Part shown: piece by piece, positions 1 through 64,000 of the stretch
Layout: each line of letters opens with the position of its first letter
How positions within the stretch are numbered: the first letter of the stretch is position 1
DNA from: Octopus sinensis
Lineage: Eukaryota
Assembly: GCF_006345805.1 (NCBI RefSeq)
Contig: NC_043014.1
Coordinates: 9,982,001-10,046,000, forward strand
Length of the DNA: 64,000 nt
Direction of reading: 5' to 3'
Program-made: the position numbers and the translations under genes
The notes under the pieces: model-generated
Seen by the model: the letters and a program-made list of their open reading frames with translations, nothing else
The model's database searches: none
Told to the model about the DNA's origin: nothing

Positions 1-493
1 GTATCGCCCGGCGATACTATATAACTATATAAGCATTTTTAGAGAGTCACTTCCCTTATAGATGCAAATTCGGGCTTTCTTAGCCATTTCTGTTTTGGTG
101 TCTTCAAGCCATGAAGTCGTTGTTCTAAAAGAACGCTGGTATCCTTGACAACGCTTTACGACGTTGATTTCCTTAAACTCCCTTCCCCACAGCTTCACGA
201 GGGGTGGAAGAAGGGGGAGAAGCAAACAGGTGCAGGTGTGACCATGGACGCCAACTCCGCCGCCATTGACACACGAAAAAATATGCATTAAAATGGAATA
301 AAAAATGATGTTAAATTATTTTTTAAATCGTAGACTCATCGTAGACGCGCGCTAATAGCCAGACGGGCTTGATATGAATCACGACTATAAGATACCCGAA
401 TTTGGTTAAACTGCACCGCAAAATGTGGGAGTAGTTAGGAATCTAAATCGAAGGGGACAGACACTCACACAACTACAGTTTTATATATATAGA
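1..493 (-). mobile_element. Non-autonomous Helitron (3' end cut by window edge)
   Basis: Minus strand starts TCtatatatataaaactgtagttgtg (493) and matches the copies at 39897 and 53163. It ends in cgccgggcgatac at base 1, part of the shared 3' hairpin. Carries about 220 bp (roughly 62-285) absent from the other copies. Confidence 0.85.
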
Positions 494-1351
494 CAATGGA
501 AAATGTAGGATTAAACTACGTAAATGTTCTTTGTAGGTTTGCGATTTATAGAAAGTCCATTTAATTTTATCTGTAGAATATTTCTACTGAAGGACGTCAT
601 TGTATATAAATGAAGCATCTTTAAAGATATTTTCAAACGAAGATAATGAAAATGGTCTACAGGATATAAAGTGAAGAAAATTAATAATAATATTTCTAGG
701 GTTATTTGATTATTTATTTTTAAAGTAACACTTTTTCGTTCAGTTTCTTAGAGCAAAATTTATTAGAGTCTAAATATGAAATTCCATCTAGAAAATTAAT
801 CACCTTCTGGACTTATTATGCTTCGCATTTAAAAATCTAATATCGGAAAAGGCATGGAGGTTTTTCCTTTTTAAATAAGTTGATTTCGGATTAGTGTATT
901 ATGGTAGAAGAAAACCGCCTACGTGATAGAAACTGCCTCGCAGAAATGGTAACTATGTTATTAAAACATTAAGCACATATAGGCCGACTTGATCAGTAAT
1001 AACCTCGGGATCCATTCATTAATTAGTTTTATGAAGGCATTTGGAAAATTACATATATTCATATCCACCGAAGCCTGTTTGCTGACAATAAAGAGAGAAT
1101 TACTTGTGTGGATGAAGTGTTAACTGGATGTGGGCAATTTAAATGTAACAGCTTCATAAATTATTTTGAATCTGAGTGAAAACCCTGGTTGACTTCCAAA
1201 TGAAAGAAATTAGAGTTTCCTTACTCCAGAATTTTATTGAAACAGTTCAGAACCAAATTAGATTTTCTTCCGAAAATGTAACAAAATATTCATTTTAATT
1301 CGGCTAAAAGTGAATCTGATACACATTTGTTTATCCGTACTATTATATTGT

Positions 1352-1734
1352 GGAGGCGCAATGGCCCAGTGGTTAGGGCAGCGGACTCGCGGTCATAGGA
1401 TCGCGGTTTCGATTCCCAGACCGGGCGTTTGTGAGTGTTTATTGAGCGAAAACACCTAAAGCTCCACGAGGCTCCGGCAGGGGATGGTGGTGATCCCTTC
1501 TGTACTCTTTCACCACAACTTTCTCTTACTCTTACTTCCTGTCTCTCTTGTACCTGCATTTCAAAGGGCCGGCCTTGTCATTCTCTGTGTCACGCTGAAT
1601 ATCCCCGAGAACTACGTTAAGGGTACACGTGTCTGTGGAGTGCTCAGCCACTTACACGTTAATTTCACGAGCAGGCTTTTCCGTTGATTCGGATCAACAG
1701 GAACCCTCGTCGTCGTAACCGACGGAGTGCTTCC
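1352..1734 (+). mobile_element. tRNA-derived SINE, family A
   Basis: A box TGGCCCAGTGG and B box GGTTTCGATTCCC. TSD tactattatattg on both sides. Near-identical minus-strand copy at 57028-57414. Confidence 0.9.
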
Positions 1735-1812
1735 TACTACTATTATATTGAATTAACCGAATCAAAAGACGTACTCAGAAGTTATTCTGTATATGTAAGT
1801 TATAGTCTACCT

Positions 1813-2036
1813 ATTTCTTTATTACCCACAAGGAGCTAAACATAGAGGGGACAGACAAACGGATTAAGTCGACTACATCGACCCCAGTGTGTAACTTGTA
1901 CTTAATTTATAAACCCCGAAAGGATGAAAGGCAAAGTCGACCTCGGCGGAATCTGAACTCAGAACGTAACGGCAGACGAAATACCGTTAAGTATTTCACC
2001 CAGCAGGCTAACGTTTCTACCAGCTCGCAGCCTTCG
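1813..2036 (-). mobile_element. SINE family B (core GTCGACTTTGCCTTTCATCCTTTCGGGGTCGAT)
   Basis: Multi-copy in the window. TSD tatagtctacct at 1801-1812 and 2041-2052. Confidence 0.85.
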
Positions 2037-2437
2037 AAGATATAGTCTACCTTGAGTTAAAATATTAGTTAGTTCAGCAATCTGTAATTCGACAGCAAAC
2101 ATTTGGAGGACAAGTAAATGTTATTCGTTAGTTGGAAGATTTTTTATGAGCCATGGCTTTAGTGTTCGAAAAACAGAGAGCCAATTTTTGCAATTAATTT
2201 TATATATATCCCTTTCCTTTCTTCATGTAAATGCGGAGGTGTTACTCTTGGTTGTGTTCAACTTCTTAATGAGCACAATTTGGAATTTGTTAACTTATTA
2301 TTGAACATCATCTTTTTAATCGTAGATAATAAACCATCGCCAAATTTGAACAGTAAACGTGACCTTGTGTTAGAGATCGCTGTGAATTTCTGAAAGAGAA
2401 TTCCTGTTTTTGTTAGTGCTTTTCCTTTTCTTTTCCC

Positions 2438-2478
<41 letters not shown>

Positions 2479-2494
2479 TTTTATCTTATCTTAT

Positions 2495-2912
2495 CTAGTT
2501 TCAGCTCACGAGCTGTGGCCATGCTGGGGCACCGCCATTTGGTGTTGCTACATGATTTTACTTCACGAATGCTTTTTAGCAACTGCCATTTGATGCATGA
2601 GAAAGTTCGATGCAGCTGCCCTCATCTGCACCTCCTGCCGTGAAGTTGGTTCATCCGGGACACCTGACAGGAAGAGATCCAGTCCTACTTTAAAGACATC
2701 CACATCCACCCCATGCAGGTCCCTCAGGTTCTTCGGGAGGATATTGAAGAGCTGTGGGCCTCTGAAGCCCAGGCTATCACAGTATCTTGTCCTACATCTT
2801 GATGGCAAATTTGAAGTCCTTGGCACCACGCAGTGGCGCCCAGTTCTGGCATTTGTGTAAATCTCGATGCCAGAGTTTGGGACACTTCCCTCCAGGATCT
2901 TCCAGATGTATA
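2495..2912 (-). mobile_element. 5'-truncated CR1/L2-group LINE, ORF2 C-terminus and 3' tail
   Basis: IYIWKILEG..PN and SLGFRGPQLFNILPKNLRDL..VDVFKVGLDLFLSGVPDEP. Same family as 42118-43490. Flanked by (TTA)n. Confidence 0.85.
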
Positions 2913-3418
2913 TTATCATCATTATTATTTTTATTATTATTATTAATATTATTATCATCATCATCATTATTATAGGTATTGTGAAGTACAGTATTTGAAG
3001 CCAGGAAAACAATCATTGGTTAAAAATTTCGCGACAAGGCCTAAAATTTCGGAAATGTCCAGCCAGTTCCATCAACCACAGTATTTGCCTTGCACTCATT
3101 CTATTCTATCGAAAGAATACCAGGTAAAATGGACCTCAGCGGTATTTAAACTCAGAAATAAAAACGGACGAAATTCCGTCAATCATTTTGTCCGGTATGC
3201 TAACAAAGCTGACAGCTCGCCATCTTACTGGGGGCATAAATACAGACTCCAAAGTTTGACACAATGCTAACAATTTGGGGGAAGGTGCTCAACTGGTACT
3301 TAATTCGTCAAATTTGACGAAATAAGTCAATTTCGGCAAAACTTAGAGACAGCAATCATTTTACCCGGTGTGCTAATGATTCTGTCAGCTCACCGCCTTA
3401 CTAGGGGTATAAATACTG

Positions 3419-4269
3419 TTGGGTTGTCCGGAAAGTTCATGCCGATTTATAGTAGCTTACATTTCGATTTATTTTAGAACATGGTTGTGTTCATAAAATA
3501 AGATTTGACTACACCTCCATTTAGAGCACAGTTTAAGCTATCTTTTCGTGGAAGAAGGTTTATGTTCCTATAACCTGTGTTAATTCTGTAACCCTTTAAA
3601 ATGGAAGATAAGAAAGTTCATTTTCGGCACTTGATGCTTTGGGAACCAGGCAAAAATTGCTGCAGCTCGGCTGCGATGTGTTACCCCACCCTCTATATTG
3701 AAATGTTTACCATTAAGACTATTCTGCAGAGACCTGAATACGTGGAAATCCGAAGGAGCAATATCTGGGGAATATGGAGGGTGGGGTAAGACATCCCAGC
3801 CGAGCTGCAGCAATTTTTGTCTGGTTCCCAAAGCATCAAGTGCCGAAAACCAACTTTCCTATCTATCTTTCAATTTAAAGGGTTACAGAATTAACAGAGG
3901 TTATAGGAACATAAACCTTCTTCCACAAAAAGATAGCTTAAACATACGTACATACGCACACACATACGTACATACGCACACACACACACATGCACACACA
4001 CACACATACACGCACACACGCATACATGCACACACACATGCACACACATACATACATGCACACACACATACATGCACACACACATACATACATGCACACA
4101 CACATACATACATGCACACATATACACACATATACATACATACATACAGACAGACAGAGAGAGCTTATTGAATGTGTAGTCAAATCCTATTCTATGGACT
4201 CAACCATGTTCTAAAATAAGTCGAAAGTTAAGCTACTATAAATCGGCACGAACTTTCCGGAGAACCCAA
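3419..4269. mobile_element. mariner-derived foldback element with long inverted arms and an inserted CA-rich microsatellite
   Basis: TIR ttgggttgtccggaaagttcatgccgattt / aaatcggcacgaactttccggagaacccaa followed by TA. Transposase pieces MEDKKVHFRHLMLWE and WDVLPHPPYSPDIAPSDFHVFRSLQNSL. Arms about 3419-3695 versus 3775-3942 plus 4160-4269. Confidence 0.85.
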
Positions 4270-4857
4270 TATTTCGTTGCTTAGAAAGCATCTTAGGCGA
4301 CTGCAGTGAAGCCCTTCTCCTTAGAATATGATGTTGAGAAGGCAATAAACTACCTATTGACTTCTTTCCACTGTGCTGGGTGGCAATCAGTAGTGTCCTT
4401 TTGTATGTTTCTGGACTTGATTTCTTAAACTTTGGTCTCATTTCAATATAATTTTAAAGTGAAACCAGTTCTTCCTCAACCATTCTTGTTTTCTTATTAT
4501 TGACATTTAAGCATCATTCTGACTGGTATTTTTATCCAAAATTAAATATCCCAAATTTTAAGAGAAAATAAACAGGTCTCTGTGCAGCTCATCCAGGTGT
4601 GAACAATGCGCTTGAGAGTCATCTAGGATGCGCTTTTTCTCTTCTAATCCAGCGAGACTTGGAAACCGGATAATCTAACGACGGCTTAGGCTACATTTGA
4701 ATAACTCTATCATGCGCAAAAACGTGGAAAAGGCTGGTTTTACTTCCATAAGCTTTAACCTCGTTTCTTTGTACTTGCAAATTAATTTCATTGAACTATG
4801 TGAATAAATCAGCCTTGACATGCTTGATATTTCTTGGTTCATTATAAAGAACAGAAG

Positions 4858-5183
4858 TGAAGGCGCTTGGCTTAGTGGTTAGGAGCATTCGCTTCATGAT
4901 CGTAAGGTCGTGAGTTCAATTCCCGGCGGCACGTTGTGTCCTTGAGCAAGTCACTTTATTTCACGTTGCTCCAGTGAACTCAGCTGGCAAAAATGAGTAG
5001 TACGTGCATTTCAAAGGGTCAGCCTTGTCTCACACTGCGTCACGCTGAATCTCCTCGAGAACTATGTGTTAAGGGTACACGTGTTGTGGAGTGCTCAGCC
5101 ACTTACACGTTGATTCCACGAGCAAGCTGTTCCGTTGATCGTATCAGCTGAGACCCTCGTCGTCGTAACCGACGGAGTGCTCC
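4858..5183 (+). mobile_element. Chimeric SINE: family C (tRNA plus CORE-like) head with family A tail
   Basis: A and B boxes, CORE-like ccttgagcaagtcactt, family A tail accctcgtcgtcgtaaccgacggagtgc. TSD tataaagaacagaa. Confidence 0.85.
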
Positions 5184-5774
5184 TATAAAGAACAGAATAA
5201 GTGTGTTGCAAGCACAGCAACAACGGTTTTTCAAAAGGGATTATAAGCTTTCAGGCAGTTTCCATTTGACAGCCATTGAACTTCTCTGCGCTACAATACG
5301 CACTTAAAACCTTTATCATTCTTAGTAGAGAGGGTTGAAACATTAGGGGATTGAGCGTAGGTGCCTTGATATTGTTTACTGTTAATAAAAGTGCTCAACT
5401 ATTTGTTAAGTCTCAAAGTTACGTTATTTATTAACACTGGTTTCCTGTTGATTATATAGTGCGCTGTAAACACGCGAGATATAGCTTTTACAATTGACTG
5501 AAAAAGCAGCGATGACAACCTACCATCGATGATGATTTATTGCTCAAACACGAAATTCGGATTCTTTTGTATCTCTTTCTTGTTATCTTGAGCCAAATGT
5601 TAATCTCTAACGAAGCAACATAAGCAAAAAAACATACTTTTACTGCTTGGCAAAGATGATTCATCTAACTGCACACAAATTCGGTTGTTCTGAGTCTGTG
5701 TAAAATGTATCTTCAATGTTGTATTATTCATATCGAAACGTTTGTAATATACATTTATACTTTTATTCTTATAT

Positions 5775-5989
5775 TATTTTATTTGTTTCAGTTATTTGAC
5801 TGCGGCCATGCTGGGACACTGCCTTTAGTCGAGTAAATCGACCCCAGGACTTACTCTTTGTAAGCCTAGTACTTATTCTATCGGGTCGCTTTTGCCGAAC
5901 CGCTAAGTTACGGGGAGGTAAACGCACCAGCATCGGATGTCAAGCGATGTTGGGGGGGGGGGCAAACACAGAGACACAAACATATAAAT

Positions 5990-6034
<45 letters not shown>

Positions 6035-6207
6035 ATATATACGACGAGCTTCTTTCAGTTTCTGTCTACCAAATCCACTCACAAGTCTTTGATCTCGCCC
6101 GTGGCTCTAGTAGAAGACACTTGCCCAAGGTGCCATGCAGTGGGACTGAACCCGGAACCATGTGGTTGGTGAGCAAGCTACTTATCACACAGCCACTCCT
6201 GCACCTA
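5775..6207 (-). mobile_element. SINE family D (tRNA-like head, internal (TA)n/(TG)n, LINE-like tail)
   Basis: Head GCAGGAGTGGCTGTG.., cttgggcaag segment, tail ccagcatggccgcagtcaaa..ctgaaac. About ten copies in the window. Confidence 0.85.
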
Positions 6208-6998
6208 TTTTTAGAGGAAATATTCGTACATGCACTTTTGATTTTCACGATGCAATTCTCGAGAAAAAAAAAAGAAACGAGAATTTTTCAACTTATGCAT
6301 GATAACTTTCCAAACTTTTTTCTGTAAAAGAAGTCTGTCTGCGTGTGTTTTGAAATGTGACATGCTATAAAATGGGGAAATATTCCCAAAAATAAAACTC
6401 CAAGAATTTCAGATGTGTGTAAGACAGCTATCGTGAAAATCCGACAAAAATAAAATGAAATACCTTTTCTTAATATATTTGCTTTGACAGAGTTTCTAAA
6501 TTATAAATTAGAAAAAAATTGCGTAAAACAAGAAAAACGCAAACAAATATAGATTTGCAGAAATGGTGGTCTCAACTAGGATAATGTTTAATTCTTAAAA
6601 ATAATCTACCAATTCTAAAACGGCTAAAATAGAACAACTGATATACTAATTTCTATTTATAACTGTTATTTTAATCAATGTTTAAGACTATTGGGTCAGT
6701 TGTATTATTCATTAAAAATAAATTTGCGAAATAAATTCTGAAGTTTTCTAATAATTAAAATTTGCAAAATTCATAAAATTATTAGAAAACTAACATTGAT
6801 ATTACAATTATAGAATGTGTCAAAATAGTTGTACAATTCTTTACTTAGAGCGAAGCTCAAGATACCAAATTATAGAAGATATGAAGAATTTCTAACCTTT
6901 ACCCTAAAGCTACTTATAAAAGCTAAAAGTTTTGAGAAATATATCAATGTCAAAATTGTAGTTATAGGAACGCAATAATTACTTTACAGAAAGCACTT

Positions 6999-7056
<58 letters not shown>

Positions 7057-7069
7057 GCTCTCTATATAA

Positions 7070-7107
<38 letters not shown>

Positions 7108-7113
7108 AAACAA

Positions 7114-8610
7114 GTCAAAATAGAAAATGCTAAAATAATTTTATAAAGAACATTTCAGTACCGGTTTCGGTCATTTTGAGACCTTTTCAACTGTAACGAT
7201 TAAATAATTAAATTTAGAAAAATTAAAAGAAAAGTTTTTTTAAAGGAATATTTGTATAGTGTTCACATATAAGTGGCATTCAGCCTTTCTCTGTCTCCCT
7301 TGTTTGCACTTGTGTGTTCGAGGTCTGGTTATTAGCAAGGGATTTCTCTAAATATTTACCGGTTTGCTCATAGTTAGATATATGCAGTAGAAACACGTGT
7401 GGGTCGAATTGAGGTTGAATTGATATATAAAAGTGAATTAAAGATAATGCTAATACCACATCGTAATAATCCCTATTGTGTATATATAGAGATATATATG
7501 TGTGTGTGTGTGTATAAATGTACATATCGGTGTGTGTGTGTGTTCGCGTGCGTAGATAAATACGAGTACGTATATATGTATAGTTAGGTAGATAGATAGA
7601 TGAAACTTATAGAAAAACAAAAGACGAAGATAGGTGTATGAACAACAAGCAGTTGTATTAGGGTTGACGCTCGGACAAATTTAGAAGTTTTTTATGTTTC
7701 GAGCCTACGCTCTTCGACAGAAAGGAATGACAGAAAATACACAGAGAGAGAATGCAAAAAAATATGGTGGATTTAGAGGTCAAACATGGCGAATCATTAG
7801 AAGAAAGGTTTAAAGGAAGAGTTTGAAAGAAAGGGAAATAATAAAGTGCTGGTGATCCAAAATGAAGCTGCGCGTGTGTATGTGAGAATAGTGTGCGTGA
7901 ATGTGCGTGTGTGAATGGGGGCTAGTTGCTCTTACTTATGTGAGTGTGTGTGTGCATATGTAACGTGTGTGTGTGTGTGTATGTGTAATAGGGGCTAGTG
8001 GCTCTGACTTGTGTGAGTGTATGCATGTGTAAGTATGTACGCCTGTAACTTGTGTGTGTGTTGCGCGTAGCAGTTAAGGTGTGTTTTTTGACGTGTTGTT
8101 TATGTATGTGTGTTTGTGTGTGAGTGTCTGTGTGTCTGTTTGTGGTCAAATAGTATGCGTGTGTATGGTGCATATATGTATGTAGTGTGTGTTAATGTGT
8201 GTATGTATATATAGCCTGTTTTCAAGTATTAGGTGCTTGTGTGGGTGAGTATATATTGTCTCTGTTTAAGTATTATATCCTTGTATGGATGTGCGAGTGT
8301 GCATGATGGTGTGTGGTGTGTGTACTGTGTTACATAGTGTGTGTGGCTGTTCATAGAGTGGTATGTGTGATGAGGCTATTGAAGTATACAACGACCTCGA
8401 ACCCAAATTTGTAAACAAGAGAGACAGAGACAGGCAGAAACAAGGGAAATGCCACTTGTATTTGAACACTATGCATATATTCTTTTAAAAATCTTTTCTT
8501 TCAATTTTTCCCAAATTTAATTTTTTTCCATAGAGTTGAAAAAGTCAAAATAATTGAAACCGGTACTGAAATATTTATTATAAAATTATGTTAGCATTTT
8601 CTATCTTGAC
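7114..8610. repeat. Inverted repeat pair of about 215 bp (7114-7325 and 8393-8610), Penelope pseudo-LTR-like
   Basis: Arms are diverged reverse complements, e.g. atttcagtaccggtttc / gaaaccggtactgaaat. Each arm carries a hammerhead-like motif. (TA)n at the left edge. Confidence 0.7.
7156..7193 (-). ncRNA. Minimal type I hammerhead ribozyme, U3-A8 core variant
   Basis: Minus strand: CAG TTGAAAA GGTC-tcaaaat-GACC GAAA CCGG TA CTG. Confidence 0.6.
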
Positions 8611-8805
8611 CACAAACACATATATACTAAAATGGATGTCGTGTTAAAACATACAAGTCTACTTTATTCTCCACGAGCGATCCTATCATATGTTCTTGTG
8701 TTATATCTAAGCCCTCCTGTTTAAATCGGTGACGGATGATAATCGTCCGTTGCATTTACGAGACCTACCAGCTCACGTGATTGAGCTTTCTCCATGGCAG
8801 ATTTT

Positions 8806-9035
8806 GGAGGCGCGTGACTTAGTTGGCAGTGTGTTGGACTCATGGTCGTAAGATTGTGGTTTCGATTCCTGGACCATGTGACGCGTGGAGTTTTCACATT
8901 GCTTTAATCCACTCAGCTGACAAAATGAGTAATCCCGTGGCAGACTAGTGACTCGTCCAGGTGGGTAATCTATACGCCATGGAAACCAGAAAACCGGCCA
9001 TTATGAGTCGACATGCCACGAGAAGGTAAATTTAC
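8806..9035 (+). mobile_element. Degenerate SINE family C
   Basis: ggaggcgcgtgacttag head, B box ggtttcgattcc, ccactcagctg segment. Confidence 0.7.
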
Positions 9036-9039
9036 CTTT

Positions 9040-9579
9040 ACTCTTTTTACTTGTTTCAGTCATTTGACTGTGGCCATGCTGGAGCACCGCATTTAGTCGA
9101 GCAAATCGACCCCAGGACTTATTCTTGGTAAGCCTAGTACTTATTCTATCGTTCTCTTTTGCTGAGTTACGGGAAGGTAAACACACCAGCATCGGTTGTC
9201 AAGCGATGTTAGGGGGACAAATACAGACACACAAACACACTCACACACATATATATATATATACGTATATATATCTACAACTTCATCGGTACATTTACAC
9301 TCTCTAAGATGTTACTAATTGATTTGAGAACTTTACATTATTAGAAAACCTATATGAAATTAGCTGAAGATTACTTGACATATTATATTTGCTGTAATAT
9401 TTGCAGCTTTAATAAATTGTTATAGTATGAAACAATTGTACTAAATTACCGGATCCATTCTTGTTGCTTATTTTTTTGGTTATAATCACCCCACAATATT
9501 TTATGGGTAATACTATAAAGAATTCTGGTGCATCTAAATTAAGTACCATATTCATTTGAATCTAAATTGTTTTGCTGAA

Positions 9580-9614
<35 letters not shown>

Positions 9615-9778
9615 GGCAGGCTTCTTTCAGTTTTCGTCTACGAAATCCACTCACCAGGCTTTGATCGTCCCGAAGCTATAGTTGAAGACACTTGCCCCAG
9701 ATGCCACGCAGTGGGACTGAACCCGGAACCATGTGGTTCGTAAGCAAGCTTACTTACCACACAGCCACTCTTACTCCT
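9040..9778 (-). mobile_element. SINE family D split at its internal (TA)n by a hammerhead-bearing insert (about 9275-9582)
   Basis: Tail half at 9040-9260 and head half at 9612-9778 are colinear with intact family D copies. Confidence 0.8.
9360..9444 (+). ncRNA. Type I hammerhead ribozyme, long stem II, partly decayed
   Basis: TTAG CTGAAGA [tTACTTGACA...TGTTAtAGTAt] GAAA CAATTG TA CTAA. Confidence 0.6.
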
Positions 9779-10219
9779 AAATTTATGGCAGACGTCCAGC
9801 TTTACACGTGTGTGGAAATCCCGACATTTGTATCTATTTAAGCACTTGTGTCACAAATACCTCTGGGATTATTAAAATTAATTGCGGTACGAAAAGATTA
9901 CATTTATCTCCCACTAAAAGTGAAAGTTTTCTTAGAACACACAATACTGCGTTATTTGCCATAAGACGCACTCACGGAAGAAATTATGGGTCATATTAGC
10001 ACTCGTATTTAGATCGCCGAAGAGGGTTGCGACAGGAGAAACCGCCATGTGTCTGCATATTCTGTCAAACCGCCTGGGCTGCGACTGCAGGAACCTCCAG
10101 GTATCTGCGTACTCAGTCGAAACGGACGTCTGCCGTAGAGAAGCCAAATAAATGACGAAATCTCTTGATCTGGATATGTGGATAAGATAATGAATAAAGT
10201 TCTTTCGGGAGTCATACAG

Positions 10220-10437
10220 ACTCATCGGGCCGGTTTCCGTCTTCTCTGGCGTATATTTCCTCCACCTTGGACGGGACGCCGGTCCATCAGAGGATTTTTT
10301 GCCAGCTGAGTTGACAGGAGCAACATGAAATGAAGTGTTTTGCTCAAGAACCCAATCTATCACCCGGTCCGAGAATCGAAACTACAATATTGCGATCATG
10401 AGACCAACACCTCTAACCACTAAGCCACCTGCCTCTG
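10220..10437 (-). mobile_element. SINE family C
   Basis: Reverse complement of the family C consensus (ggcttagtggttag; gatggaccggcgtcccgtcc). Confidence 0.75.
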
Positions 10438-10978
10438 CATCTCGTGATCTGGCAATTACGTCGTGCACAGCAGACGATTATCGCTCATCAGCGATGGGAA
10501 CCTAAGTGCACCACAAGTCAATACGTGAAGTCCTCCCATAGTATATACTGCGGTGTTCTGTGTTCTAATCCAACATCCAATTTTAGTGCGAGATAAACAT
10601 TAGTTTTTTGGTATTAATACAGCTTCTGTCATTATCGATCTCTGCTTAATAAGCTCACTGGCTATTTGCCATATCAGTGTCTCAATAGATAATGAGATTC
10701 TATTTGTCGATGACAGTAGAATTAGACGGCTGTATATAACCGGATGTCTGTCATTGAACAGCCCAAGAAATGCGAAATCAAGTGATCTTGCTGTTCCGGC
10801 AGGTGAGACTCGCAATGATTGACCGTCAGCGATGTAAAGACGAGTGTCTGTATACACCACACCTTCATACAAGAACCTCTCATTATAAATGATGCAGTAT
10901 TGTGTGTTCTGACATCCATTTTCAGCGTGAGTATTAACTTTTTGTATTAATACTGTTTCTCTCACTATTAATTATGTA

Positions 10979-11017
<39 letters not shown>

Positions 11018-11018
<1 letters not shown>

Positions 11019-11270
11019 AGTGCAGGAGTGGCTGTGTGGTAAGAAGCTTGCTTCCCAATTTCATGGTTACGGGTTCAGTCCCGCTGAGTGACCCCTTTGG
11101 AAAATGACTTCTACTATAGCCTCGGGCTGACCATCGGCAGCATGGAGACGTGTCATTGGTATGCAGAGGCAACTGCTGGTCTTCTATAAACAAACTTGCC
11201 CGGAGTGTCTGCCTCGAAGGGGACCATTCTTGGTGCAAACACGAGGACATTCGTGACCGAAGAGGTATTT
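11018..11270 (+). mobile_element. Chimeric SINE: family D head with E tail
   Basis: D head followed by ctgctggtcttctataaacaaacttgcccgga..gaccgaag, which is also at 20610-20700 and 15115-15290. Confidence 0.65.
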
Positions 11271-11316
11271 ACTCTTTTTACTCCATATATATCATGGTAT
11301 ATTATTACCAGAACAA

Positions 11317-11553
11317 AGGCGGCGAGGTGGCAGAAACGTTAGCACGCCGGGCGAAATGCTTTGCGGTATTTCGTCTGCTACTACGTTCTGAGTTCAAATT
11401 CCGCCGAGGTTGACATTGCCTTTCATCTTTCCGGGGTCGATTAAATAAGTACCAGCTACGCACTGGGGTCGATATAATCGACTTCATCCATTTGTCTTTC
11501 CCTGTGTGTGTCCCCTCTGTATTTAGCTCCTTGTGGGTAGTAAAGAAATAGGT
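11317..11553 (+). mobile_element. SINE family B
   Basis: Full head to tail gtgggtagtaaagaaat. Imperfect TSD ggtatattattaccaga / ggtatattataactaga. Confidence 0.85.
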
Positions 11554-12189
11554 ATATTATAACTAGAGTGTATATGTATATTTTTGTGATTTTGTATGTC
11601 TGTCTCGGGTATACAGCCGCTGTTTCGTATATTCAACTCAAACACAGATACTATATGCAACGGCTAATCGCCACTTAATTTCTACAAGGCAGAAAACAAT
11701 CGATTACTAAGTTACATTCGTCATCACAAAACAAATTATATTTTTGAAAATAACGATTTTTTTTTCTTTTACACAACTTGTGAATTTCAGAAAGAATTAT
11801 CTCATCTCAGTCATGTTGTGCGGATGACAATTTTGTCCCAATGTTTGTATATATTTCAAAAGATTGGTGTTTTAGTGTGTGATTTCAAATGTCAGACATT
11901 TTTAATAATTGAAGTAATGCTTCATGTGTGTTCCGTTATCTATTATGTGTTTGCTATTCAAACGGAAAAATTCCGGCGTTTTTTCTAAGCAGGTTGGTTG
12001 GCATATAATATAATGCCTTTGTATCATGTGTAGATATTTCTTACGCAGCTATTTGTTAGGTCTCTAGTTTATCTAACATTTAAACAGTATTCTATAAACA
12101 TGTGAAACTTAATACCTGACTTTACCTGTCTGTCTCTCTGTATGTGATTCTATCTATTTAATCTATAGGTCGAACTATGTGTATATCAT

Positions 12190-12271
12190 TCCATCTAACC
12201 TATCTAATTCATCTATCTATCCCTCTATCTATCTATCTATCTATCTATCCCTCTATCTATCTATCTATCCC

Positions 12272-12308
<37 letters not shown>

Positions 12309-12465
12309 ATGTCTATCTATCTATATGTCTATCTATATGTCTGTCTATATGTCTATCTATCTGTCTGTCTATGTTTCTGTCGATGTTTTCTATTTATCTA
12401 TCTCACTATGCATCTATCTATCTCTCTATCCATCTATTTATCTGTCTATCTATCCATCTATCTAT
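12190..12465. repeat. (TATC)n microsatellite
   Basis: Direct reading. Confidence 0.95.
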
Positions 12466-12674
12466 ATCGACTGACGTGATGTGGCATCAGCTCCGCAGAT
12501 AACCCCATTTTTCGGCCTTTTATTGCATACATTTTGTTTCAATTTTTGCACACAAGGTGTGTAAAGGACCCAGCTTTCGTGGAGTGTGTTTTCAAGGAGC
12601 AGTTTCTAGGAGCAGTTTCAAACCTATTTACATTTCTATTGTCTTCGATTTCCTTGCCATAGATCTAAACAAAT

Positions 12675-13508
12675 ATGGCTAAGGGAAACCATGAAGCCGA
12701 CGTCCCGCATATATCAATGCCAGAGGCGAAAGAAGCTAAAAGCAAAGCCGTTCCGCATGAATACACACAGGCCTTACAAGGCAAGAATGCTACTATAACC
12801 GCTAGCTCCACCACTGCTACCACCACTACCGCCATCACCACCACAGCCAACACGAATACTGAAAACAATTTTGCCGCAGCTTTAAAGTTAATCATGTGCT
12901 TTTCCAAAGAAGAACTGCTCGCCTGTAAAGCAATGTTAAAAAAAGACGACCTTGGCATACAACTACAGATACCACAAAACATCACGGAAAAAATTCGAAA
13001 AAAACCTAATGATTTACAGTACACTCAACCTAAAAGCAAGGCTATACGAAAAGGCCACTCAAGAAAATGTTGAAAATGTTTAAGGCCTATATGGGCCTTT
13101 AAAGACTACATCACGAGGGAAACAGATTTGCCACGATCGAAGTTCGATTCGACAGTGAAGAAAGAACCAAGGACTTCTCCACAATTTGAAATTTTACTGA
13201 TGATCCCTCCATACCTTGTTCGTAGGGTCACAAAAATTAAAATAAAGAATGCGCCTCCTGAAATAGATATGAAATGGCTGGTGTCTGCCATTTGCTATGA
13301 CATCGAGGACGAAATCCATATCTTGGAAATTACTGTCGTGGTCCAGCAAAACTGGATTGGCCAAGAAATCGAAATTCTTGTTCTAATTAATCAGATGATT
13401 TTCGAAAAATTCCACATCGAATCCAATTTGGGATTAAAGTTTACATGTGGCCGTCGAAAAAAAGCCAATGTTGACTTCGAAACATATGTCGAAAGTAAAA
13501 GAATTTGA
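12675..13508 (+). pseudogene. Broken ORF, possibly ORF1 remnant of a non-LTR retrotransposon
   Basis: Two successive coding-like ORFs (132 and 126 aa). PPYLVRRVTKIKIKNAPPEI loosely resembles L1/Tx1 ORF1 segments. No diagnostic motif. Confidence 0.3.
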
Positions 13509-13684
13509 TTAACATCTGCGTTCAACTTCATCTTTTTACTTATACTATACAAATTACTGCATGTTAACCTGCAGTTTCTACCTTTGAATAGGTCGGTACA
13601 TCTTTGTTATTTGCGTGAATTTTGCTATTTTGCTACCCCGGTAACTGTTTATTGAATTTTCCGTGTAAACTGTAATTCCTTCAT

Positions 13685-13720
<36 letters not shown>

Positions 13721-13722
<2 letters not shown>

Positions 13723-14482
13723 TAAGTAATTAAGGGTTTAGCAACGATTTGCCTCACCACGCACCGAATTTAGAAATAGCAGTCAAAGAGTTATAGCTAT
13801 TCTTTCTACTAAAAGGGAGATCTCAGTAAAACCACAGCACTTGAAAGGCAAACACAGACAGGCAAGAGAGAAAGAAATGACGACAATCGATCATACAATA
13901 TTAAGTCACCTACGGACGTACGTTTCGAAATTAAGTTTTAGGAAAGCATAAGAATTAGATAATTATGTCTTACCCAACTTTTTTTCTCATCAGCGTAGGA
14001 CACTACAATTATGAATAATTGTATATTAAATTTCGAGGTACTAGAAGACATCATCTCAACTCAGTATCAGAGCGAGCTAAAGCCGTTACCAGTATCACCA
14101 AATTCAAAGTGTGAATGAAAGTTTGTGTCACCAACCCCCTCCCACCAGCGTGCAGCCAAGACAAGATGTTGTGGTCATTTACTGGGATGAAATATGGTTA
14201 TCAGTAATAATATAGGGTGAAATTAATTAATTTGGAATAATCATTAATTTCACCAAGTAGATTTCGGCATGTAAAAGCCCCATTCGAGGAAAGTTTAAGT
14301 AATACTAAGTAATTAAGGGTTTAGCAACGATTTGCCTCACCACACACCGAATTTAGAAATAGCAGTCAAAGAGTTATAGCTATTCTTTCTACTAAAAGGG
14401 AGATCTCAGTAAAACCACAGCACTTAAAAGGCAAACGCAGGCGAAAGAGAAAGAAATGACGACAATCGATCATACAATATTA
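13721..14482 (-). mobile_element. Retrozyme/Penelope-pLTR-like element: about 1.3 copies of a 583-bp unit within (TA)n
   Basis: Direct repeats 13721-13903 and 14304-14482, highly similar. Internal hammerhead. (TA)n on both flanks. Confidence 0.75.
13909..13999 (-). ncRNA. Type I hammerhead ribozyme, canonical core, GUC cleavage site
   Basis: Minus strand: CCTACG CTGATGA GAAA..(long stem II)..TTTC GAAA CGTACG TC CGTAGG. Confidence 0.85.
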
Positions 14483-14489
14483 TTACTGA

Positions 14490-14566
<77 letters not shown>

Positions 14567-15114
14567 GGAAGGGGGAAGAGACAGACAAACATAGAGGGGG
14601 AGAGATTAACAGAATGAGATAAATACTCCAAAGTTGTGAATAGTTTTCAGAACATTTATAAAGAGATGTTACAGCTGTTTCCGGAATATTTTATATATCC
14701 CTTCATAAGTGACGGTGCGAGAAAATGTTTAAGTAATAGTTATAAAGATATGAAATACAGAGTGAAGTGGAAGAATGAAAATAGATGTGAGATATGTAAG
14801 TATATTGTATTTGCAGATCCATTATTAAAGCAGAATGGTGTATATATAAGTTTCCTGTACCTTGTGTGTGAGTTCCAATGGTGTTTAAAATTGGTGATTC
14901 CAAGCATAGATATGTATATATATATATCGCTAGCATTACGTACGGGAGTGTAGTTAATCGATTGTTACAACTTAATGTATTTATAAATCCTCTTGGTTAC
15001 AATCCCCTTCTGGTAGTAGAAAATGTGAATTTATAGCACTCACACATGATAACCCTATTTGAAGCATAAGAGACATTCACGAATATTACTTTATGTGATA
15101 ATTTTCACGTGGAA

Positions 15115-15523
15115 TATGACCCCCTTCAGTCATAACCATGGGATTGCACCTAGAGAGTTACCTTCCGAGGCACAAGTCTGAGCAAAATTGCTTATGGAAG
15201 ACCAACAGTCGCCCATGCATACCAGCCTCCCCTCTCTATGCCACCGAAGCTGTCCAAGGGAAAGGCAAAGGCTTGGCATCAGTGACGTCGCAGTTCATTT
15301 ATTAACGTGCAAGTGGCTTAGCACTCCACAGACACATGTACTCTTCACGTAGTTCCCTGGGAGATTCAGCGTGATACAGAGTGTGACAAGACTAGCCCTT
15401 TGAAATACAGGTACAACAGAAACAGGAAGAAAGAGTGAGAGAAAGTTGTGGTAAAAGAGTACAGCAGGGTTCACCACCACCCCCTACCGGAGCATCGTGG
15501 AGCTTTAGGTGTTTTCGCTCAAT
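15115..15523 (-). mobile_element. Chimeric SINE: family A body with E tail
   Basis: 15300-15523 matches family A; 15115-15295 matches the tail at 20520-20710. Confidence 0.7.
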
Positions 15524-15879
15524 ATCACATGGAATATAGATACACATTTGCCAATTAAACGCTACAGATGTGGTGTTTAAGATTAATTAGACAGATTAAT
15601 TGCAACAATATCAATGGTGTGGAATGTTTGCCGCAGGTCCAGCAGATCTTTGGGGGGAGGGGGAAAGTCGATTTCCTGAGAATCAGTGCTAGTGATATCA
15701 ATCACAATACAAAGATAAGTGGGGACAGGCAGTCCTCTTCGAATATGCTCCTCCTAATTTCTACTGTCCCTAAGCTTCTTCCGTGTGCTGTCAAGTCCGT
15801 CCTCCAATTCACCATACTTTTTCCAAGCAATCGCTCAACATTCGATGCACTACCAAATAGATTCATACACTCCATAATC

Positions 15880-16280
15880 CAAGACTGGTACTTATTTTAC
15901 CGACTTCGGTGCGGATGAAAGGCAAATTCGACCTCGGCGGAATTTTAACGCAGAATGAGAAGACGGAGAAAATGGCCCTAAAAATTTTTGCCCGTCGTGC
16001 TAACGATTCCGCGGGCGACCCTGCTCAACAACATAAACAACAACAACCACAACAATAATATTAATAATCTTTTCAACTAAAGGCACAAGGCCAGGAATTG
16101 GGGGGGGGGGGCTAATCGATTATATCGACCTCAGTGCTTCACTGGTACTTATTTCATCGACCACGAAAGAATGAAAAGCAAATTCAAGCTCGGTAGAATT
16201 TGGACTAAGAACGTAAAGACGGACGAAATGCCACTAAGCATTTCGTCCGGTGTGCTAACGACTCTGCTCACTCACCGCCT
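15880..16280 (-). mobile_element. Two degenerate SINE family B copies
   Basis: gatgaaaggcaaattcgacctcggcggaatt core occurs twice. Confidence 0.6.
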
Positions 16281-16344
16281 TAATACCTTAATAATAATAA
16301 TAATAATAACAATAATAACAATAATAACAATAATAATAATAATA

Positions 16345-16381
<37 letters not shown>

Positions 16382-16384
<3 letters not shown>

Positions 16385-16739
16385 TGATGTATCAATACCA
16401 GCAGATGACACCGTGTCTTTAAAATAAATGGAGAAACTTTCAAAATACAAAGACCTGGAAATAGAGGTAACTCGAATGTGGAATCTAAAAACAGAAACAA
16501 TTCCTATCATAGTAGGTGCATTAGGTATGATAAAAAAATATTCAGACAAATACATAACAAAAACACCCGGACTTACAAACACATATAACATACAGAAAAT
16601 TACACTACTAGGCACTGCACACATCCTACGCAAAACACTTTCAATACAGTAACCATCAGAGCAGCATCACAACAATTAACAACACATACCCAAGGCGCAC
16701 AGAGCTGCGCTCGGTAGTGAAGTGAAAGCACCCTATAAA

Positions 16740-16740
<1 letters not shown>
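16382..16740 (+). mobile_element. 5'-truncated R4/Dong-like non-LTR element (restriction-like endonuclease C-terminus) in (AAT)n
   Basis: IDVSIPADD..EKLSKYKDLEIEVTRMW..IPIIVGALG..IQKITLLGTAHILRK. (AAT)n on both sides. Confidence 0.85.
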
Positions 16741-16799
<59 letters not shown>

Positions 16800-16802
<3 letters not shown>

Positions 16803-17455
16803 CTGCAGAATATGTGGAGATGGACAAGAAACAATAAATCATATTATCTCTAGCTGCCCAGTCCTGGCCAAGAAGGAATATATTCACAGACATGACAGAG
16901 TTGGAACCTACATACATTGGAAGCTATGCCAACATTATGGAATAACAACAGAAAAAAGATGGTATAGGCACACACCAGAAAAGGTTACAGAAAACGAGAA
17001 AGCAACCATACTCTGGGATATGCCGATACACACAGATAGAGAAATAAGGCCAACAGACCAGATATAGTTGTCAGAGATCATGAAGAAAAAAAATGCTTTC
17101 TAATTGATGTATCAATACCGGCAGATGACAACGTGTCTCTAAAAGAAATGGAGAAACTCTCAAAATACAAAGACCTGGAAATAGAGGTAACTAGAATGTG
17201 GAATCTGAAAACAGAAACAATTCCTATCATAGTAGGTGCATTAGGCATGATAAAAAAATATTCAGACAAATACATAACAAAAACACCAGGACTTACAAAC
17301 ACATATATCATACAGAAAATTGCACTACTAGGCACTGCACACATCCTACGCAGAGCACTTTCCATACAATAACCATCAGAGCATCACAACAAATCACAGC
17401 ACATACCCAAGGCACACTATAAAAATAAAGCACGCTATAAAAATAAAACTACTGA
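16800..17455 (+). mobile_element. R4/Dong-like element fragment with CCHC knuckle and RLE domain
   Basis: CRICGDGQETINHIISSC, RHDRV, ILWDMPIHTDREI, NRPDIVV..FLIDVSIP..EKLSKY, with frameshifts. Confidence 0.9.
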
Positions 17456-17464
17456 ATAATAATA

Positions 17465-18285
17465 ACATCTAATAGACAAAAATCTACTTAGAGACTGCAA
17501 GACGAGAAAAAGTAACTTGGCCATGTCATGTATCGACCATCGTAAGGCGTACGATATGATCCCAAATTCTTGGATTACGGAATGTACGAACCTATATGGT
17601 ATTGCATCGAATGTTGAGCGATTGCTTGGAAAAAGTATGGCGAATTGGAAACGGACTTGACAGCATACGGAAAACGTTTAGGGAAGTAGAAATTAGAAGG
17701 GGCATCTTCCAAGGGGACTGCCAGTCCCGATTTATCGTTGTACTGTGATTGATATCACTAGCACTGATTCTCAGGAATGCAAAATCTGGGTATGTATTCA
17801 AAAGGTCAATCATTTGTTATTCATGGACGACTTCAAACTATATGGTAAAAATGAAGCCCAATCAGTTCCCTCGTTGATGTGGTGTATACCTTCAGTGCTG
17901 ATATCAGAATGGAATTTGAACTGAGAAAGTGTGGTGTGTTAGTCTTGAAGAGAGGCAAAATCAAATGTATGGACGGGATAACGATACCGTTGGGGGAGGT
18001 TATGAAGCAGATAGAAGAGACGGGCTATGAGTACTTCTAAAGCTAGCAGTAATACCAATAATTGTCAGAGCCCTGGGAACAGTGAGCAACAATCTTGAGA
18101 AGTACGTGAAACAAATAGGGGCTGCAGTAAGGGTGGGGCACTTGCAGAAAACAGCAGTGCTTGGAAAGACTCGAATAATCCGAGTGGTACTCGAAAAATA
18201 AGGTGTGTTACCTTAGTTCACTCGTAGTGAAGAGCTGACACCGTAGAACGTCTCTAGCGTTAGAAGCTGTGCGAAGGCAATAATA
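17465..18285 (+). mobile_element. Second R4-like family, decayed reverse transcriptase with internal deletion
   Basis: IDHRKAYDMIPNSW, RRGIFQGD, HLLFMDDFKLY, KCGVL, then C-terminal LQKTAVLG. Ends in (AAT)n. Confidence 0.8.
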
Positions 18286-18359
18286 ATAACGATGATGATA
18301 TTTTCTACTAAAGGCACAAGCCGTTTCTCAGAGTACCACACAGACTTTCGTCAGCTTTG

Positions 18360-18670
18360 AACTGTTCAGATATATGACAGGGGAGGAGTGAGATCTGAGC
18401 TGTAGGTAGGATGTTCCAAAAACCAATTGGTAAATGGTTTCAACGGTCTAGGTGGCCATGATTGGGCGTGCATTTTCATGCAACAAGAAAATCGTTCTTC
18501 GAAAATAGGCTTCGGTGTTTTGTGCGAATTGCTGGCTTCAATTTTGTTGGCCAGCAAAGCATTGTCTTGCATTGTTGATCGTCCACCCCTTTTCCAGAGA
18601 AATCGGATCACCATTCTTTGTTCTTCATTGGTGCACATTGCTAGTGAAGCAGCCATGCTTATACTGTAAA
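18360..18670 (-). mobile_element. Internally deleted mariner transposase remnant
   Basis: EEQRMVIRFLW (N-terminal) and EHPTYSSDL (YSPDL-like). Confidence 0.6.
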
Positions 18671-19543
18671 GCCTGAAATAATGGCGCGCTCAAGCTAAAA
18701 TTTCAATCATGTGACTACAATAGTACCAACTATAAATACGCATGCGCAGAAGACAATATAACAGTAATAAAGATGAGTTATGGTGAAAGAGCGGATAATG
18801 TTTGACATTGGACTTTCAAATACTCGGCATTCTTTACATAATAAGGTCGCATTACACGCATAGCAATTGTTGTCAGTTAAAATAAAATTAGAACGTCTTA
18901 TACAACGGCAAATACAGTAAGAGTTGAAATTGCATTGCAAATAGAATAATATAATATAGCGATCAATATAGAATATTCCTGCAGGATGGAAGACGAAATT
19001 AATGTAAAATGCCAACAGTTACGAACGAATCTGAAGGAAATTTAAGTAATATCTGAAACAGCTGTAATCTTACATAACGCCTCAACACAAAATTCATCAC
19101 TATAATACTATGTTATTGTTCGCAAGTCATCCGTCAACGAAGGAATGGACTGCTAAGTTCTCATTTGTAATTTTCATTCTTTTTACGCAAATATAAAGGG
19201 GTGTTAGAAGGATTTTTACATGTGACATAACTCTCTCAGTTAGCGAAAGCCCTTCACAAGCCGAATTTCCTAATGTAGTACAGAAATTATTTATGCATAA
19301 ACTCGAGCGATTATGGTTATTTTAGGTGGCCATTCAAGGCATTTCTGTTTTATCCCATAATCACTTGACAGCTTAGATATCATAAAGAAAATATTAATAT
19401 ATTTTTGCTTCTTACATACAAGAGAATATTTAAGTCTAGTATTGATTGTGGCGTCTCATACTCGTGTCATATCCAAAACGAAATCGAATCAGGTTGGATA
19501 AAGCATATAGAGGTAGTTATAAAATGTACAAATACATAAATAT

Positions 19544-19950
19544 AGGTGCAGGAGTGGCTGTGTGGTAAGTAGCTTGCTAACCAACCACATGGTTCCGGGT
19601 TCAGTCCCACTGCGTGGCATCTTGGGCAAGTGTCTTCTGCTATAGCCCCGGGCCGACCAAAGCCTTGTGAGTGGATTTGGTAGACGGAAACTGAAAGAAG
19701 CCTGTCGTATATATCTATATATATATATATATATATATATGTGTATTTGTGTGTCTGTGTTTGTCCCACTAGCATTGCTTGACAACCGATGCTGGTGTGG
19801 TTAAGTCCCCGTCACTTAACGGTTCGGCAAAAGAGAACGATAGAATAAGTACTGGGCTTACAAAGAATAAGTCCCGGGGTCGATTTGCTCGACTAAAGGC
19901 GGTGCTCCAGCATGGCCGCAGTCAAATGACTGAAACAAGTAAAAAAAAAT
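19544..19950 (+). mobile_element. SINE family D
   Basis: Full-length copy. Confidence 0.9.
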
Positions 19951-20189
19951 CCCAGATGCAGAACATAATTCTAATAGCGCAATAGAAGCCGCTCTATAGT
20001 AAAATATTTATCTGCGTAACGTATGAGCATGTGTTTAGTTGCAAAGAAAGTGTTTGTAGCATTTCGTTTTGGAAGAATACGCTTACATGGAAATTTTTCT
20101 GGAGAGATACATCCACCTCTAACATTTCAGCTACACACATTCGTTGAGTACATTACACAGAAATGAATTATAGAGATTGCAATTATTAT

Positions 20190-20350
20190 TGTTACTCGCA
20201 GCTTTGATCTAACTTCGGATGAAGATATGAAGAAAGCGGTGTATAAATTGTTGAACGAGCAAGCGAAAACCTTCTTCTTGGAAGGAATACGCAAGCTTAC
20301 AGATCGCAGGACCAAGTGCATCGAAAAGGAAGGAGTCTATACAGAAAAAA
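20190..20350 (+). mobile_element. mariner transposase C-terminal remnant
   Basis: SDEDMKKAVYKLLNEQAKTFFLEGIRKLTDRRTKCIEKEGVYTEK. Confidence 0.65.
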
Positions 20351-20399
20351 AAACGACGTACAGGTTTATCCCCTAATTTTGTGCAAAAATTTGCTTTCT

Positions 20400-20715
20400 C
20401 ACTCAACGATCGTGAGGTTGTCAGCTCGAATCCCGGTCCGGGCTGCGTGTTGTGTTCTTGAGCAAAGCACTTTATTTCACGTTGCTCCAGTTCACTCAGC
20501 TGTAGAAATGAGTTGCGACGTCACTGGTGCCAAGCTGTATCGGCCCCTTTGCCTTTCCCTTGGATAACATCAGTGGCGTGAAGAGGGGAGGCCGGTATGC
20601 ATGGGCGACTGCTGGTCTTCCATAAACAACCTCGCCCGGACCTGTGTCTAGGAGGGTAACTTTCTAGGTGCAATCCCATGGTCATTCATGACCGAAGGGG
20701 GTCTTTACCCTTTTT
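20400..20715 (+). mobile_element. Chimeric SINE: family C head/CORE-like with E tail
   Basis: ttgtgttcttgagcaaagcactttatttcacgttgctccag followed by the E tail. Confidence 0.75.
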
Positions 20716-20899
20716 ACATTAGCAAGGGTGCATTTTATACACCAGAAGATACGGTTATCTGTATCTAATACGGTTTACTGTGTCTCTTGTGTACAAATGT
20801 TTGCTAAGTGAACTTCATGTTTACACTGTTTATATTCAATAATTGCTGGAATACACGACGAATACAGCAATATTACTTCATACGGAAGATTTTTGGCTA

Positions 20900-21110
20900 T
20901 ACTCTTACTCTTTTTACTCTTTTACTTGTTTCGGTCATTTGACTGCGGCCATGCTGGAGCACCGCCTTTAGTCGAGCAAATCAACCCCGGGACTTATTCT
21001 TTGTAAGCCCAGCACTTATTCTATCGGTCTCTTTTGCCGAACCGGTAAGCATCGGCTGTCAAGCAATGCTAGGGGGACAAACACAGACACACAAACACAC
21101 ACATACATAG

Positions 21111-21167
<57 letters not shown>

Positions 21168-21332
21168 TACGACAGGCGTCTTTCAGTTTCCGTCTACCAA
21201 ATCCACTCACAAGGCATGGTCGGCCCGGGGCTATAGCAGAAGACACTTGCTCAAGATGCCACGCAGTGGGACTGAACTCGGAACCATGTGGTTGGTTAGC
21301 AAGCTACTTACCACACAGCCACTCCTGCGCCT
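20900..21332 (-). mobile_element. SINE family D
   Basis: Reverse complement of family D, with a small internal deletion. Confidence 0.85.
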
Positions 21333-21857
21333 GATTGTTTATATAACGAAATTTTGTACTGGATTACGTTTCCTCTTGTAGTTTGAAGTACTCTTGGGCG
21401 AAACTGGATTACATTTTGATACACGTGTACGTAATATAATTACTGATTTATATCTTAAAGAGGTTGCGTGAATATAATGCTAGTAGAGACAGAACGACGA
21501 GAAACTTCAGCGTTCTTAGCTATGATTAAACTGTCAACGATTTGCACATTTCGTGAAATCTGATATGATTCATTTTCGGGAGATGTCTAAGATGCTCACA
21601 TCTGAAGTTTCATAATCACTTTTCAATCATCGCTGTGCAGATGGACACTAGTTTAATAGAACCTAGTTTCTTGAATACTGAAGGGAAACAGACCCAGTTG
21701 GTCAGCATCAGTGTCTTACACAAAGTCAAAGTATATCTGTCCACATGTCATTCTTAAAAATGGATTCTCAAGAACAAAAGTGACGAGAAGCAGATCTGTT
21801 TGTAGTTTTCGATTCTTTCGAAATTTTTTTTTTTAAGGAATTAGATGATATCGTAGT

Positions 21858-22122
21858 GGAGGCGCGTGGTTTAGTGGTTAGGGTGCCAGCACCATGATCG
21901 TAAGATTGTGGTTTCGATTCCTGGACCGGGGGGCGCGCTGTGTTCTTGAGCAAAACACTTCATTTCACGTTGCTCCGGTCCACTCAGCTGGCAAAATTGA
22001 GTAACGCTGTGATGGACTGGCGTCGCGTCCAGCGGGGAAACACATACGCCATAGAAACCGGGAAACCGGGCCCATGAGCCTGGGTAGGCTTTAAAAAGGA
22101 TGCATTTATTATTTATTTATTT

Positions 22123-22168
<46 letters not shown>

Positions 22169-22445
22169 TGGAGGCGCGTGGCTTAGTGGTAAGGGTGTCA
22201 GCATCATGATCGTAAGATTGTGGTTTCGATTCCTGGACCGAGCGACGCGTTGTGTTCTTGCGCAAAACACTTCATTTCACGTTGCTCCAGTCCACTCAGC
22301 TGGCAAAATTGAGTAACGCTGCGATGGACTGGCGTCCCGTCCAGCAGGGTAACACATACGCCATAGAAAAACCGGGAAACCGGGCCCATGAGTCTGGATA
22401 GGCTTTAAAAGGGCGCATTTATTTATTTATTTATTTATTTATTAT
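21858..22445 (+). mobile_element. Two tandem SINE family C copies (21858-22120, 22169-22445) separated by (TG)n
   Basis: A and B boxes, CORE-like segment, gatggactggcgtc segment, (TTTA)n tails. Confidence 0.9.
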
Positions 22446-23302
22446 TAAATGATATCGTATAACGCATAATTTTCGATATTTTTGAACAAAACGAAATTTG
22501 ATGCCTTGTTTTCCCTACATTAACACTGATGCAATGGCTATATATTTGTATATAAGTGAGTATATACTGTTCAAATATATTGAAGAGCCATTTTAAAATA
22601 TCATGCTTTTGAAAAACACTTATATCCAATGTAGTTTGTCAAGAATGTTCTATGTTTCAATTTGCTATTCTTGTATGTGGTAATATCAGAAACTTGTAAG
22701 AATGTAAGAGTTTATCATGTAAAGACTTTACGTTTTGTAAGTACATTCTTGATATTGGTAAGTATTTGTTGTTTGTCATCAAATATGTTTTAAGAAATTC
22801 CATTTCTTTTATTGATCTGGTGGTATTTACGACGTGAGATAACTGTTGTTGTTATTGTCGGTGCTGCTCCTGCTGTCTGGAAAGAGTTCAACCACATTCC
22901 AGCAGATCTAGGATAAAAAAAAGATCATGCTAAGTATGGCTGGCTATCTTTGTAAGACATATATAGGGTTGTGACATACAGTGTGTGAATGTCTTTAAAA
23001 CGTCATGGCCTACCGACTAAATCTTTGAACTATATATATATATATATATATATATGAAAAATACAGTGTACAGTTAAACACATAAGTGATGACTATAATA
23101 GGACATCTGACTCACTAAAAAGAGCAGTTAAACTCTAAACCACTAATAGTTGTAATCTGAAAGGGAAACATATATATATATATATATATATACATAATTC
23201 AATTGTAATGCTATATATATACATATATATATATATTAATAGAAGTGGTAAAACAAGAAAAAAATTAAAGAGACGTCGATATTATGTAAATAGAGGAATT
23301 TA

Positions 23303-23929
23303 TCTGTAAATATAATATGCGACAATTATTCGGTAGCCATGATAAAACTACGAGTTTGTATGGACATGCACGCATACACATTCACCGTGAGCATATCTAC
23401 ACCTTTACTTTTTACTCTTATAGCTTATTTTTTACACATTTTTCTGTATTTCGCCTTTAGCCCTGTTTTTTCTTGTGCATGTGAGTATATAGACGTGTGT
23501 ATACACCTTCTGTGTGCGCGCGCACGATTGTGTATGCGAGCGTGATGGCGGGTATGTATATATTCTTTGGCAAATATGTGATGAGCATATGTGTTTTAAG
23601 TGAGGGTGGATGAATATATACATATATGCACATGTACACGGGTATGCGGGCGCGCATGTGCATGTATGGTTATGCGCGCTTAGGCGATTGCTATGAACCT
23701 TTTTTACCCCCTTACCTTTACTCCCTCCCCTTACTTAGCCATCATTCTAATAGCTCTTTTGTCTTAATAACGGTAATTTCCCTTTGTTTAACGATCATTT
23801 TGATAGCATTTTTTTTTTCGTTTTCATGGCCCGATAACTGAAGAGATGCCGGCGTGGGTTTCCGCCCCGACATCCGAAACTCGGAGTTTTATCATGGCTA
23901 CCGAATAATTGTCACATATTATATTTACA
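23303..23929 (+). mobile_element. Penelope-pLTR-like element with inverted terminal duplication
   Basis: 23306-23358 is the reverse complement of 23877-23929. TA-repeat flanks. Confidence 0.65.
23833..23893 (+). ncRNA. Type I hammerhead ribozyme
   Basis: GATAA CTGAAGA GATGcCGGcGtGG-gttt-CCgCcCCGaCATCc GAAA CTCgGAG TT TTATC. Second copy at 29094-29154 (minus). Confidence 0.7.
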
Positions 23930-24299
23930 TACACACACACACACACACATATATATATGTACCACAAAATTGGGTACATAAAGCAAAGGTGAAGACAGCT
24001 CCGTTATCGAGCCATTTCTAATGCCTAAAAGACGCAGAAAATACACTATATAGAGTCGGTTCTAGGCTAAAGTCACAACGTTCTATCCAAGGGAACGAAA
24101 CGCAGTCGTTGTACCGGAAAAGTACTACGTATTCCTCTTTGCCAATACAGGATTTGTACACACTATACATTAGAAAATAACAGACCTCAGGCTGTTCATT
24201 TAACTATCACATGACAATCGAGCGTTGAATTTCTAATAATACGGGGACTGCATCACAGATATCACACACCCTTACATAAGCAATAAACATTACAGATAA

Positions 24300-24685
24300 T
24301 CTCTCTCTATATATAAACGGCAGTTTGTCTGTGTGTGTTTCTGTGTGTCTGTCAGGTTGTACCCTCACCCTGACCACGGCTTTCAACCGATTCTGATGAA
24401 ACTTGACACACACATAGCCCAATGTCAGAATTCAAAACTAACGCAGGGAAAATTTTGAAAAGTTCCCCCAGTTCTGAAAAAAATCGATAAATTCCACATG
24501 GGATCGAGAATCAGAAACACAAACCACAGACTGTCTAGGGGACGCAACTCGACCTTTTTTAACTCTCAAAAAAATTTACCATCATTTCTTTTCCATTTTT
24601 TTGCTATTTTTTGGCTATAACTCTCTATAAATGCTTTATAGTTATTTCCCTTACAAACCTGAGCAACGCCGGGCGATACTGCTAG
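24300..24685 (+). mobile_element. Non-autonomous Helitron with a different 5' half
   Basis: A|TC start and cctgagcaacgccgggcgatactgCTAG|T end. Confidence 0.85.
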
Positions 24686-24984
24686 TATGACATAAAATGT
24701 TCAAATATAGACACTTTCACTATAACAAAAACCATCACGGCAAAATTAATAAATTTCCAAATTTTTCAATACAAGAAATATTGCAATAAGTAAACTTAGT
24801 GCATATGTCTAATGTTAATATAGTCATTGGACGTAGAATAACTACCGTCACTGTATCTCACATGGTTTTATACAATCGTAACCGAACGGAGCCACGTGGG
24901 TGAATCACATTCTCGTTACTAAAACGACATTATCTTCCTATCAAATAGGTTTCTATACTATTTTCTAAATTCTTTTATTTTTTT

Positions 24985-25098
24985 TTCTTATTTCAGCTAT
25001 CTGACTGTGGCAATGCTGGAGCACCGCCTTGAAGGCTTTTAGTCGAACACAGACACAGACACCCACACAATCTGTAAAAAAAAAAAATATATATATAT

Positions 25099-25142
<44 letters not shown>

Positions 25143-25388
25143 GATAGACAAACAGACAGACAGAGAGATATATTTATAGACAGGCAAACAGACAGACATA
25201 TTTAAAGACAGACAGGCAGATATACGACGGCTTTCTTTCAGTTTCCGTCTAACAAATCCATACACAGGACTTTGGTTGGTCAGAGGCTATACTTGAAGAC
25301 ACTCACCCAAGATTACAGGCAGTGCGATTGAACCATGAATCATGTCGTTGGGAAGCAAGCTTCTTACCACACAGCCACACCGGCACCT
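24985..25388 (-). mobile_element. Degenerate SINE family D with internal (GATA)n
   Basis: Head and tail both recognisable. Confidence 0.7.
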
Positions 25389-25811
25389 ATACTACATCTA
25401 ATATCACTTCACATCCTCATCGACACCTATTTTCACCTTCACTATAACATACATCGGAGGCACAATTAGAACCGTTATCTATATCACCAACGGAGCAACC
25501 GTACCCATCGTCTAATAAGTCTATAAGTCTCATACCTTTATCATGACATTAATTATATCAATGTTTTAAAAAATGCTTTTACCGGTAGATTGTCATGACC
25601 GTTTATCATTATTGTTTGCATTTTAATATCACAAGTGATTTTTTTCACTACAAATTGTGGTGAATACTTTGCTGATAATTGCTGTTATTCTTGTCATTAT
25701 CAATATTACTATAATTATTGCCATAACATTTAATATGATGATTGTTAATATTTATTACGATTACTAGTATTTTGTAATATTATTATTATCATTATTATTA
25801 TGATTAATAAT

Positions 25812-25864
<53 letters not shown>

Positions 25865-25865
<1 letters not shown>

Positions 25866-26266
25866 CAGCAAATATAATGATCGTGAAATAGAAATTTGCA
25901 AAATTTGGAGCCTGAAAACTAAAACAATACCTGTTGTTAAAGGTACCCTGGGAATGATAGCAAAATGGGATGATTGCTACCTAGCTCAGATACCAAGAAA
26001 CGCCAAAATGGCAGACATTCAAAAGATAGTGCTAAAGGGAACTGTTCATATCCTACGCAAAATACTCTCTATGTAATCAGAAGTTCTAAAACAAACATAA
26101 TTTTCTTATGGTTTCTTAAACATTCTCTAGAACATTATTTTCAAAACTAAATATATGGCCCCCTAGGCATAACACCAACATGAATTTCAAACTTGTTGTC
26201 TCTTGCGGTCTCTGGGTGAACCTTGGAGTCAACTTGTACAAATGTAAAGCAAAAGTCAAACATAAG

Positions 26267-26329
<63 letters not shown>

Positions 26330-26651
26330 GAAATGGAGAAACTTTCAAAATACAAAGACCTGGAAATAGGGGTAACCAGAATGTGGAATCTAAAAACAGA
26401 AACAATTCCTATCATAGTAGGTGCATTAGGCATGATAAAAAAATATTCAGACAAATACATAACAAAAACACCAGGACTTACAAACACATATAACATACAG
26501 AAAATTGCACTACTCGGCACTGCACACATCCTACGCAGAACACTTTCAATACAGTGACCATCAGAGCATCACAACAAATCACAGCACATACCCAAGGCAC
26601 ACAGAGCTGCGCTCGGTAGTGAAGTGAAAGCACGCTATAAAAATAAAACTA

Positions 26652-26712
<61 letters not shown>

Positions 26713-27770
26713 GGCAAAATCAAAGGTATGGATACACTAACGATAACGTCGGGGGAGGTTATGAAACAAATAGAAGAGACGGGCTATAAGTACTTAGGGA
26801 TTTGGGAAATGGATAAATTGATGGAGAAAGAAATGACAGAAGAATTTAAGTTGGAGTACTTGCCACAGAACCGCTATTATTAGAAGTATGAATGTCAGGC
26901 TTGTGTGGGATGAAAGATTGCAAAGATAAAGAACTATACGAGAAATTGAAAACGAATGAAACTGAAAATAGGTGGGTAAAGAGAAGAATGGATGGTCAAT
27001 TTGATAAGAATGTTGAAGATAAGACAGATAGAGAAAAAAGATGGCTGTGTATAAACTAAATGCAAGCACTAAGAACAGGCTAGATAAAATACAGAATAGA
27101 CAGCACATCAGAAAGAGATATGTGCAGAATCTGTGGACAAAACGGTGAAGTCAAATGGCATATTACCAGCCAATGTATGCCAATAGCCCAGAAGGAATAT
27201 AAGAGTCGCTACGTCAATATAGCCAGGCTTGTCCATTGGACACTTTGCAATGAGTATGGGCTCCACAGAGCAAAAAATTGGTAGGACCACAAAGCTGAAG
27301 TCATTGTCGAAAATAGAAATGCAAAGATACTATGGGATTTTATGATTCAGTGCGACCATGAGATTGAGAATAGGAAGCCAGACATAGTCTTAATTGAGAA
27401 AGAAAACAAACTATGCGGGATCATAGATATAGCATGCCCAGCTGACAACAAGGTATGCGATAAGGAAGAAAAAAAGTCGATATATATGACAGGTTAGCTT
27501 GGGAAGCTAAGAAATTGTGGTCGATGAAAAAGGTAGCGGTAGTACCAATAATTGTTGGATCCCTGGGAGCAGTGAGCAAAAATATAAAGTACGTGGAACA
27601 AATAGGGGCTGCAATAAGGGTGGAGCACATGCAGAAAACAGCACTGCTTGGAACCGCTCGAAAAGGAAGGTGGTCGAAAAAATAAGGTGTGTTACCTTAG
27701 TTCATTCGTAGGGAACAGCTGACACCGGAGTACATCTCCAGCGTTAGAAGCTGTGCAAAGGCAATAAATA
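25865..27770 (+). mobile_element. Cluster of three R4/Dong-like fragments (25865-26268, 26325-26655, 26712-27770) separated by (AAT)n
   Basis: TIPVVKGTLGMI..IQKIVLKGTVHILRK; EKLSKYKDLE..LGTAHILRR; CRICGQ..HITSQC, ILWDFMIQCD, RKPDIV..IIDIACP. Confidence 0.85.
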
Positions 27771-27836
27771 ACAACAATAATAATAATAAGCAACAATAAT
27801 TTTTGGGCTATCAGTAATGCATTAATTCGAACTGTT

Positions 27837-27877
<41 letters not shown>

Positions 27878-27887
27878 TATATATATA

Positions 27888-28124
27888 TGCCCTTTTCAAG
27901 CCTAGCCAGGTTCATGGGCCAGGTTTCTATGGCGTGTGTGTTCCCCAGCTGGACGGGACGTCAGTCCATCGCAGCGTTACTCATTTTTGCCAACTGAGTG
28001 GACTGGAGAACGTGAAATGAAGTGTTTTGCTCAAGAACACAACGCGTCGCTCGGCTCAGGAATCGAAACCACAATCTTACGATCATGGTGCTGACACCCT
28101 AATCACTAAGCCACGCGCCTCCAC
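27888..28124 (-). mobile_element. SINE family C
   Basis: Reverse complement of the family C consensus. Confidence 0.85.
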
Positions 28125-28733
28125 GTTTATATATTATGAAACTGCATGCATATCGCTTTATTAACTTTCCAAACAGTGTAGCATACTGAGATGTCACGGA
28201 GCGCTGAGATTCAAGTACTTAACTCTAATCTTATATATATATATATATATACATCCACATGCACATCAGCATATGTATGTGTGTGTATGTGTTCGTCTGT
28301 TCATGTGCGAGTGTATATGTGTGTGTTGGTGGGAGTAAAGGTGCGCGTGTAAGTGAATGCTTAGATAATTATTTTAAACTTTCGAAATCATGACCACTTA
28401 TATAATGCATGGAGATGATGCACTTATAACGTTAAATAAAAGTTTTTCAATGGTGTTATACTTATTTGTACAAGTAGCAGAAATAAGTTGAAATGACGAT
28501 GCACAAGTGTCTGAACTTAGAGGCACTCAATGAATTGTCGATGAAACTTCGATGCTGTGCAGATGAAAATGAATAATGTTTGAAGTATGAAAAAAATTCA
28601 CATTGCCTCCATATTGATATGTTCGAGGACTTTCGTTAGTTTCGTGGAAGTGAATTGAGACAACATTTCTACTAGAGCTGAATTTACTATTATGCGTCTG
28701 CAACAGATGTGTAGATATACACACATGCCTATG

Positions 28734-28774
<41 letters not shown>

Positions 28775-28904
28775 CATTATATAGAGGGTACTACTATTCA
28801 TAGATACCGCACGCTAGGAGGGACCCTTGAGGTCAAAACTACTAAAATAAACAAATTGTACCGAATGCAAAACTTCAAAGCAAGTCACTTAAAAAAAGAA
28901 TTTA

Positions 28905-28968
28905 GTTACATATCACCTGTGATTTCGCAATTAATGCAGAATATGCATTCTATGCTCATCAGTGCAAC
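28905..28968 (-). ncRNA. Type I hammerhead ribozyme
   Basis: Minus strand: GTTGCA CTGATGA GCAtagAATGCA-tattc-TGCATTaatTGC GAAA TCAC-ag-GTGA TA TGTAAC. Confidence 0.8.
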
Positions 28969-29093
28969 AAACTCAATACATATAAGGCAAAACATAACTA
29001 CTGATAATTTCTTATAAAGATTTTGTCCTCAATTTTAAATTTATATATATATATATATATATATATGATATGTGACAATTATGCGGTAGCCAT

Positions 29094-29154
29094 GATAAAA
29101 CTCCGAGTTTCGGATGTCGGGGCGGAAACCCAAGCCGCTATCTCTTCAGTTATC
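29094..29154 (-). ncRNA. Type I hammerhead ribozyme (same family as 23833)
   Basis: Minus strand: GATAA CTGAAGA GATAG..CATCC GAAA CTCGGAG TT TTATC. Confidence 0.65.
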
Positions 29155-29394
29155 CGGCCATCTAGTAATTATATAGTTTATTATTCCTTATGGAAGGAAA
29201 CACTGATTTGGTTAAGATTTTTTTACAGATCTATATTTAAGCATTTTAAGAAATATAATAAAATAATTAATAATAAAATAAGTTTTCCATCATTTAGAAC
29301 TTTGTTTCGGAGTATTTCTTCATTTAATAATAAAGGATTAGACAGATTACAATGATAGAAATAATAATCCTATTAACGAATTTTCTATCTAGAA

Positions 29395-29790
29395 CTTGTT
29401 GTTGCAAATTGACAGATAAACGTTGTATTAATAAGTTGTGTTTGCAAAATGATATTGTATATAGAGGTAGGGCTAAACAGGAAAAGAAAAAGATTATTGC
29501 TACATTGGATAAATGGAACATTATATTTAAAATGGAATCGCAAACCACGAGTATACTTTTAGGAATGGGGATAGTTTTAACAGTATTTGTTTGAGTCAGC
29601 CCATTTGGAAATTAAACATTGATTGGAAAACACCTAGTCTTGCTTGGTCGTACAAAAACAATGTTGCTAGATGTAACCTATGTGTAGATGAATTATATCG
29701 GATCTTAACATCTAAGAAGAAATTATTTAATGAAAGTCGCGAGCGCTTTGCGCATTCTATCATAGACAGACTATTTGAAATATACGCTTA
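29395..29790 (+). pseudogene. Penelope-like GIY-YIG endonuclease remnant
   Basis: CLQNDIVY..YCYIG..IANHEYTF..LSQPIWKL..IDWK..SY..CNLCVDE..LFNESRE read across frames and stops. Confidence 0.6.
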
Positions 29791-29831
29791 GAAAATATTA
29801 AGTGCGTATATATATATGTACATGTATGTCT

Positions 29832-29905
<74 letters not shown>

Positions 29906-29906
29906 T

Positions 29907-29953
<47 letters not shown>

Positions 29954-31023
29954 TCTTTGTATTTCTACATAATGCTGTATACCTGTCTTTATGTATATTT
30001 ATATATCTACACGTATATGCAATTTATAGATTATATAATATATATATATGTATGAGTATGTGCATCTATGTATGTGTATATGTTTATATATGTATGCTTA
30101 TATATGTATGTTTGTGTATGTATGTATATATACTGGTATATATGTATACATGCATGTGCATGTACATATATTTATATATGTACTAGCTGAATTGCCCGGC
30201 GTTGCTCGGGGCTGAATTGCTTGAAAGTACTGTTAATGATTGCACTGAATTATGATGATTATTCAGGCAAATATTGATATAAGTTCACGGCGAATGAATG
30301 TATTTGTAAGTGTATAGAAAGCCATGTAAAGGTGTTCCTACCCCCTCGTAGAATGGTGTAAGAATTGAATGTGAGGTTGCCTTGAAATGAGCCATGTTAT
30401 TGTTCTCATAATTGTAAGAATTTGATAGTCGTGGAAGGCGATGTAAAACGTTCGCAGGTGAATAGGGTCTCTTCGTTTTGCACGAACGGCAGCGGATGTG
30501 CTGTTACAAAACTTGATGCTGTGTTAAAAGAGAGTGGATTTCATATGTAGGCAAGAGAGGAATGAAGCATGGGTAAGTAAATATGTGTAATTTATAAAAT
30601 ATAGAACAATAGCATCTACTCACCATATGTCAGACCGGCAAGACTGTAGTGGTGGTGATTAGGTGAATCACAATACAGTGGTGGAGATGTTTTCATTGAT
30701 GGGCGTTTTGATTAAATTTGTTGTTGTATAAAATGATCTGTTGATTAGTTTCGAAAGTGTATGTTGCGATCGTGTTGTCGCTCATGTAAACTTTAACAAT
30801 GAGAGTGTAGATGTAGGGGGTAGATGTGTCATGTACGTTGGATATAGAAGATGAGGCTGGTGGTTTGATGATGAATGGATAGAAATAGAGTTGAGCGAAG
30901 GACAGGTGTTGGTTAAGTGTGAATTAATGTAATGAAACGCCTAGAAATGTAAATGCCGTCATAAAAGAGAGTCGTATGTAAGTGAAATACTAACGTGTTT
31001 GAAAATGATGAAACGTAGTAATC

Positions 31024-34000
31024 CTATAAAACCTCCTTGTACACAATGTTTTTTGTTTTTCGTTGTGGAAGGAATGCGAAAGCATCACTGTTGCTGCCGA
31101 CACGTGAGCAGCCAACATAAAGCTGACCATGAGAGAAACATGGCTCTCCCAAATGTATTCCTGCCACAGACAGTGTTTGACCCTGCGCTTTGTTAATTGA
31201 CATTGCGAAACATGGCCTTACTGGGAACTGGGACCTCCGAAATATGAAAGGTAGGTCTGCTCCTGATGGGAAAAGATGCATCCTAGGTATGAGCACAACG
31301 TTGCCTCGACCGCACCCTGTGATAATGGTGGCCTCAATCAGATTGGGAGATAAGGACTTAACGATCAAACGTGTGCCATTACATTGTTTTGGGGGAACCA
31401 AATTTCTAATGAGCATTATAGGGGCACCAACTTTAAGTTTGAGAATGTGTGGTGGTAGTCCGGGGGGCTCAAAGGAATTGAGTACCTCTATTGGATAATT
31501 GATGACGTCGTCTGGGTCAGGAGTTGTATCAATAGACTTATATACATAGACATCTCCAGGAATGAGTTTTAGCATTTCATCATTAATATGGTGAACAGTT
31601 TTATTCCTCGGGGCCAGAATAGCCCTTTGGCCAATCCAATCCATATTCTGATAATTAGCTTGTAGATCTGGGAAGACTGCATCTCTGAGATCAGAAGGCG
31701 TGTTAACAATGGTACAAATGGAATCGATGGCAATATTACCATTTTCATCCCCTGGTATTTTGCCTTCGCCAAGTGCAAGGAGGGTGTGAGAAAATGCTGC
31801 TGATGTGATATCACGTCGCATATGAGCACGCATATTGGTGTGAAGTTTGAGAGTCTTCACCAGTGGCCACAATGTGGATGACTTAAGACACGCACTTACA
31901 GCATCAGCTCTAGTCCCTTTGGGAATAACGGGAAGTGTTTGTCGGAAGTGCCCTGAAAGAAGAAGTGTTATGCCTCCCATGGGAGCTGAAGAGTGTTTGA
32001 TGTCTCTGAGAGATCTATCTAGTGCCTCAAGAGCACCTCTGTGGGCCATCGTGCATTCATCCCAAACGATAAGCTTGCATCGTCTGAAGACTTCTGCCTG
32101 ATCGGAGCTGTTACTGATGTTGCAAGTTGGTGTCTCAGTCTTCGCTAAGTCAAGTGGGAGTTTGAAAGTAGAGTGAGCTGTCCTGCCGCCTGGCAACAAA
32201 GTAGCCGCAATTCCAGATGATGCCACAGCTAGGGCAATGCCTTGTGTTCGCCTAATCTCAGCCAATATTAATTTGTTGACAAAAGTTTTCCCAGTGCCCC
32301 CAGGAGCGTCCAGGAAAAAAATGTCCCCAGCTTTGGCCCGGACTGAATTAACATCGGAGTTGTAAGCGAACTTCTGTTCTGGAATGAGCTTTGGCTCATT
32401 GTCGGCTATGTACTCGGCAAGCTCGTCAACATTAAAACATGTCTCACGCAGCAAATGTGAAGACAGAGTGTTTGTGCCTTCCCGGTTTGTTGAAGGTAGG
32501 CCATAGACCGGCAAGGCACTACCGCCCATATCGAGTACAGTATCTTCGATTTCAAGCAGCGCCCTGTTGTAAATGAGGTCAGTGTACCCGACCTCCATTG
32601 ATGGATGTAGCGATTGAGCGTGATGCAGGAAATCTTCAGACATATCATCTTTGTAGGTAAGCCATAAAGAGGCGGGATTAGCCAAGTCACACCATAGTAA
32701 TAGAATAGCGAAAAGCGATCTTATTTTTTTAGGAGATTTTAATGAAACACCTTCTGCCATAGTGGCGCCCCATTGTGAATCATCCTCCAAAAGTCGACGC
32801 CGAAAACAGGCTTCACGGAAAGTATCACATAATACACCATCAACAGTTCTGATGTCTTGAAAACTTTGTGGGCCTAAAACCTCATGGAGGAGAAGGCGCA
32901 GGTGAAAACAGTCATGTTGGTTTGGAGGTACAGTGTATACTCTTCCTAGACAACTGTTAAACTTGACACCAGGATGTCCTTCAACATCCTGACCCGACTT
33001 CCTACGCACCCAATTGTTGTTTGACCACACGTAGTAGGACGGGACCTGAGGGTATAAAAGTGTTTTAGCAAATGTGTCAAGTTGGCAAAGCCTAAAGAAA
33101 CCGGTCAAAGTTGTTTGTTTTGGATTTGCCGCCAAATCAGCTGCAGTCTGTTCAGTAAAGTAAGTTCGTTGGCCATTTTCCAATGAACCGCTAGTTGTAT
33201 GATGGCGGGGTGCCTTTGGTGAAGTGGAAACCCGAATATCCGCCAAAAAGCTTCACCACTGCTTATGTACCGACCTGCCATGTACTGTGACACCTCGTCC
33301 ATGCTATTGTCCTTTTGAAGGCCAAACATGGCAGCGTCAGAACCCTTGTTAACATATTTGCATATATACTTTATAGACTTGACTGAATGACAGAACTCCA
33401 CATTTATGTGAGCGTTAAAAGTTTTCATCAGAAATGGACAGTACGGCACTACCCACCTATTATCCACTTGATGACCCCGTAACGTTATAGTGAATCCACC
33501 ATTGTCAGGGTGCCTTCTTCTGTACAGTGGGTATCCGTCGCGGCCGGTCTGGGTCTCGTCCACGAACCTCTTTGGGTACCGTTTAGTGCACACGTGGTCT
33601 TTGTGGCATGAGGAGAACTTTTGAAAACCAGGACCGCACGGACCGTGTACCATGTGTGCCTTCACAATGTCGTACAGGTGCCGGTCAACAGTTGGGTCCG
33701 GAATTTCTGCTGCAATGAGATCATCAAGAACTGTTGGGTCTATTTTGTTGACCAACCAAAGCAAAATGTGCGCATGTGGCAACCCTCTTTTCTGCCACTC
33801 AACAGTATACATGTAGCAGTTAACAGGCCCAAAAACCTGGCCTTTTTTTATTAAAAGAATGAGCTTAGCCAGTTTCTGCCTGAAAACCCTTGCAATAATA
33901 TCATGGCGATGACAGTACTGCTGCCCTGGGAGAAGTTCTCGCGTTACCTCAACCCACTTTGGGTTACATGTAAAGGTAATGAATAAATCGGGTCGCCCAT

Positions 34001-35743
34001 AATGCCGAACGTAAGTCATAGCGTCTTGTGTTCGCTCGTGCATGTACCGTGGGCCCCCTGTATAGTTTGAGGGGAGAATGCACATTTTGCCGATATTGCG
34101 GGCGTCAGTGTCATTCCTGATGCCATCACGCAAATGGATGTAGGAGTCTGAGCGCAGCTGCTTCTGATTCAATTTGATGAAGCCCAGTCTCTCGGACTCC
34201 ATCTTTGCAGCCATGTCAACTGCAAACTGGTGAAACAGTTGCCGTGATCTGTGCAGGGGGTTGAAATCATTATGCCTTGTCATGAAGCGGTATGAGTAAA
34301 AAGCCATACATGAAACAGTTTTAGATGTCGCAGCCGAGGGCTCGTTTGTTTGTGGTGAGGAATGCCGAAATGGTACCCGTCTTCTCCATAGGGAAAAAGA
34401 AGGGGATACTGCAGGGCGTCATATGACCGATGCGTCTCATTAATACGCTGAAGACCACTGTCGCGGCTTTGAAGAACTATGTCCCGCTGCTTGTGCTGTT
34501 CACCATGGAGAACTATGGCCACTTCATTGCACGAAGGAGCGTTATATCGCCGCGCGTGCTCCCCAGAAGGCCTTTTGTCAGCATCGATGACAATGGTGAA
34601 TGTTGGTGAAGGGGCTGTTTCCAAGGCGTATTTGAAACTGCGAATATAGCTGTTGTGGTCATGAAGCATGTTTTGCAGAGTGAGCAGCACGTCCCTGTCG
34701 AAATTGTCAGCGTTAGTGTTTGCATGTTGTGGAATTACGTCGAAACGCAAATCAAGTTGCCTATTATAATTTGTAATAAAATAAATTTGAATGAACGAAG
34801 GTTTGCAATTTTGTAGTGGCTGGAGTGACCCAATAATGTGGTACACCTGGCCCTGGACCTTGAAAGTAGGCATCCAACCAGTTTCTCTGACAACGTTAGC
34901 CCCGAAAGAAGTCATCTGAAATGCACAATTGTATTTCCTGATGAGTTGAAGGAATTTTGATGACCTTGATGTGGAACCAGTAAGTAATTCCTTCAAAGGG
35001 TCTGGCAGCTCCCGAAGAGGGGGCAAGCTGACCTTACCGTTTAAGCAGCACATCGCAGGTGGTTCCCCAGCCCACTTTTTAGCATTGCAGAATTGGCAAT
35101 TGAAGAACATTTCCCCAATATTTATGTCAGCGTGCATCGAGTAATTGAAGTTGGGCTCATACTTGAAAGCACGTAGATGCCAGTAAGGTCTGTTTGGACT
35201 CGTCAGACCGCGGCGTCGACTGTTCCGCTGGAATGTAGAACGTTGCTGGTCTGAGTCGTGGTAATGTGTCGAAAATGTTGAAGCAGCAGTAGCCGCAGCG
35301 TTTGTAGCCAGTCGAGTGGCCCTTTGTTGTGAGTCCTCTGAAGCCCTTTGTGCAGCAACAGCAGAAGCCTTTATGGCGCTGCGCTTCGACCTTGTTTCCG
35401 GACCGTCTGAAGCCGTGGAAGCAGCATCGTATGAAGCAACCGCAGCGTTTGTAGCCAGTCGAGTGGCCCTTTGTTGTGGGTCCTCTGAAGCCCTTTGTGC
35501 AGCAACAGCAGAAGCGTTTATGGCGTTGCGCTTCGACCTTGTTTCCGGACCGTCTGAAGCCGTGGATGCAGCATCGTATGAAGCAACCGCAGCGTTTGTA
35601 GCCAGTCGAGTGGCCCTTTGTTGTGGGTCCTCTGAAGCCCTTTGTGCAGCAACAGCAGAAGCGTTTATGGCGCTGCGGTTCGCCTTTTTCGCAGCTGCTG
35701 CTGCAGTATGGCGGCCGATGTGACTTCTCTTTTTCGGTGGCAT
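31024..35743 (-). CDS. Helitron RepHel (HUH Rep plus PIF1-family SF1 helicase), about 1570 aa, split into three ORFs by two 1-nt frameshifts
   Basis: Zn motif CQFCNAKKW..MCCLNG. Rep motifs PDLFITFTCNPKW, VEWQKRGLPHAHILLW and KYICKYVNKG. Helicase motifs DAPGGTGKT, IVWDE, GHFRQTLP, FAMSINKAQGQT and HGQLYVGCSRV. Confidence 0.95.
35295..35675 (-). repeat. About 2.6 copies of a 147-bp (49-aa) coding tandem repeat in the RepHel N-terminus
   Basis: gtagccagtcgagtggccctttgttg recurs at 35304, 35451 and 35598. Confidence 0.9.
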
Positions 35744-36213
35744 TTTATGTGAAAAAGAAAGGGTGAAAGTTACTTAAAGATAGAAATTGTAATTTGAATG
35801 AAATGTGGAAAAATGTAAAGCGTGGAAGGAAAACAAATAAATATTAGCAGCTGAAAGAAATTTTTTATGCAAGTATAGCGACAGAGTGTGTAAAATGTAT
35901 AGAAATTTGAGTTAAAAGCCAGAAAAGAAAGTTAGATTTGCAATAAAGGAAGTAGTTTACGTACATGTTCGAAATGTGAAGTGTTTTAGTTGTTTAATCA
36001 AGTATTTGCGTAAAGTGTATAGAAACGTAAATTGAAAAAAGAAAATGAATTGAAATTTTTTAAAGAAAGGAATTTGTTTACATACATGTGTGAAATGGCA
36101 AATGTTTGTGCAGTTGTCCGAAATGGAATCCAGGGTAAATGTGTGGAACTGATGTATTATAATAGGGATCTTCTCGCCAAAATGGATGACCAGTCTGAAT
36201 GGCTCACCCCTGT

Positions 36214-36248
<35 letters not shown>

Positions 36249-37559
36249 ACAGACACACACGCACAGACACACGCACACACACACAGACACACACACACGT
36301 TAGCTTACAATGTCTGTCAACAATTGACACTGTCGTATATATTAGCGTGTCTATGTGTCTAAAGAGGAAGTTGGAGTAATAGGCAGAGTAAAGGCTTCAA
36401 AGTAAAATGTTAAAATATTGAGTTTTCTCGAATTTTGTCTTAATTGGGGGTGAAATTGAAAGAAATTTTGTATGGCATGAACCAATGAAAGTTCTTTGAA
36501 AAATCATAGGTAAAGTGTAATTGAAGAAATAAAGTGTAATTGAAGAAATTGTGTGAGGAGTAAATCATTATGTATTTATTTGTTTCTGTTTGCTGCTTTC
36601 TTTTTAAATATTACATCTAGTTTCACTTTATTCGTTGCACACTGTGTGTGTGCGTTTGCGTGTGCTGTAAACCAGACTAAGAAAAGCATTTGACACACAC
36701 ACCAGAATGTGAGTTTTCTGTAAATTTTGCTTAATTGGAGTTTAAATTTTAAAAACTGGAGCTGGCATGACGCGATGCATTGTACTCTTAAAAATGCTAG
36801 GTAAATTGTAATTGAAGAAATCCTATATTGTAGATTTGTATAATTCCCAAAGGGAGGCAGATAAAATCTGCCTTTTATAATAAGAGATATATGTAAGTGT
36901 ATGTGTGGGTGTATAATGTATATATATATATATATATATAAGTTTATATACATGTGTATGTGTGTATATATGTATGCGTATAGTATGCATATCAGTGTAT
37001 ATATTTATATATATTTATGTATGGTCATTAATATGTACATGTGAACGTATGTACGTGTGTATGTATATGTAAACATAAATATATACATATGTATGCGGGT
37101 GTCTTTGCATTTATTTTGTACACATGTTTATATCATAATGGATAAGTAAAGTATAAAATGTATCAATAAACATACCTTGATAACATTACTAAACGAAATT
37201 ACGTTTACTTATTTATTATGAAGAACCATTTACAAGTTGCTTATTCTAATCCAATTATATTGATTGACGAAAAATAAGGTCTTATTTTTAATACCTAATA
37301 AGTCTCTTGTATTGAGACAAAAATGTTTGTTATTTGAAATTTTTAAATCGTATTATAACGTGGACATATCAGAAAAAATATTTAGTGGATTAATTCATAA
37401 TATTTCTTAATATGTTCCAGTGAGAATATTGGTATTGAATGTAAGATATTTCATTATAATCGTAGTTAAGTACTAATTATAAATTTAAAGTAAGCGAGCT
37501 TTCTTATACTAAATAATTATACATTATAAATTGATTAATTAATTAATTAATTAATTATG

Positions 37560-37598
<39 letters not shown>

Positions 37599-37994
37599 GT
37601 AAAAATAAATGAATAATTTTATATAATGCCATATTGTGATCAAAGACATCTATTTCCAAGTACATATTTCCGGCTTTTTTTTCTTATATAGCTACTTTAT
37701 ATAAATATATATACTTTGACTTACAAAGATATACTTTTATCGCTGACGAACTAAGTAATTTGGTATTTATTCCAGGAATAATGTTTATGCAAATATGAAT
37801 AAGAAGATTAAATATGAATAAGAAGATAAAAATAATTATTACACAAAAAAATATTTTTGAATAATCGAAAGTATATATATTAATTGATATACAATCTAAG
37901 TTCAATAACTTTAATATTTCTTATAATATTGTGTAGTTTAGAGCTTCTAGACATATTGCAATAATCTAATTTTGTTCTCAAAGACTAAGTGAAA

Positions 37995-38033
<39 letters not shown>

Positions 38034-38117
38034 CTATAACACACTTCCCGAGTGTTGTACTAATACATCTGTTTGTGTCTTCGTCTTTTGTGAATTCTCC
38101 CCCTCTCTCTCTCTCTC

Positions 38118-38185
<68 letters not shown>

Positions 38186-38194
38186 TCTTTAGTA

Positions 38195-38562
38195 TTCTAC
38201 TTGTTTCACTCATTTGACTGTGGCCATGCTGGAGCACCACCTTTTAGTCGAGCAAATCGAGCCAGGACTTATTCTTTGTAAGCCTAGTACTTACTCTATC
38301 AGTCTCTTTTGCCGAACACCAGCATCGGTTGTCAAGCGATGTTGGGGGGACAAACTCAGACACACAAACATATACACATACATATATAGATATACATATA
38401 TACGACGGGCTTATTTCCGTTTCCGTCTACCAAATCTACTCACAAGGCCTTGGTCGGCCCGAGGCTATAGAAGACACTTGTCCAAGGTGCCACGCAGTGG
38501 GACTGAACCCGGAACCATGTGGTTCGTAAGCAAGCTACTTACCACACAGCCACTCCTGCGCC
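38195..38562 (-). mobile_element. SINE family D
   Basis: Reverse complement of family D. Confidence 0.85.
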
Positions 38563-38565
38563 TAC

Positions 38566-38615
<50 letters not shown>

Positions 38616-39422
38616 ATTATATATTATCTCTTTATCTAAGAAATAATATAGATTATAATTATTCCAGGGCTATGTTTTTCTATTATATTTTTTAACTTAC
38701 AGATTTCTCCGTTTGATAAAGAACGTAAATAAGCACCATTATTTCATAGTAAATTTGAATTTTATTTATATGAATAACAATAAATAAATGATAGAAATAT
38801 TAAAATTACTAAGTCTCTCTAAAGGAGATTACGGCAGCGTTACTGGATATTAATAGTTATCGCCAAACTAATATGGTAGTCGAGTAATTTTAATATTTCT
38901 ATTATTGAAAACAAGTGGATGTATTCCACTGAAATTAGGTAAATAAAATCTTCGAACAGACGAACTGGAGCAGACGAACTGAAGCAACGTGAAATAAAGT
39001 GTCTTGCTCAAGAACGCAACACGCAGCCCGCTCTGGGATTCGAACTCAGAACCTCACGGTCGAACGTTCAGCGCTCTCGTTCTTAAATATAGGTGTTTTG
39101 AATCTGTATTATGCAATCTGACAGAATATATTAATTCTTTCCGTTTCCTTGCCTACTGTTATTTCTCTGCTATTTTGGTGCTTTACGGTGGTTTAATTAA
39201 GACATTAGCTCTTATTTCTAGCAGGTTGCTACTTTTCTGCATCCTTACGCTTCGTACCAATTTGTATATTATAGCTTAAGAATGCTATTTTCTTGCGAAC
39301 CAACTATGTTACTACTGTTGATATTATTAATTTGAAATTTCATCCATCGACGATATTAACAGTAGTGACATCTTATTTCAAACGTTAGTGTTTGAATATT
39401 TTGTATGTATATATTTATATAT

Positions 39423-39607
39423 ATAGGAAAAAAGCAACAAGAATGGATTAAAATCTTGGTACAACTGTTTCGTACGAGGACATCTTTAATAAGCTACAAA
39501 CAATGCTACAAAAAATGCAGCTTATAAGCTTTGTAGCTTATTAAAGATGTTCTCGTACAAAACAATTGTACCGAGATTTTAATCCATTCTTGTTGCTTTT
39601 TTCCTAT
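39423..39607. repeat. Near-perfect palindrome with 78-bp arms, related to the 9275-9582 element
   Basis: Arms 39423-39500 and 39530-39607. The sequence 39555-39720 is homologous to 9425-9580. Confidence 0.85.
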
Positions 39608-39729
39608 TTGTAATCACCCCACTTGTCGTATGGTTAACACCATATAGATTTCCGGTGCATCCTAGTTAAGGACCATATTCATGTGAATTCATTAGATTTC
39701 ACTTGAATCTCAATTACTTAAACCGAATA

Positions 39730-39783
<54 letters not shown>

Positions 39784-39896
39784 CAGAGACATAACATTAG
39801 GCAAGGAAACGGAAAGAATTAATATATTCAAAAGCACACCTACGAAAAATTATGCTATTTAGGATATCCGCATAACCGAGTTTCGGCTTCTGTAAA

Positions 39897-40283
39897 TCTT
39901 TATATATAAAAGAGAGGTTGTGTGCTGTCTGTCTCCTACGATTTAGATTCCAAACTACTCCCACATTTTGCGGTGCAGTTTAACCAAAACCGGGTATATT
40001 CATATCGAGCCCTTCTGGGTATTAGCGCGCGTCTACGATGAGTGTACGATTTAAAAAAAATTACCATCATTTTTATCCATTTTAATACATTTTTTCGCTA
40101 TTATATAAGGGAAGTAATTCTCTAAAAAATGTCTACGATGAGTCAACGATTTAGAAAAAAATTTACCATAATTTTTTTCCATTTTTAATGCATTTTTTGG
40201 CTATTTTTGGGCTATAACTATCTAAAAATGCTTATATAGTTATTTCCCTTACAAACCCGAGCAACGCCGGGCGATACTGCTAG
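39897..40283 (+). mobile_element. Non-autonomous Helitron
   Basis: A|TC start and cccgagcaacgccgggcgatactgCTAG|T end. Confidence 0.9.
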
Positions 40284-40387
40284 TTAATTATATAATATTC
40301 CCTCATATTATATATATATATATATATACACACATACACACACAATATTGAGGTCTCCTTCATTCATTTGTCTTGCCATTTCTATCA

Positions 40388-40425
<38 letters not shown>

Positions 40426-40787
40426 TGTGTGTGTGTGTATATTTATGTGAGATTGTCTGCATTTGTCCCCTCACATTCACTTAACAACCGATGTTGGTGT
40501 GTTCACGTCCCTGTAAACTACCATTTCGACAAAATAAGTACTAGGCTCGCAAAGAATAGGACCTAGGTTCTAATTTATCGACGAAAAACCTCTTTAAGTA
40601 GATGCTTCTTCATGGTCGCAGTGAAATGATTGAATCAGGTAAAAGAATACACACACACACATTTTAATATACATATATATATATATATATTCAGTAATTG
40701 GTTTTTTTATTCTTCAGATTTTTGTAAGTATGCTAGACCATTAGTTTAAAATGATATTAATTAATTTTGATTTCTACCCTCATTATT

Positions 40788-40862
<75 letters not shown>

Positions 40863-40864
<2 letters not shown>

Positions 40865-41145
40865 GCGCAATGGCCTAATGGTTAGGGCAGTGGACTCACG
40901 GTCGCAGGATCACGGTTTCGATTCCCAGACCGGGCGTTGTGAGTTTTTATTGAGCGAAAACACCTAAAAGCTCCACGAGGTTCCGGCAGGGGATGGTGGT
41001 GATCCCTGCTGTACTCTTTCACCACTCTTTCTTCTGTAGGCCTGCTCGCTTAGCCAACGGGGAGGGGTCATTCGAAGGCTAAAACAATGTGAACGCATTG
41101 TGACCAGCGATGTGTAACATCTGATGGTCTGGTCGGTCACGTGAT
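40863..41145 (+). mobile_element. SINE family A head with a different (F) tail
   Basis: Family A head to about 41025, then an unrelated tail. Confidence 0.7.
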
Positions 41146-42051
41146 ATATATATATATATATATACATACGTGTGTGTGCGCGCGACTGTGTGTATGTATA
41201 TGTATGTATGTACGTATGTGTCAGCATTATGTTTATGTCAGTTCACTATTAGTGCCTCGCGTGGTTGCCCCGTCAGCGACGAAACTGACAGGCTTACCAA
41301 GAAATTATTCTCCTTACCTGCTAGATAAGGAGATTTATTTTCGTAGGATCCCCAACAGGACCAAAAACAAAACCTGTGAAGATTTGAATGAGCTCAGTAG
41401 AGATAAATACCATCAAAGGGCTGAGAGAGAAAACCCTAAATTCGTTTAGACATTATTTCAGGAGTAGGATATTCTGATGTAATAACTGGCGTTTAGCATT
41501 TGTTTGTTTCTGGGCTACTTGACTTTTTGGATGAGAATCTTAGCGATGTTGTGCAAATTCTTATTGATTTCACATTTCAGCACAGGCATTTGCTGACAGC
41601 TGTTGCCCTTAGCATCCAGGATAAGATAATTTGTTAGCGATGGGTCTTCTCGTTTACGAATTGACAGCCGCTAAGTACGAAAGCATGTACGCGTGCATTT
41701 GCATGAATGTATATATGCATGCCTGGAAATATCCATGCATATTTGTGTGTGTGTGTGTGTGTGTATGTATGTACGTAAGTACTTGCATTAGTGCGTGTTA
41801 GCGTTGTACACACACACATAAACACACATACACACGCACACTCATACATACACACACACACACAGACACACACACACACACATACATACATACATACATA
41901 CATACATACATACATTAAATCATTCGTGGATGTTTTGGTTGCAGAAATAATAAAGAATTGGTTCTAAAATAAATTTCTAGATAATATAGAGTGCTTTATT
42001 ATGTAATTCGACGCACCTAAAAATCCCGCACAAGAACGTAAGAATACGCAC

Positions 42052-42098
<47 letters not shown>

Positions 42099-42117
42099 AA
42101 TCCTTAAATCCTTAAAA

Positions 42118-43490
42118 ATGTTTCAGCCCGAAGGCCGCGGCCATGCTGGGGCACCACCGCTGAATGAGCTACACTAGTTTGTGAATTCACCTCTGATACG
42201 TGGCACTTGATCAACAAGGGAGTTCGATGCTGCTGCCCGCATCCGTGTCTCCTGTCGTGAGGTAGGTTCATCTGGGACTCCCAACAAGAAGAGATCCAGT
42301 TTAGTTTTAAAGAAACCCACATCCACACCATGTAAGTCTCTCAGGCATTTAGGGAGGATGTTAAAGAGCTGTGGTCCTCTGAAACCCAAGCTGTTGCAGT
42401 ATCTGGACCTGTATTTTGATGGTGATGTTGGAATCCTTGGCACCACGCAGCGGCGCCCCGTTCTGCGGTGGAGTAACTTTGAATGCCAAAGTTTGGGACA
42501 AGACCCTCCAGGATTTTCCAGATGTATATCACTGCATATCTCTCCCGCCTCCGCTCCAGGAGAAGAGGTTTAATACCTTCAGTCTTTCCCAGTAGCTGAC
42601 ATTTAGCATTGAGACGATTTTCTTTGTGTAGCTTCTCTGAGTTGCTTCGAGTTCTGCTGTTTGTTTTATATTGTGTGGTGACCAAAGTTGGGAGCAGTAG
42701 TCCAAGCGGCTGAGGACAAATGTTTTCCATAGGACCATCAGTGTCTCCTTCTCTCTTGTTCTGAAAGTTCGGAGAATCCATCCAGCTAGCCGTCTGCATG
42801 TTATCACCAGATTAGCAATATGCATTTGGAAAGATGCATCATTGCTCATGTCAATGCCCAGGTCACGCACTGATTTTGACTCAGGGATTGCAATTCTTCC
42901 TGGCCAGTGTATCCAGTCTTCACGTCATTTACCTTTGTGTGCCAGTAGCGCAGGGCCTGGAACTTACCTGCATTAAACTGCATGTTGTTGTCCTCAACCC
43001 ACCTGTATATTGTGTCAGCTCATGTTGCAGATGCGCAATATTTTCAGGGTTTTGTATTGCGTGGGAGACTTTGTGTCATCTGCATAGCTAGCAAGGGTGG
43101 TCATCGTAGCAACTGAAGGCATGTCTGAAAGGGCCACTATGAACATCAGTGGCCCCAAGACAGTGCCCTGTGGGACACCGCTTTTATTTGCGTTTCCCTG
43201 GAGGTGGCTCCATTGCTCACAACTGCCTGTTTTCTGTCTTTTAGGAAGTTGTGCAGCCACTCTCCAAGTTTCCCGCCTATGCCGAGACCACGCAGTTTGT
43301 GACAGATCATACCATGGTCGACTTTATCAAAGGCTTTTGCAAGTCAAGATATATTACATCCACATTTGAGCCTTTAGTAGCTGTTTCAACACCCAGTCAT
43401 AGTGTTGCAGGAGCTGTGTTAGGCAGCCACTACCTGGTCGAAATCCATGCTGGGTGTCAGACAGTAAGTCATTTTCTTCAAGGAACATGA
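42118..43490 (-). mobile_element. CR1/L2-group LINE, frameshifted RT and 3' end
   Basis: GVPQGTVLGPLMF, YADDTK, RDLGI, SRLDYCSQLWSP, ERRRERY. Confidence 0.9.
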
Positions 43491-43494
43491 TTAG

Positions 43495-45024
43495 TTCTTA
43501 TAGATATATATATATACATACATATTAATAATACATACAATATATACATACATACATATATATATATACATAATATATACATACATATATAAATACATAC
43601 ATACATATATACATACATACAACATACATACATATATACATACATAAGATATATATACTAAAATATATACATAATACATATATATATACATACACTAACG
43701 TAATATATATACGTACATATATATATACATACATACATATATATATACATACATATATATAACATACATATATATATACATACATATATATATACATACA
43801 TATATATATACATACAACATATACATACATACATATATATTTACATACTATATATATACATACATACTATATACATCATATTACATACATACATATATAT
43901 TACAACATACATAATATATACATACATATATATATACTACATACATTATATATACATACATATATATATATACATACATATATATATACATACATATATA
44001 CATACATACATATATATATACATACATAATATATATACATACTATAATTTATACAACATACAATATACATACATACATTATATTACATACATACATAATA
44101 TATATACATATATACTATATACATACATTATATATAATACATACATATAATCTACATACATAGATATATACAGATTATATATAATATAGATACATACATA
44201 TATTAACATACATATATATATATACATACATTATATACATACATATACATACATATATACTACATATATATATACATTATATATATATATACATACATAT
44301 AATACATACATATACATACATATATACATACATATATATATATACATATTATATATATACATATATATATACATACATATATATATATATTAAAATATAT
44401 ATATACTTACATATATATATAACTATATATATATATATTACATATATATATACATAATATATATATTATAATATACATATATATATTTATATACATATAT
44501 ATATATATACATATATATATACATAATATATACATACATATATATTTATATACATATATATATTTATATACATATATATACATATATATTTATATACATA
44601 TATATATTTATATACATATATATACATATATATATACATACATATATATATTTATATACATATATATATTTATATACATATATATATTATATATTTATAT
44701 ACATATATATTTATATACTTATTATATCCATTATATATTTATATACATATTATAGATATATATTATATATATATTTATATACTATTTAATACATATATAT
44801 ATATATATATATAATTACATACATACATATATATACATACATATATAAACTACATATATATCATATATACATTATAACCATACATACTATATATACATAC
44901 TACATATATATATACATATTATATATATATACACATATATTCTATTTATACACATATATATATATATATACACACATATATATTATATATACATATATAT
45001 ATCTATATACATACATATATATAC

Positions 45025-45060
<36 letters not shown>

Positions 45061-47140
45061 ACATACATATAGATACATACATACATATTATACATACATC
45101 ATATATTATATATACATATATATATAAACATACTATATCATACATACATACATCATATATATAGCATACATACATACATATATTTACCTACATATATATA
45201 TCTATATCATACATATATATATATACATATATATATATATACATATTATATATACAATAATATATATATATATATACATATATATACATATATATACATA
45301 CATACATACATATAATACATACATACATATATATACTACATACATACATATATATACATACATATATAATATACATACATATATATAACTTACACATATA
45401 TATATATACTCTACACATATATATATATATACATATATATATATCTACATACATATATATATATAATATACATACATATATATATACATACATACATCTA
45501 TAATATATACATACATATATATATATACATACTATATATATATATACATACATATATATACATAATACATATATATACATACATACATATAATAATATAC
45601 TATATATATATATAACTATATATACATACATACATACATATCTATCATACATACATACATATATATACATACATACATATATATATATATACATATATAT
45701 AATACATATATTATATAGATATACATATATATATATATACATATATCTATATATATATATATAAATAATACATATATATACATACATACTACATATATAT
45801 ACTACATACATATATATACATACATACATACAATATATACATACATACATATTATATACATACATATATATACATATACACATATATATATTATATACAC
45901 ATTATATATATATACATATATATATATACATACATATATATATATATATACATACATATATATATATACATACATATATAAATATACATACATATATATA
46001 TACATACATATATATATATACATACATATATTTATATATACATATATATTATACATATATATAATTTATATACATATATATATTTATATACATATATATA
46101 TTTATATACATATATATATAATTTATATACATATATATATTTATATACATATATATATTTATATTACATATATATATATTATATACATATATATATATTT
46201 ATATACATATATAATATATACATAATATATATATACATTATATATATATATTATATATACATATATATACATATAATACATACATACATACATATATATA
46301 CATACTTACATACTATACATACATACATACATATATATACATACATACATATAATACATATATATATACATATACACATATATATATATATATATACATA
46401 TATCTATATATATAATTATATATATACATTACATATATAAATAATATACATACATATAATATATACATACATACATATATATATATACATACATATATAT
46501 ATATACATACAGATATATATACATACATATTATTTATATACATACATATATATTTATATACATATATATATATTTATATACATATATATATTATATATAT
46601 ATATATATTTATACATATATATATATTTATATATATATATATATTTATATACATATATATAGTTATATACATATATATATATTTATATACATATATCTAG
46701 ATATAATACATATATAATATATATATTACATATATATATATATAATACATATATATATATATATTTATACATATATATATATTTATATATATATTATATA
46801 TTATATACATCTATATATATTTATATACATATATATATATATATTACATATATATATATATATTTATATAAAATATTATATATATTTATATACATATATA
46901 TATATATACTATATATATATATATTTTATACATATATATATTATATTTTATACATATATATATACATATCTATATACATATATTATATACCTATATATAT
47001 ATATTTATATACATAATATTTATAACATATATATATATATATTTATATACATATAATATATTTATATACATATATATATAGTATAAATATATATACATAT
47101 ATATATTAATACTATATATATATATATATTATTTATTATC

Positions 47141-47178
<38 letters not shown>

Positions 47179-47209
47179 TTATATACATATATATATCTAT
47201 ATATATTTT

Positions 47210-47254
<45 letters not shown>

Positions 47255-47426
47255 CATATATATATATATATATATATTATATACATTATATATATCTATA
47301 TATATTTATATACATATATATATATATATATATATTTATATAATAAATATATATATATATATTTATATACATTATATATATATATATATATATATTTATA
47401 TACATATATATATATATTGATATTAC

Positions 47427-47460
<34 letters not shown>

Positions 47461-47490
47461 CATACATATATATATATATATATTATATTC
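43495..47490. repeat. About 4 kb of (TA)n/(TACA)n low-complexity sequence
   Basis: Direct reading; irregular indels throughout. Confidence 0.95.
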
Positions 47491-47665
47491 ATATATAATA
47501 ATAATAACATTAGAGAGTATGTAGTGTTTTTACTTATATATTGTTTATTCAGGTTTGTACTTTTTGTCATCTAGTTATATGTTTTATAATATATTTTATT
47601 TTTTCTTATATGGCATGATTACGTCTATATCATTGTTTGAATTACATAATAGTGGTTTTCCTCTA

Positions 47666-47728
<63 letters not shown>

Positions 47729-50700
47729 GTGTGTGTGTGTGTGTGGTGTGTGTGTGTGTGGTGTGTGTGTGTGTAATTGATTGTATACGCATGCGTATTA
47801 GTATGGATATTCTGTTTACGCTTAAGACTGGTTTTAGATATTTCTTTCCCGTTGGGATAGCATTGTTCTGCTCTTAGTCGATGAGAAATTATTTGAAAAC
47901 CGTATTAATTTATTTCATTGTTTCCAATTTTGCCTCCAAAGATTTACTTACGAAACTCTACGATACAATGAAGCAATACTGCGTTTAAGACCGTTGGAGA
48001 TATAACACAGACTGATAGAAATTCTCTCTCACGCAAACATATTCACACATATATACTAACACATGCATACACACACATACACGCAATCACGCACAAATAA
48101 TATATCTTAAATTAAATGTACTTGGTGTCCATTTACAATTCCTCTGGTTTGCGTCATTTATGCAAAAGCCGACTCTACATTGCATGTGCCACAATCGAAC
48201 GGACAGAAATAATGTTTATATATTTAGGTGAGATAAATTGTATATTACTTTATTTCATTTCAAGAAATTTGTCATTATAGACAGTACAAAGAATGGGTGG
48301 CTTTGCGGGCTGGACAAACACATAAATGAATGAAAATGAAATAAAATGAATAAATGAGAGACGAAACCCAACACCCGCCGATTGGATTTTTCTCGAAAAC
48401 ATTTTCTTTTTTTTAAATCAATGAGATTTCAAACCTCTTACAAGGAGGCACTAAAGCCTCTTACGTAACATGTTTTTTTAAACACACAATTGAGGTTATA
48501 AACCACGACAAATAATACAATAAGATAATATTTCAAACCCTCTAACGAGGCTTTTTCACCTCCTACTCATCGCTATATCCATCGATATATTCATCATTAT
48601 CTTCAATGCTGCTTGAGTTCCTGTATCCTACCATTCCCCATGCCTCACTCATGTAGGACATGTAAGTCGTGTAAGGGCCACTCGACCATATGCGACATTC
48701 CTCCCCAAACCCTTTAAGCCTTTCCCACAAGGGAAACCTTATGACCTCTAAAATTGTATATTACTTACTAATCTTTTTATATTATCGTTTTGTTTATAAG
48801 ATCAACAATGCTTTTTATTTCCCAAATAATTATTGTATTTTACTATCACTTAGTGCAAGACTTTAAAAAATATAAGAACTGTCAAATTAAAAGATATTGC
48901 AGCCGTTTTCGGCCATATCTTCGACTGTTGGATTGCCACAATATAGAGATCTATTCGGTTGTCAGGGTAAATGGCCATTATCACAACATTTCTGCGATGT
49001 GCACTCTCTCTCGGTCGTAGTAGCCGCTTCTGATACGTTTGCACTCACTGCTGAGTCACTACTAGCGAAACGATAAAAGCATGCGAGCACTAGGATGTGA
49101 CAGAAGCTGGTTGATGTATGCAGGTGACTTCACCGTCGCCGAGTCTGATACAAGGCATATCGAGATGATCGGCCCTGCATCAAGGATCTACTAATCGTTG
49201 ACAAATGCAAAAATCAACTAAGAAAAGAGAGTTAACGGAGATATAACTTTGTCATTCATCACCTGTTAAACTGCGTAGGATGGTGTTTGGTTCATATCTC
49301 CAAATGGAGAAGGACTTGGACGAGTAGGCGAGCAGGATGGCTAATCTCATCAGAGATGGGCTGAGAGAAATCCATCCCTGAAAGGTCAGTAAGGGTGATG
49401 AATGTTTACATCTCCTCCAACTTATGCTATCACCTGATCATCGTGTCTTGATGAACACATCTCTTAAGATCAGAACCCCGGTTCTCCCCGCCTTGTCTGA
49501 ACATTTTGATTGAGCGGACGCCCCATTGTTTGTCAACACCCACAAAGCGAGTGGAATAATGAGCATGCTGTATCCATATGATGAACAAACGTGTTGAGGC
49601 TCTGATATCTACTTCCATTTGAAATCATAATGTCTTAACTTCGAGCAAAACAACATATATTTTTATTTTTATATGGTATTCATTCAACATCTCGAATGAT
49701 CCAGTCTGTTTTACTTAGGTTTATTGAAGAATATATCACATTAACTTTTCACTTCCATAAATATTTTCTTTTATCTTAACCACTGGGCCTTAAAACTTGT
49801 AATTTGCAGAAATTTCTTTTATATTTCGATGAATCATCATTTCTTCACTCAGATCCATTTAATAACGTTTTATTTCACAGATTTATTTAATATTTCCTTT
49901 CATGTACTAAAATAAATTAATCCCAAGCAAATAGAAATTTTTGCCATTACATGTATTTGTGTAATATATTTTATTGAACTTCATCTGATATATCTTTCAT
50001 TGCACTTTACTTATAATGATTACATGTCTAACACTGCGCTATGAGATAGGGAGATACGCTTAAGAGACATTGTAAGAAGTTGCCTTTATCGGATCAAGGC
50101 AGATTTGTAAATTGAACAGTTGATATCTTCCAGTATTGACAGGAATTATATGTACATGTGATTCTTTATTTTTGAACATGAAAGGAAATTTTTAATACAT
50201 CTGTGATTGAAAAGAAAAATTACTAAAATGGATTTGAATGAAAAAAATATTTAATGGAACCATAAAGAACATTTCTGTGAATTTCCATTTCTAAGGCTCA
50301 GCGTTTAAAATTGATAGACAGATAGCAGTACACGGTTCATACTTACCACTACGAGAGGTGCTAATTTCCTGAGTTTAAGGGTACCGCGAAAGGGTAGAGC
50401 AGTTAACTTTACAGTAGACGTAGGATAAATATTTCGAAGATATGCAAAAAAGCCATGATCTGACGTATGATGGCAACTCCTAGACTGGATGGTATGATGG
50501 TATCTCCTACGGAAAATACGCGACTTTCACTTCGAATTAGTAGACCACCTACCATACTGTCCTGAATTGGGCCCCTGCGACCATCACTTCTTTCCACAAC
50601 TGAAGGAGCTTCTCAAGTAAACGAAATTTCACTCAAGTCAGGAAGTAAGGGATTGCTGCTACACTGGCCTGGCTGGAGGCCCAACATTCCGAAAGTCTTT

Positions 50701-50765
50701 TACTGACTTGAAAACTTTTAAAAGTCTTTTATTGACTTTAAAAACCTGAAAGACCACCAAGTGTG

Positions 50766-50865
50766 NNNNNNNNNNNNNNNNNNNNNNNNNNNNNNNNNNN
50801 NNNNNNNNNNNNNNNNNNNNNNNNNNNNNNNNNNNNNNNNNNNNNNNNNNNNNNNNNNNNNNNNN
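50766..50865. other. Assembly gap (100 N)
   Basis: Direct reading. Confidence 1.
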
Positions 50866-51013
50866 ATTCTAAAATCAATGATATATTCATTGTCTATTAT
50901 CTCTCTCTCAAATATTTAAGTTTCGAAACGAGTTGTTTGCGGGAAGAATCTTATCTGAAGAAACATTTCATAAGATTCTAACGGGAAACGAATTCCTTTC
51001 GCTTTCTTCAATA

Positions 51014-51078
<65 letters not shown>

Positions 51079-51160
51079 TGCGGTTTGCAATATTTAAAGA
51101 TGATGAACTTGTGCAGAAACTGACGTCGAGAAACTTTATTACATTTTATTTGCATCTTAT

Positions 51161-51575
51161 AGGCGCAGGAGTGGCTGTGTGGTAAGTAGCTTGCTAACAA
51201 ACCACATGGTTCCGGGTTCAGTCCCACTGCGTGGAATCTTGGGCAAGTGTCTTCTGCTATAGCCCCGGTCCGACCAATGCCTTGTGAGTGGATTTGGTAG
51301 ACGGAAACTGAAAGAAGCCTGTCGTATATATGTATATATATATATATGTATGTGTGTGTTTGTGTGTCTGTGTTTGTCCCCCTAGCATTGCTTGACAACC
51401 GATGCTGGTGTGTTTACGTCCCTGTCACTTAGCGGTTCGGCAAAACAGACCGATAGAATAAGTACTGGGCTTACAAAGAATAAGTCCCGTGGTCGATTTG
51501 CTCGACTAAAGGCGGTGCTCCAGCATGGCCGCAGTCAAATGACTGAAACAAATAAAAGAGTAGAAAGAGTAAAGA
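51161..51575 (+). mobile_element. SINE family D
   Basis: Full-length copy. Confidence 0.9.
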
Positions 51576-51865
51576 GTTATATAAGACACATACCCGAGAG
51601 CATCTCTACACTCATACCTAATTAGAAATAAACAAAGCTAAATGAGATTGAATTATAATAACGATACTCAACTAGTAATCCAAAATGGATTATGTTCGCA
51701 GACATACACCACGCATATCCCATTTTCCACACGGTGTATTAGAATATATTTTTATACTTCAGACGATCCCTTGAATTAAGGTGCTCTCACATATTTAATT
51801 AATGTTTGTTAATAATATTAACGATGTTAAGATTTAGGTGGTTCACCGCCTAACTATATAATTTA

Positions 51866-52400
51866 GGCGGTCAACTGGCAGAATCGTTAGCACACCGGGC
51901 GAAATGCGTAGCCGTATTTCGTCTGCCGTTACGTTCTGAGTTCAAATTCCGCCAAGGTCGACTTTGCCTTTCATCCTTTCAGGGTCGATAAATTAAGTAC
52001 TAGATACGCACTGGGGTCCATATAATCGACTTAATCCGGTTGTCTGTCCTTGTTTGTCAACTCTGTGTTTAGCTCCTTGCGGGTAGTAAAGAAATAGGCA
52101 TTTCCTCTACCGTTACGTTCTAAGTTCAAACTCCGCCGACGTCGACTTTGCCTTTCATCCTTTCGGGGTCGATTAAATACCAATTTCTTTACTACCCACA
52201 GGGGGCTAAACACAGAGAGGAAAAACAAGGACAGACAAACGGATTAAGTCGATTATATCGACACCATTGCGAAACTGGTACTTAATTTATCGACCCAGAA
52301 AGGATGAAAGGCAAAGTCGACATCGGTGGAATTTGAACTCATAATGTAGCTGCAGACGAAATACTGCAAAGCATTTCGCCCGGCGTGCTAACGATTCTAC
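51866..52400. mobile_element. SINE family B cluster: plus copy, partial plus copy, minus copy (tail-to-tail inversion)
   Basis: 51866-52100 (+), 52105-52178 (+), 52184-52400 (-). Confidence 0.85.
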
Positions 52401-52459
52401 CATCTCGCAGAAGCTGGTTTCCTCCGTCTGAGAATACGAAAAAAAAAAATACTTCGACG

Positions 52460-52624
52460 CAGTAGTGGCTCTGTGGTAAGTAGCTTACTAACCAACCACA
52501 TGGTTCCGGGTTCAGTCCCACTGCGTGGAATCTTGGGCAAGTGTCTTCTACTATAGCCCCGGGCCGACCAATGCCTTGTGAGTGGATCTGGTAGACGGAA
52601 ACTGAAAGAAGCCTGTCGTATATA

Positions 52625-52669
<45 letters not shown>

Positions 52670-52870
52670 TTGTGTGTCTGTGTTTGTCCCCCTAGCATTG
52701 CTTGACAACCGATGCTGGTGTGTTTACGTCCCCGCCACTTAGCGTTTCGGCAAAAGAGACCGATAGAATAAGTACCGGGCTTAAAGGAATAAGTCCCGGG
52801 GTCGATTTGCTCGACTAAAGTCAGTGCTCCAGCATGGTCGCAGTCAAAATGACTGAAACAAGTAACAGAG
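52460..52870 (+). mobile_element. SINE family D (followed by a degenerate family B copy at 52875-53090)
   Basis: Matches the consensus of other copies. Confidence 0.85.
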
Positions 52871-53162
52871 TATTGCCTACAGGGGGCTAAACATAGATGA
52901 AATATACAACGAGGGATAACATAAAAGGGGCTGACAAAGGGATTTAGTCGATAATATCTGGTACTTATTTAATCAACCCCGAAAGAATGAAATGCAAATT
53001 TGACCTCGGCAGAATTTGAAATCAGAACGTAAGGGTAGACGAAACACGGCTAAGAATTTCGCCCTGCGTGCTAACGATTCTTGCACCTCACTGAAGCTAG
53101 TTTTCTACGTCTCACAATAAGAAAAGAAAATACTTCGACGCTGTTCTGGAGCGTTCACTTCA

Positions 53163-53554
53163 TCTTATATATAAAACTGTAGTTGTGTCAGTGTCTGTCC
53201 CCTTCGATTTAGATTCCTAACTACTCCTCCCATTTGCGGTGCAGTTTAACCAAAACCGGGTATCTTATAGTCGTGATTCATATCGAGCCCTTCTGGGTAT
53301 TAGCGCGCGTCTACGATGAGTCTACGATTTAAAATAATTTACCATCATTTTTTTTCCATTTTCATGCATATTTTTTTAAAGGGAAGTAACTCTCTAAAAA
53401 TGTCTACGATGAGTCAACGATTTAAAAAAAAAATTACCATCATATTTTTTCCATTTTTAATGCATTTTTTTGCTATTTTTTGGCTATAACTCTCTAAAAA
53501 TGCTGTATAGTTATTTCCCTTACAAACCCGAGCAACGCCGGGCAATACGGCTAG
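53163..53554 (+). mobile_element. Non-autonomous Helitron
   Basis: A|TC start and cccgagcaacgccgggcaatacggCTAG|T end. Confidence 0.9.
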
Positions 53555-53934
53555 TTCTAGACATAATAACATCGTAAAGAACTAAACGCCCTTCAGGTGT
53601 TAGTTGTTTTTGTTATCAACGTACATTCTGAATTTGGTTCATGATAAAGTGTGCTATTTCACATAATTGGTAAATTGATACAGAAAGTATCAGGGAAGTC
53701 TATGTTGGAAAATATTTACAGAGAGCGTCAGCTAAGGTATGATTAGTAATTACATGGTGAGATGAGATTACGGCGAAGGCTGGATTCGAGACGTAGCTAT
53801 TAGTAATTATTGTGCGTGCATATATATATATATATATATGTGTGTATAATGTGTGTGGTTGTGCGCGCGTGTGTGTATGCATATATATATATATATATAT
53901 ACATGCATATATTATATATCTACCTACATAAATA

Positions 53935-53965
<31 letters not shown>

Positions 53966-53983
53966 TGTGTGTGTGTGTGTGTG

Positions 53984-54018
<35 letters not shown>

Positions 54019-54217
54019 TATGTTTGTGTTTGTCCCCCCCAACATCGCTTGGCAACCGATGCTGGTGTGTTTGCGTCCCCGTAACTTAGCGGTTAGGCGA
54101 AAGACACCGATAGAATAAATACTAGGCTTACAAAGTATAAGTCCTGGGGTCGATTTGCTCGACTAAAGGCGGTGCTTCACCATGGCCACAGTCACATGAC
54201 TGAAATAAGTAAAAGAG

Positions 54218-54249
<32 letters not shown>

Positions 54250-54366
54250 GCTGACGAAAGAATTTTTATTTTTAGATATAACTGGGGTACTTAAATGCAC
54301 TCATGTTTTTTGCTTCGGCTTTTTCCATGGGCGCATCTAAGTATCTTATTTATATTCTCTCGTAAG

Positions 54367-54426
54367 CTCTACTGAAGACGAATAAATCTTTTATGAGATT
54401 AATTCCGAAATTGATTCAATATAGAG
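54367..54426 (+). ncRNA. Type I hammerhead ribozyme
   Basis: CTCTA CTGAAGA cGAATaAATCT-tttatg-AGATTaATTCc GAAA TTGA-t-TCAA TA TAGAG, within a roughly 430-bp segment between (TA)n tracts. Confidence 0.7.
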
Positions 54427-55237
54427 ATAACGAATTTTAAATATTCTAACAGCCAGCTTGCCCGACTTCAGTTCTTCGATTTTTGCTGTAGCGAGTAAAT
54501 TATATGTGGAAATTGACGATTTTTAATATGTTATCAGCATATTGCCTTTGAAATAATTTTCTTTAGCCCTTACTTATAAGTTGTTTATAATTTTAACCGT
54601 AAGGTATTTTAATATGCTGCCACATTTCTTGATGGAATTTTTTCTGGTAGAGAAAAAACTTCATCCTATATTAGTAGTATATATATATATATATAGATAT
54701 ATATATATATATATATATACATACACTTTGGGATGTATCCAGAAGATGATTCGAACCTCTTGTGGTTTCAGCTCCAGCTCGCTGTGCCGTAATTGCCAGC
54801 CAAGAGTAAAGTAAATGGATTGTTTTAAATTATCAGATTGAACTTTTAAAATGAACGAAGAATATATGCAGACCATTTCGAACACAGTTCTATTGCCCAT
54901 AACATCGCCCTCAAAATTTGGCACAAAGCACCAATTTCGGGGGAGGGGTAAATCGATTACATTGATCCCTTTGCTCAATTGGTACCTATTTTATCGACCC
55001 AAAATAATGACAGGCAAAGTCGACCTCGGTGCAATTTGAACTGAGAACGTAAAAACGGACGAAATCTCGCTCAGCATTTTATTCAGTGCCGTAACGATTC
55101 TTCTAGATGGGCGCCTTATATTTTACCCCTAAAATTAAGATGCTATCGTCAAGTTAAGTTCTAATTTAGAGTGTGCCACATTTAGCTAAACACATTCAAT
55201 GAAAGGAATTGGCCCCCAATCCATATGCTGACGACAT

Positions 55238-55474
55238 ACTCTTTTACTTGTTTCAGTCAGTTGACTGCGGCCATGCTGGAGCACCGCCTTTAGTCGAGCA
55301 ACTCGACCCTGGGACTTATTCTTTGTAAGCCCAGTACTTATTCTATCGGTCTCTCTTGCCGAACCGCTAAGTGACAGGGACATAAACACACCAGCATCGG
55401 TTGTCAAGCAATGCTAGGGGGACAAACACAGACACACAAACATACACACACACACACACACACACACCACACAC

Positions 55475-55524
<50 letters not shown>

Positions 55525-55692
55525 TATACGACGGGTTTCTTTCAGTTTCCGTCTACCAAATCCACTCACAAGGCTTTGGTCGGCCCGAGTCTATAGTAGA
55601 AGACACTTGCCCAAGATGCCACGCAGTGGGACTGAACCCAGAACCATGTGGTTGGTAAGCAAGCTACTTACCACACAGCCACTCCTGCGCCT
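55238..55692 (-). mobile_element. SINE family D
   Basis: Full-length reverse-complement copy. Confidence 0.9.
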
Positions 55693-56252
55693 ATATGCTT
55701 ACTTTACGTAAATATATTTTCATTCATATTATAATATTACGAAAGCTGTCTAGAATCCAAGCACTATTCCCTATGCAAAGCTGGTGTCGACGACTGAAAC
55801 GTATGATAAGCGTTAATAATGTTAAAAATAAATGAGGTACATCATTGATATCAGTTGAACGTCATTCAAGTGTCTAGATATGTCTATACTTTTATACGTT
55901 TTATATATTGCAAATGGTACTCGAATCTTAATTCGAATTCGTAGACAGGTGCGGTTAGAGAGACAAGGGATAAAATGTGTCACACAATGTCAATAGAGAT
56001 AAATTGGAGCTAATTATTAAAGATTTAATAAGGAATGTTTTTACGAAATTGAAGTTAAGAGCGCTGTAGATATTAGCATAAGGTGTTCAGATTCTAGAAG
56101 TTAACTTAGATTAATTCACAGTCATATTCTTTATATAAAACCTGATGAAAAACTAAAACAAGAACGTTAACCATTCTCTTTCATTTTGTGGCTTTATAAA
56201 ATGACTTATTTTTAATAGATCCTCATAGAAAACCACATTAGAAAAACTGTGC

Positions 56253-56678
56253 GGATCTTTTCGGTTTGAACGGCAGCTTTTTCTAGCGGTATCATATGAA
56301 ATTGTCACCCATAATTATGACCCTAGTTTCGATCCATTGCATTTTAATCTGTTTTAGGTTTAGGGTTAGTTAGGGTTAGGGGTGGAGGGAAGGGTATCGT
56401 TTTTTATTCACAAATGTAAATAAACCCAATCTGTTTCTTAAACGAGGGACATATTCATACGGCACAGAATGTTTTTTATCTCAATGGACGTCATTGATTG
56501 GTTGAAATTACAGAAATTGAAGAAAAAACCCAAGAAATATGTTACAAGCTATAGAATTTTCTCAATAAAGCCAAGAGAAAAGATGTTTTATAAACACATT
56601 CTACCAGTATACGAAGTTTAAAATGTTTTAGTTACCTAGAAATTATGTTAAAAACTGCCGTTCAAACCGAAAAAATCC
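56253..56678. mobile_element. MITE with about 29-bp TIRs and 8-bp TSD
   Basis: GGATCTTTTCGGTTTGAACGGCAG / CTGCCGTTCAAACCGAAAAAATCC. TSD aactgtgc / aactgtgt. Confidence 0.8.
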
Positions 56679-57027
56679 AACTGTGTGTTATTGTGGTATG
56701 AAATACGAATGCCTGATAGTTTCAAACAAGAAATATCCGAATATTCAATGATGAGCAATCTACGAAAATAGAAATAAACTTATCACAAAACTAACATCTA
56801 GGCCGAACAATATAGATCACACCCGTAATCACGCTCGCCCACAAATTATTTCTCGGACAAACTATGGAATTCTGATACCCTGAAATTTCTTTGGTGAGAT
56901 CAAAATATCATTTACTTCTCCACTTATGCAATTGTAATGAACGCAATGTAGGTTTTAGCTGCTCTTCAGCAACGGTGACATTACAATTATCATTGAAGTT
57001 GTTCGATGTTGCATATAAACAGTGGAT

Positions 57028-57414
57028 GATGGAAGCACTCCGTCGGTTACGACGACGAGGGTTCCGGTTGATCCGAATCAACGAAACAGCCTGCTCGTGA
57101 AATTAACATGTAAGTGGCTGAGCACTCCACAGACACGTGCACCCTTAACGTAGTTCTCGGGGATATTCAACGTGACACAGAGAGCGACAAGGCCGGCCCT
57201 TTGAAATACAGGTACAACAGAAACAGGAAGTAAGAGTGAGAGAAAGTTGTGGTGAAAGAGTACAGCAGGGATCACCACCATCCCCTGCCGGAGCCTCGTG
57301 GAGCTTTAGGTGTTTTCGCTCAATAAACACTCACAACGCCCGGTCTGGGAATCGAAAACCGCGATCCTATGACCGCGAGTCCGCTGCCCTAACCACTGGG
57401 CCATTGCGCCTCCA
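57028..57414 (-). mobile_element. SINE family A
   Basis: Reverse complement of 1352-1734. TSD catataaacagt. Confidence 0.9.
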
Positions 57415-57757
57415 CATATAAACAGTAAACAAGCGCCAAATGATTTATTTATTCTATTCGAATGGCATTAATTTTGCTGGAATTTACCAATCGAAACTTC
57501 TATCAATTATAATAAGGCTTCTCATATAGATATTTGAAAAGGAAAAATCAATAGACAAACATAATTGTCAACGGCCCTGCATAAGTGTAAATCTCTTCTA
57601 TTATAGATAAGAAGTGGACTATCAATGGACAACTGCTTCAAAGCATGGATACATTCTACTTGGAGTATAAATTCACATTTATCCCAATAATCAATAGTTC
57701 ACGTTAGTAAAAGTCTAAGTGATATTCAGAAACAATTACGATCTTTAAACTAAGGTA

Positions 57758-58004
57758 ATTCTTTATTACCCACTAGAGGCGACACAGAGGGGACACCACA
57801 AGGCATGGGGACATAGAACATTATAATTAAAATTTATGAAAAATGAATTATTAAATTAAAAAAATGATAATATGAAAGCGATGCTAACGGCCCCATCCGT
57901 TAGCATCACTTACCTGTCCTTTGGTTTTCACTGTCACTTAAATGTTCATTCCCAATACGAAGACCATCCATATCCATTCTTACTCCGAAATACTCCTCCA
58001 TATT
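57758..58004 (-). mobile_element. 5'-truncated retroposon with 16-bp TSD and a family-B-like 3' tail
   Basis: TSD tctttaaactaaggta at 57742-57757 and 58005-58020. Tail gtcccctctgtg..gtgggtaataaagaat. Confidence 0.7.
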
Positions 58005-59054
58005 TCTTTAAACTAAGGTAGAGAACGGTTGGTAATATTCTTACAGTTATAAACAGTAAATTTCACAGTGAAAATATGCAAGAAGAGCTTGGTATTAATC
58101 CTTATCGTCTTGTTATTCAAATTATTATCTAAGTCCTGAGGCTTTTAAGCCATCTCCTTATGCAAAGCTTGTGTAAATAAAGGGAAAATGCAAGCATGAA
58201 TATTGATACTTACAGGCGTGGGGATAAAATGTTCGCTTCTCAACATGGTTCCTTGGGAGAAGGGTCTTCTTTTACAGTGCCGGGCAGACCAAAGTCTTAT
58301 GACTGGATTTGATAAGTTCTAACACAAGGAATTCTCGGTCCTTGAGCCACTCTGTAGCAACTGCCTATTATTGATTAAACGTATATATACTCATATTTTG
58401 GGTTCTAATTCTCTGTTTGCATCACAAAAAACTGTTATGTGTGTATGTGTGTATTTATGTGTACTTGTGTGCGTATTATGTATGTACGTATGCATGTATG
58501 TAGTCATGTATTCATGTGTGAGTGCGTATCATGCATGTATGTATGTGTGCGTATTTTGTATGTATGTAATCATGTATTCATGTATATATGTGTCTTTGCG
58601 TCTGTATTCCCAATCTCCACTTGACAGCCGGTGTCAATATGTTTGCGTCTCTGGACCTTAGTAATCTGGCGTGACAGATGGATAGGATAAGTACCGAAAT
58701 TAAAAGAAAAATGCCGGTAAGAGGGCTCTCCGTTCGAATAAAACCAGTCGACGTGTTCCCCCAATGACTGAAACAAGAGAAAGATATAAATACATGTATG
58801 TGTGTTTGTGTTTGTGTGTGTGTGTGTGTCTGTCTGTCTGTCTGTCCGTATGTATGTATGTATGTATGTATGTATGTATGTATGTATGTATGTATGTATG
58901 TATGTATGTATGTATGTATGTATGTATATGTCTGTGTACGCACGTAAGAGCCCTCATTGATGTGTGTCAGCGTAGGATATAAACATCATCTGGAAAGAAT
59001 AAATGCCTTGTAATCTTTGTCCTTCACCCAATTGCATTCATATTTTTACCACTA

Positions 59055-60062
59055 TCTATATATATAAAAAGCGGAGTTTGTGTGTGCGTGTGTGTATTAG
59101 CAGACGTCTGTGTATTTGTATGTCTGTGCACAATGCCAATGATGGAGTGACAAGGGAGAGAAAGAAACAAAGAAGCAATGTGAGGAAGTGGCTTAAGTAA
59201 TAATTATAATTCACAGAAATGATTGTGTGAAAAGTTATTTCTTGCTCCAAAAAATGAAACAGTATCAAGGATTAACCATGAGTTAACGAATAGGATTCCA
59301 ACAGTCATTAAGGAGTACAAATGAGTTGATTCAGTCGTTGATGAAAATCAAGCTGGTCTTTACCGAACAGGGTTCCTTAATTCTCTTGAAACATCTGGAA
59401 CGCCTCCACATAAACTTTTTCTGATGTCCTAATAATGCTTCTAAGATATTTAGATCCTCATAAGTTAAGGCAGTGGGACAAGGTTGATTGTGAATACATT
59501 ATCACATATTGTGATAGAAGCTAACACCATCATTGGATATGCCTTGTAGGAAGAGGTTTTTATTCCAAGAATTCTAATCAAACCAACACACATGCCATTT
59601 GAGTTCAAGAGAACACAATTCCCAGTGCGACCTTGCTTCGCAATAGCTGTTAATAAAGCTGAAGGTCAGAATTTGAAATGTACGGGTTCTACTTAATTGA
59701 GCCTTGCTTCTCTCATGGTCAACTTTATGCTGGTTTCTCCAGGGATGGTAGTTTGCAATATATATTTGTCTATGCTCCAAACCAGAAAACAAAGAATGCT
59801 GTTTACCCAGAAGCTCTTCAAAATGAGATAGAATTTATCTCCCTTCACAGAAGTGGTCAATTTTGCATTTTCGTTATTTATTATCGTTATTTTGTTTTGT
59901 ATTATGAATTCAGAATTCCCCAGTTGAAGAATAAATTGTATCCGAAATAAAGAATAAATTCAATTGAGAATATCAAATTTCTATACAACATATTTTTGGG
60001 TTTTTTCTTCCAATATATAAAGAGTAGTTTCATTCCCGGGCAACGCCGAGTGCTACTTCTAG
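59055..60062 (+). mobile_element. Internally deleted Helitron retaining a decayed helicase C-terminus
   Basis: A|TCtatatatataaaa start. MPFEFKRTQFPVRPCFAIAVNKAEGQ and EPCFSHGQLYAGFSR. Ends cccgggcaacgccgag..CTAG. Confidence 0.85.
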
Positions 60063-60894
60063 AACATCATCAAATGACAAAGTATTTGTTACGTAGGAAA
60101 TCAGTAACTAATGACGATTCTATGCACAAATGTAAAGTTAGCGAAATTCGTAATTACCATATCAACCCATACAACCAAATCAATGAAATTAATCTTAGAA
60201 TTCTTCCATAAAAAAAAATATATATTTTGTATGTTTCGATATATCATTATGAAGCAGTAGATACTCTGACTCAAGTTTGCTTCACTGAAAGCTATATTGT
60301 TCATGTAAATCATATTTCCTTCCTAATAAATAAAAAGAGAACAAAATTTGCATGACATATCATTTTCAACATCTATAAGAGAGCGACGTGTTATGAGGAT
60401 TTAATTCTTTAAACGAAAGCTCACTAAAAAGTCTTGTTATCTTTTTTATTCGAAAACGCGTGGAACGGAATAATGAATGGGAATATTATTAAAACATTCA
60501 TCCATATTTTTAGACACTTACTGACATCGTAATCATCGTGAATTGTCCTGCGCATTGATGGCGCTACAATGAAAGCCTTCCAGATAAAGCGCGAGTTCTC
60601 CCAGCTGCTTTAACACTCTAGTCCAACTAGTTTGTTTTATTCTCCTTCCATCGCGTTTTTTACCTGCCTCTTGATCAACTATCCGCTATTCTTACTTCCA
60701 TGATAATGTTTTCCAGATCTTTGCTTCTCTGAATATGGCTATGATAGATGGGCCATTATTTTTTATCACAATGTTCAGGAGTTGTCGTCTTTCACTTCTT
60801 TGTAACTCCCTTTCATTTCTCCTCAACTGTAAATGCCTATTCGCCAAATCAGACTCGCACTAGCATTTTAAAAAAACTTATTTTGGAACACTTT

Positions 60895-61118
60895 TGCTGC
60901 CCACAAGGGGCTACACACAGAGGGGACAAACAAGGAGAGACAAACGGATTAAGTCGATTATATCGACCCCAGTGCGCAACTGGTTCTTATTTAATCGACC
61001 CCGAAAGGATGAAAGGCAAAGTCGACCTCGGCGGAATTTGAACTCAGAACGTAACGGCAGACGAAATACCACAAAGCATTTCGCTCGTCGTACTAACGGT
61101 CCTGCCAGCTCGCCGGCT
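60895..61118 (-). mobile_element. SINE family B
   Basis: Matches the consensus of other copies. Confidence 0.85.
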
Positions 61119-61784
61119 TCACGCCATTATTATTAACAATGCTTATATAATGAGTCCGTTATATTACTAAGGTAGCACTTATATGCAAAGTACGAATCCC
61201 ACCTGATTTAATCACATATAGCTCAGTTGATTTAATCAGCTGAGCATTGCCTTAAGTTTTGGCAAGCCAAGCATCCTTTAATAAAGAAAAGACGAGTAAT
61301 GTATGATTGTATGTCTTCAAGGATTCAGAATTAACTGAACGCGTTGAAAAACGTTTATTAAGCATTATGATTTATGCTTCAGTATCTACGTGTCTGATTG
61401 TGCGCATACATCTTGGTCAAATCTAGTTTCTCTCAGATAGATCCTTCTTGTGATCAAAGGCATTCTATCTGTCGTTTTGTCAACATGGCGAGCTGAAAAA
61501 TTCCTAGCTCAAATCGTATCGCGAGAAGCCTGGTTGGAGGACCAACCGTCATTGCTCTCAGGAAAACTGAAGGAACGCTTGTCTATCTGAGAGGGGAATA
61601 TGCTAAATAAATTCATAATTAACTGATCTTGTATTTTCTTTACCCAAAGGCCAGGGACTTTTCAGCACCCCTTCGTATATGTAGCACTACATTATAAAAG
61701 AATTGAATTTATGTATGTAGTATGGTGGATTTCTATGGAGATTTGGTCGATATTTCTAGCATTTAAAATTTATTTTTTATTTAT

Positions 61785-62337
61785 GTGCCCTTTTCAAGCC
61801 TAGCCAGGCTCATGGGCCCGGTTTCCCGGTTTCTGTGGCGTTTGTGTTCCCCCCAGCTGGACGGGACTCCAGTCCATCGCAGAGTTACTCAAGAAACAGG
61901 AAGAAAGAGTGAAAGAAAGTTGGGGCAAAAGTGTACCACAGGGGTCGCCCCTACCCTCTGCCGAAGCGTCAGGGCACTTTTAGGTGTGTTCGCTCAATAA
62001 ATACACACAATGTCCGGTCTGGGAATCGAAACCGCATTCCTCCGAGCGCGAGTCCGCTACCCTAACCACTGGGCCATTGCGCCTCCACATAAATAAACGC
62101 GCCCTTTTTAAAGCCTAGCCAGGCTCATGGGCCCGGTTTCAATGGCGCATGTGTTCCCCAGCTGGACGAGACGCCAGTCCATCGCAACGTTACTCATTTT
62201 CGCCAGCTGAGTGGACTGGAGCAACGTGAAATGAAGTGCTTTGCTCAAGAACACAATGCGTCGCCCGGTCCAGGAATCGAAACCACAATCTTACGATCAT
62301 GATGCTGACACCCTAACCACTAAGCCACACACCTCCA
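61785..62337 (-). mobile_element. Chimeric SINE with A head and C tail (61785-62087) abutting a SINE family C copy (62090-62337)
   Basis: Both share the tail cccatgagcctggctaggctt; the heads differ. Confidence 0.8.
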
Positions 62338-63099
62338 CAGCATTTCAAATAATCACATATAATAACACCTCCTGGACGTTATGACTAATTGTATTTGTAT
62401 GCGAGTGCGCGTTCTGTGTATCTGAATATCCATATTTTATAACAAAAATATCGTCTGTATCTCCTCCTCTGAGTAAACTGTATTGATTGAGGTAAGAATA
62501 ATCTTCTGGTTGTAGTCAACAGATACCTTTCAACCTTCCAAATAAATCTTCCTACGAATGACCTTCGGTTATCAAACATGTATTCAATGTTAAGAAGAAA
62601 AACATCACTATAAGCCAGTTATAATTGGCTTTCAAATTGGAAATGATATTTACTGAATTTACATATACTTGCGATACACCGTAATTGATGGGAAATGAAA
62701 TGTCTTGAAGCTAATTGTGTGGTATTTAGTTACACCACCTAATTCCTGCGTATAAATCTTGTCGAGTGAAACCGTTATATATTTGCCGTAAGTAAAATAA
62801 GTATTTAGTATCATGTTTATCGATTGTTCATCTGTGAATCTCTATGAATGTCAGAGATTCGTTATATCAAGCAATTAAATGAGAATTAATATCGGTTTGT
62901 AAACACTGAAATTAAAGTACAAGAGCTTCTTCAAGTTAATTAGTCCTCGTAGTTTACTGGTATTATTTTACTGACCATAGGTCGACTGAGTCGAAAATGG
63001 AAGCGGAGGGAACTACAGACGTTTTGATATTTACTCTCAATTTTCTAACGTTGATTTGAAATTTTATAGTTACATAGATTCATTTGCCCAAATGTAATC

Positions 63100-63546
63100 T
63101 AGTGAGACCCCTGGAACGTTTGCCTTCACAGCAGCAGGCACATCTGCAATGTTTTTCTCACTTCTGCTGGTTGCGGGTCTCCCAGAACGTTCGTCAATAT
63201 CGACATTTTTTCAGCTATCTTAGAAAAGTCTGAAACACTCGTACACTTCTCTGCGGCTCATACACTCTTCTCCATACACTTTCTGCAACTTTGCGTAGAC
63301 CTCAGAGCAGGTATCGCCATGACAACTTTCCTGGCCATGGTCAATGCTACGATCACACGCCACATAATTTCCTTCGATGCACTGCTGTAAGCAGCGGAAG
63401 TGAACTAGAACGTTAAAATTTAGTGCGCATACACAACGGTGTCCGAAGTCAAATTGTGCCAAGCAGCTTCACTCTGCGTGCTACAGCTTCGTTATAAATA
63501 TCCGGACTATGGCGACAGTCCGGATATTTATGCATCAGTCCTCGTA
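63100..63546 (-). mobile_element. mariner-like 5' end and transposase N-terminal remnant
   Basis: LQKVYGEECMSRREVYE and DERSGRP. Terminus tacgaggactgatgcataaatatccggact with a subterminal inverted copy at 63494-63530. Confidence 0.7.
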
Positions 63547-64000
63547 TGTTAAGTGTGCATGTATGTGTACATAGAGTATAATTGTCGATCTCAGTAATAG
63601 TCGACGCCCTACTTTTGACCAAAAATTTAGGAATTTTCCATAGCTCCCGTATAAATGTCTACCCTAATATTTCACGAACAAGAGGACAACTTTTGTGGGT
63701 AACGAAACCTTATTATTTTGTACGTAGAAATTACAATGTTACAAACTCGTGTAGCTAATTTGCTATAGCCTGCTCTATAGGTGGAGTGCAATATGCTTAT
63801 ATTAAATCACCATTTAATAGCGAGTAGTACACATCTGTTGATGGGTGCTACATCGCAATTACTATAACGTATGCACAGGATATGTTGCAAGCGTATTTCT
63901 GTTTCACTTCTGAAATCTCGATCTCACATGCAATGGTTTCTTTTTCAAGAACGAACAAAAATCTGTTACCAGAGGTCTCTTCTTTCCTCGTTACTGGGCA

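Follow-up and report, generated by a model that had tools for sequence, protein, structure and literature searches.

Type I hammerhead motifs in terminal repeats of Penelope-like elements and in non-coding tandem units at TA microsatellites of Octopus sinensis

Penelope-like elements (PLEs) of the Hydra clade that carry hammerheads and insert into TA have been published (Craig et al. 2021, PMC8557442), an octopus family included, and curated octopus annotation comprises 31 recently active PLE families (PMC13282606). The original prediction that such elements would be overlooked by annotation thus does not hold. A U3-A8 core has been reported from the Cercyon PLEs of Schistosoma (PMC4209133). 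With PAc, a Poseidon element of the green anole, in vitro assays found that hammerhead mutants left insertion unaffected and that the start site was without homology to the cut DNA (Frangieh et al. 2024, PMC11167929). Circular RNAs have been demonstrated for the retrozymes of coral, mussel and axolotl (Cervera and de la Pena 2020, PMC7229834). These four sources (PMC8557442, PMC4209133, PMC11167929 and PMC7229834) contain the published parallels. The kind of element is already described and the families found here are further members of it; Repbase, Dfam or the repeat library deposited with PMC13282606 may already contain them.

The window analyzed here is a stretch of 64,000 nt from Octopus sinensis (contig NC_043014.1). 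Very probably, its hammerhead folds are type I motifs located in the terminal repeats (pLTRs) of PLEs, Hydra-type for families A and C and Neptune-type for family F, and in units of 495-583 nt (families B, D and E) likely copied in trans by PLE enzymes. The Hydra and Neptune clade labels are based on motifs and not on a tree. The features of the window are the following.

7104..7325, minus strand: 3' pLTR fragment of a Neptune-type PLE (family F), matching both pLTRs of the full element L181 at 98-99%, beside (TA)n at 7072-7103; hammerhead at 7156-7193 (C3 7190, H17 7159).
8388..8610, plus strand: decayed family F copy, 80% identical, core from about 8536, stems broken.
9051..9800, plus strand: host interspersed repeat, presumably SINE-like, which the family C insertion divides into a left part (9051-9270) and a right part (9614-9800).
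9271..9585, plus strand: fragment from the 3' pLTR of a long PLE of Hydra type (family C), matching the L221 pLTRs at 96%, with empty sites; hammerhead at 9360-9444 (C3 9364, H17 9440).
13475..13503, plus strand: 3' half of one more family's hammerhead, with CATATG as stem III, 93% over 29 nt; absent from the original prediction.
13722..14494, minus strand: non-coding 583-nt unit (family B) present in about 1.3 copies, with direct terminal repeats of about 185 nt, flanked by (TA)n at 13687-13721 and 14494-14529; hammerhead at 13909-13999 (C3 13993, H17 13915).
14613..14796, minus strand: decayed hammerhead, a 76% copy from yet another family, with mutations in its core; likewise absent from that prediction.
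23237..23930, plus strand: 3' end of a short Hydra-type PLE (family A) with an inverted 5' piece (23237-23357), then (CA)n(TA)n; hammerhead at 23833-23893 (C3 23838, H17 23888).
28783..29046, minus strand: partial 495-nt non-coding unit (family D) whose 5' piece at 28995-29046 is inverted, flanked on each side by (TA)n; hammerhead at 28905-28968 (C3 28962, H17 28911).
29057..29162, minus strand: second family A copy; hammerhead at 29094-29154 (C3 29149, H17 29099).
29221..29790, plus strand: 3' end of another Hydra-type ORF, degenerate and containing stops and frameshifts; it covers the endonuclease region (CxxC...E...N...E).
39423..39720, plus strand: inverted insertion, truncated at its 5' end, from a subfamily that is sister to family C, matching the L227 pLTR at 94-96%, beside (TA)n at 39727-39782.
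54246..54679, plus strand: partial 509-nt non-coding unit (family E), (TA)n at 54218-54246 and 54678-54723; hammerhead at 54367-54426 (C3 54372, H17 54421).

Seven type I hammerhead folds had been claimed for this DNA, and all seven were located through their C3 and H17 positions, together with the stem III words given for them (7156-, 9360+, 13909-, 23833+, 28905-, 29094- and 54367+). The core boxes CUGANGA, GAAA and UH, or the double change of C3-G8 to U3-A8, are present in the intact copies and fail in those that are decayed or halved (8535, 13475, 14613 and 39555). With an AT content of 64% and numerous simple repeats in the window, one would wonder whether such folds arise by chance, an explanation that our controls practically exclude. 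A first descriptor found 5 palindromic-stem-III matches in the window, against a mean of 0.01 and a maximum of 1 in 100 block-wise dinucleotide shuffles of it; both family A copies were skipped because their stem II carries a bulge. A bulge-tolerant descriptor recovered 6 of the 7 folds and gave no match in 53 of 60 shuffles and 1 match in the other 7. It also rejected 29094-, yet this copy is 94-95% identical to 23833+. Motif frequency was therefore 0-1 in shuffled sequence versus 5-6 in the window, and 918 kb of collected loci contained 215 descriptor matches versus 0-2 in 5 shuffles. Genome-wide, two narrow patterns returned 29,912 and 1,886 motifs, against 166 (reversed pattern) and 0 in the controls.

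Stems I, II and III surround the core, stem I being open-ended, and this arrangement is backed by covariation. Among 12 C-lineage sequences, both partners vary in 8 of 13 pairs and 94.9% of cells are paired, as in 0 of 500 shuffles, a count that is not a probability since the structure was derived from the same sequences. The compensatory pairs across C-lineage subfamilies bear out the stem covariation expected originally, while copies of families B, D, E and F are too similar within each family to show any. Free-energy folding gave stems I and II in most copies, stem III being absent in the monomer, and alternative folds for 9360+ and 29094-; we did not count these folds as support. An Rfam scan of the window listed 150 of 177 matches, among which there was no hammerhead family, only microsatellite-driven noise. 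We conclude that the hammerhead motifs are real and that their self-cleavage is predicted from sequence.

The families 9360/39555 (C) and 23833/29094 (A) correspond to pLTRs of Hydra-type PLEs. In L221, an ORF with DKT and CxCX5C is enclosed by two 98%-identical family C hammerheads at a distance of about 4.0 kb from each other, and its sister ORFs also show RWK and CxxC..E..N..E. For family A, hammerheads flank a Hydra endonuclease in L185 and one precedes, in L046, the start of an ORF bearing the RWK motif; a relative about 78% identical, L238, is a complete 2.58-kb element with a 717-aa ORF. Both the RWK motif and the change of DKG to DKT are seen in L242 (MRWK/SDKT) and in L226/L222 (IRWK/ADKT), L230 reading IRWA/ADKT. 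Read by eye, an alignment of L242, L230 and L226 reveals the CxCX5C linker and, surrounding the conserved E and N, CxxC and CxH, without CCHH, and the Hydra-type ORFs end in an IY..C/Y.G..R..NH pattern. Pfam at its cut-offs gave no match in any of five Hydra-type fragments, and homologues carry PF26215/PF28514 only. About 56 of the 150 endonuclease matches listed share one bit score (hand count). C-lineage elements measure 4.0-4.8 kb; Asn-rich inserts enlarge their ORFs, which have 840-1,120 aa, the stem II region spans 50-60 nt and, in family C, there is a U.U at the base of stem II. Families A and C both combine hammerheads in pLTRs with (TA)n insertion.

The Hydra endonuclease fragment at 29221-29790 (plus strand) had been overlooked originally. 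A minus-strand reverse transcriptase (RT) at 29200-29800, suggested by an FLDV word, was rejected, as related loci show a plus-strand Hydra endonuclease.

Family 7156/8535 (F), with its U3-A8 core, belongs to a Neptune-type PLE. In L181, an RT (Pfam RVT_1, E 4.6e-8) lies between two family F hammerheads that are separated by 4,386 bp, and the ORF continues with a CX4CxxC linker and a C-terminal endonuclease. Compared by eye with the alignment in the supplement of PMC8557442, this ORF presents the Neptune features, that is RT, a CX2-5CxxC linker with long spacer plus, at the C-terminus, GIY-YIG with CCHH. Its homologues carry PF00078 and often PF01541; the N-terminal frame of the family F element was not recognized by Pfam. 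Stem I has 3 bp, and TTGAAAA, the mark of the double change from C3-G8 to U3-A8, occurs in 97 of the 100 first matches listed. This double change, with the compensatory stems, indicates selection on the catalytic fold. It thus argues against the hypothesis that the elements move without cleavage and that their hammerheads are relics devoid of catalysis or signals bound by proteins, which we regard as unlikely in spite of several facts in its favor: young families have atypical cores (U4C in the A-related L238/L241/L242), U4C reduces activity (PMC3088659), minimal PLE hammerheads cleave weakly in vitro (PMC4209133) and hammerheads are dispensable for insertion in vitro (PMC11167929).

Families 13909 (B), 28905 (D) and 54367 (E) are non-coding tandem units resembling retrozymes. 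Their hammerheads are spaced by 556-585 nt (B), 495 nt (D) and 506-509 nt (E), and each unit has one type I hammerhead, a longest ATG ORF of 38-45 aa and a GC content of 31-35%. No autonomous parent was found for them in the roughly 90 PLE-bearing loci searched, so that trans-mobilization rests on the shared target and end pattern; short family B matches in such loci were rejected as a parent link, being old copies in flanks. One could assume that B, D and E do not move as RNA and are instead pLTRs orphaned from PLEs yet to be discovered, or else local satellites that multiplied as DNA. The parent search covered only those loci and some arrays are local duplications including their TA flanks (L117/L121, L135/L141). 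Nevertheless, many contigs carry copies 94-99% alike that lie between unrelated flanks and have TA junctions of their own, and reading through from one hammerhead leads to the next after 495-583 nt without any ORF, which makes this assumption quite improbable.

A more serious possibility, although short of probable, is the retrozyme model, in which the obligatory template, at least for B, D and E, would be a circular RNA produced by double hammerhead cleavage and ligation and reverse-transcribed by rolling circle. Insertion 3' ends cluster at discrete sites, all measured ones lying downstream of the predicted cut, and a cleaved linear monomer cannot template such ends. Family B insertions exceed one unit, with tandem hammerheads in 22 of 30 loci, stems and palindromes are maintained by selection, and circles are known for the retrozymes described in PMC7229834. 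However, uncleaved tandem transcripts yield identical junctions and are the dominant substrate in vitro (PMC11167929). Contigs from four runs presumed to be RNA cover most of the B unit without joints or ends, but contigs cannot distinguish circles from tandem DNA; among the matches listed for B, D and E sequence, no data set was recorded as RNA.

Each family has many near-identical genomic copies. For the Hydra-type elements, copy numbers are large, with 14,724 and 22,695 first-look candidates; the two narrow patterns together amount to 31,798 motifs, or 11.7 per Mb, and a small random sample gave 1 hammerhead in 50 kb (5 of 60 pre-drawn 10-kb stretches). Published hammerhead counts are over 6,000 in coral, about 5,000 in mussel, about 9,000 minimal motifs in Xenopus and up to 120,000 in axolotl, so that, counting methods differing, our total exceeds all of these except the axolotl maximum. 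The loci studied were the best-scoring 20-30 of 40 scored, some overlapping, from 1,400-2,600 candidates. The proposed (TA)n enrichment is clear in them: (TA)5 lies at most 40 nt from the 3' end in 104 of 146 loci, against 1,995 of 36,000 flank positions (5.5%). In the window, every intact copy is bordered by (TA)n as claimed; the decayed copy near 8535+ retains a short remnant only. Family C at 9271..9585 is nested in the TA tract of another repeat, an insertion supported by empty target sites and by the 7 other window copies of the 9051..9800 repeat, whose left and right parts are 1-80 nt apart. Microhomology of at least 3 nt was found at 46 of 103 direct joins versus 5.7% expected.

Copies show 5' truncation and 5' inversion. 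The suspected terminal duplications exist, direct in 13909 and inverted in 23833, 28905 and 39555, and the copy near 8535+ is decayed as proposed, with 80% identity to the 7156 family. The half copy near 39555+ does hold a hammerhead remnant, made however of two inverted 3' halves back to back (39423-39506, minus; 39530-39720, plus) instead of one. More generally, a diverse, high-copy, TA-targeted Penelope/retrozyme population had been rightly suggested, three of the six families having parents with RT and a GIY-YIG-type endonuclease, the latter putative for A and C, and three being tandem non-coding units. Instead of forming a single dispersed system, it consists of several PLE lineages independent of each other, Hydra-type and Neptune-type, with accompanying non-autonomous units.

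Returning to the PLE origin that we favor, we propose that a (TA)n tract would be nicked by the GIY-YIG endonuclease. Reverse transcription would then start internally, from 2-3 fixed positions of the RNA that lie 38-304 nt downstream of the hammerhead and often present 2-8 nt of TA-like homology, the template being presumably an uncleaved tandem (or circularized) transcript. Since most copies are 5'-truncated, the hammerhead-bearing 3' ends would accumulate. Slow cleavage, in palindromic-stem-III dimers or assisted by proteins, is predicted for the hammerheads and could trim read-through transcripts to unit length. The in vitro results on PAc weaken both a required role of cleavage and the microhomology step. 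The atypical cores of several families, namely U.U in C, the bulge in A, the 3-bp stem I in F and U4C in a young A-related family, also speak against this proposal.

A bolder and rather doubtful hypothesis would be a live Penelope-retrozyme community of some 50,000-120,000 hammerheads, in which intact young Hydra elements copy the non-coding B, D and E circular RNAs into TA microsatellites by homology-assisted internal priming. If true, animal retrozymes would have a named mobilizing enzyme, with a priming mode unlike that of the sole PLE studied in vitro. Which enzyme moves animal retrozymes, and what PLE hammerheads do, are questions for which this genome gives material: intact young Hydra ORFs (717 aa), non-coding passengers that use the same target and end in the same way, and hundreds to thousands of copies with naturally varied cores (U3-A8, U4C, U.U). 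That numerous TA microsatellites of this genome are insertion sites is relevant to repeat annotation. Our literature search returned no match for the present copy number, Hydra elements of 4-5 kb carrying Asn-rich inserts, long non-coding units or short TA microhomology at 3' junctions.

Like metazoan non-LTR retrozymes (PMC7229834; Li, Clavereau and Pollet 2026, preprint 10.64898/2026.07.22.740005), B, D and E are low-GC non-coding units that are arranged in tandem, contain a single type I hammerhead per unit and coexist with PLEs. The typical unit given there is 150-450 nt, whereas ours (495, 509 and 583 nt) fall outside this range and form short dispersed arrays each ending in (TA)n with PLE-type inversions. 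Family F differs from the Neptune clade by its U3-A8 core. With the Hydra clade, including Hydra-1_Obim of Octopus bimaculoides (PMC8557442), our elements share the RWK, DKT, CxCX5C, CxxC and CxH motifs, a type I hammerhead with small palindromic stem III, (TA)n insertion and 5'-inverted copies, and probably the C-terminal endonuclease. The stem III CTC-g-GAG also occurs in the published Hydra-2_aMil and Penelope-16_HM, and this genome contains 14 occurrences of a 21-nt stretch taken from the Hydra-1_oBim hammerhead as published; the window families are nevertheless other families than those published. Hydra elements are 'generally <3 kb', a typical and not diagnostic size that L238 respects and the C lineage exceeds. 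Finally, PAc (PMC11167929) has in common with our elements a few fixed 3' ends downstream of the hammerhead and an AT-rich target, but it starts at a non-homologous site, whereas the ends observed here often share 2-8 nt with the TA target.

The original prediction placed seven type I hammerhead folds in the window. All seven were found at their positions, each with the palindromic stem III word quoted for it. Families and remnants are as follows:

23833 (+) and 29094 (-): family A, probably Hydra-type
13909 (-): family B, non-coding unit
9360 (+): family C, with a sister subfamily at 39555
28905 (-): family D, non-coding unit
54367 (+): family E, non-coding unit
7156 (-) and 8535 (+): family F, probably Neptune-type
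13475-13503: hammerhead remnant
14613-14796: hammerhead remnant

The motif frequency did not equal that of dinucleotide-shuffled sequence. A strict descriptor that required the core boxes together with both outer stems (I and II) and a palindromic stem III gave five matches, where 100 shuffles averaged 0.01; allowing a stem II bulge recovered six of the seven folds, and 60 shuffles gave none (53) or one (7). The one fold missed, 29094 (-), shares 94-95% identity with 23833 (+). No hammerhead was present among the 150 Rfam rows listed for the window, of 177. We conclude that the hammerhead motifs are real. Stem covariation was also present: among 12 C-lineage hammerheads, related sequences from which the structure itself was drawn, both partners vary in 8 of 13 pairs and 94.9% of cells pair, a value reached by none of 500 shuffles, slid controls giving at most 40%. 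As the loop of stem III has only 0-2 bases, this stem could form between two copies and not in a monomer, with predicted self-duplex energies of -6.4 to -11.2 kcal/mol.

The window (36% GC; host genome 2.72 Gb) abounds in simple repeats. A degenerate 4-kb TA array (43499-47497) shows strong strand bias, with 12% GC and G nearly absent from the + strand at 44001-46000. A Helitron at 30185-35773 (-) has three overlapping frames (31024-33252, 33105-34418 and 34280-35773) matching PIF1 helicase (E 1.7e-64) and Helitron_like_N (E 2.9e-59); the first contains a 147-nt tandem repeat, and near 30185 a hairpin and CTAG-type terminus can be read. Two frames, one of 134 aa and the next of 144 aa, follow one another at 12669-13508 (+); by impression they are part of a retroelement ORF, and the half hammerhead at 13475 overlaps their end. 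By eye, a short piece at 40343-40387 (+) resembles the family A post-hammerhead region and ends in (TA)n. An assembly gap (100 N) lies at 50766-50865.

The predicted association with (TA)n was borne out in genomic loci outside the window (L numbers), chosen as best-scoring family copies. (TA)5 starts within 40 nt of the 3' end in 104 of 146 loci, some overlapping, against 1,995 of 36,000 flank positions, the test being per locus and the control per position, and the count excluding the loci of the window itself and four in which the 3' end had no match (A 13/25, B 21/29, C 17/22, D 19/24, E 19/22, F 15/24). The C copy at 9271-9585 splits the TA tract of a frequent repeat; in seven other window copies of this repeat, its left and right parts are 1-80 nt apart. 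Target duplications are unreadable inside microsatellites. Each family includes copies with an inverted 5' piece, at 3-9 of its 25-33 loci. One inverted family F insertion lies within ~300 bases of a frame (L183:7175-7528, -) that we take to resemble a Wnt exon.

All TA-bound 3' ends lie at least 38 nt downstream of the predicted cut, 3' of H17, and cluster at 2-3 sites per family (F at 55-56 and 88-100 nt, B at ~190 and 297 nt). The element is joined directly in 103 of 138, and 46 of these 103 share at least three bases with the TA run, versus 5.7% expected. In family A only 3 of 19 joins are direct, mostly with (CA)n between; its 3' ends (L002-L020; window 23930-23958) mostly run into (CA)n then (TA)n, either a compound target or added repeats. 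Since a cleaved linear monomer cannot template the observed ends, the template would be an uncleaved tandem or a circle. For families A, C and F we favour uncleaved tandem RNA, which would serve as template. The ends fit the pattern described in PMC11167929, with TA microhomology added: the protein of a Penelope-like element (PLE) nicks AT-rich DNA and begins reverse transcription at set positions within the RNA, downstream of the hammerhead and for the most part on RNA that has not been processed, and the hammerhead of this element is protein-assisted and dispensable in vitro.

For the units of families B, D and E, a circular RNA template is a tentative alternative, less probable than not in our estimate; circular RNA has been shown for other retrozymes (PMC7229834). 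B hammerheads recur at 556-585 nt in 22 of 30 loci, those of E at 506-509 nt and those of D at 495 nt (one clean case). The units have 31-35% GC, no ATG ORF above 45 aa and only trivial mutual likeness, and matched none of the PLE-bearing loci examined, which gave no parent. Their common target and tandem and inversion pattern suggest that they use PLE enzymes.

Motifs suggest that families A and C are Hydra-type PLEs. At L221 two C hammerheads (98% identical, ~4.0 kb apart) enclose an 816-aa frame, and sister subfamilies have frames of 842-1,124 aa. C-lineage frames carry RWK or RWA, DKT, CxCX5C, CxxC and CxH without CCHH, and RWK, DKT, CxCX5C, CxxC, CxH and no CCHH are given for the Hydra clade in PMC8557442. 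The C-lineage frames depart from that description in having long inserts rich in Asn, located behind the RT and ahead of the endonuclease. In L222, L223 and L226-L228 such low-complexity inserts are in frame, vary in length and total up to a few hundred residues. A hammerheads are joined to a Hydra-type endonuclease (L185, L187) or run into an ORF start bearing RWK (L046), and a relative with ~78% identity (L238, L242) is complete, with a length of 2.58 kb and a 717-aa ORF. Candidates from protein searches numbered 14,724 and 22,695, and many of them have open frames; Pfam profiles did not recognise the Hydra-type fragments. The core of L238, L241 and L242, whose family has intact 717-aa ORFs, reads CCGAAGA (U4C), and its stem II has G.U at the base. 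Of 28 A-lineage cores, some from overlapping loci, 8 are of this kind; U4C is reported to lower activity (PMC3088659).

The parent of family F appears to be a Neptune-type PLE. At L181 two F hammerheads, 4,386 bp apart, enclose frames with RT (RVT_1, E 4.6e-8), a linker of the form CX4CxxC and an endonuclease at the C-terminus. All 120 homologues listed (44-62% identity) have RT and many GIY-YIG; the few named among them come from bivalves or symbiont assemblies of bivalves. By eye, linker and spacer agree with the Neptune rows of the alignment in PMC8557442. The U3-A8 core, found throughout family F, is known from Schistosoma PLEs (PMC4209133) and active in vitro (PMC3088659).

Each family query gave 1,414-2,581 first-look candidates, 40 of which were scored; the best copies are 82-96% (A), 94-99% (B), 90-97% (C), 93-98% (D), 85-95% (E) and 97-99% (F) identical to the window copy. 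A long-stem-II pattern, restricted to hammerheads whose stem II region spans 45-65 nt and whose stem III has six bases, had 29,912 genome matches versus 166 for the reversed pattern; by hand count, 34 of the first 50 stem III hexamers listed are perfect palindromes (~14% expected, estimated). A family F pattern had 1,886 matches (control 0), the actual count thus being 31,798 motifs. Because the long-stem-II pattern finds 2 of 7 window folds and 4 of 16 non-focal folds in locus flanks, and five random 10-kb stretches held one hammerhead, we infer a genome total of 50,000-120,000. The 16 non-focal folds in ~461 kb amount to 35 per Mb, in flanks biased to repeat-rich DNA. The flanks of L007, L012, L017, L023, L034, L035, L046, L055, L086, L128, L132, L135, L224, L225 and L227 contain a dozen or more additional hammerhead families, some of which also combine a U3-A8 core with a short palindromic stem III. 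Words of family B turn up in sequencing runs that carry five organism labels, which would make the family common to related species or labels.

Among the papers covered, mostly from outside subscription journals, none was found that reports hammerhead numbers in cephalopods or characterises the present units; this coverage does not extend to Repbase, Dfam or the octopus repeat library on deposit. A curated annotation of Octopus vulgaris includes 31 PLE families with recent activity, and ribozymes are unmentioned in the parts of PMC13282606 covered; the species table of preprint 10.64898/2026.07.22.740005 may bear on priority. Hydra-1_Obim of Octopus bimaculoides has a (TA)n preference and canonical hammerhead (PMC8557442 supplement). 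The present genome matches a 21-nt stretch of that hammerhead at 14 places (control 0), so the host is probably an octopus, for which the hammerhead-bearing, TA-targeting PLE kind is already in print.

Follow-up and report, generated by a model that had tools for sequence, protein, structure and literature searches.

A 583-nt non-coding hammerhead repeat with Penelope-like insertion ends in Octopus sinensis

Introduction

The published layout of Penelope-like element (PLE) insertions, as given in the available text of PMC8557442, comprises a truncated copy ahead of a full unit, a truncated copy in inverted orientation at the 5' end, an optional tail, and (TA)n targets. The inverted repeat has been reported to overlap the direct repeat by 15 bp (PMC3846280). 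The best-described (TA)n targeters, the Naiads, are said to be without canonical hammerheads in the accessible sections of PMC8557442, PMC3846280 and PMC8969392. For a PLE of Anolis, two internal start sites of reverse transcription were found downstream of the ribozyme, and the tail corresponds to the sequence that separates them (PMC11167929).

Metazoan non-LTR retrozymes have been argued to descend from the pseudo-LTRs of PLEs (bioRxiv 10.64898/2026.07.22.740005). The activity of metazoan type I hammerheads was described to depend on the formation of dimers (PMC4209133), and only one of nine Xenopus retrozyme dimers underwent cleavage in vitro (bioRxiv 10.64898/2026.07.22.740005). A model in which a circular RNA serves as the template has been proposed (PMC4209133; PMC7229834). 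In the available text of three publications, both the role of the hammerhead in PLEs and the movement of retrozymes via circles are stated to be open (PMC8557442; PMC11167929; PMC7229834). Among the papers listed in literature searches, none was found to describe a cephalopod retrozyme, while the supplements of papers may list such families; the giant squid genome paper, in its accessible part, counts 235 hammerhead motifs and says nothing further about them.

Here, we describe an element in a 64-kb stretch of DNA (the window, which denotes the whole stretch that was analyzed). The window is animal DNA and rich in repeats. The element is real; its class has already been published, and the 583-nt family to which it belongs is new.

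Results

The element lies between two TA-rich tracts and consists of the following parts, given with their window coordinates and strands.

13687..13721, no strand: left (TA)n target tract (TRF, 17.5 copies), which has 3 nt in common with the end of the element
13720..13903, minus strand: 3'-terminal repeat R2, which ends at 13719-13722; this end, some 195 nt downstream of the cut, represents the fixed terminus A
13915..14301, minus strand: single-copy part of the unit with ribozyme, spacer and tail, from the comparison of the repeats
14302..14482, minus strand: 5'-truncated, pseudo-LTR-like upstream repeat R1, which stops 11-17 nt before the cut-site equivalent
14477..14482, no strand: 6-nt microhomology of direct repeat and inverted piece, from the junction sequence
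14477..14493, plus strand: inverted short arm, a copy of 14197-14213, with 11 nt unique to the arm (shuffle test; BLAST)
14494..14564, no strand: right (TA)18 tract (TA part 14494-14529), followed by (AG)18 (TRF)

The two direct repeats, 14302-14482 (181 nt) and 13719-13903 (185 nt), are 95.1% identical (BLAST, E 3e-83); five transitions and a single 4-nt indel separate them. Because of this indel, the period is 583 nt to its left and 579 nt to its right. The region 13720-14482 spans 763 nt, or 1.31 units of 583 nt, and TRF detected tracts on both sides, in agreement with the first-pass annotation, which had described about 1.3 copies of a 583-nt unit between two TA tracts. The annotation had also noted the lack of an ORF, and indeed the longest stop-free stretches in all six frames of the circularized unit comprise 48 aa in the frames of the ribozyme strand and 69 aa in those of the other strand. 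The unit is thus non-coding, with a GC content of 0.365 (36.5%), and no further copy of it was detected with BLAST in the 64-kb window.

In contrast, the 5' end of the element had been placed at 14482, and this end had to be revised: the element runs from 13720 to 14493, and its last part is an inverted piece of itself. Positions 14477-14493 are an exact inverted copy of 14197-14213 (17 nt; two matches, a number that none of 100 shuffles reached). With BLAST, the inverted piece extends to 22 nt (95%, E 1.4e-5), and the chance that its 11-mer occurs anywhere in the unit is about 3e-4. The 11 nt that follow the direct repeat and precede the right TA tract therefore belong to the element and not to the flank. 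The last 6 nt of the direct repeat are also the first 6 nt of the inverted piece (14477-14482), so that the long arm in fact ends at a distance of 11-17 nt from the equivalent of the cut site. Taken as a whole, the element consists of a minus-strand long arm and a plus-strand arm of 11-17 nt, joined head to head, and both 3' ends face TA sequence. The inverted piece, which the earlier annotation had missed, is the most diagnostic feature of the element.

As far as the published descriptions are accessible (PMC8557442; PMC3846280; PMC8969392), this arrangement equals that of PLE insertions, among them the non-autonomous elements of Chlamys: a pseudo-LTR tandem, a 5' inverted truncated copy with an overlap at the junction, a putative tail on one side, and a microsatellite target that masks any target-site duplication. 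The element differs from these insertions in having no ORF and an inverted arm of just 11-17 nt, and its putative tail would comprise about 106 nt, compared with 30-40 nt in the PLE text available. A GIY-YIG or PLE-like ORF was not found in the window with Pfam, for which 116 (9 + 107) of the 187 stop-free frames of at least 75 aa were used; low-complexity frames and some frames overlapping a Helitron were left out of this set.

A hammerhead motif was identified on the minus strand of the unit, with the following parts.

13909..13999, minus strand: type I hammerhead motif (sequence; constrained and dimer folds; shuffle control)
13999-13994 with 13914-13909, minus strand: stem I (6 bp); core at 13993-13987 and 13926-13923 (sequence, folds)
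13986-13927, minus strand: stem II, 60 nt; palindromic stem III at 13923-13916 (sequence, folds)
13914..13915, minus strand: predicted cleavage site after GUC (sequence)

The core words CUGAUGA and GAAA are intact, and the GUC has its C17 at 13915. The hammerhead descriptor matched once in the 64-kb window and not at all in 40 of 40 dinucleotide shuffles. A canonical hammerhead had been proposed at this site, and its 6-bp stem I, the GUC and the predicted cut between 13915 and 13914 stand, as does the distance of 11 nt (13914-13904) from the cut to the start of the repeat. The term canonical does not fully apply, as stem II forms an imperfect hairpin of 60 nt and Rfam detected no hammerhead. 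In the 64-kb window, Rfam yielded no match at the gathering score, and relaxation to E values of up to 10 produced 18 chance matches without a hammerhead among them; the Rfam miss may be due to stem II being a 60-nt hairpin instead of 4 bp. With canonical metazoan type I hammerheads, as characterized in the available text of PMC4209133, the motif shares a helix I of 6 bp and a helix III of 1-2 bp with a palindromic loop, whereas the canonical helix II has 4 bp, so the unit carries a long-stem-II variant.

Folding predictions were made for one and for two copies of the motif. In the monomer, the active structure lies 3.2 kcal/mol above the preferred misfold. In contrast, the predicted active dimer is at the energy minimum when two copies are folded together (-44.2 versus 2 x -18.0 kcal/mol); its stem III is intermolecular and has 8 bp, and its cores are open.

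The unit was also compared with metazoan non-LTR retrozymes. Like them, it is non-coding and multi-copy, has a GC content below 50% and a predicted self-paired fold, and contains a type I hammerhead with a short palindromic stem III that is predicted to need a dimer (PMC7229834, available text). Its 583 nt fall within the 51-972 bp given for retrozymes in the accessible part of bioRxiv 10.64898/2026.07.22.740005 and exceed the 150-450 bp given in that of PMC7229834, and its stem II has 60 nt, compared with 4 bp in the metazoan retrozymes described there. The element has an inverted arm, a putative tail and a TA target, features that are not described for retrozymes in the available text of either source. 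Circles are known for published retrozymes and are hypothetical for the unit. Two ribozymes are taken to characterize an active retrozyme (bioRxiv 10.64898/2026.07.22.740005, available text); the copy at 13720-14493, having one ribozyme in 1.31 units, is a monomer-type derivative and not an active retrozyme, and because of its single ribozyme it cannot release a unit-length monomer or circle.

The sequencing runs matching the stretch (20 of 24 listed) came from 10 studies and five organism codes, and none is on record as RNA. In four runs, the contigs were aligned to one permuted unit, 13830-14412. The unit is not single-copy: 1847, 2191, 1204 and 483 contigs matched in the four runs, mostly with 90-100% identity. 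The 583-nt unit is a multi-copy family.

The 3' half of the ribozyme is invariant across this family. In family contigs of the DNA runs X1 and X3, no variant reached 2% between 13905 and 13927, with six variable places in X1 contigs at 13883-13904 on one side and ten at 13928-13968, on the stem II side, on the other. One subfamily has an apparently changed core position 4, as judged from loose ends behind 13977 among those listed. Runs X6 and X14, which were guessed to be RNA and may be DNA, have coverage in each of the 26 bins into which the ribozyme region was divided, and the cut site is crossed by some of their contigs; as such contigs are unable to show RNA ends or circles, both runs were excluded as evidence. 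An exact match to a 21-nt ribozyme motif was not found in metagenome and viral contigs.

The head-to-tail joint from 14412 to 13833 was present in four of four runs, in contigs too short to separate partial tandems from multimers. In all four, joint-bearing contigs contained 6-11 other letters, so the joint is not private to this locus. At the 3' side, among the loose ends listed (24 of 312), at least 19 X1 contigs continue into TA-rich sequence where they depart from the unit at 14302, at the place equivalent to the left end of the 13720-14493 copy, and the summed contig depth steps up 1.6- to 2.7-fold there in four of four runs. The family thus has a fixed, TA-joined 3' end, terminus A.

A second depth change defines a likely terminus B near 14197. 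Across 14190-14209, the summed depth falls 10-fold in X1, 37-fold in X7 and 19-fold in X8, whereas the fall in X2 is just 2.5-fold, and a taper model of the fall near 14196 places the end at 14193-14198, where the inverted arm ends. Terminus B is not established by this fall because summed contig depth is no copy number, as the tool itself flags. Between the two termini, the tail would be composed as follows.

14197..14301, minus strand: putative tail of about 106 nt from terminus A (14303) to terminus B (about 14197), from the end of the inverted piece and the fall of contig depth
14216..14254, minus strand: 16-bp hairpin within the tail, from predicted folds

The modeled hairpin may, speculatively, be a candidate protein-binding site.

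The coincidence of the outer end of the inverted piece with the depth step at 14193-14198 in three of four runs also bears on how the inverted arm arose. The long arm could have been made by a PLE-type process and the 17-nt inverted piece by a one-off snap-back, with no second fixed start site; the 3' end of the cDNA would have annealed to its own 14208-14213 and have been extended by 11 nt before repair. The piece is indeed very short and starts with a 6-nt microhomology, self-priming has been proposed for PLE inversions in the available text of PMC3846280, no TA-joined loose end at 14197 is among the 24 of 312 listed, and the lack of a clear depth step at 14196 in X2 speaks against two start sites. 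A unique event does not account for the shared position of the step, and we regard the snap-back as improbable.

Loose ends behind 14351 (at least 14 X1 and at least 7 X7 contigs among those listed) suggest sister families that share just the 3' module with the unit. Such sisters, together with the observation that PLE insertions mostly consist of short 3' ends (PMC9977147, available text), would fit an explanation without any mobile non-coding family, in which the locus holds either the truncated end of an autonomous PLE or a solo repeat that was partially duplicated at the DNA level. This explanation is very improbable, as the sequence of the unit returns to its own start after 583 nt and has no ORF in the 13720-14493 copy, and as the joint recurs outside the locus. 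A sister family that diverges upstream of 14351 may lead to the partner PLE. In addition, X1 contigs contain an opposite-strand joint, 14185/14386, which represents a further inverted copy within the family.

Next, the position at which the long arm stops was considered. The first-pass annotation had stated that the repeat boundary maps almost to the ribozyme cut site and had taken this as the geometry to be expected if a circular RNA is reverse transcribed more than once around, or of a tandem pseudo-LTR. The proximity was confirmed, to within 11-17 nt. However, closed circles lack an end at this position: for a circular template, copies exceeding one unit are predicted, without a stop at the cut, while a linear 5'-cleavage product predicts a stop near it. 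For a single boundary, post hoc arithmetic gives a chance of 17/583, or about 3% (two-sided 6%), of lying no more than 17 nt downstream of the cut. Unless the stop is due to chance, a linear RNA with a cleavage-made 5' end is indicated.

The differences between the repeats provide a second line of evidence. The 4-nt gap of R1 with its linked G occurs at a joint from 14412 to 13859 in X1, X7 and X8, and loose ends lie before 13859. The change 13866 G>A, with A being the R1 state, accounts for 5-39% of the depth in four of four runs, and the R2 state is likewise present in other family contigs. Since both states occur in other contigs, R1 and R2 probably derive from two different template units. 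Recurrence or gene conversion is possible, as the gap lies within a slippage-prone short repeat and three of the five substitutions are at CpG. R1 and R2 also share three alleles, at 13883, 13889 and 13900, that are in the minority in X1 (the other letter makes up 73-91% of the depth), so they belong to one sublineage, and one circle would give the same result. Family polymorphisms also bear on the dating of the insertion. The repeats are highly alike, as had been noted, at 95.1%, but the suggestion of a young insertion is not supported by this: several R1/R2 differences are polymorphisms of the family, repeat identity therefore has no dating value, and an insertion age based on it was rejected.

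A template in the form of a closed 583-nt circle that was read 1.3 times, within the same class and with the same PLE-type insertion, is possible, though we rate it as rather unlikely. The repeat differences would then have arisen later, and the stop near the cut would be chance or stalling of the reverse transcriptase at structure. Several observations favor such a circle. The predicted fold of the circular monomer has -143.6 kcal/mol (z -3.3 versus 30 shuffles; opposite strand -116.7), the linear unit is predicted to fold with z -5.5, and the monomeric ribozyme is predicted to be inactive, so that a circle would stay closed. The three minority alleles common to R1 and R2 fit one circle, and retrozymes of coral, mussel and axolotl yield circles (PMC7229834, available text). 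Among the loose ends listed in four of four runs (21 of 34; 24 of 312), none lies at 13903-13915, which is in line with a circle and counts against a linear template, for which 5' ends of other copies should cluster at the cut. This test is insensitive because the junction of the 13720-14493 copy itself is also absent from the loose ends listed. A circle offers no reason why the long arm should end at a distance of 11-17 nt from the cut (chance about 3-6%), and the linked R1/R2 differences recur in other contigs. The inference of reverse transcription around a circle is thus weaker than had been claimed. By a narrow preference, the template is taken to have been a linear, once-cut RNA.

Discussion

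The characteristics of the element, that is a multi-copy family, a head-to-tail joint in four of four runs, a conserved ribozyme half and PLE-type ends, support the original reading as a retrozyme-like unit or tandem pseudo-LTR. We are highly confident of the class assignment and of PLE-type mobilization. A viroid-like infectious RNA was considered and rejected, as the sequence is chromosomal and multi-copy in DNA and its ends are joined to TA. We lean, with modest confidence, toward the full interpretation that the locus holds a 1.3-unit copy plus short inverted arm of a non-coding hammerhead repeat, which is a non-autonomous PLE of the animal retrozyme kind and was copied from a linear, once-cut template.

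The following pathway would generate such a copy. A tandem source locus would be transcribed on the ribozyme strand, and adjacent ribozymes would pair via the palindromic stem III, cutting some sites but not all. Partial cutting would yield a linear RNA of more than one unit with its 5' end at a cut site. A PLE endonuclease/reverse transcriptase acting in trans would open a (TA)n tract, and both broken ends would prime cDNA synthesis at two internal start sites, about 195 and about 301 nt downstream of the cut. The long cDNA, of 763 nt, would cross one uncut ribozyme and nearly reach the 5' end of the RNA, while the second cDNA would end after 11-17 nt. Both cDNAs would then be joined head to head at the 6-nt microhomology.

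The Poseidon element PAc of Anolis is comparable in several respects (PMC11167929, available text): it has two internal start sites of reverse transcription past the cut in the same order, AT-rich targets, and a ribozyme that is inactive alone, as is predicted for the element. In PAc, one start site is roughly 85-90 nt beyond the cut and the other somewhat more distant, both within the ORF, whereas those of the element would be 195 and 301 nt past the cut and in non-coding sequence. In vitro, uncleaved RNA was used by PAc, in contrast to the 13720-14493 copy, the 5' end of which is close to a cut site. Moreover, according to the same text, ribozyme mutants of the Anolis PLE had no effect on insertion in vitro and no RNA reads of this PLE ended at the cut site. 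Both results argue against a linear cleaved template. The low success of Xenopus retrozyme dimers in vitro, with cleavage in one of nine, and the length of the putative tail likewise count against the full interpretation.

As a general model, linear multimers with a hammerhead-made 5' end could be the templates of Penelope-mobilized retrozymes, primed from both DNA ends at two fixed internal sites, with circles as by-products. We propose this tentatively and consider it more doubtful than not. If linear hammerhead-cut templates are indeed used, the ribozyme would determine the template's 5' end in vivo, and circles would not be the transposition intermediate. A single copy cannot decide between a linear RNA and a circle; the special value of this copy is that it adds a single observation in favor of a template that was linear and cleaved. 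Copies of more than unit length with a single ribozyme allow two genomic tests, namely the positions of their 5' ends relative to the cut and the identity of their two repeats. If other copies of the family resemble the 13720-14493 copy, a linear cleaved template is favored.

Additional features of the window

Directly left of the element, at 12669-13505 (plus strand), are two adjoining open frames of 134 and 144 aa. They had neither a Pfam match nor a reliable Atlas match, and 13074-13505 gave low-recognition Atlas matches alone; our guess is that they are possibly a decayed retroelement ORF1.

The window contains a second, unrelated hammerhead-like repeat, with 106-nt copies at 23826-23931 (plus strand) and 29056-29161 (minus strand) that are 92% alike. 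The repeat has the core words CUGAAGA and GAAAC, a 5-bp stem I and a near-palindromic stem III, and it ends at TA-rich runs. A BLAST comparison with the 583-nt unit gave no match. In fold models, the plain type I structure lies 7-11 kcal/mol above the minimum, and a permuted wiring is possible. A 53-nt inverted piece of the 3' end of this repeat was found at 23305-23357.

Several other mobile elements were also detected. At 31027-35773 (minus strand) lies a near-intact Helitron with three overlapping frames, in which Pfam identified STPR repeats, a Helitron N-terminal/Rep domain and a PIF1 helicase; it includes a 147-bp coding tandem repeat at 35293-35690. Decayed mobile-element fragments are present at 42107-43323 (minus strand), with an RVT_1 match at 43018-43323 (E 9e-6), and related LINE-like 3' sequences occur at 2566-3012 (minus strand) and 42177-42569. 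A zf-RVT fragment was found at 16726-17064 (plus strand) and a Mos1-type HTH fragment at 63223-63468 (minus strand). Finally, 43499-47497 is a 4-kb degenerate (TA)n-rich tract with a strongly skewed composition.

Follow-up and report, generated by a model that had tools for sequence, protein, structure and literature searches.

The described systems closest to the element reported here are Helraiser (Helibat1), the canonical Helitrons (HLE1) that carry STPR repeats, and the Helentrons (Helitron2; HLE2). Helraiser has been shown to need residues H593/H595, Y727/Y731, K1068 and R1457. STPRs have been reported almost exclusively in HLE1 (HELIANO, PMC11417382). We analysed a 64,000-nucleotide stretch of Octopus sinensis DNA (the window) and conclude that it very probably contains a canonical Helitron (HLE1) of full length, with a RepHel gene that two 1-nt losses interrupt, likely from a recently expanded Octopus family, and that this copy likely lacks a working transposase. 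The element is an unexceptional representative of a group that is already well known. Knowledge of Helitrons is unchanged by it, as recent Octopus vulgaris insertions are in print (178 in 8 families; PMC13282606) and sequence collections contain many whole RepHel frames. For a young octopus Helitron family that public models represent only as 'uncharacterized' fragments, the exact ends, the target site and the structure of the gene are now given.

Results

The Helitron is 6,705 bp long, lies on the minus strand from 36887 to 30183, and sits between an A (36888) and a T (30182) without target duplication, the A-T insertion typical of HLE1. On the minus strand, A precedes the 5' TC (36887-36886), and the 3' CTAG (30186-30183), read from the sequence, precedes T, giving the 5' TC and 3' CTRR ends of HLE1. 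Both flanks are TA-rich, microsatellite-like DNA. Alone, the 5' TC is weak evidence (ATC is present 1,689 times on the two strands), but a 28-base 3'-end pattern has five matches in the window versus 0.00 expected (100 shuffles), and the 3' end is not due to chance. The remaining four matches are short elements whose 5' ends read A|TC..TATATAAA, similar to that of the full Helitron, which supports its 5' boundary. The preliminary description's statement that both termini are intact holds. Short non-coding Helitrons of this kind (A|TC...CTAG|T) lie on the plus strand at 24300..24685, 39897..40283 and 53163..53554 and are possible non-autonomous partners of the Helitron; several short elements within 64 kb thus reuse one family 3' end. 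The window holds no second full copy; apart from these matches to the 3' end, it contains just a helicase remnant of greater age.

A GC-rich hairpin (30195..30210, minus strand) lies 12 nt from the 3' end, within the ~10-12 nt usual for HLE1; it is thermodynamically weak alone (z -0.9 to -1.4) and is retained in five elements of the window. Near the 5' end is a palindrome with an 8-bp stem (36855..36873, minus strand; z -4.2, 0/200 shuffles as good). The 5' non-coding region (35744..36885, minus strand) contains two old internal duplications, 36710-36821/36419-36530 (74%) and 36007-36107/35887-35986 (73%), and a CA microsatellite (36214-36298).

RepHel is covered by three overlapping ORFs (35773-34280, 34418-33105 and 33252-31024), which, as previously noted, have no internal stops; in total there are 1,573 codons, two 1-nt losses and no stop. 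Pfam identifies STPRs, Helitron_like_N, PIF1 and Pif1_2B domains. The first piece (34349..35743; all pieces are on the minus strand) includes the start ATG, a basic PPKKR that resembles a nuclear localization signal and may act as one, the STPR repeats, and a Cys4 zinc-finger-like motif (CQFC...CC, 35045..35098). The STPR array (35293..35690, Pfam STPRs) comprises 2.7 copies of a 147-bp (49-aa) unit in tandem, versus about one or two in sister copies. The second piece (33183..34346) encodes the Helitron_like_N/Rep HUH nuclease, with Rep motif 1 (33983-33960), the HUH motif (RGLPHAH, 33800-33768) and the two tyrosines (KYICKY, 33371-33354); the HUH, the two Tyr and RGL in motif 2 are those of HLE1. 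The third (31024..33180, stop at 31026-31024) encodes a PIF1 (SF1) helicase with Walker A (32301-32284), Walker B (32070-32056) and motif VI (31116-31099), placed C-terminal to Rep as in HLE1, with His replacing the motif III Asp; the Rep-helicase fusion is seen in sisters across both breaks. Helraiser (solved structure 7LCC) aligns directly to RepHel (E 1e-128 and 6.5e-98), and the required Helraiser residues listed above align to intact residues of the window copy, in which the HUH, both Tyr, the Walker A Lys and the motif VI Arg are all intact. Intact animal Helitrons had been called uncommon, which the protein matches do not support: we found 672 proteins of at least 1,300 aa among 8,000 scored, and all six catalytic patterns tested are present in 110 of the best 120 relatives.

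Both ORF joins require one extra base, at 34348-34347 and 33182-33181, and the frame as assembled is thus interrupted twice. At break 1 (34347..34348, minus strand) a two-base codon stands where 4/4 sisters have Pro. These sisters read H-H-K-P-N-E, indicating that a CC pair has lost one C, and we rejected the A proposed earlier near 34345, which gives Q-N-E. At break 2 (33181..33182, minus strand) 6/6 sisters have Leu; one base is lost, as the preliminary description held, while its choice of a T near 33183 is one of two fits, TTT>TT or loss of a lone C, that protein comparison cannot separate. Because the spanning sisters read through (4/4 and 6/6), the breaks belong to the window copy.

The remaining lesion is in helicase motif III, which reads SGHFRQ, the His (residue 1266) being encoded by CAC at 31950-31948 (minus strand); the caveat that GHFRQ replaces GDFRQ was therefore correct. 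In a survey of 521 proteins, 141 had no match to the pattern; among the 380 that matched, 372 have Asp and none has His. Asp is also found in Helraiser and in 3/3 O. bimaculoides proteins covering the site. The helicase has further rare residues: Asp in place of a hydrophobic residue at 1131, and others at 1311, 1104 and 1425. A literature search returned no paper on what the motif III Asp does, and its conservation suggests that the Asp-to-His change would impair the helicase. Since His is found in 0/380 relatives, the window copy is likely dead with or without the breaks. In protein searches, none of the O. sinensis or O. vulgaris sisters found extended over the helicase, so His1266 and the other rare residues could be family-wide. 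Among 50%-identity representatives the best helicase matches (69% and 61%) were short pieces, both from O. bimaculoides, and none reached 90%.

The sisters are eight O. sinensis proteins that match the window copy at 96-99% identity in the Rep part and, with one O. vulgaris protein, form the cluster around it. They include XP_029642741.1, XP_029636936.1, XP_029633892.1 and XP_029657260.1 (O. sinensis/O. vulgaris predicted proteins) and share the N-terminus and the STPR unit. They differ in being open at both breaks, in having fewer STPR units, and in being partial gene models, called 'uncharacterized', none of which reaches the helicase. The window copy has several variant residues in common with three rows (P0365, P0366 and P0368), and 0/10 of its ORF fragments had an exact match in the protein collection. 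In the tree, the window row is nested within the O. sinensis sequences (99/93), with O. bimaculoides adjacent (100/96). The family is likely young and multiplied recently, judging from these sequences. Of the suggestion of possible recent activity, a full-length Helitron in a young family (sisters 96-99%) is supported and an active copy is not, given the motif III His (0/380) and the other rare helicase residues. Insertion of the window copy would date to roughly the last million years, with decay begun.

Mismatches at conserved columns were rejected as a measure of decay. The window copy differs at 28/434 conserved columns, one being the X at break 2, a number that equals or exceeds those of 110/113 relatives (7/120, over 1,750 aa, were dropped); because most of these mismatches are common to sisters or O. 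bimaculoides, they represent lineage divergence, not damage.

Discussion

If the family moves as Helraiser does (PMC4778049), the HUH nuclease would nick a single strand at A|TC and the PIF1 helicase would then displace it until the 3' hairpin and CTAG are reached, after which a circle would form and insert at an AT site. Intact ends would allow a working sister to move the window Helitron in trans, and the 0.39-kb elements that share its 3' end may be mobilised by such a sister as well.

The alternative that fares best, though we consider it unlikely, is that the animal itself carries an intact copy, the breaks and the motif III change being consensus errors (or the His being tolerated), and that the locus is a working autonomous Helitron. 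The lack of any stop, the intact ends and target site, and the nature of both breaks as single-base deletions are consistent with this reading. Single-base deletion is the commonest long-read consensus error. A 4-kb TA tract in the window is assembled without a gap, which suggests a long-read assembly, and one sister model has a +1/-1 pair within ~30 bases, as in error-prone assemblies. The private divergence of the window copy (5/918 columns, 0.54%; sisters 0.49-2.9%) is near the low end for the copies seen, and C>A (coding strand; at 35262, 34837, 34792 and 34066) makes up 4/5 of its private changes versus 4/73 of the transition-rich sister changes (Fisher p 2e-4, post hoc), or 5/10 in the wider private set (p 9e-4, post hoc), a bias that may reflect technical error. 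However, three independent errors would be required, including a substitution, and the additional rare residues of the helicase also count against it. All 18 runs of at least 5 bases in the coding region are in frame and neither break falls in any of them.

It had been proposed that both frameshifts are homopolymer errors. The 1-nt losses are indeed not shared by the spanning sisters, but a homopolymer origin is not established: the runs at the breaks are short (2 bases, or 3 at the most), runs of at least 2 hold 46% of the coding bases, and 101/159 natural 1-nt indels in the window's old repeats are also within such runs. With the N-terminus added, private residues number up to 10 (d 0.25-0.43%; 12-20 substitutions in the gene). 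From the copy's own substitutions, 0.6-1.7 real frameshifts are expected, using the window's indel-to-mismatch ratio of 0.052-0.082 (from 104 repeat pairs). Under plain decay, the probability of two or more frameshifts is 0.13-0.49 and that of no stop is 0.45-0.63, such that a copy free of stops would be seen in roughly half of cases in any event. The sisters also carry damage: three continue into other frames, and another terminates at what is a Gln codon here and likely a stop there. For the breaks, real mutation and assembly error have about the same probability, and we lean slightly toward at least one of the two being a real mutation. Doubtful to a slightly greater degree than an intact copy is the fuller proposal that all three lesions are assembly errors and that the Helitron is now transposing and moving the 0.39-kb elements. 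If the locus is intact and still mobile, a cephalopod would carry a natural, active animal Helitron, in a group whose transposon activity is currently attracting interest; if the lesions are all assembly errors, the element would be a natural rather than reconstructed one for mechanism and tool work.

It is improbable that the family reached Octopus by recent horizontal transfer. Two contig proteins sit within the cephalopod-rich clade, and on the tree the label has to change three times, but a single 12-row clade (99/93) contains the window together with 9/9 cephalopod relatives, protein searches gave no non-cephalopod match above 72%, and identity declines as hosts become more distant, from 95-99% in O. 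sinensis to 84% in O. bimaculoides, 70% in cuttlefish and 53-64% in other named animals. Hardly credible is a natural three-ORF design in which programmed -1 frameshifting or small introns pass the breaks: the same -1 shift is needed at both joins, but the sisters are in one frame at both sites, 118/120 full-length relatives match all three ORFs in order inside single proteins, neither join has surplus residues and therefore room for an intron, and no slippery heptamer is seen by eye at either site. A Helentron (HLE2) or other variant is equally implausible and, for a Helentron, refuted, for despite the strong palindrome near the 5' end, Rep motif 2 has RGL and not the diagnostic RGS (PMC4067079), Pfam finds no endonuclease (EN) domain, the target is A|T with TC/CTAG ends, and no inverted pair joins both ends among the 25 longest of 102.

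Our data are best explained by a canonical Helitron that shares with Helentrons (PMC4067079) the RepHel core and rolling-circle mechanism, without their RGS, EN domain, T-T target or, among those 25 pairs, a subterminal inverted pair. Like HLE1 with STPR repeats (HELIANO, PMC11417382), it is inserted between A and T and has short partners that share its ends. HELIANO places STPRs among domains in separate ORFs, whereas here they lie within the RepHel frame (sister P0367); as 15/120 relatives listed share this arrangement, it is not peculiar to the window element. With Helraiser (PDB 7LCC; PMC4778049) the element has in common TC and CTAG ends, a 3' hairpin ~11-12 nt from the end, an AT target, and a single RepHel that combines an NLS (putative in the window copy), a zinc-finger-like motif, the HUH, two Tyr and a PIF1 helicase. 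Helraiser is distant in sequence and was tested as a reconstructed consensus, whereas the window copy is broken twice, has His for the motif III Asp, carries STPR repeats and has a weaker 3' hairpin. At 96-99% identity, the sisters are close enough for a testable family consensus, as with Helraiser.

A full-length HLE1 Helitron

The element, a Helitron of 6,705 bp running from 36887 to 30183 on the minus strand, begins with TC directly after an A and ends with CTAG followed by T, bearing out the preliminary description, in which both termini were called intact. No target duplication was found at its two ends, and the surrounding DNA is low-complexity and TA-rich. A strong palindrome lies close to the 5' end (folding z -4.2). 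The GC-rich hairpin 12 nt from the 3' end, taken alone, does not outdo shuffled sequence (z -0.9 to -1.4); the 3' end pattern as a whole matched five times within the window (0.00 expected).

As described earlier, three overlapping ORFs free of internal stops span the gene, which encodes RepHel, a Rep HUH nuclease fused to a PIF1 helicase, and comprises 1,573 codons when two single-nucleotide losses (break 1, 34348-34347; break 2, 33182-33181) are read as X. All three ORFs were matched in order within one protein in 118 of 120 full-length relatives. The Pfam domains present are STPRs, Helitron_like_N, PIF1 and Pif1_2B, with no endonuclease domain among them. Both catalytic parts align to the reconstructed, tested Helitron Helraiser (PDB 7LCC), whose transposition is reported to be abolished by mutating H593, H595, Y727, Y731, K1068 or R1457 (PMC4778049); all six residues are intact in the element (33800-33768, 33371-33354, 32301-32284 and 31116-31099). 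Its Rep motif 2 reads RGL, reported as the Helitron state (PMC4067079). The element is a canonical HLE1 Helitron. STPRs, already described in HLE1 (PMC11417382), occur here as a 49-aa unit (35293-35690) present about one, two or three times in different family copies; the element has the most units, which are 96% identical.

Origin of the two frame breaks

Predicted proteins of the same family from O. sinensis and O. vulgaris (sisters) read through both sites in frame, with H-H-K-P-N-E at break 1 (4/4) and V-H-L at break 2 (6/6), and the breaks are therefore specific to this copy or this assembly. At break 1 the missing base is a C from a CC doublet rather than the A proposed earlier. At break 2, where Leu stands in 6/6 sisters, the lost base is either one T from TTT or an isolated C. 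The preliminary description took both frameshifts for likely homopolymer errors; both are single-base deletions, but the runs are short and the attribution is unproven. The breaks do not point to homopolymers: runs of at least two bases hold 46% of coding bases, and they also hold 101 of the 159 natural 1-nt indels seen between repeats of the window. In the gene, the reading frame is kept across all 18 runs of at least five bases.

To weigh decay against assembly error, we counted residues private to the copy in columns covered by at least three sisters, with frameshifted stretches (8 and 17 columns) masked in two of them. There were 5 in 918 columns (0.54%; sisters, 0.49-2.9%). Up to five further candidates at the N-terminus may not be private, since for that region, and for residue 161, only sisters belonging to the other sub-lineage give coverage. 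The private residues correspond to a divergence of 0.25-0.43%, or 12-20 substitutions in the gene, and, at the rate implied by PMC13282606 (JC 0.09 = 25 My), to a rough, upper-leaning age of about 0.7-1.2 My. With 0.052 1-nt indels and 0.082 frameshifting indels of all kinds per mismatch (104 repeat pairs in the window), 0.6-1.7 real frameshifts are expected, with P(two or more) 0.13-0.49 and P(no stop) 0.45-0.63. Decay therefore accounts for the observed state, and error is compatible with it as well.

In favour of error, both breaks are deletions of one base, and a scaffold gap of 100 N (50766-50865) together with a 4-kb degenerate TA tract (43499-47497) suggests a scaffolded long-read assembly. 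Within the tract C outnumbers G to an extreme degree (skew about -0.94 at 44001-47000). All five private substitutions (35262, 34837, 34792, 34066 and 33815, minus strand) fall at a C adjoining another C, and four are coding-strand C>A changes, compared with at most 4 C>A among 73 resolved changes in the sisters (9 more unresolved; p 2e-4, post hoc), which are mostly transitions. This pattern could stem from consensus calling, as an artefact, or from a genuine process with strand bias. Break 1 (34348) likewise hits a C adjoining another C; the numbers are small and the pattern as a whole was recognised post hoc. Overall, real and artefactual breaks are nearly evenly balanced, and the chance that at least one is real is slightly better than even.

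A substitution in helicase motif III

The previously noted His in place of Asp in helicase motif III is present in the element and in none of the relatives that match the motif pattern: of 521 proteins, 141 lacked a match, and among the 380 that fit it Asp occurs in 372 and His in 0. Those with Asp include Helraiser and 3/3 O. bimaculoides proteins that cover the site. The His codon, CAC, is a single G>C change from GAC, and residues 1131, 1311, 1104 and 1425 are additional rare helicase residues. Sequence searches and exact look-up of ORF fragments found no close sister spanning the helicase, so that the His may be family-wide, and we found no published work on this Asp. Judged by conservation, the copy is likely to be impaired even if both breaks were errors. 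The Helitron was correctly spotted, but activity, which had been considered possible, is unlikely given this His and two breaks as assembled.

Family history and related elements

The top match in a Rep search was an O. sinensis protein (97%), whose cluster contains eight O. sinensis and one O. vulgaris proteins; identity to the element is 83-84% in O. bimaculoides and 70% in cuttlefish. In a Rep-core tree of 44 rows, the element falls among O. sinensis rows (support 99/93), this group joins O. bimaculoides (100/96), and a single 12-row clade (99/93) takes in every cephalopod row together with two others. This clade and the identity pattern fit long residence of the family in coleoid cephalopods. 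The sisters also appear damaged: three gene models switch reading frame within the same DNA, and one terminates at a Gln codon. Three O. sinensis models quit the RepHel frame just past LDMG, where a fourth, partial model ends; the window reads G|GTAGTG at this point (32522-32521, minus strand). A splice donor preceding the helicase region may yield Rep-only transcripts here, or the breaks in the models may be a habit of the gene predictor.

The other four matches to the 3' end pattern are three elements of 386-392 bp and a 1-kb remnant, all with 5' ends similar to that of the element. The three short non-coding Helitrons (24300-24685, 39897-40283 and 53163-53554, plus strand) start with TC after A, end in CTAG before T and share the element's 3' hairpin-CTAG end; a fourth of their family reaches the window edge (about 1-493, minus strand). 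Those at 39897 and 53163 are 86% alike, each with a 100-bp internal tandem. The short elements are older than the element, since their mutual likeness is only about 85%, and with their shared 3' end they are possible non-autonomous partners of its family. The remnant (59055-60062, plus strand) belongs to a different and older Helitron family and has lost internal sequence. It has a TC start after A, a hairpin and CTAG, here followed by A rather than T; it retains a decayed helicase C-terminus (59193-59818, 41-55% protein identity). The window also holds an interspersed repeat family, of which at least seven copies, each about 410 bp long and 80-91% alike, are present (51164-51562, 19548-19942, 55236-55689, 20915-21329, 5771-6202, 38198-38560 and near 52460-52870).

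Comparison with other Helitrons

Intact animal Helitrons had been called uncommon, yet we counted 672 whole RepHel proteins (1,300-3,710 aa, E 1e-50 or better; some named proteins are spliced gene models) among 8,000 scored, and all six tested catalytic patterns are present in 110 of the best 120 relatives. For O. vulgaris, Table 1 of PMC13282606 gives 178 recent Helitron insertions in eight families totalling 765,802 bp, which by division is a mean of about 4.3 kb, and its supplement gives 84 Helitron families in all. No experimentally tested octopus Helitron appeared among the titles and abstract openings listed for Helitron and Octopus.

By analogy with Helraiser (PMC4778049), the copy probably came in by a similar rolling-circle route, in which RepHel would nick between A and TC at the 5' end via an active-site Tyr, the helicase would displace the strand until stopped at the 3' hairpin and CTAG, and a circle would then insert at AT. 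The copy would remain movable in trans.
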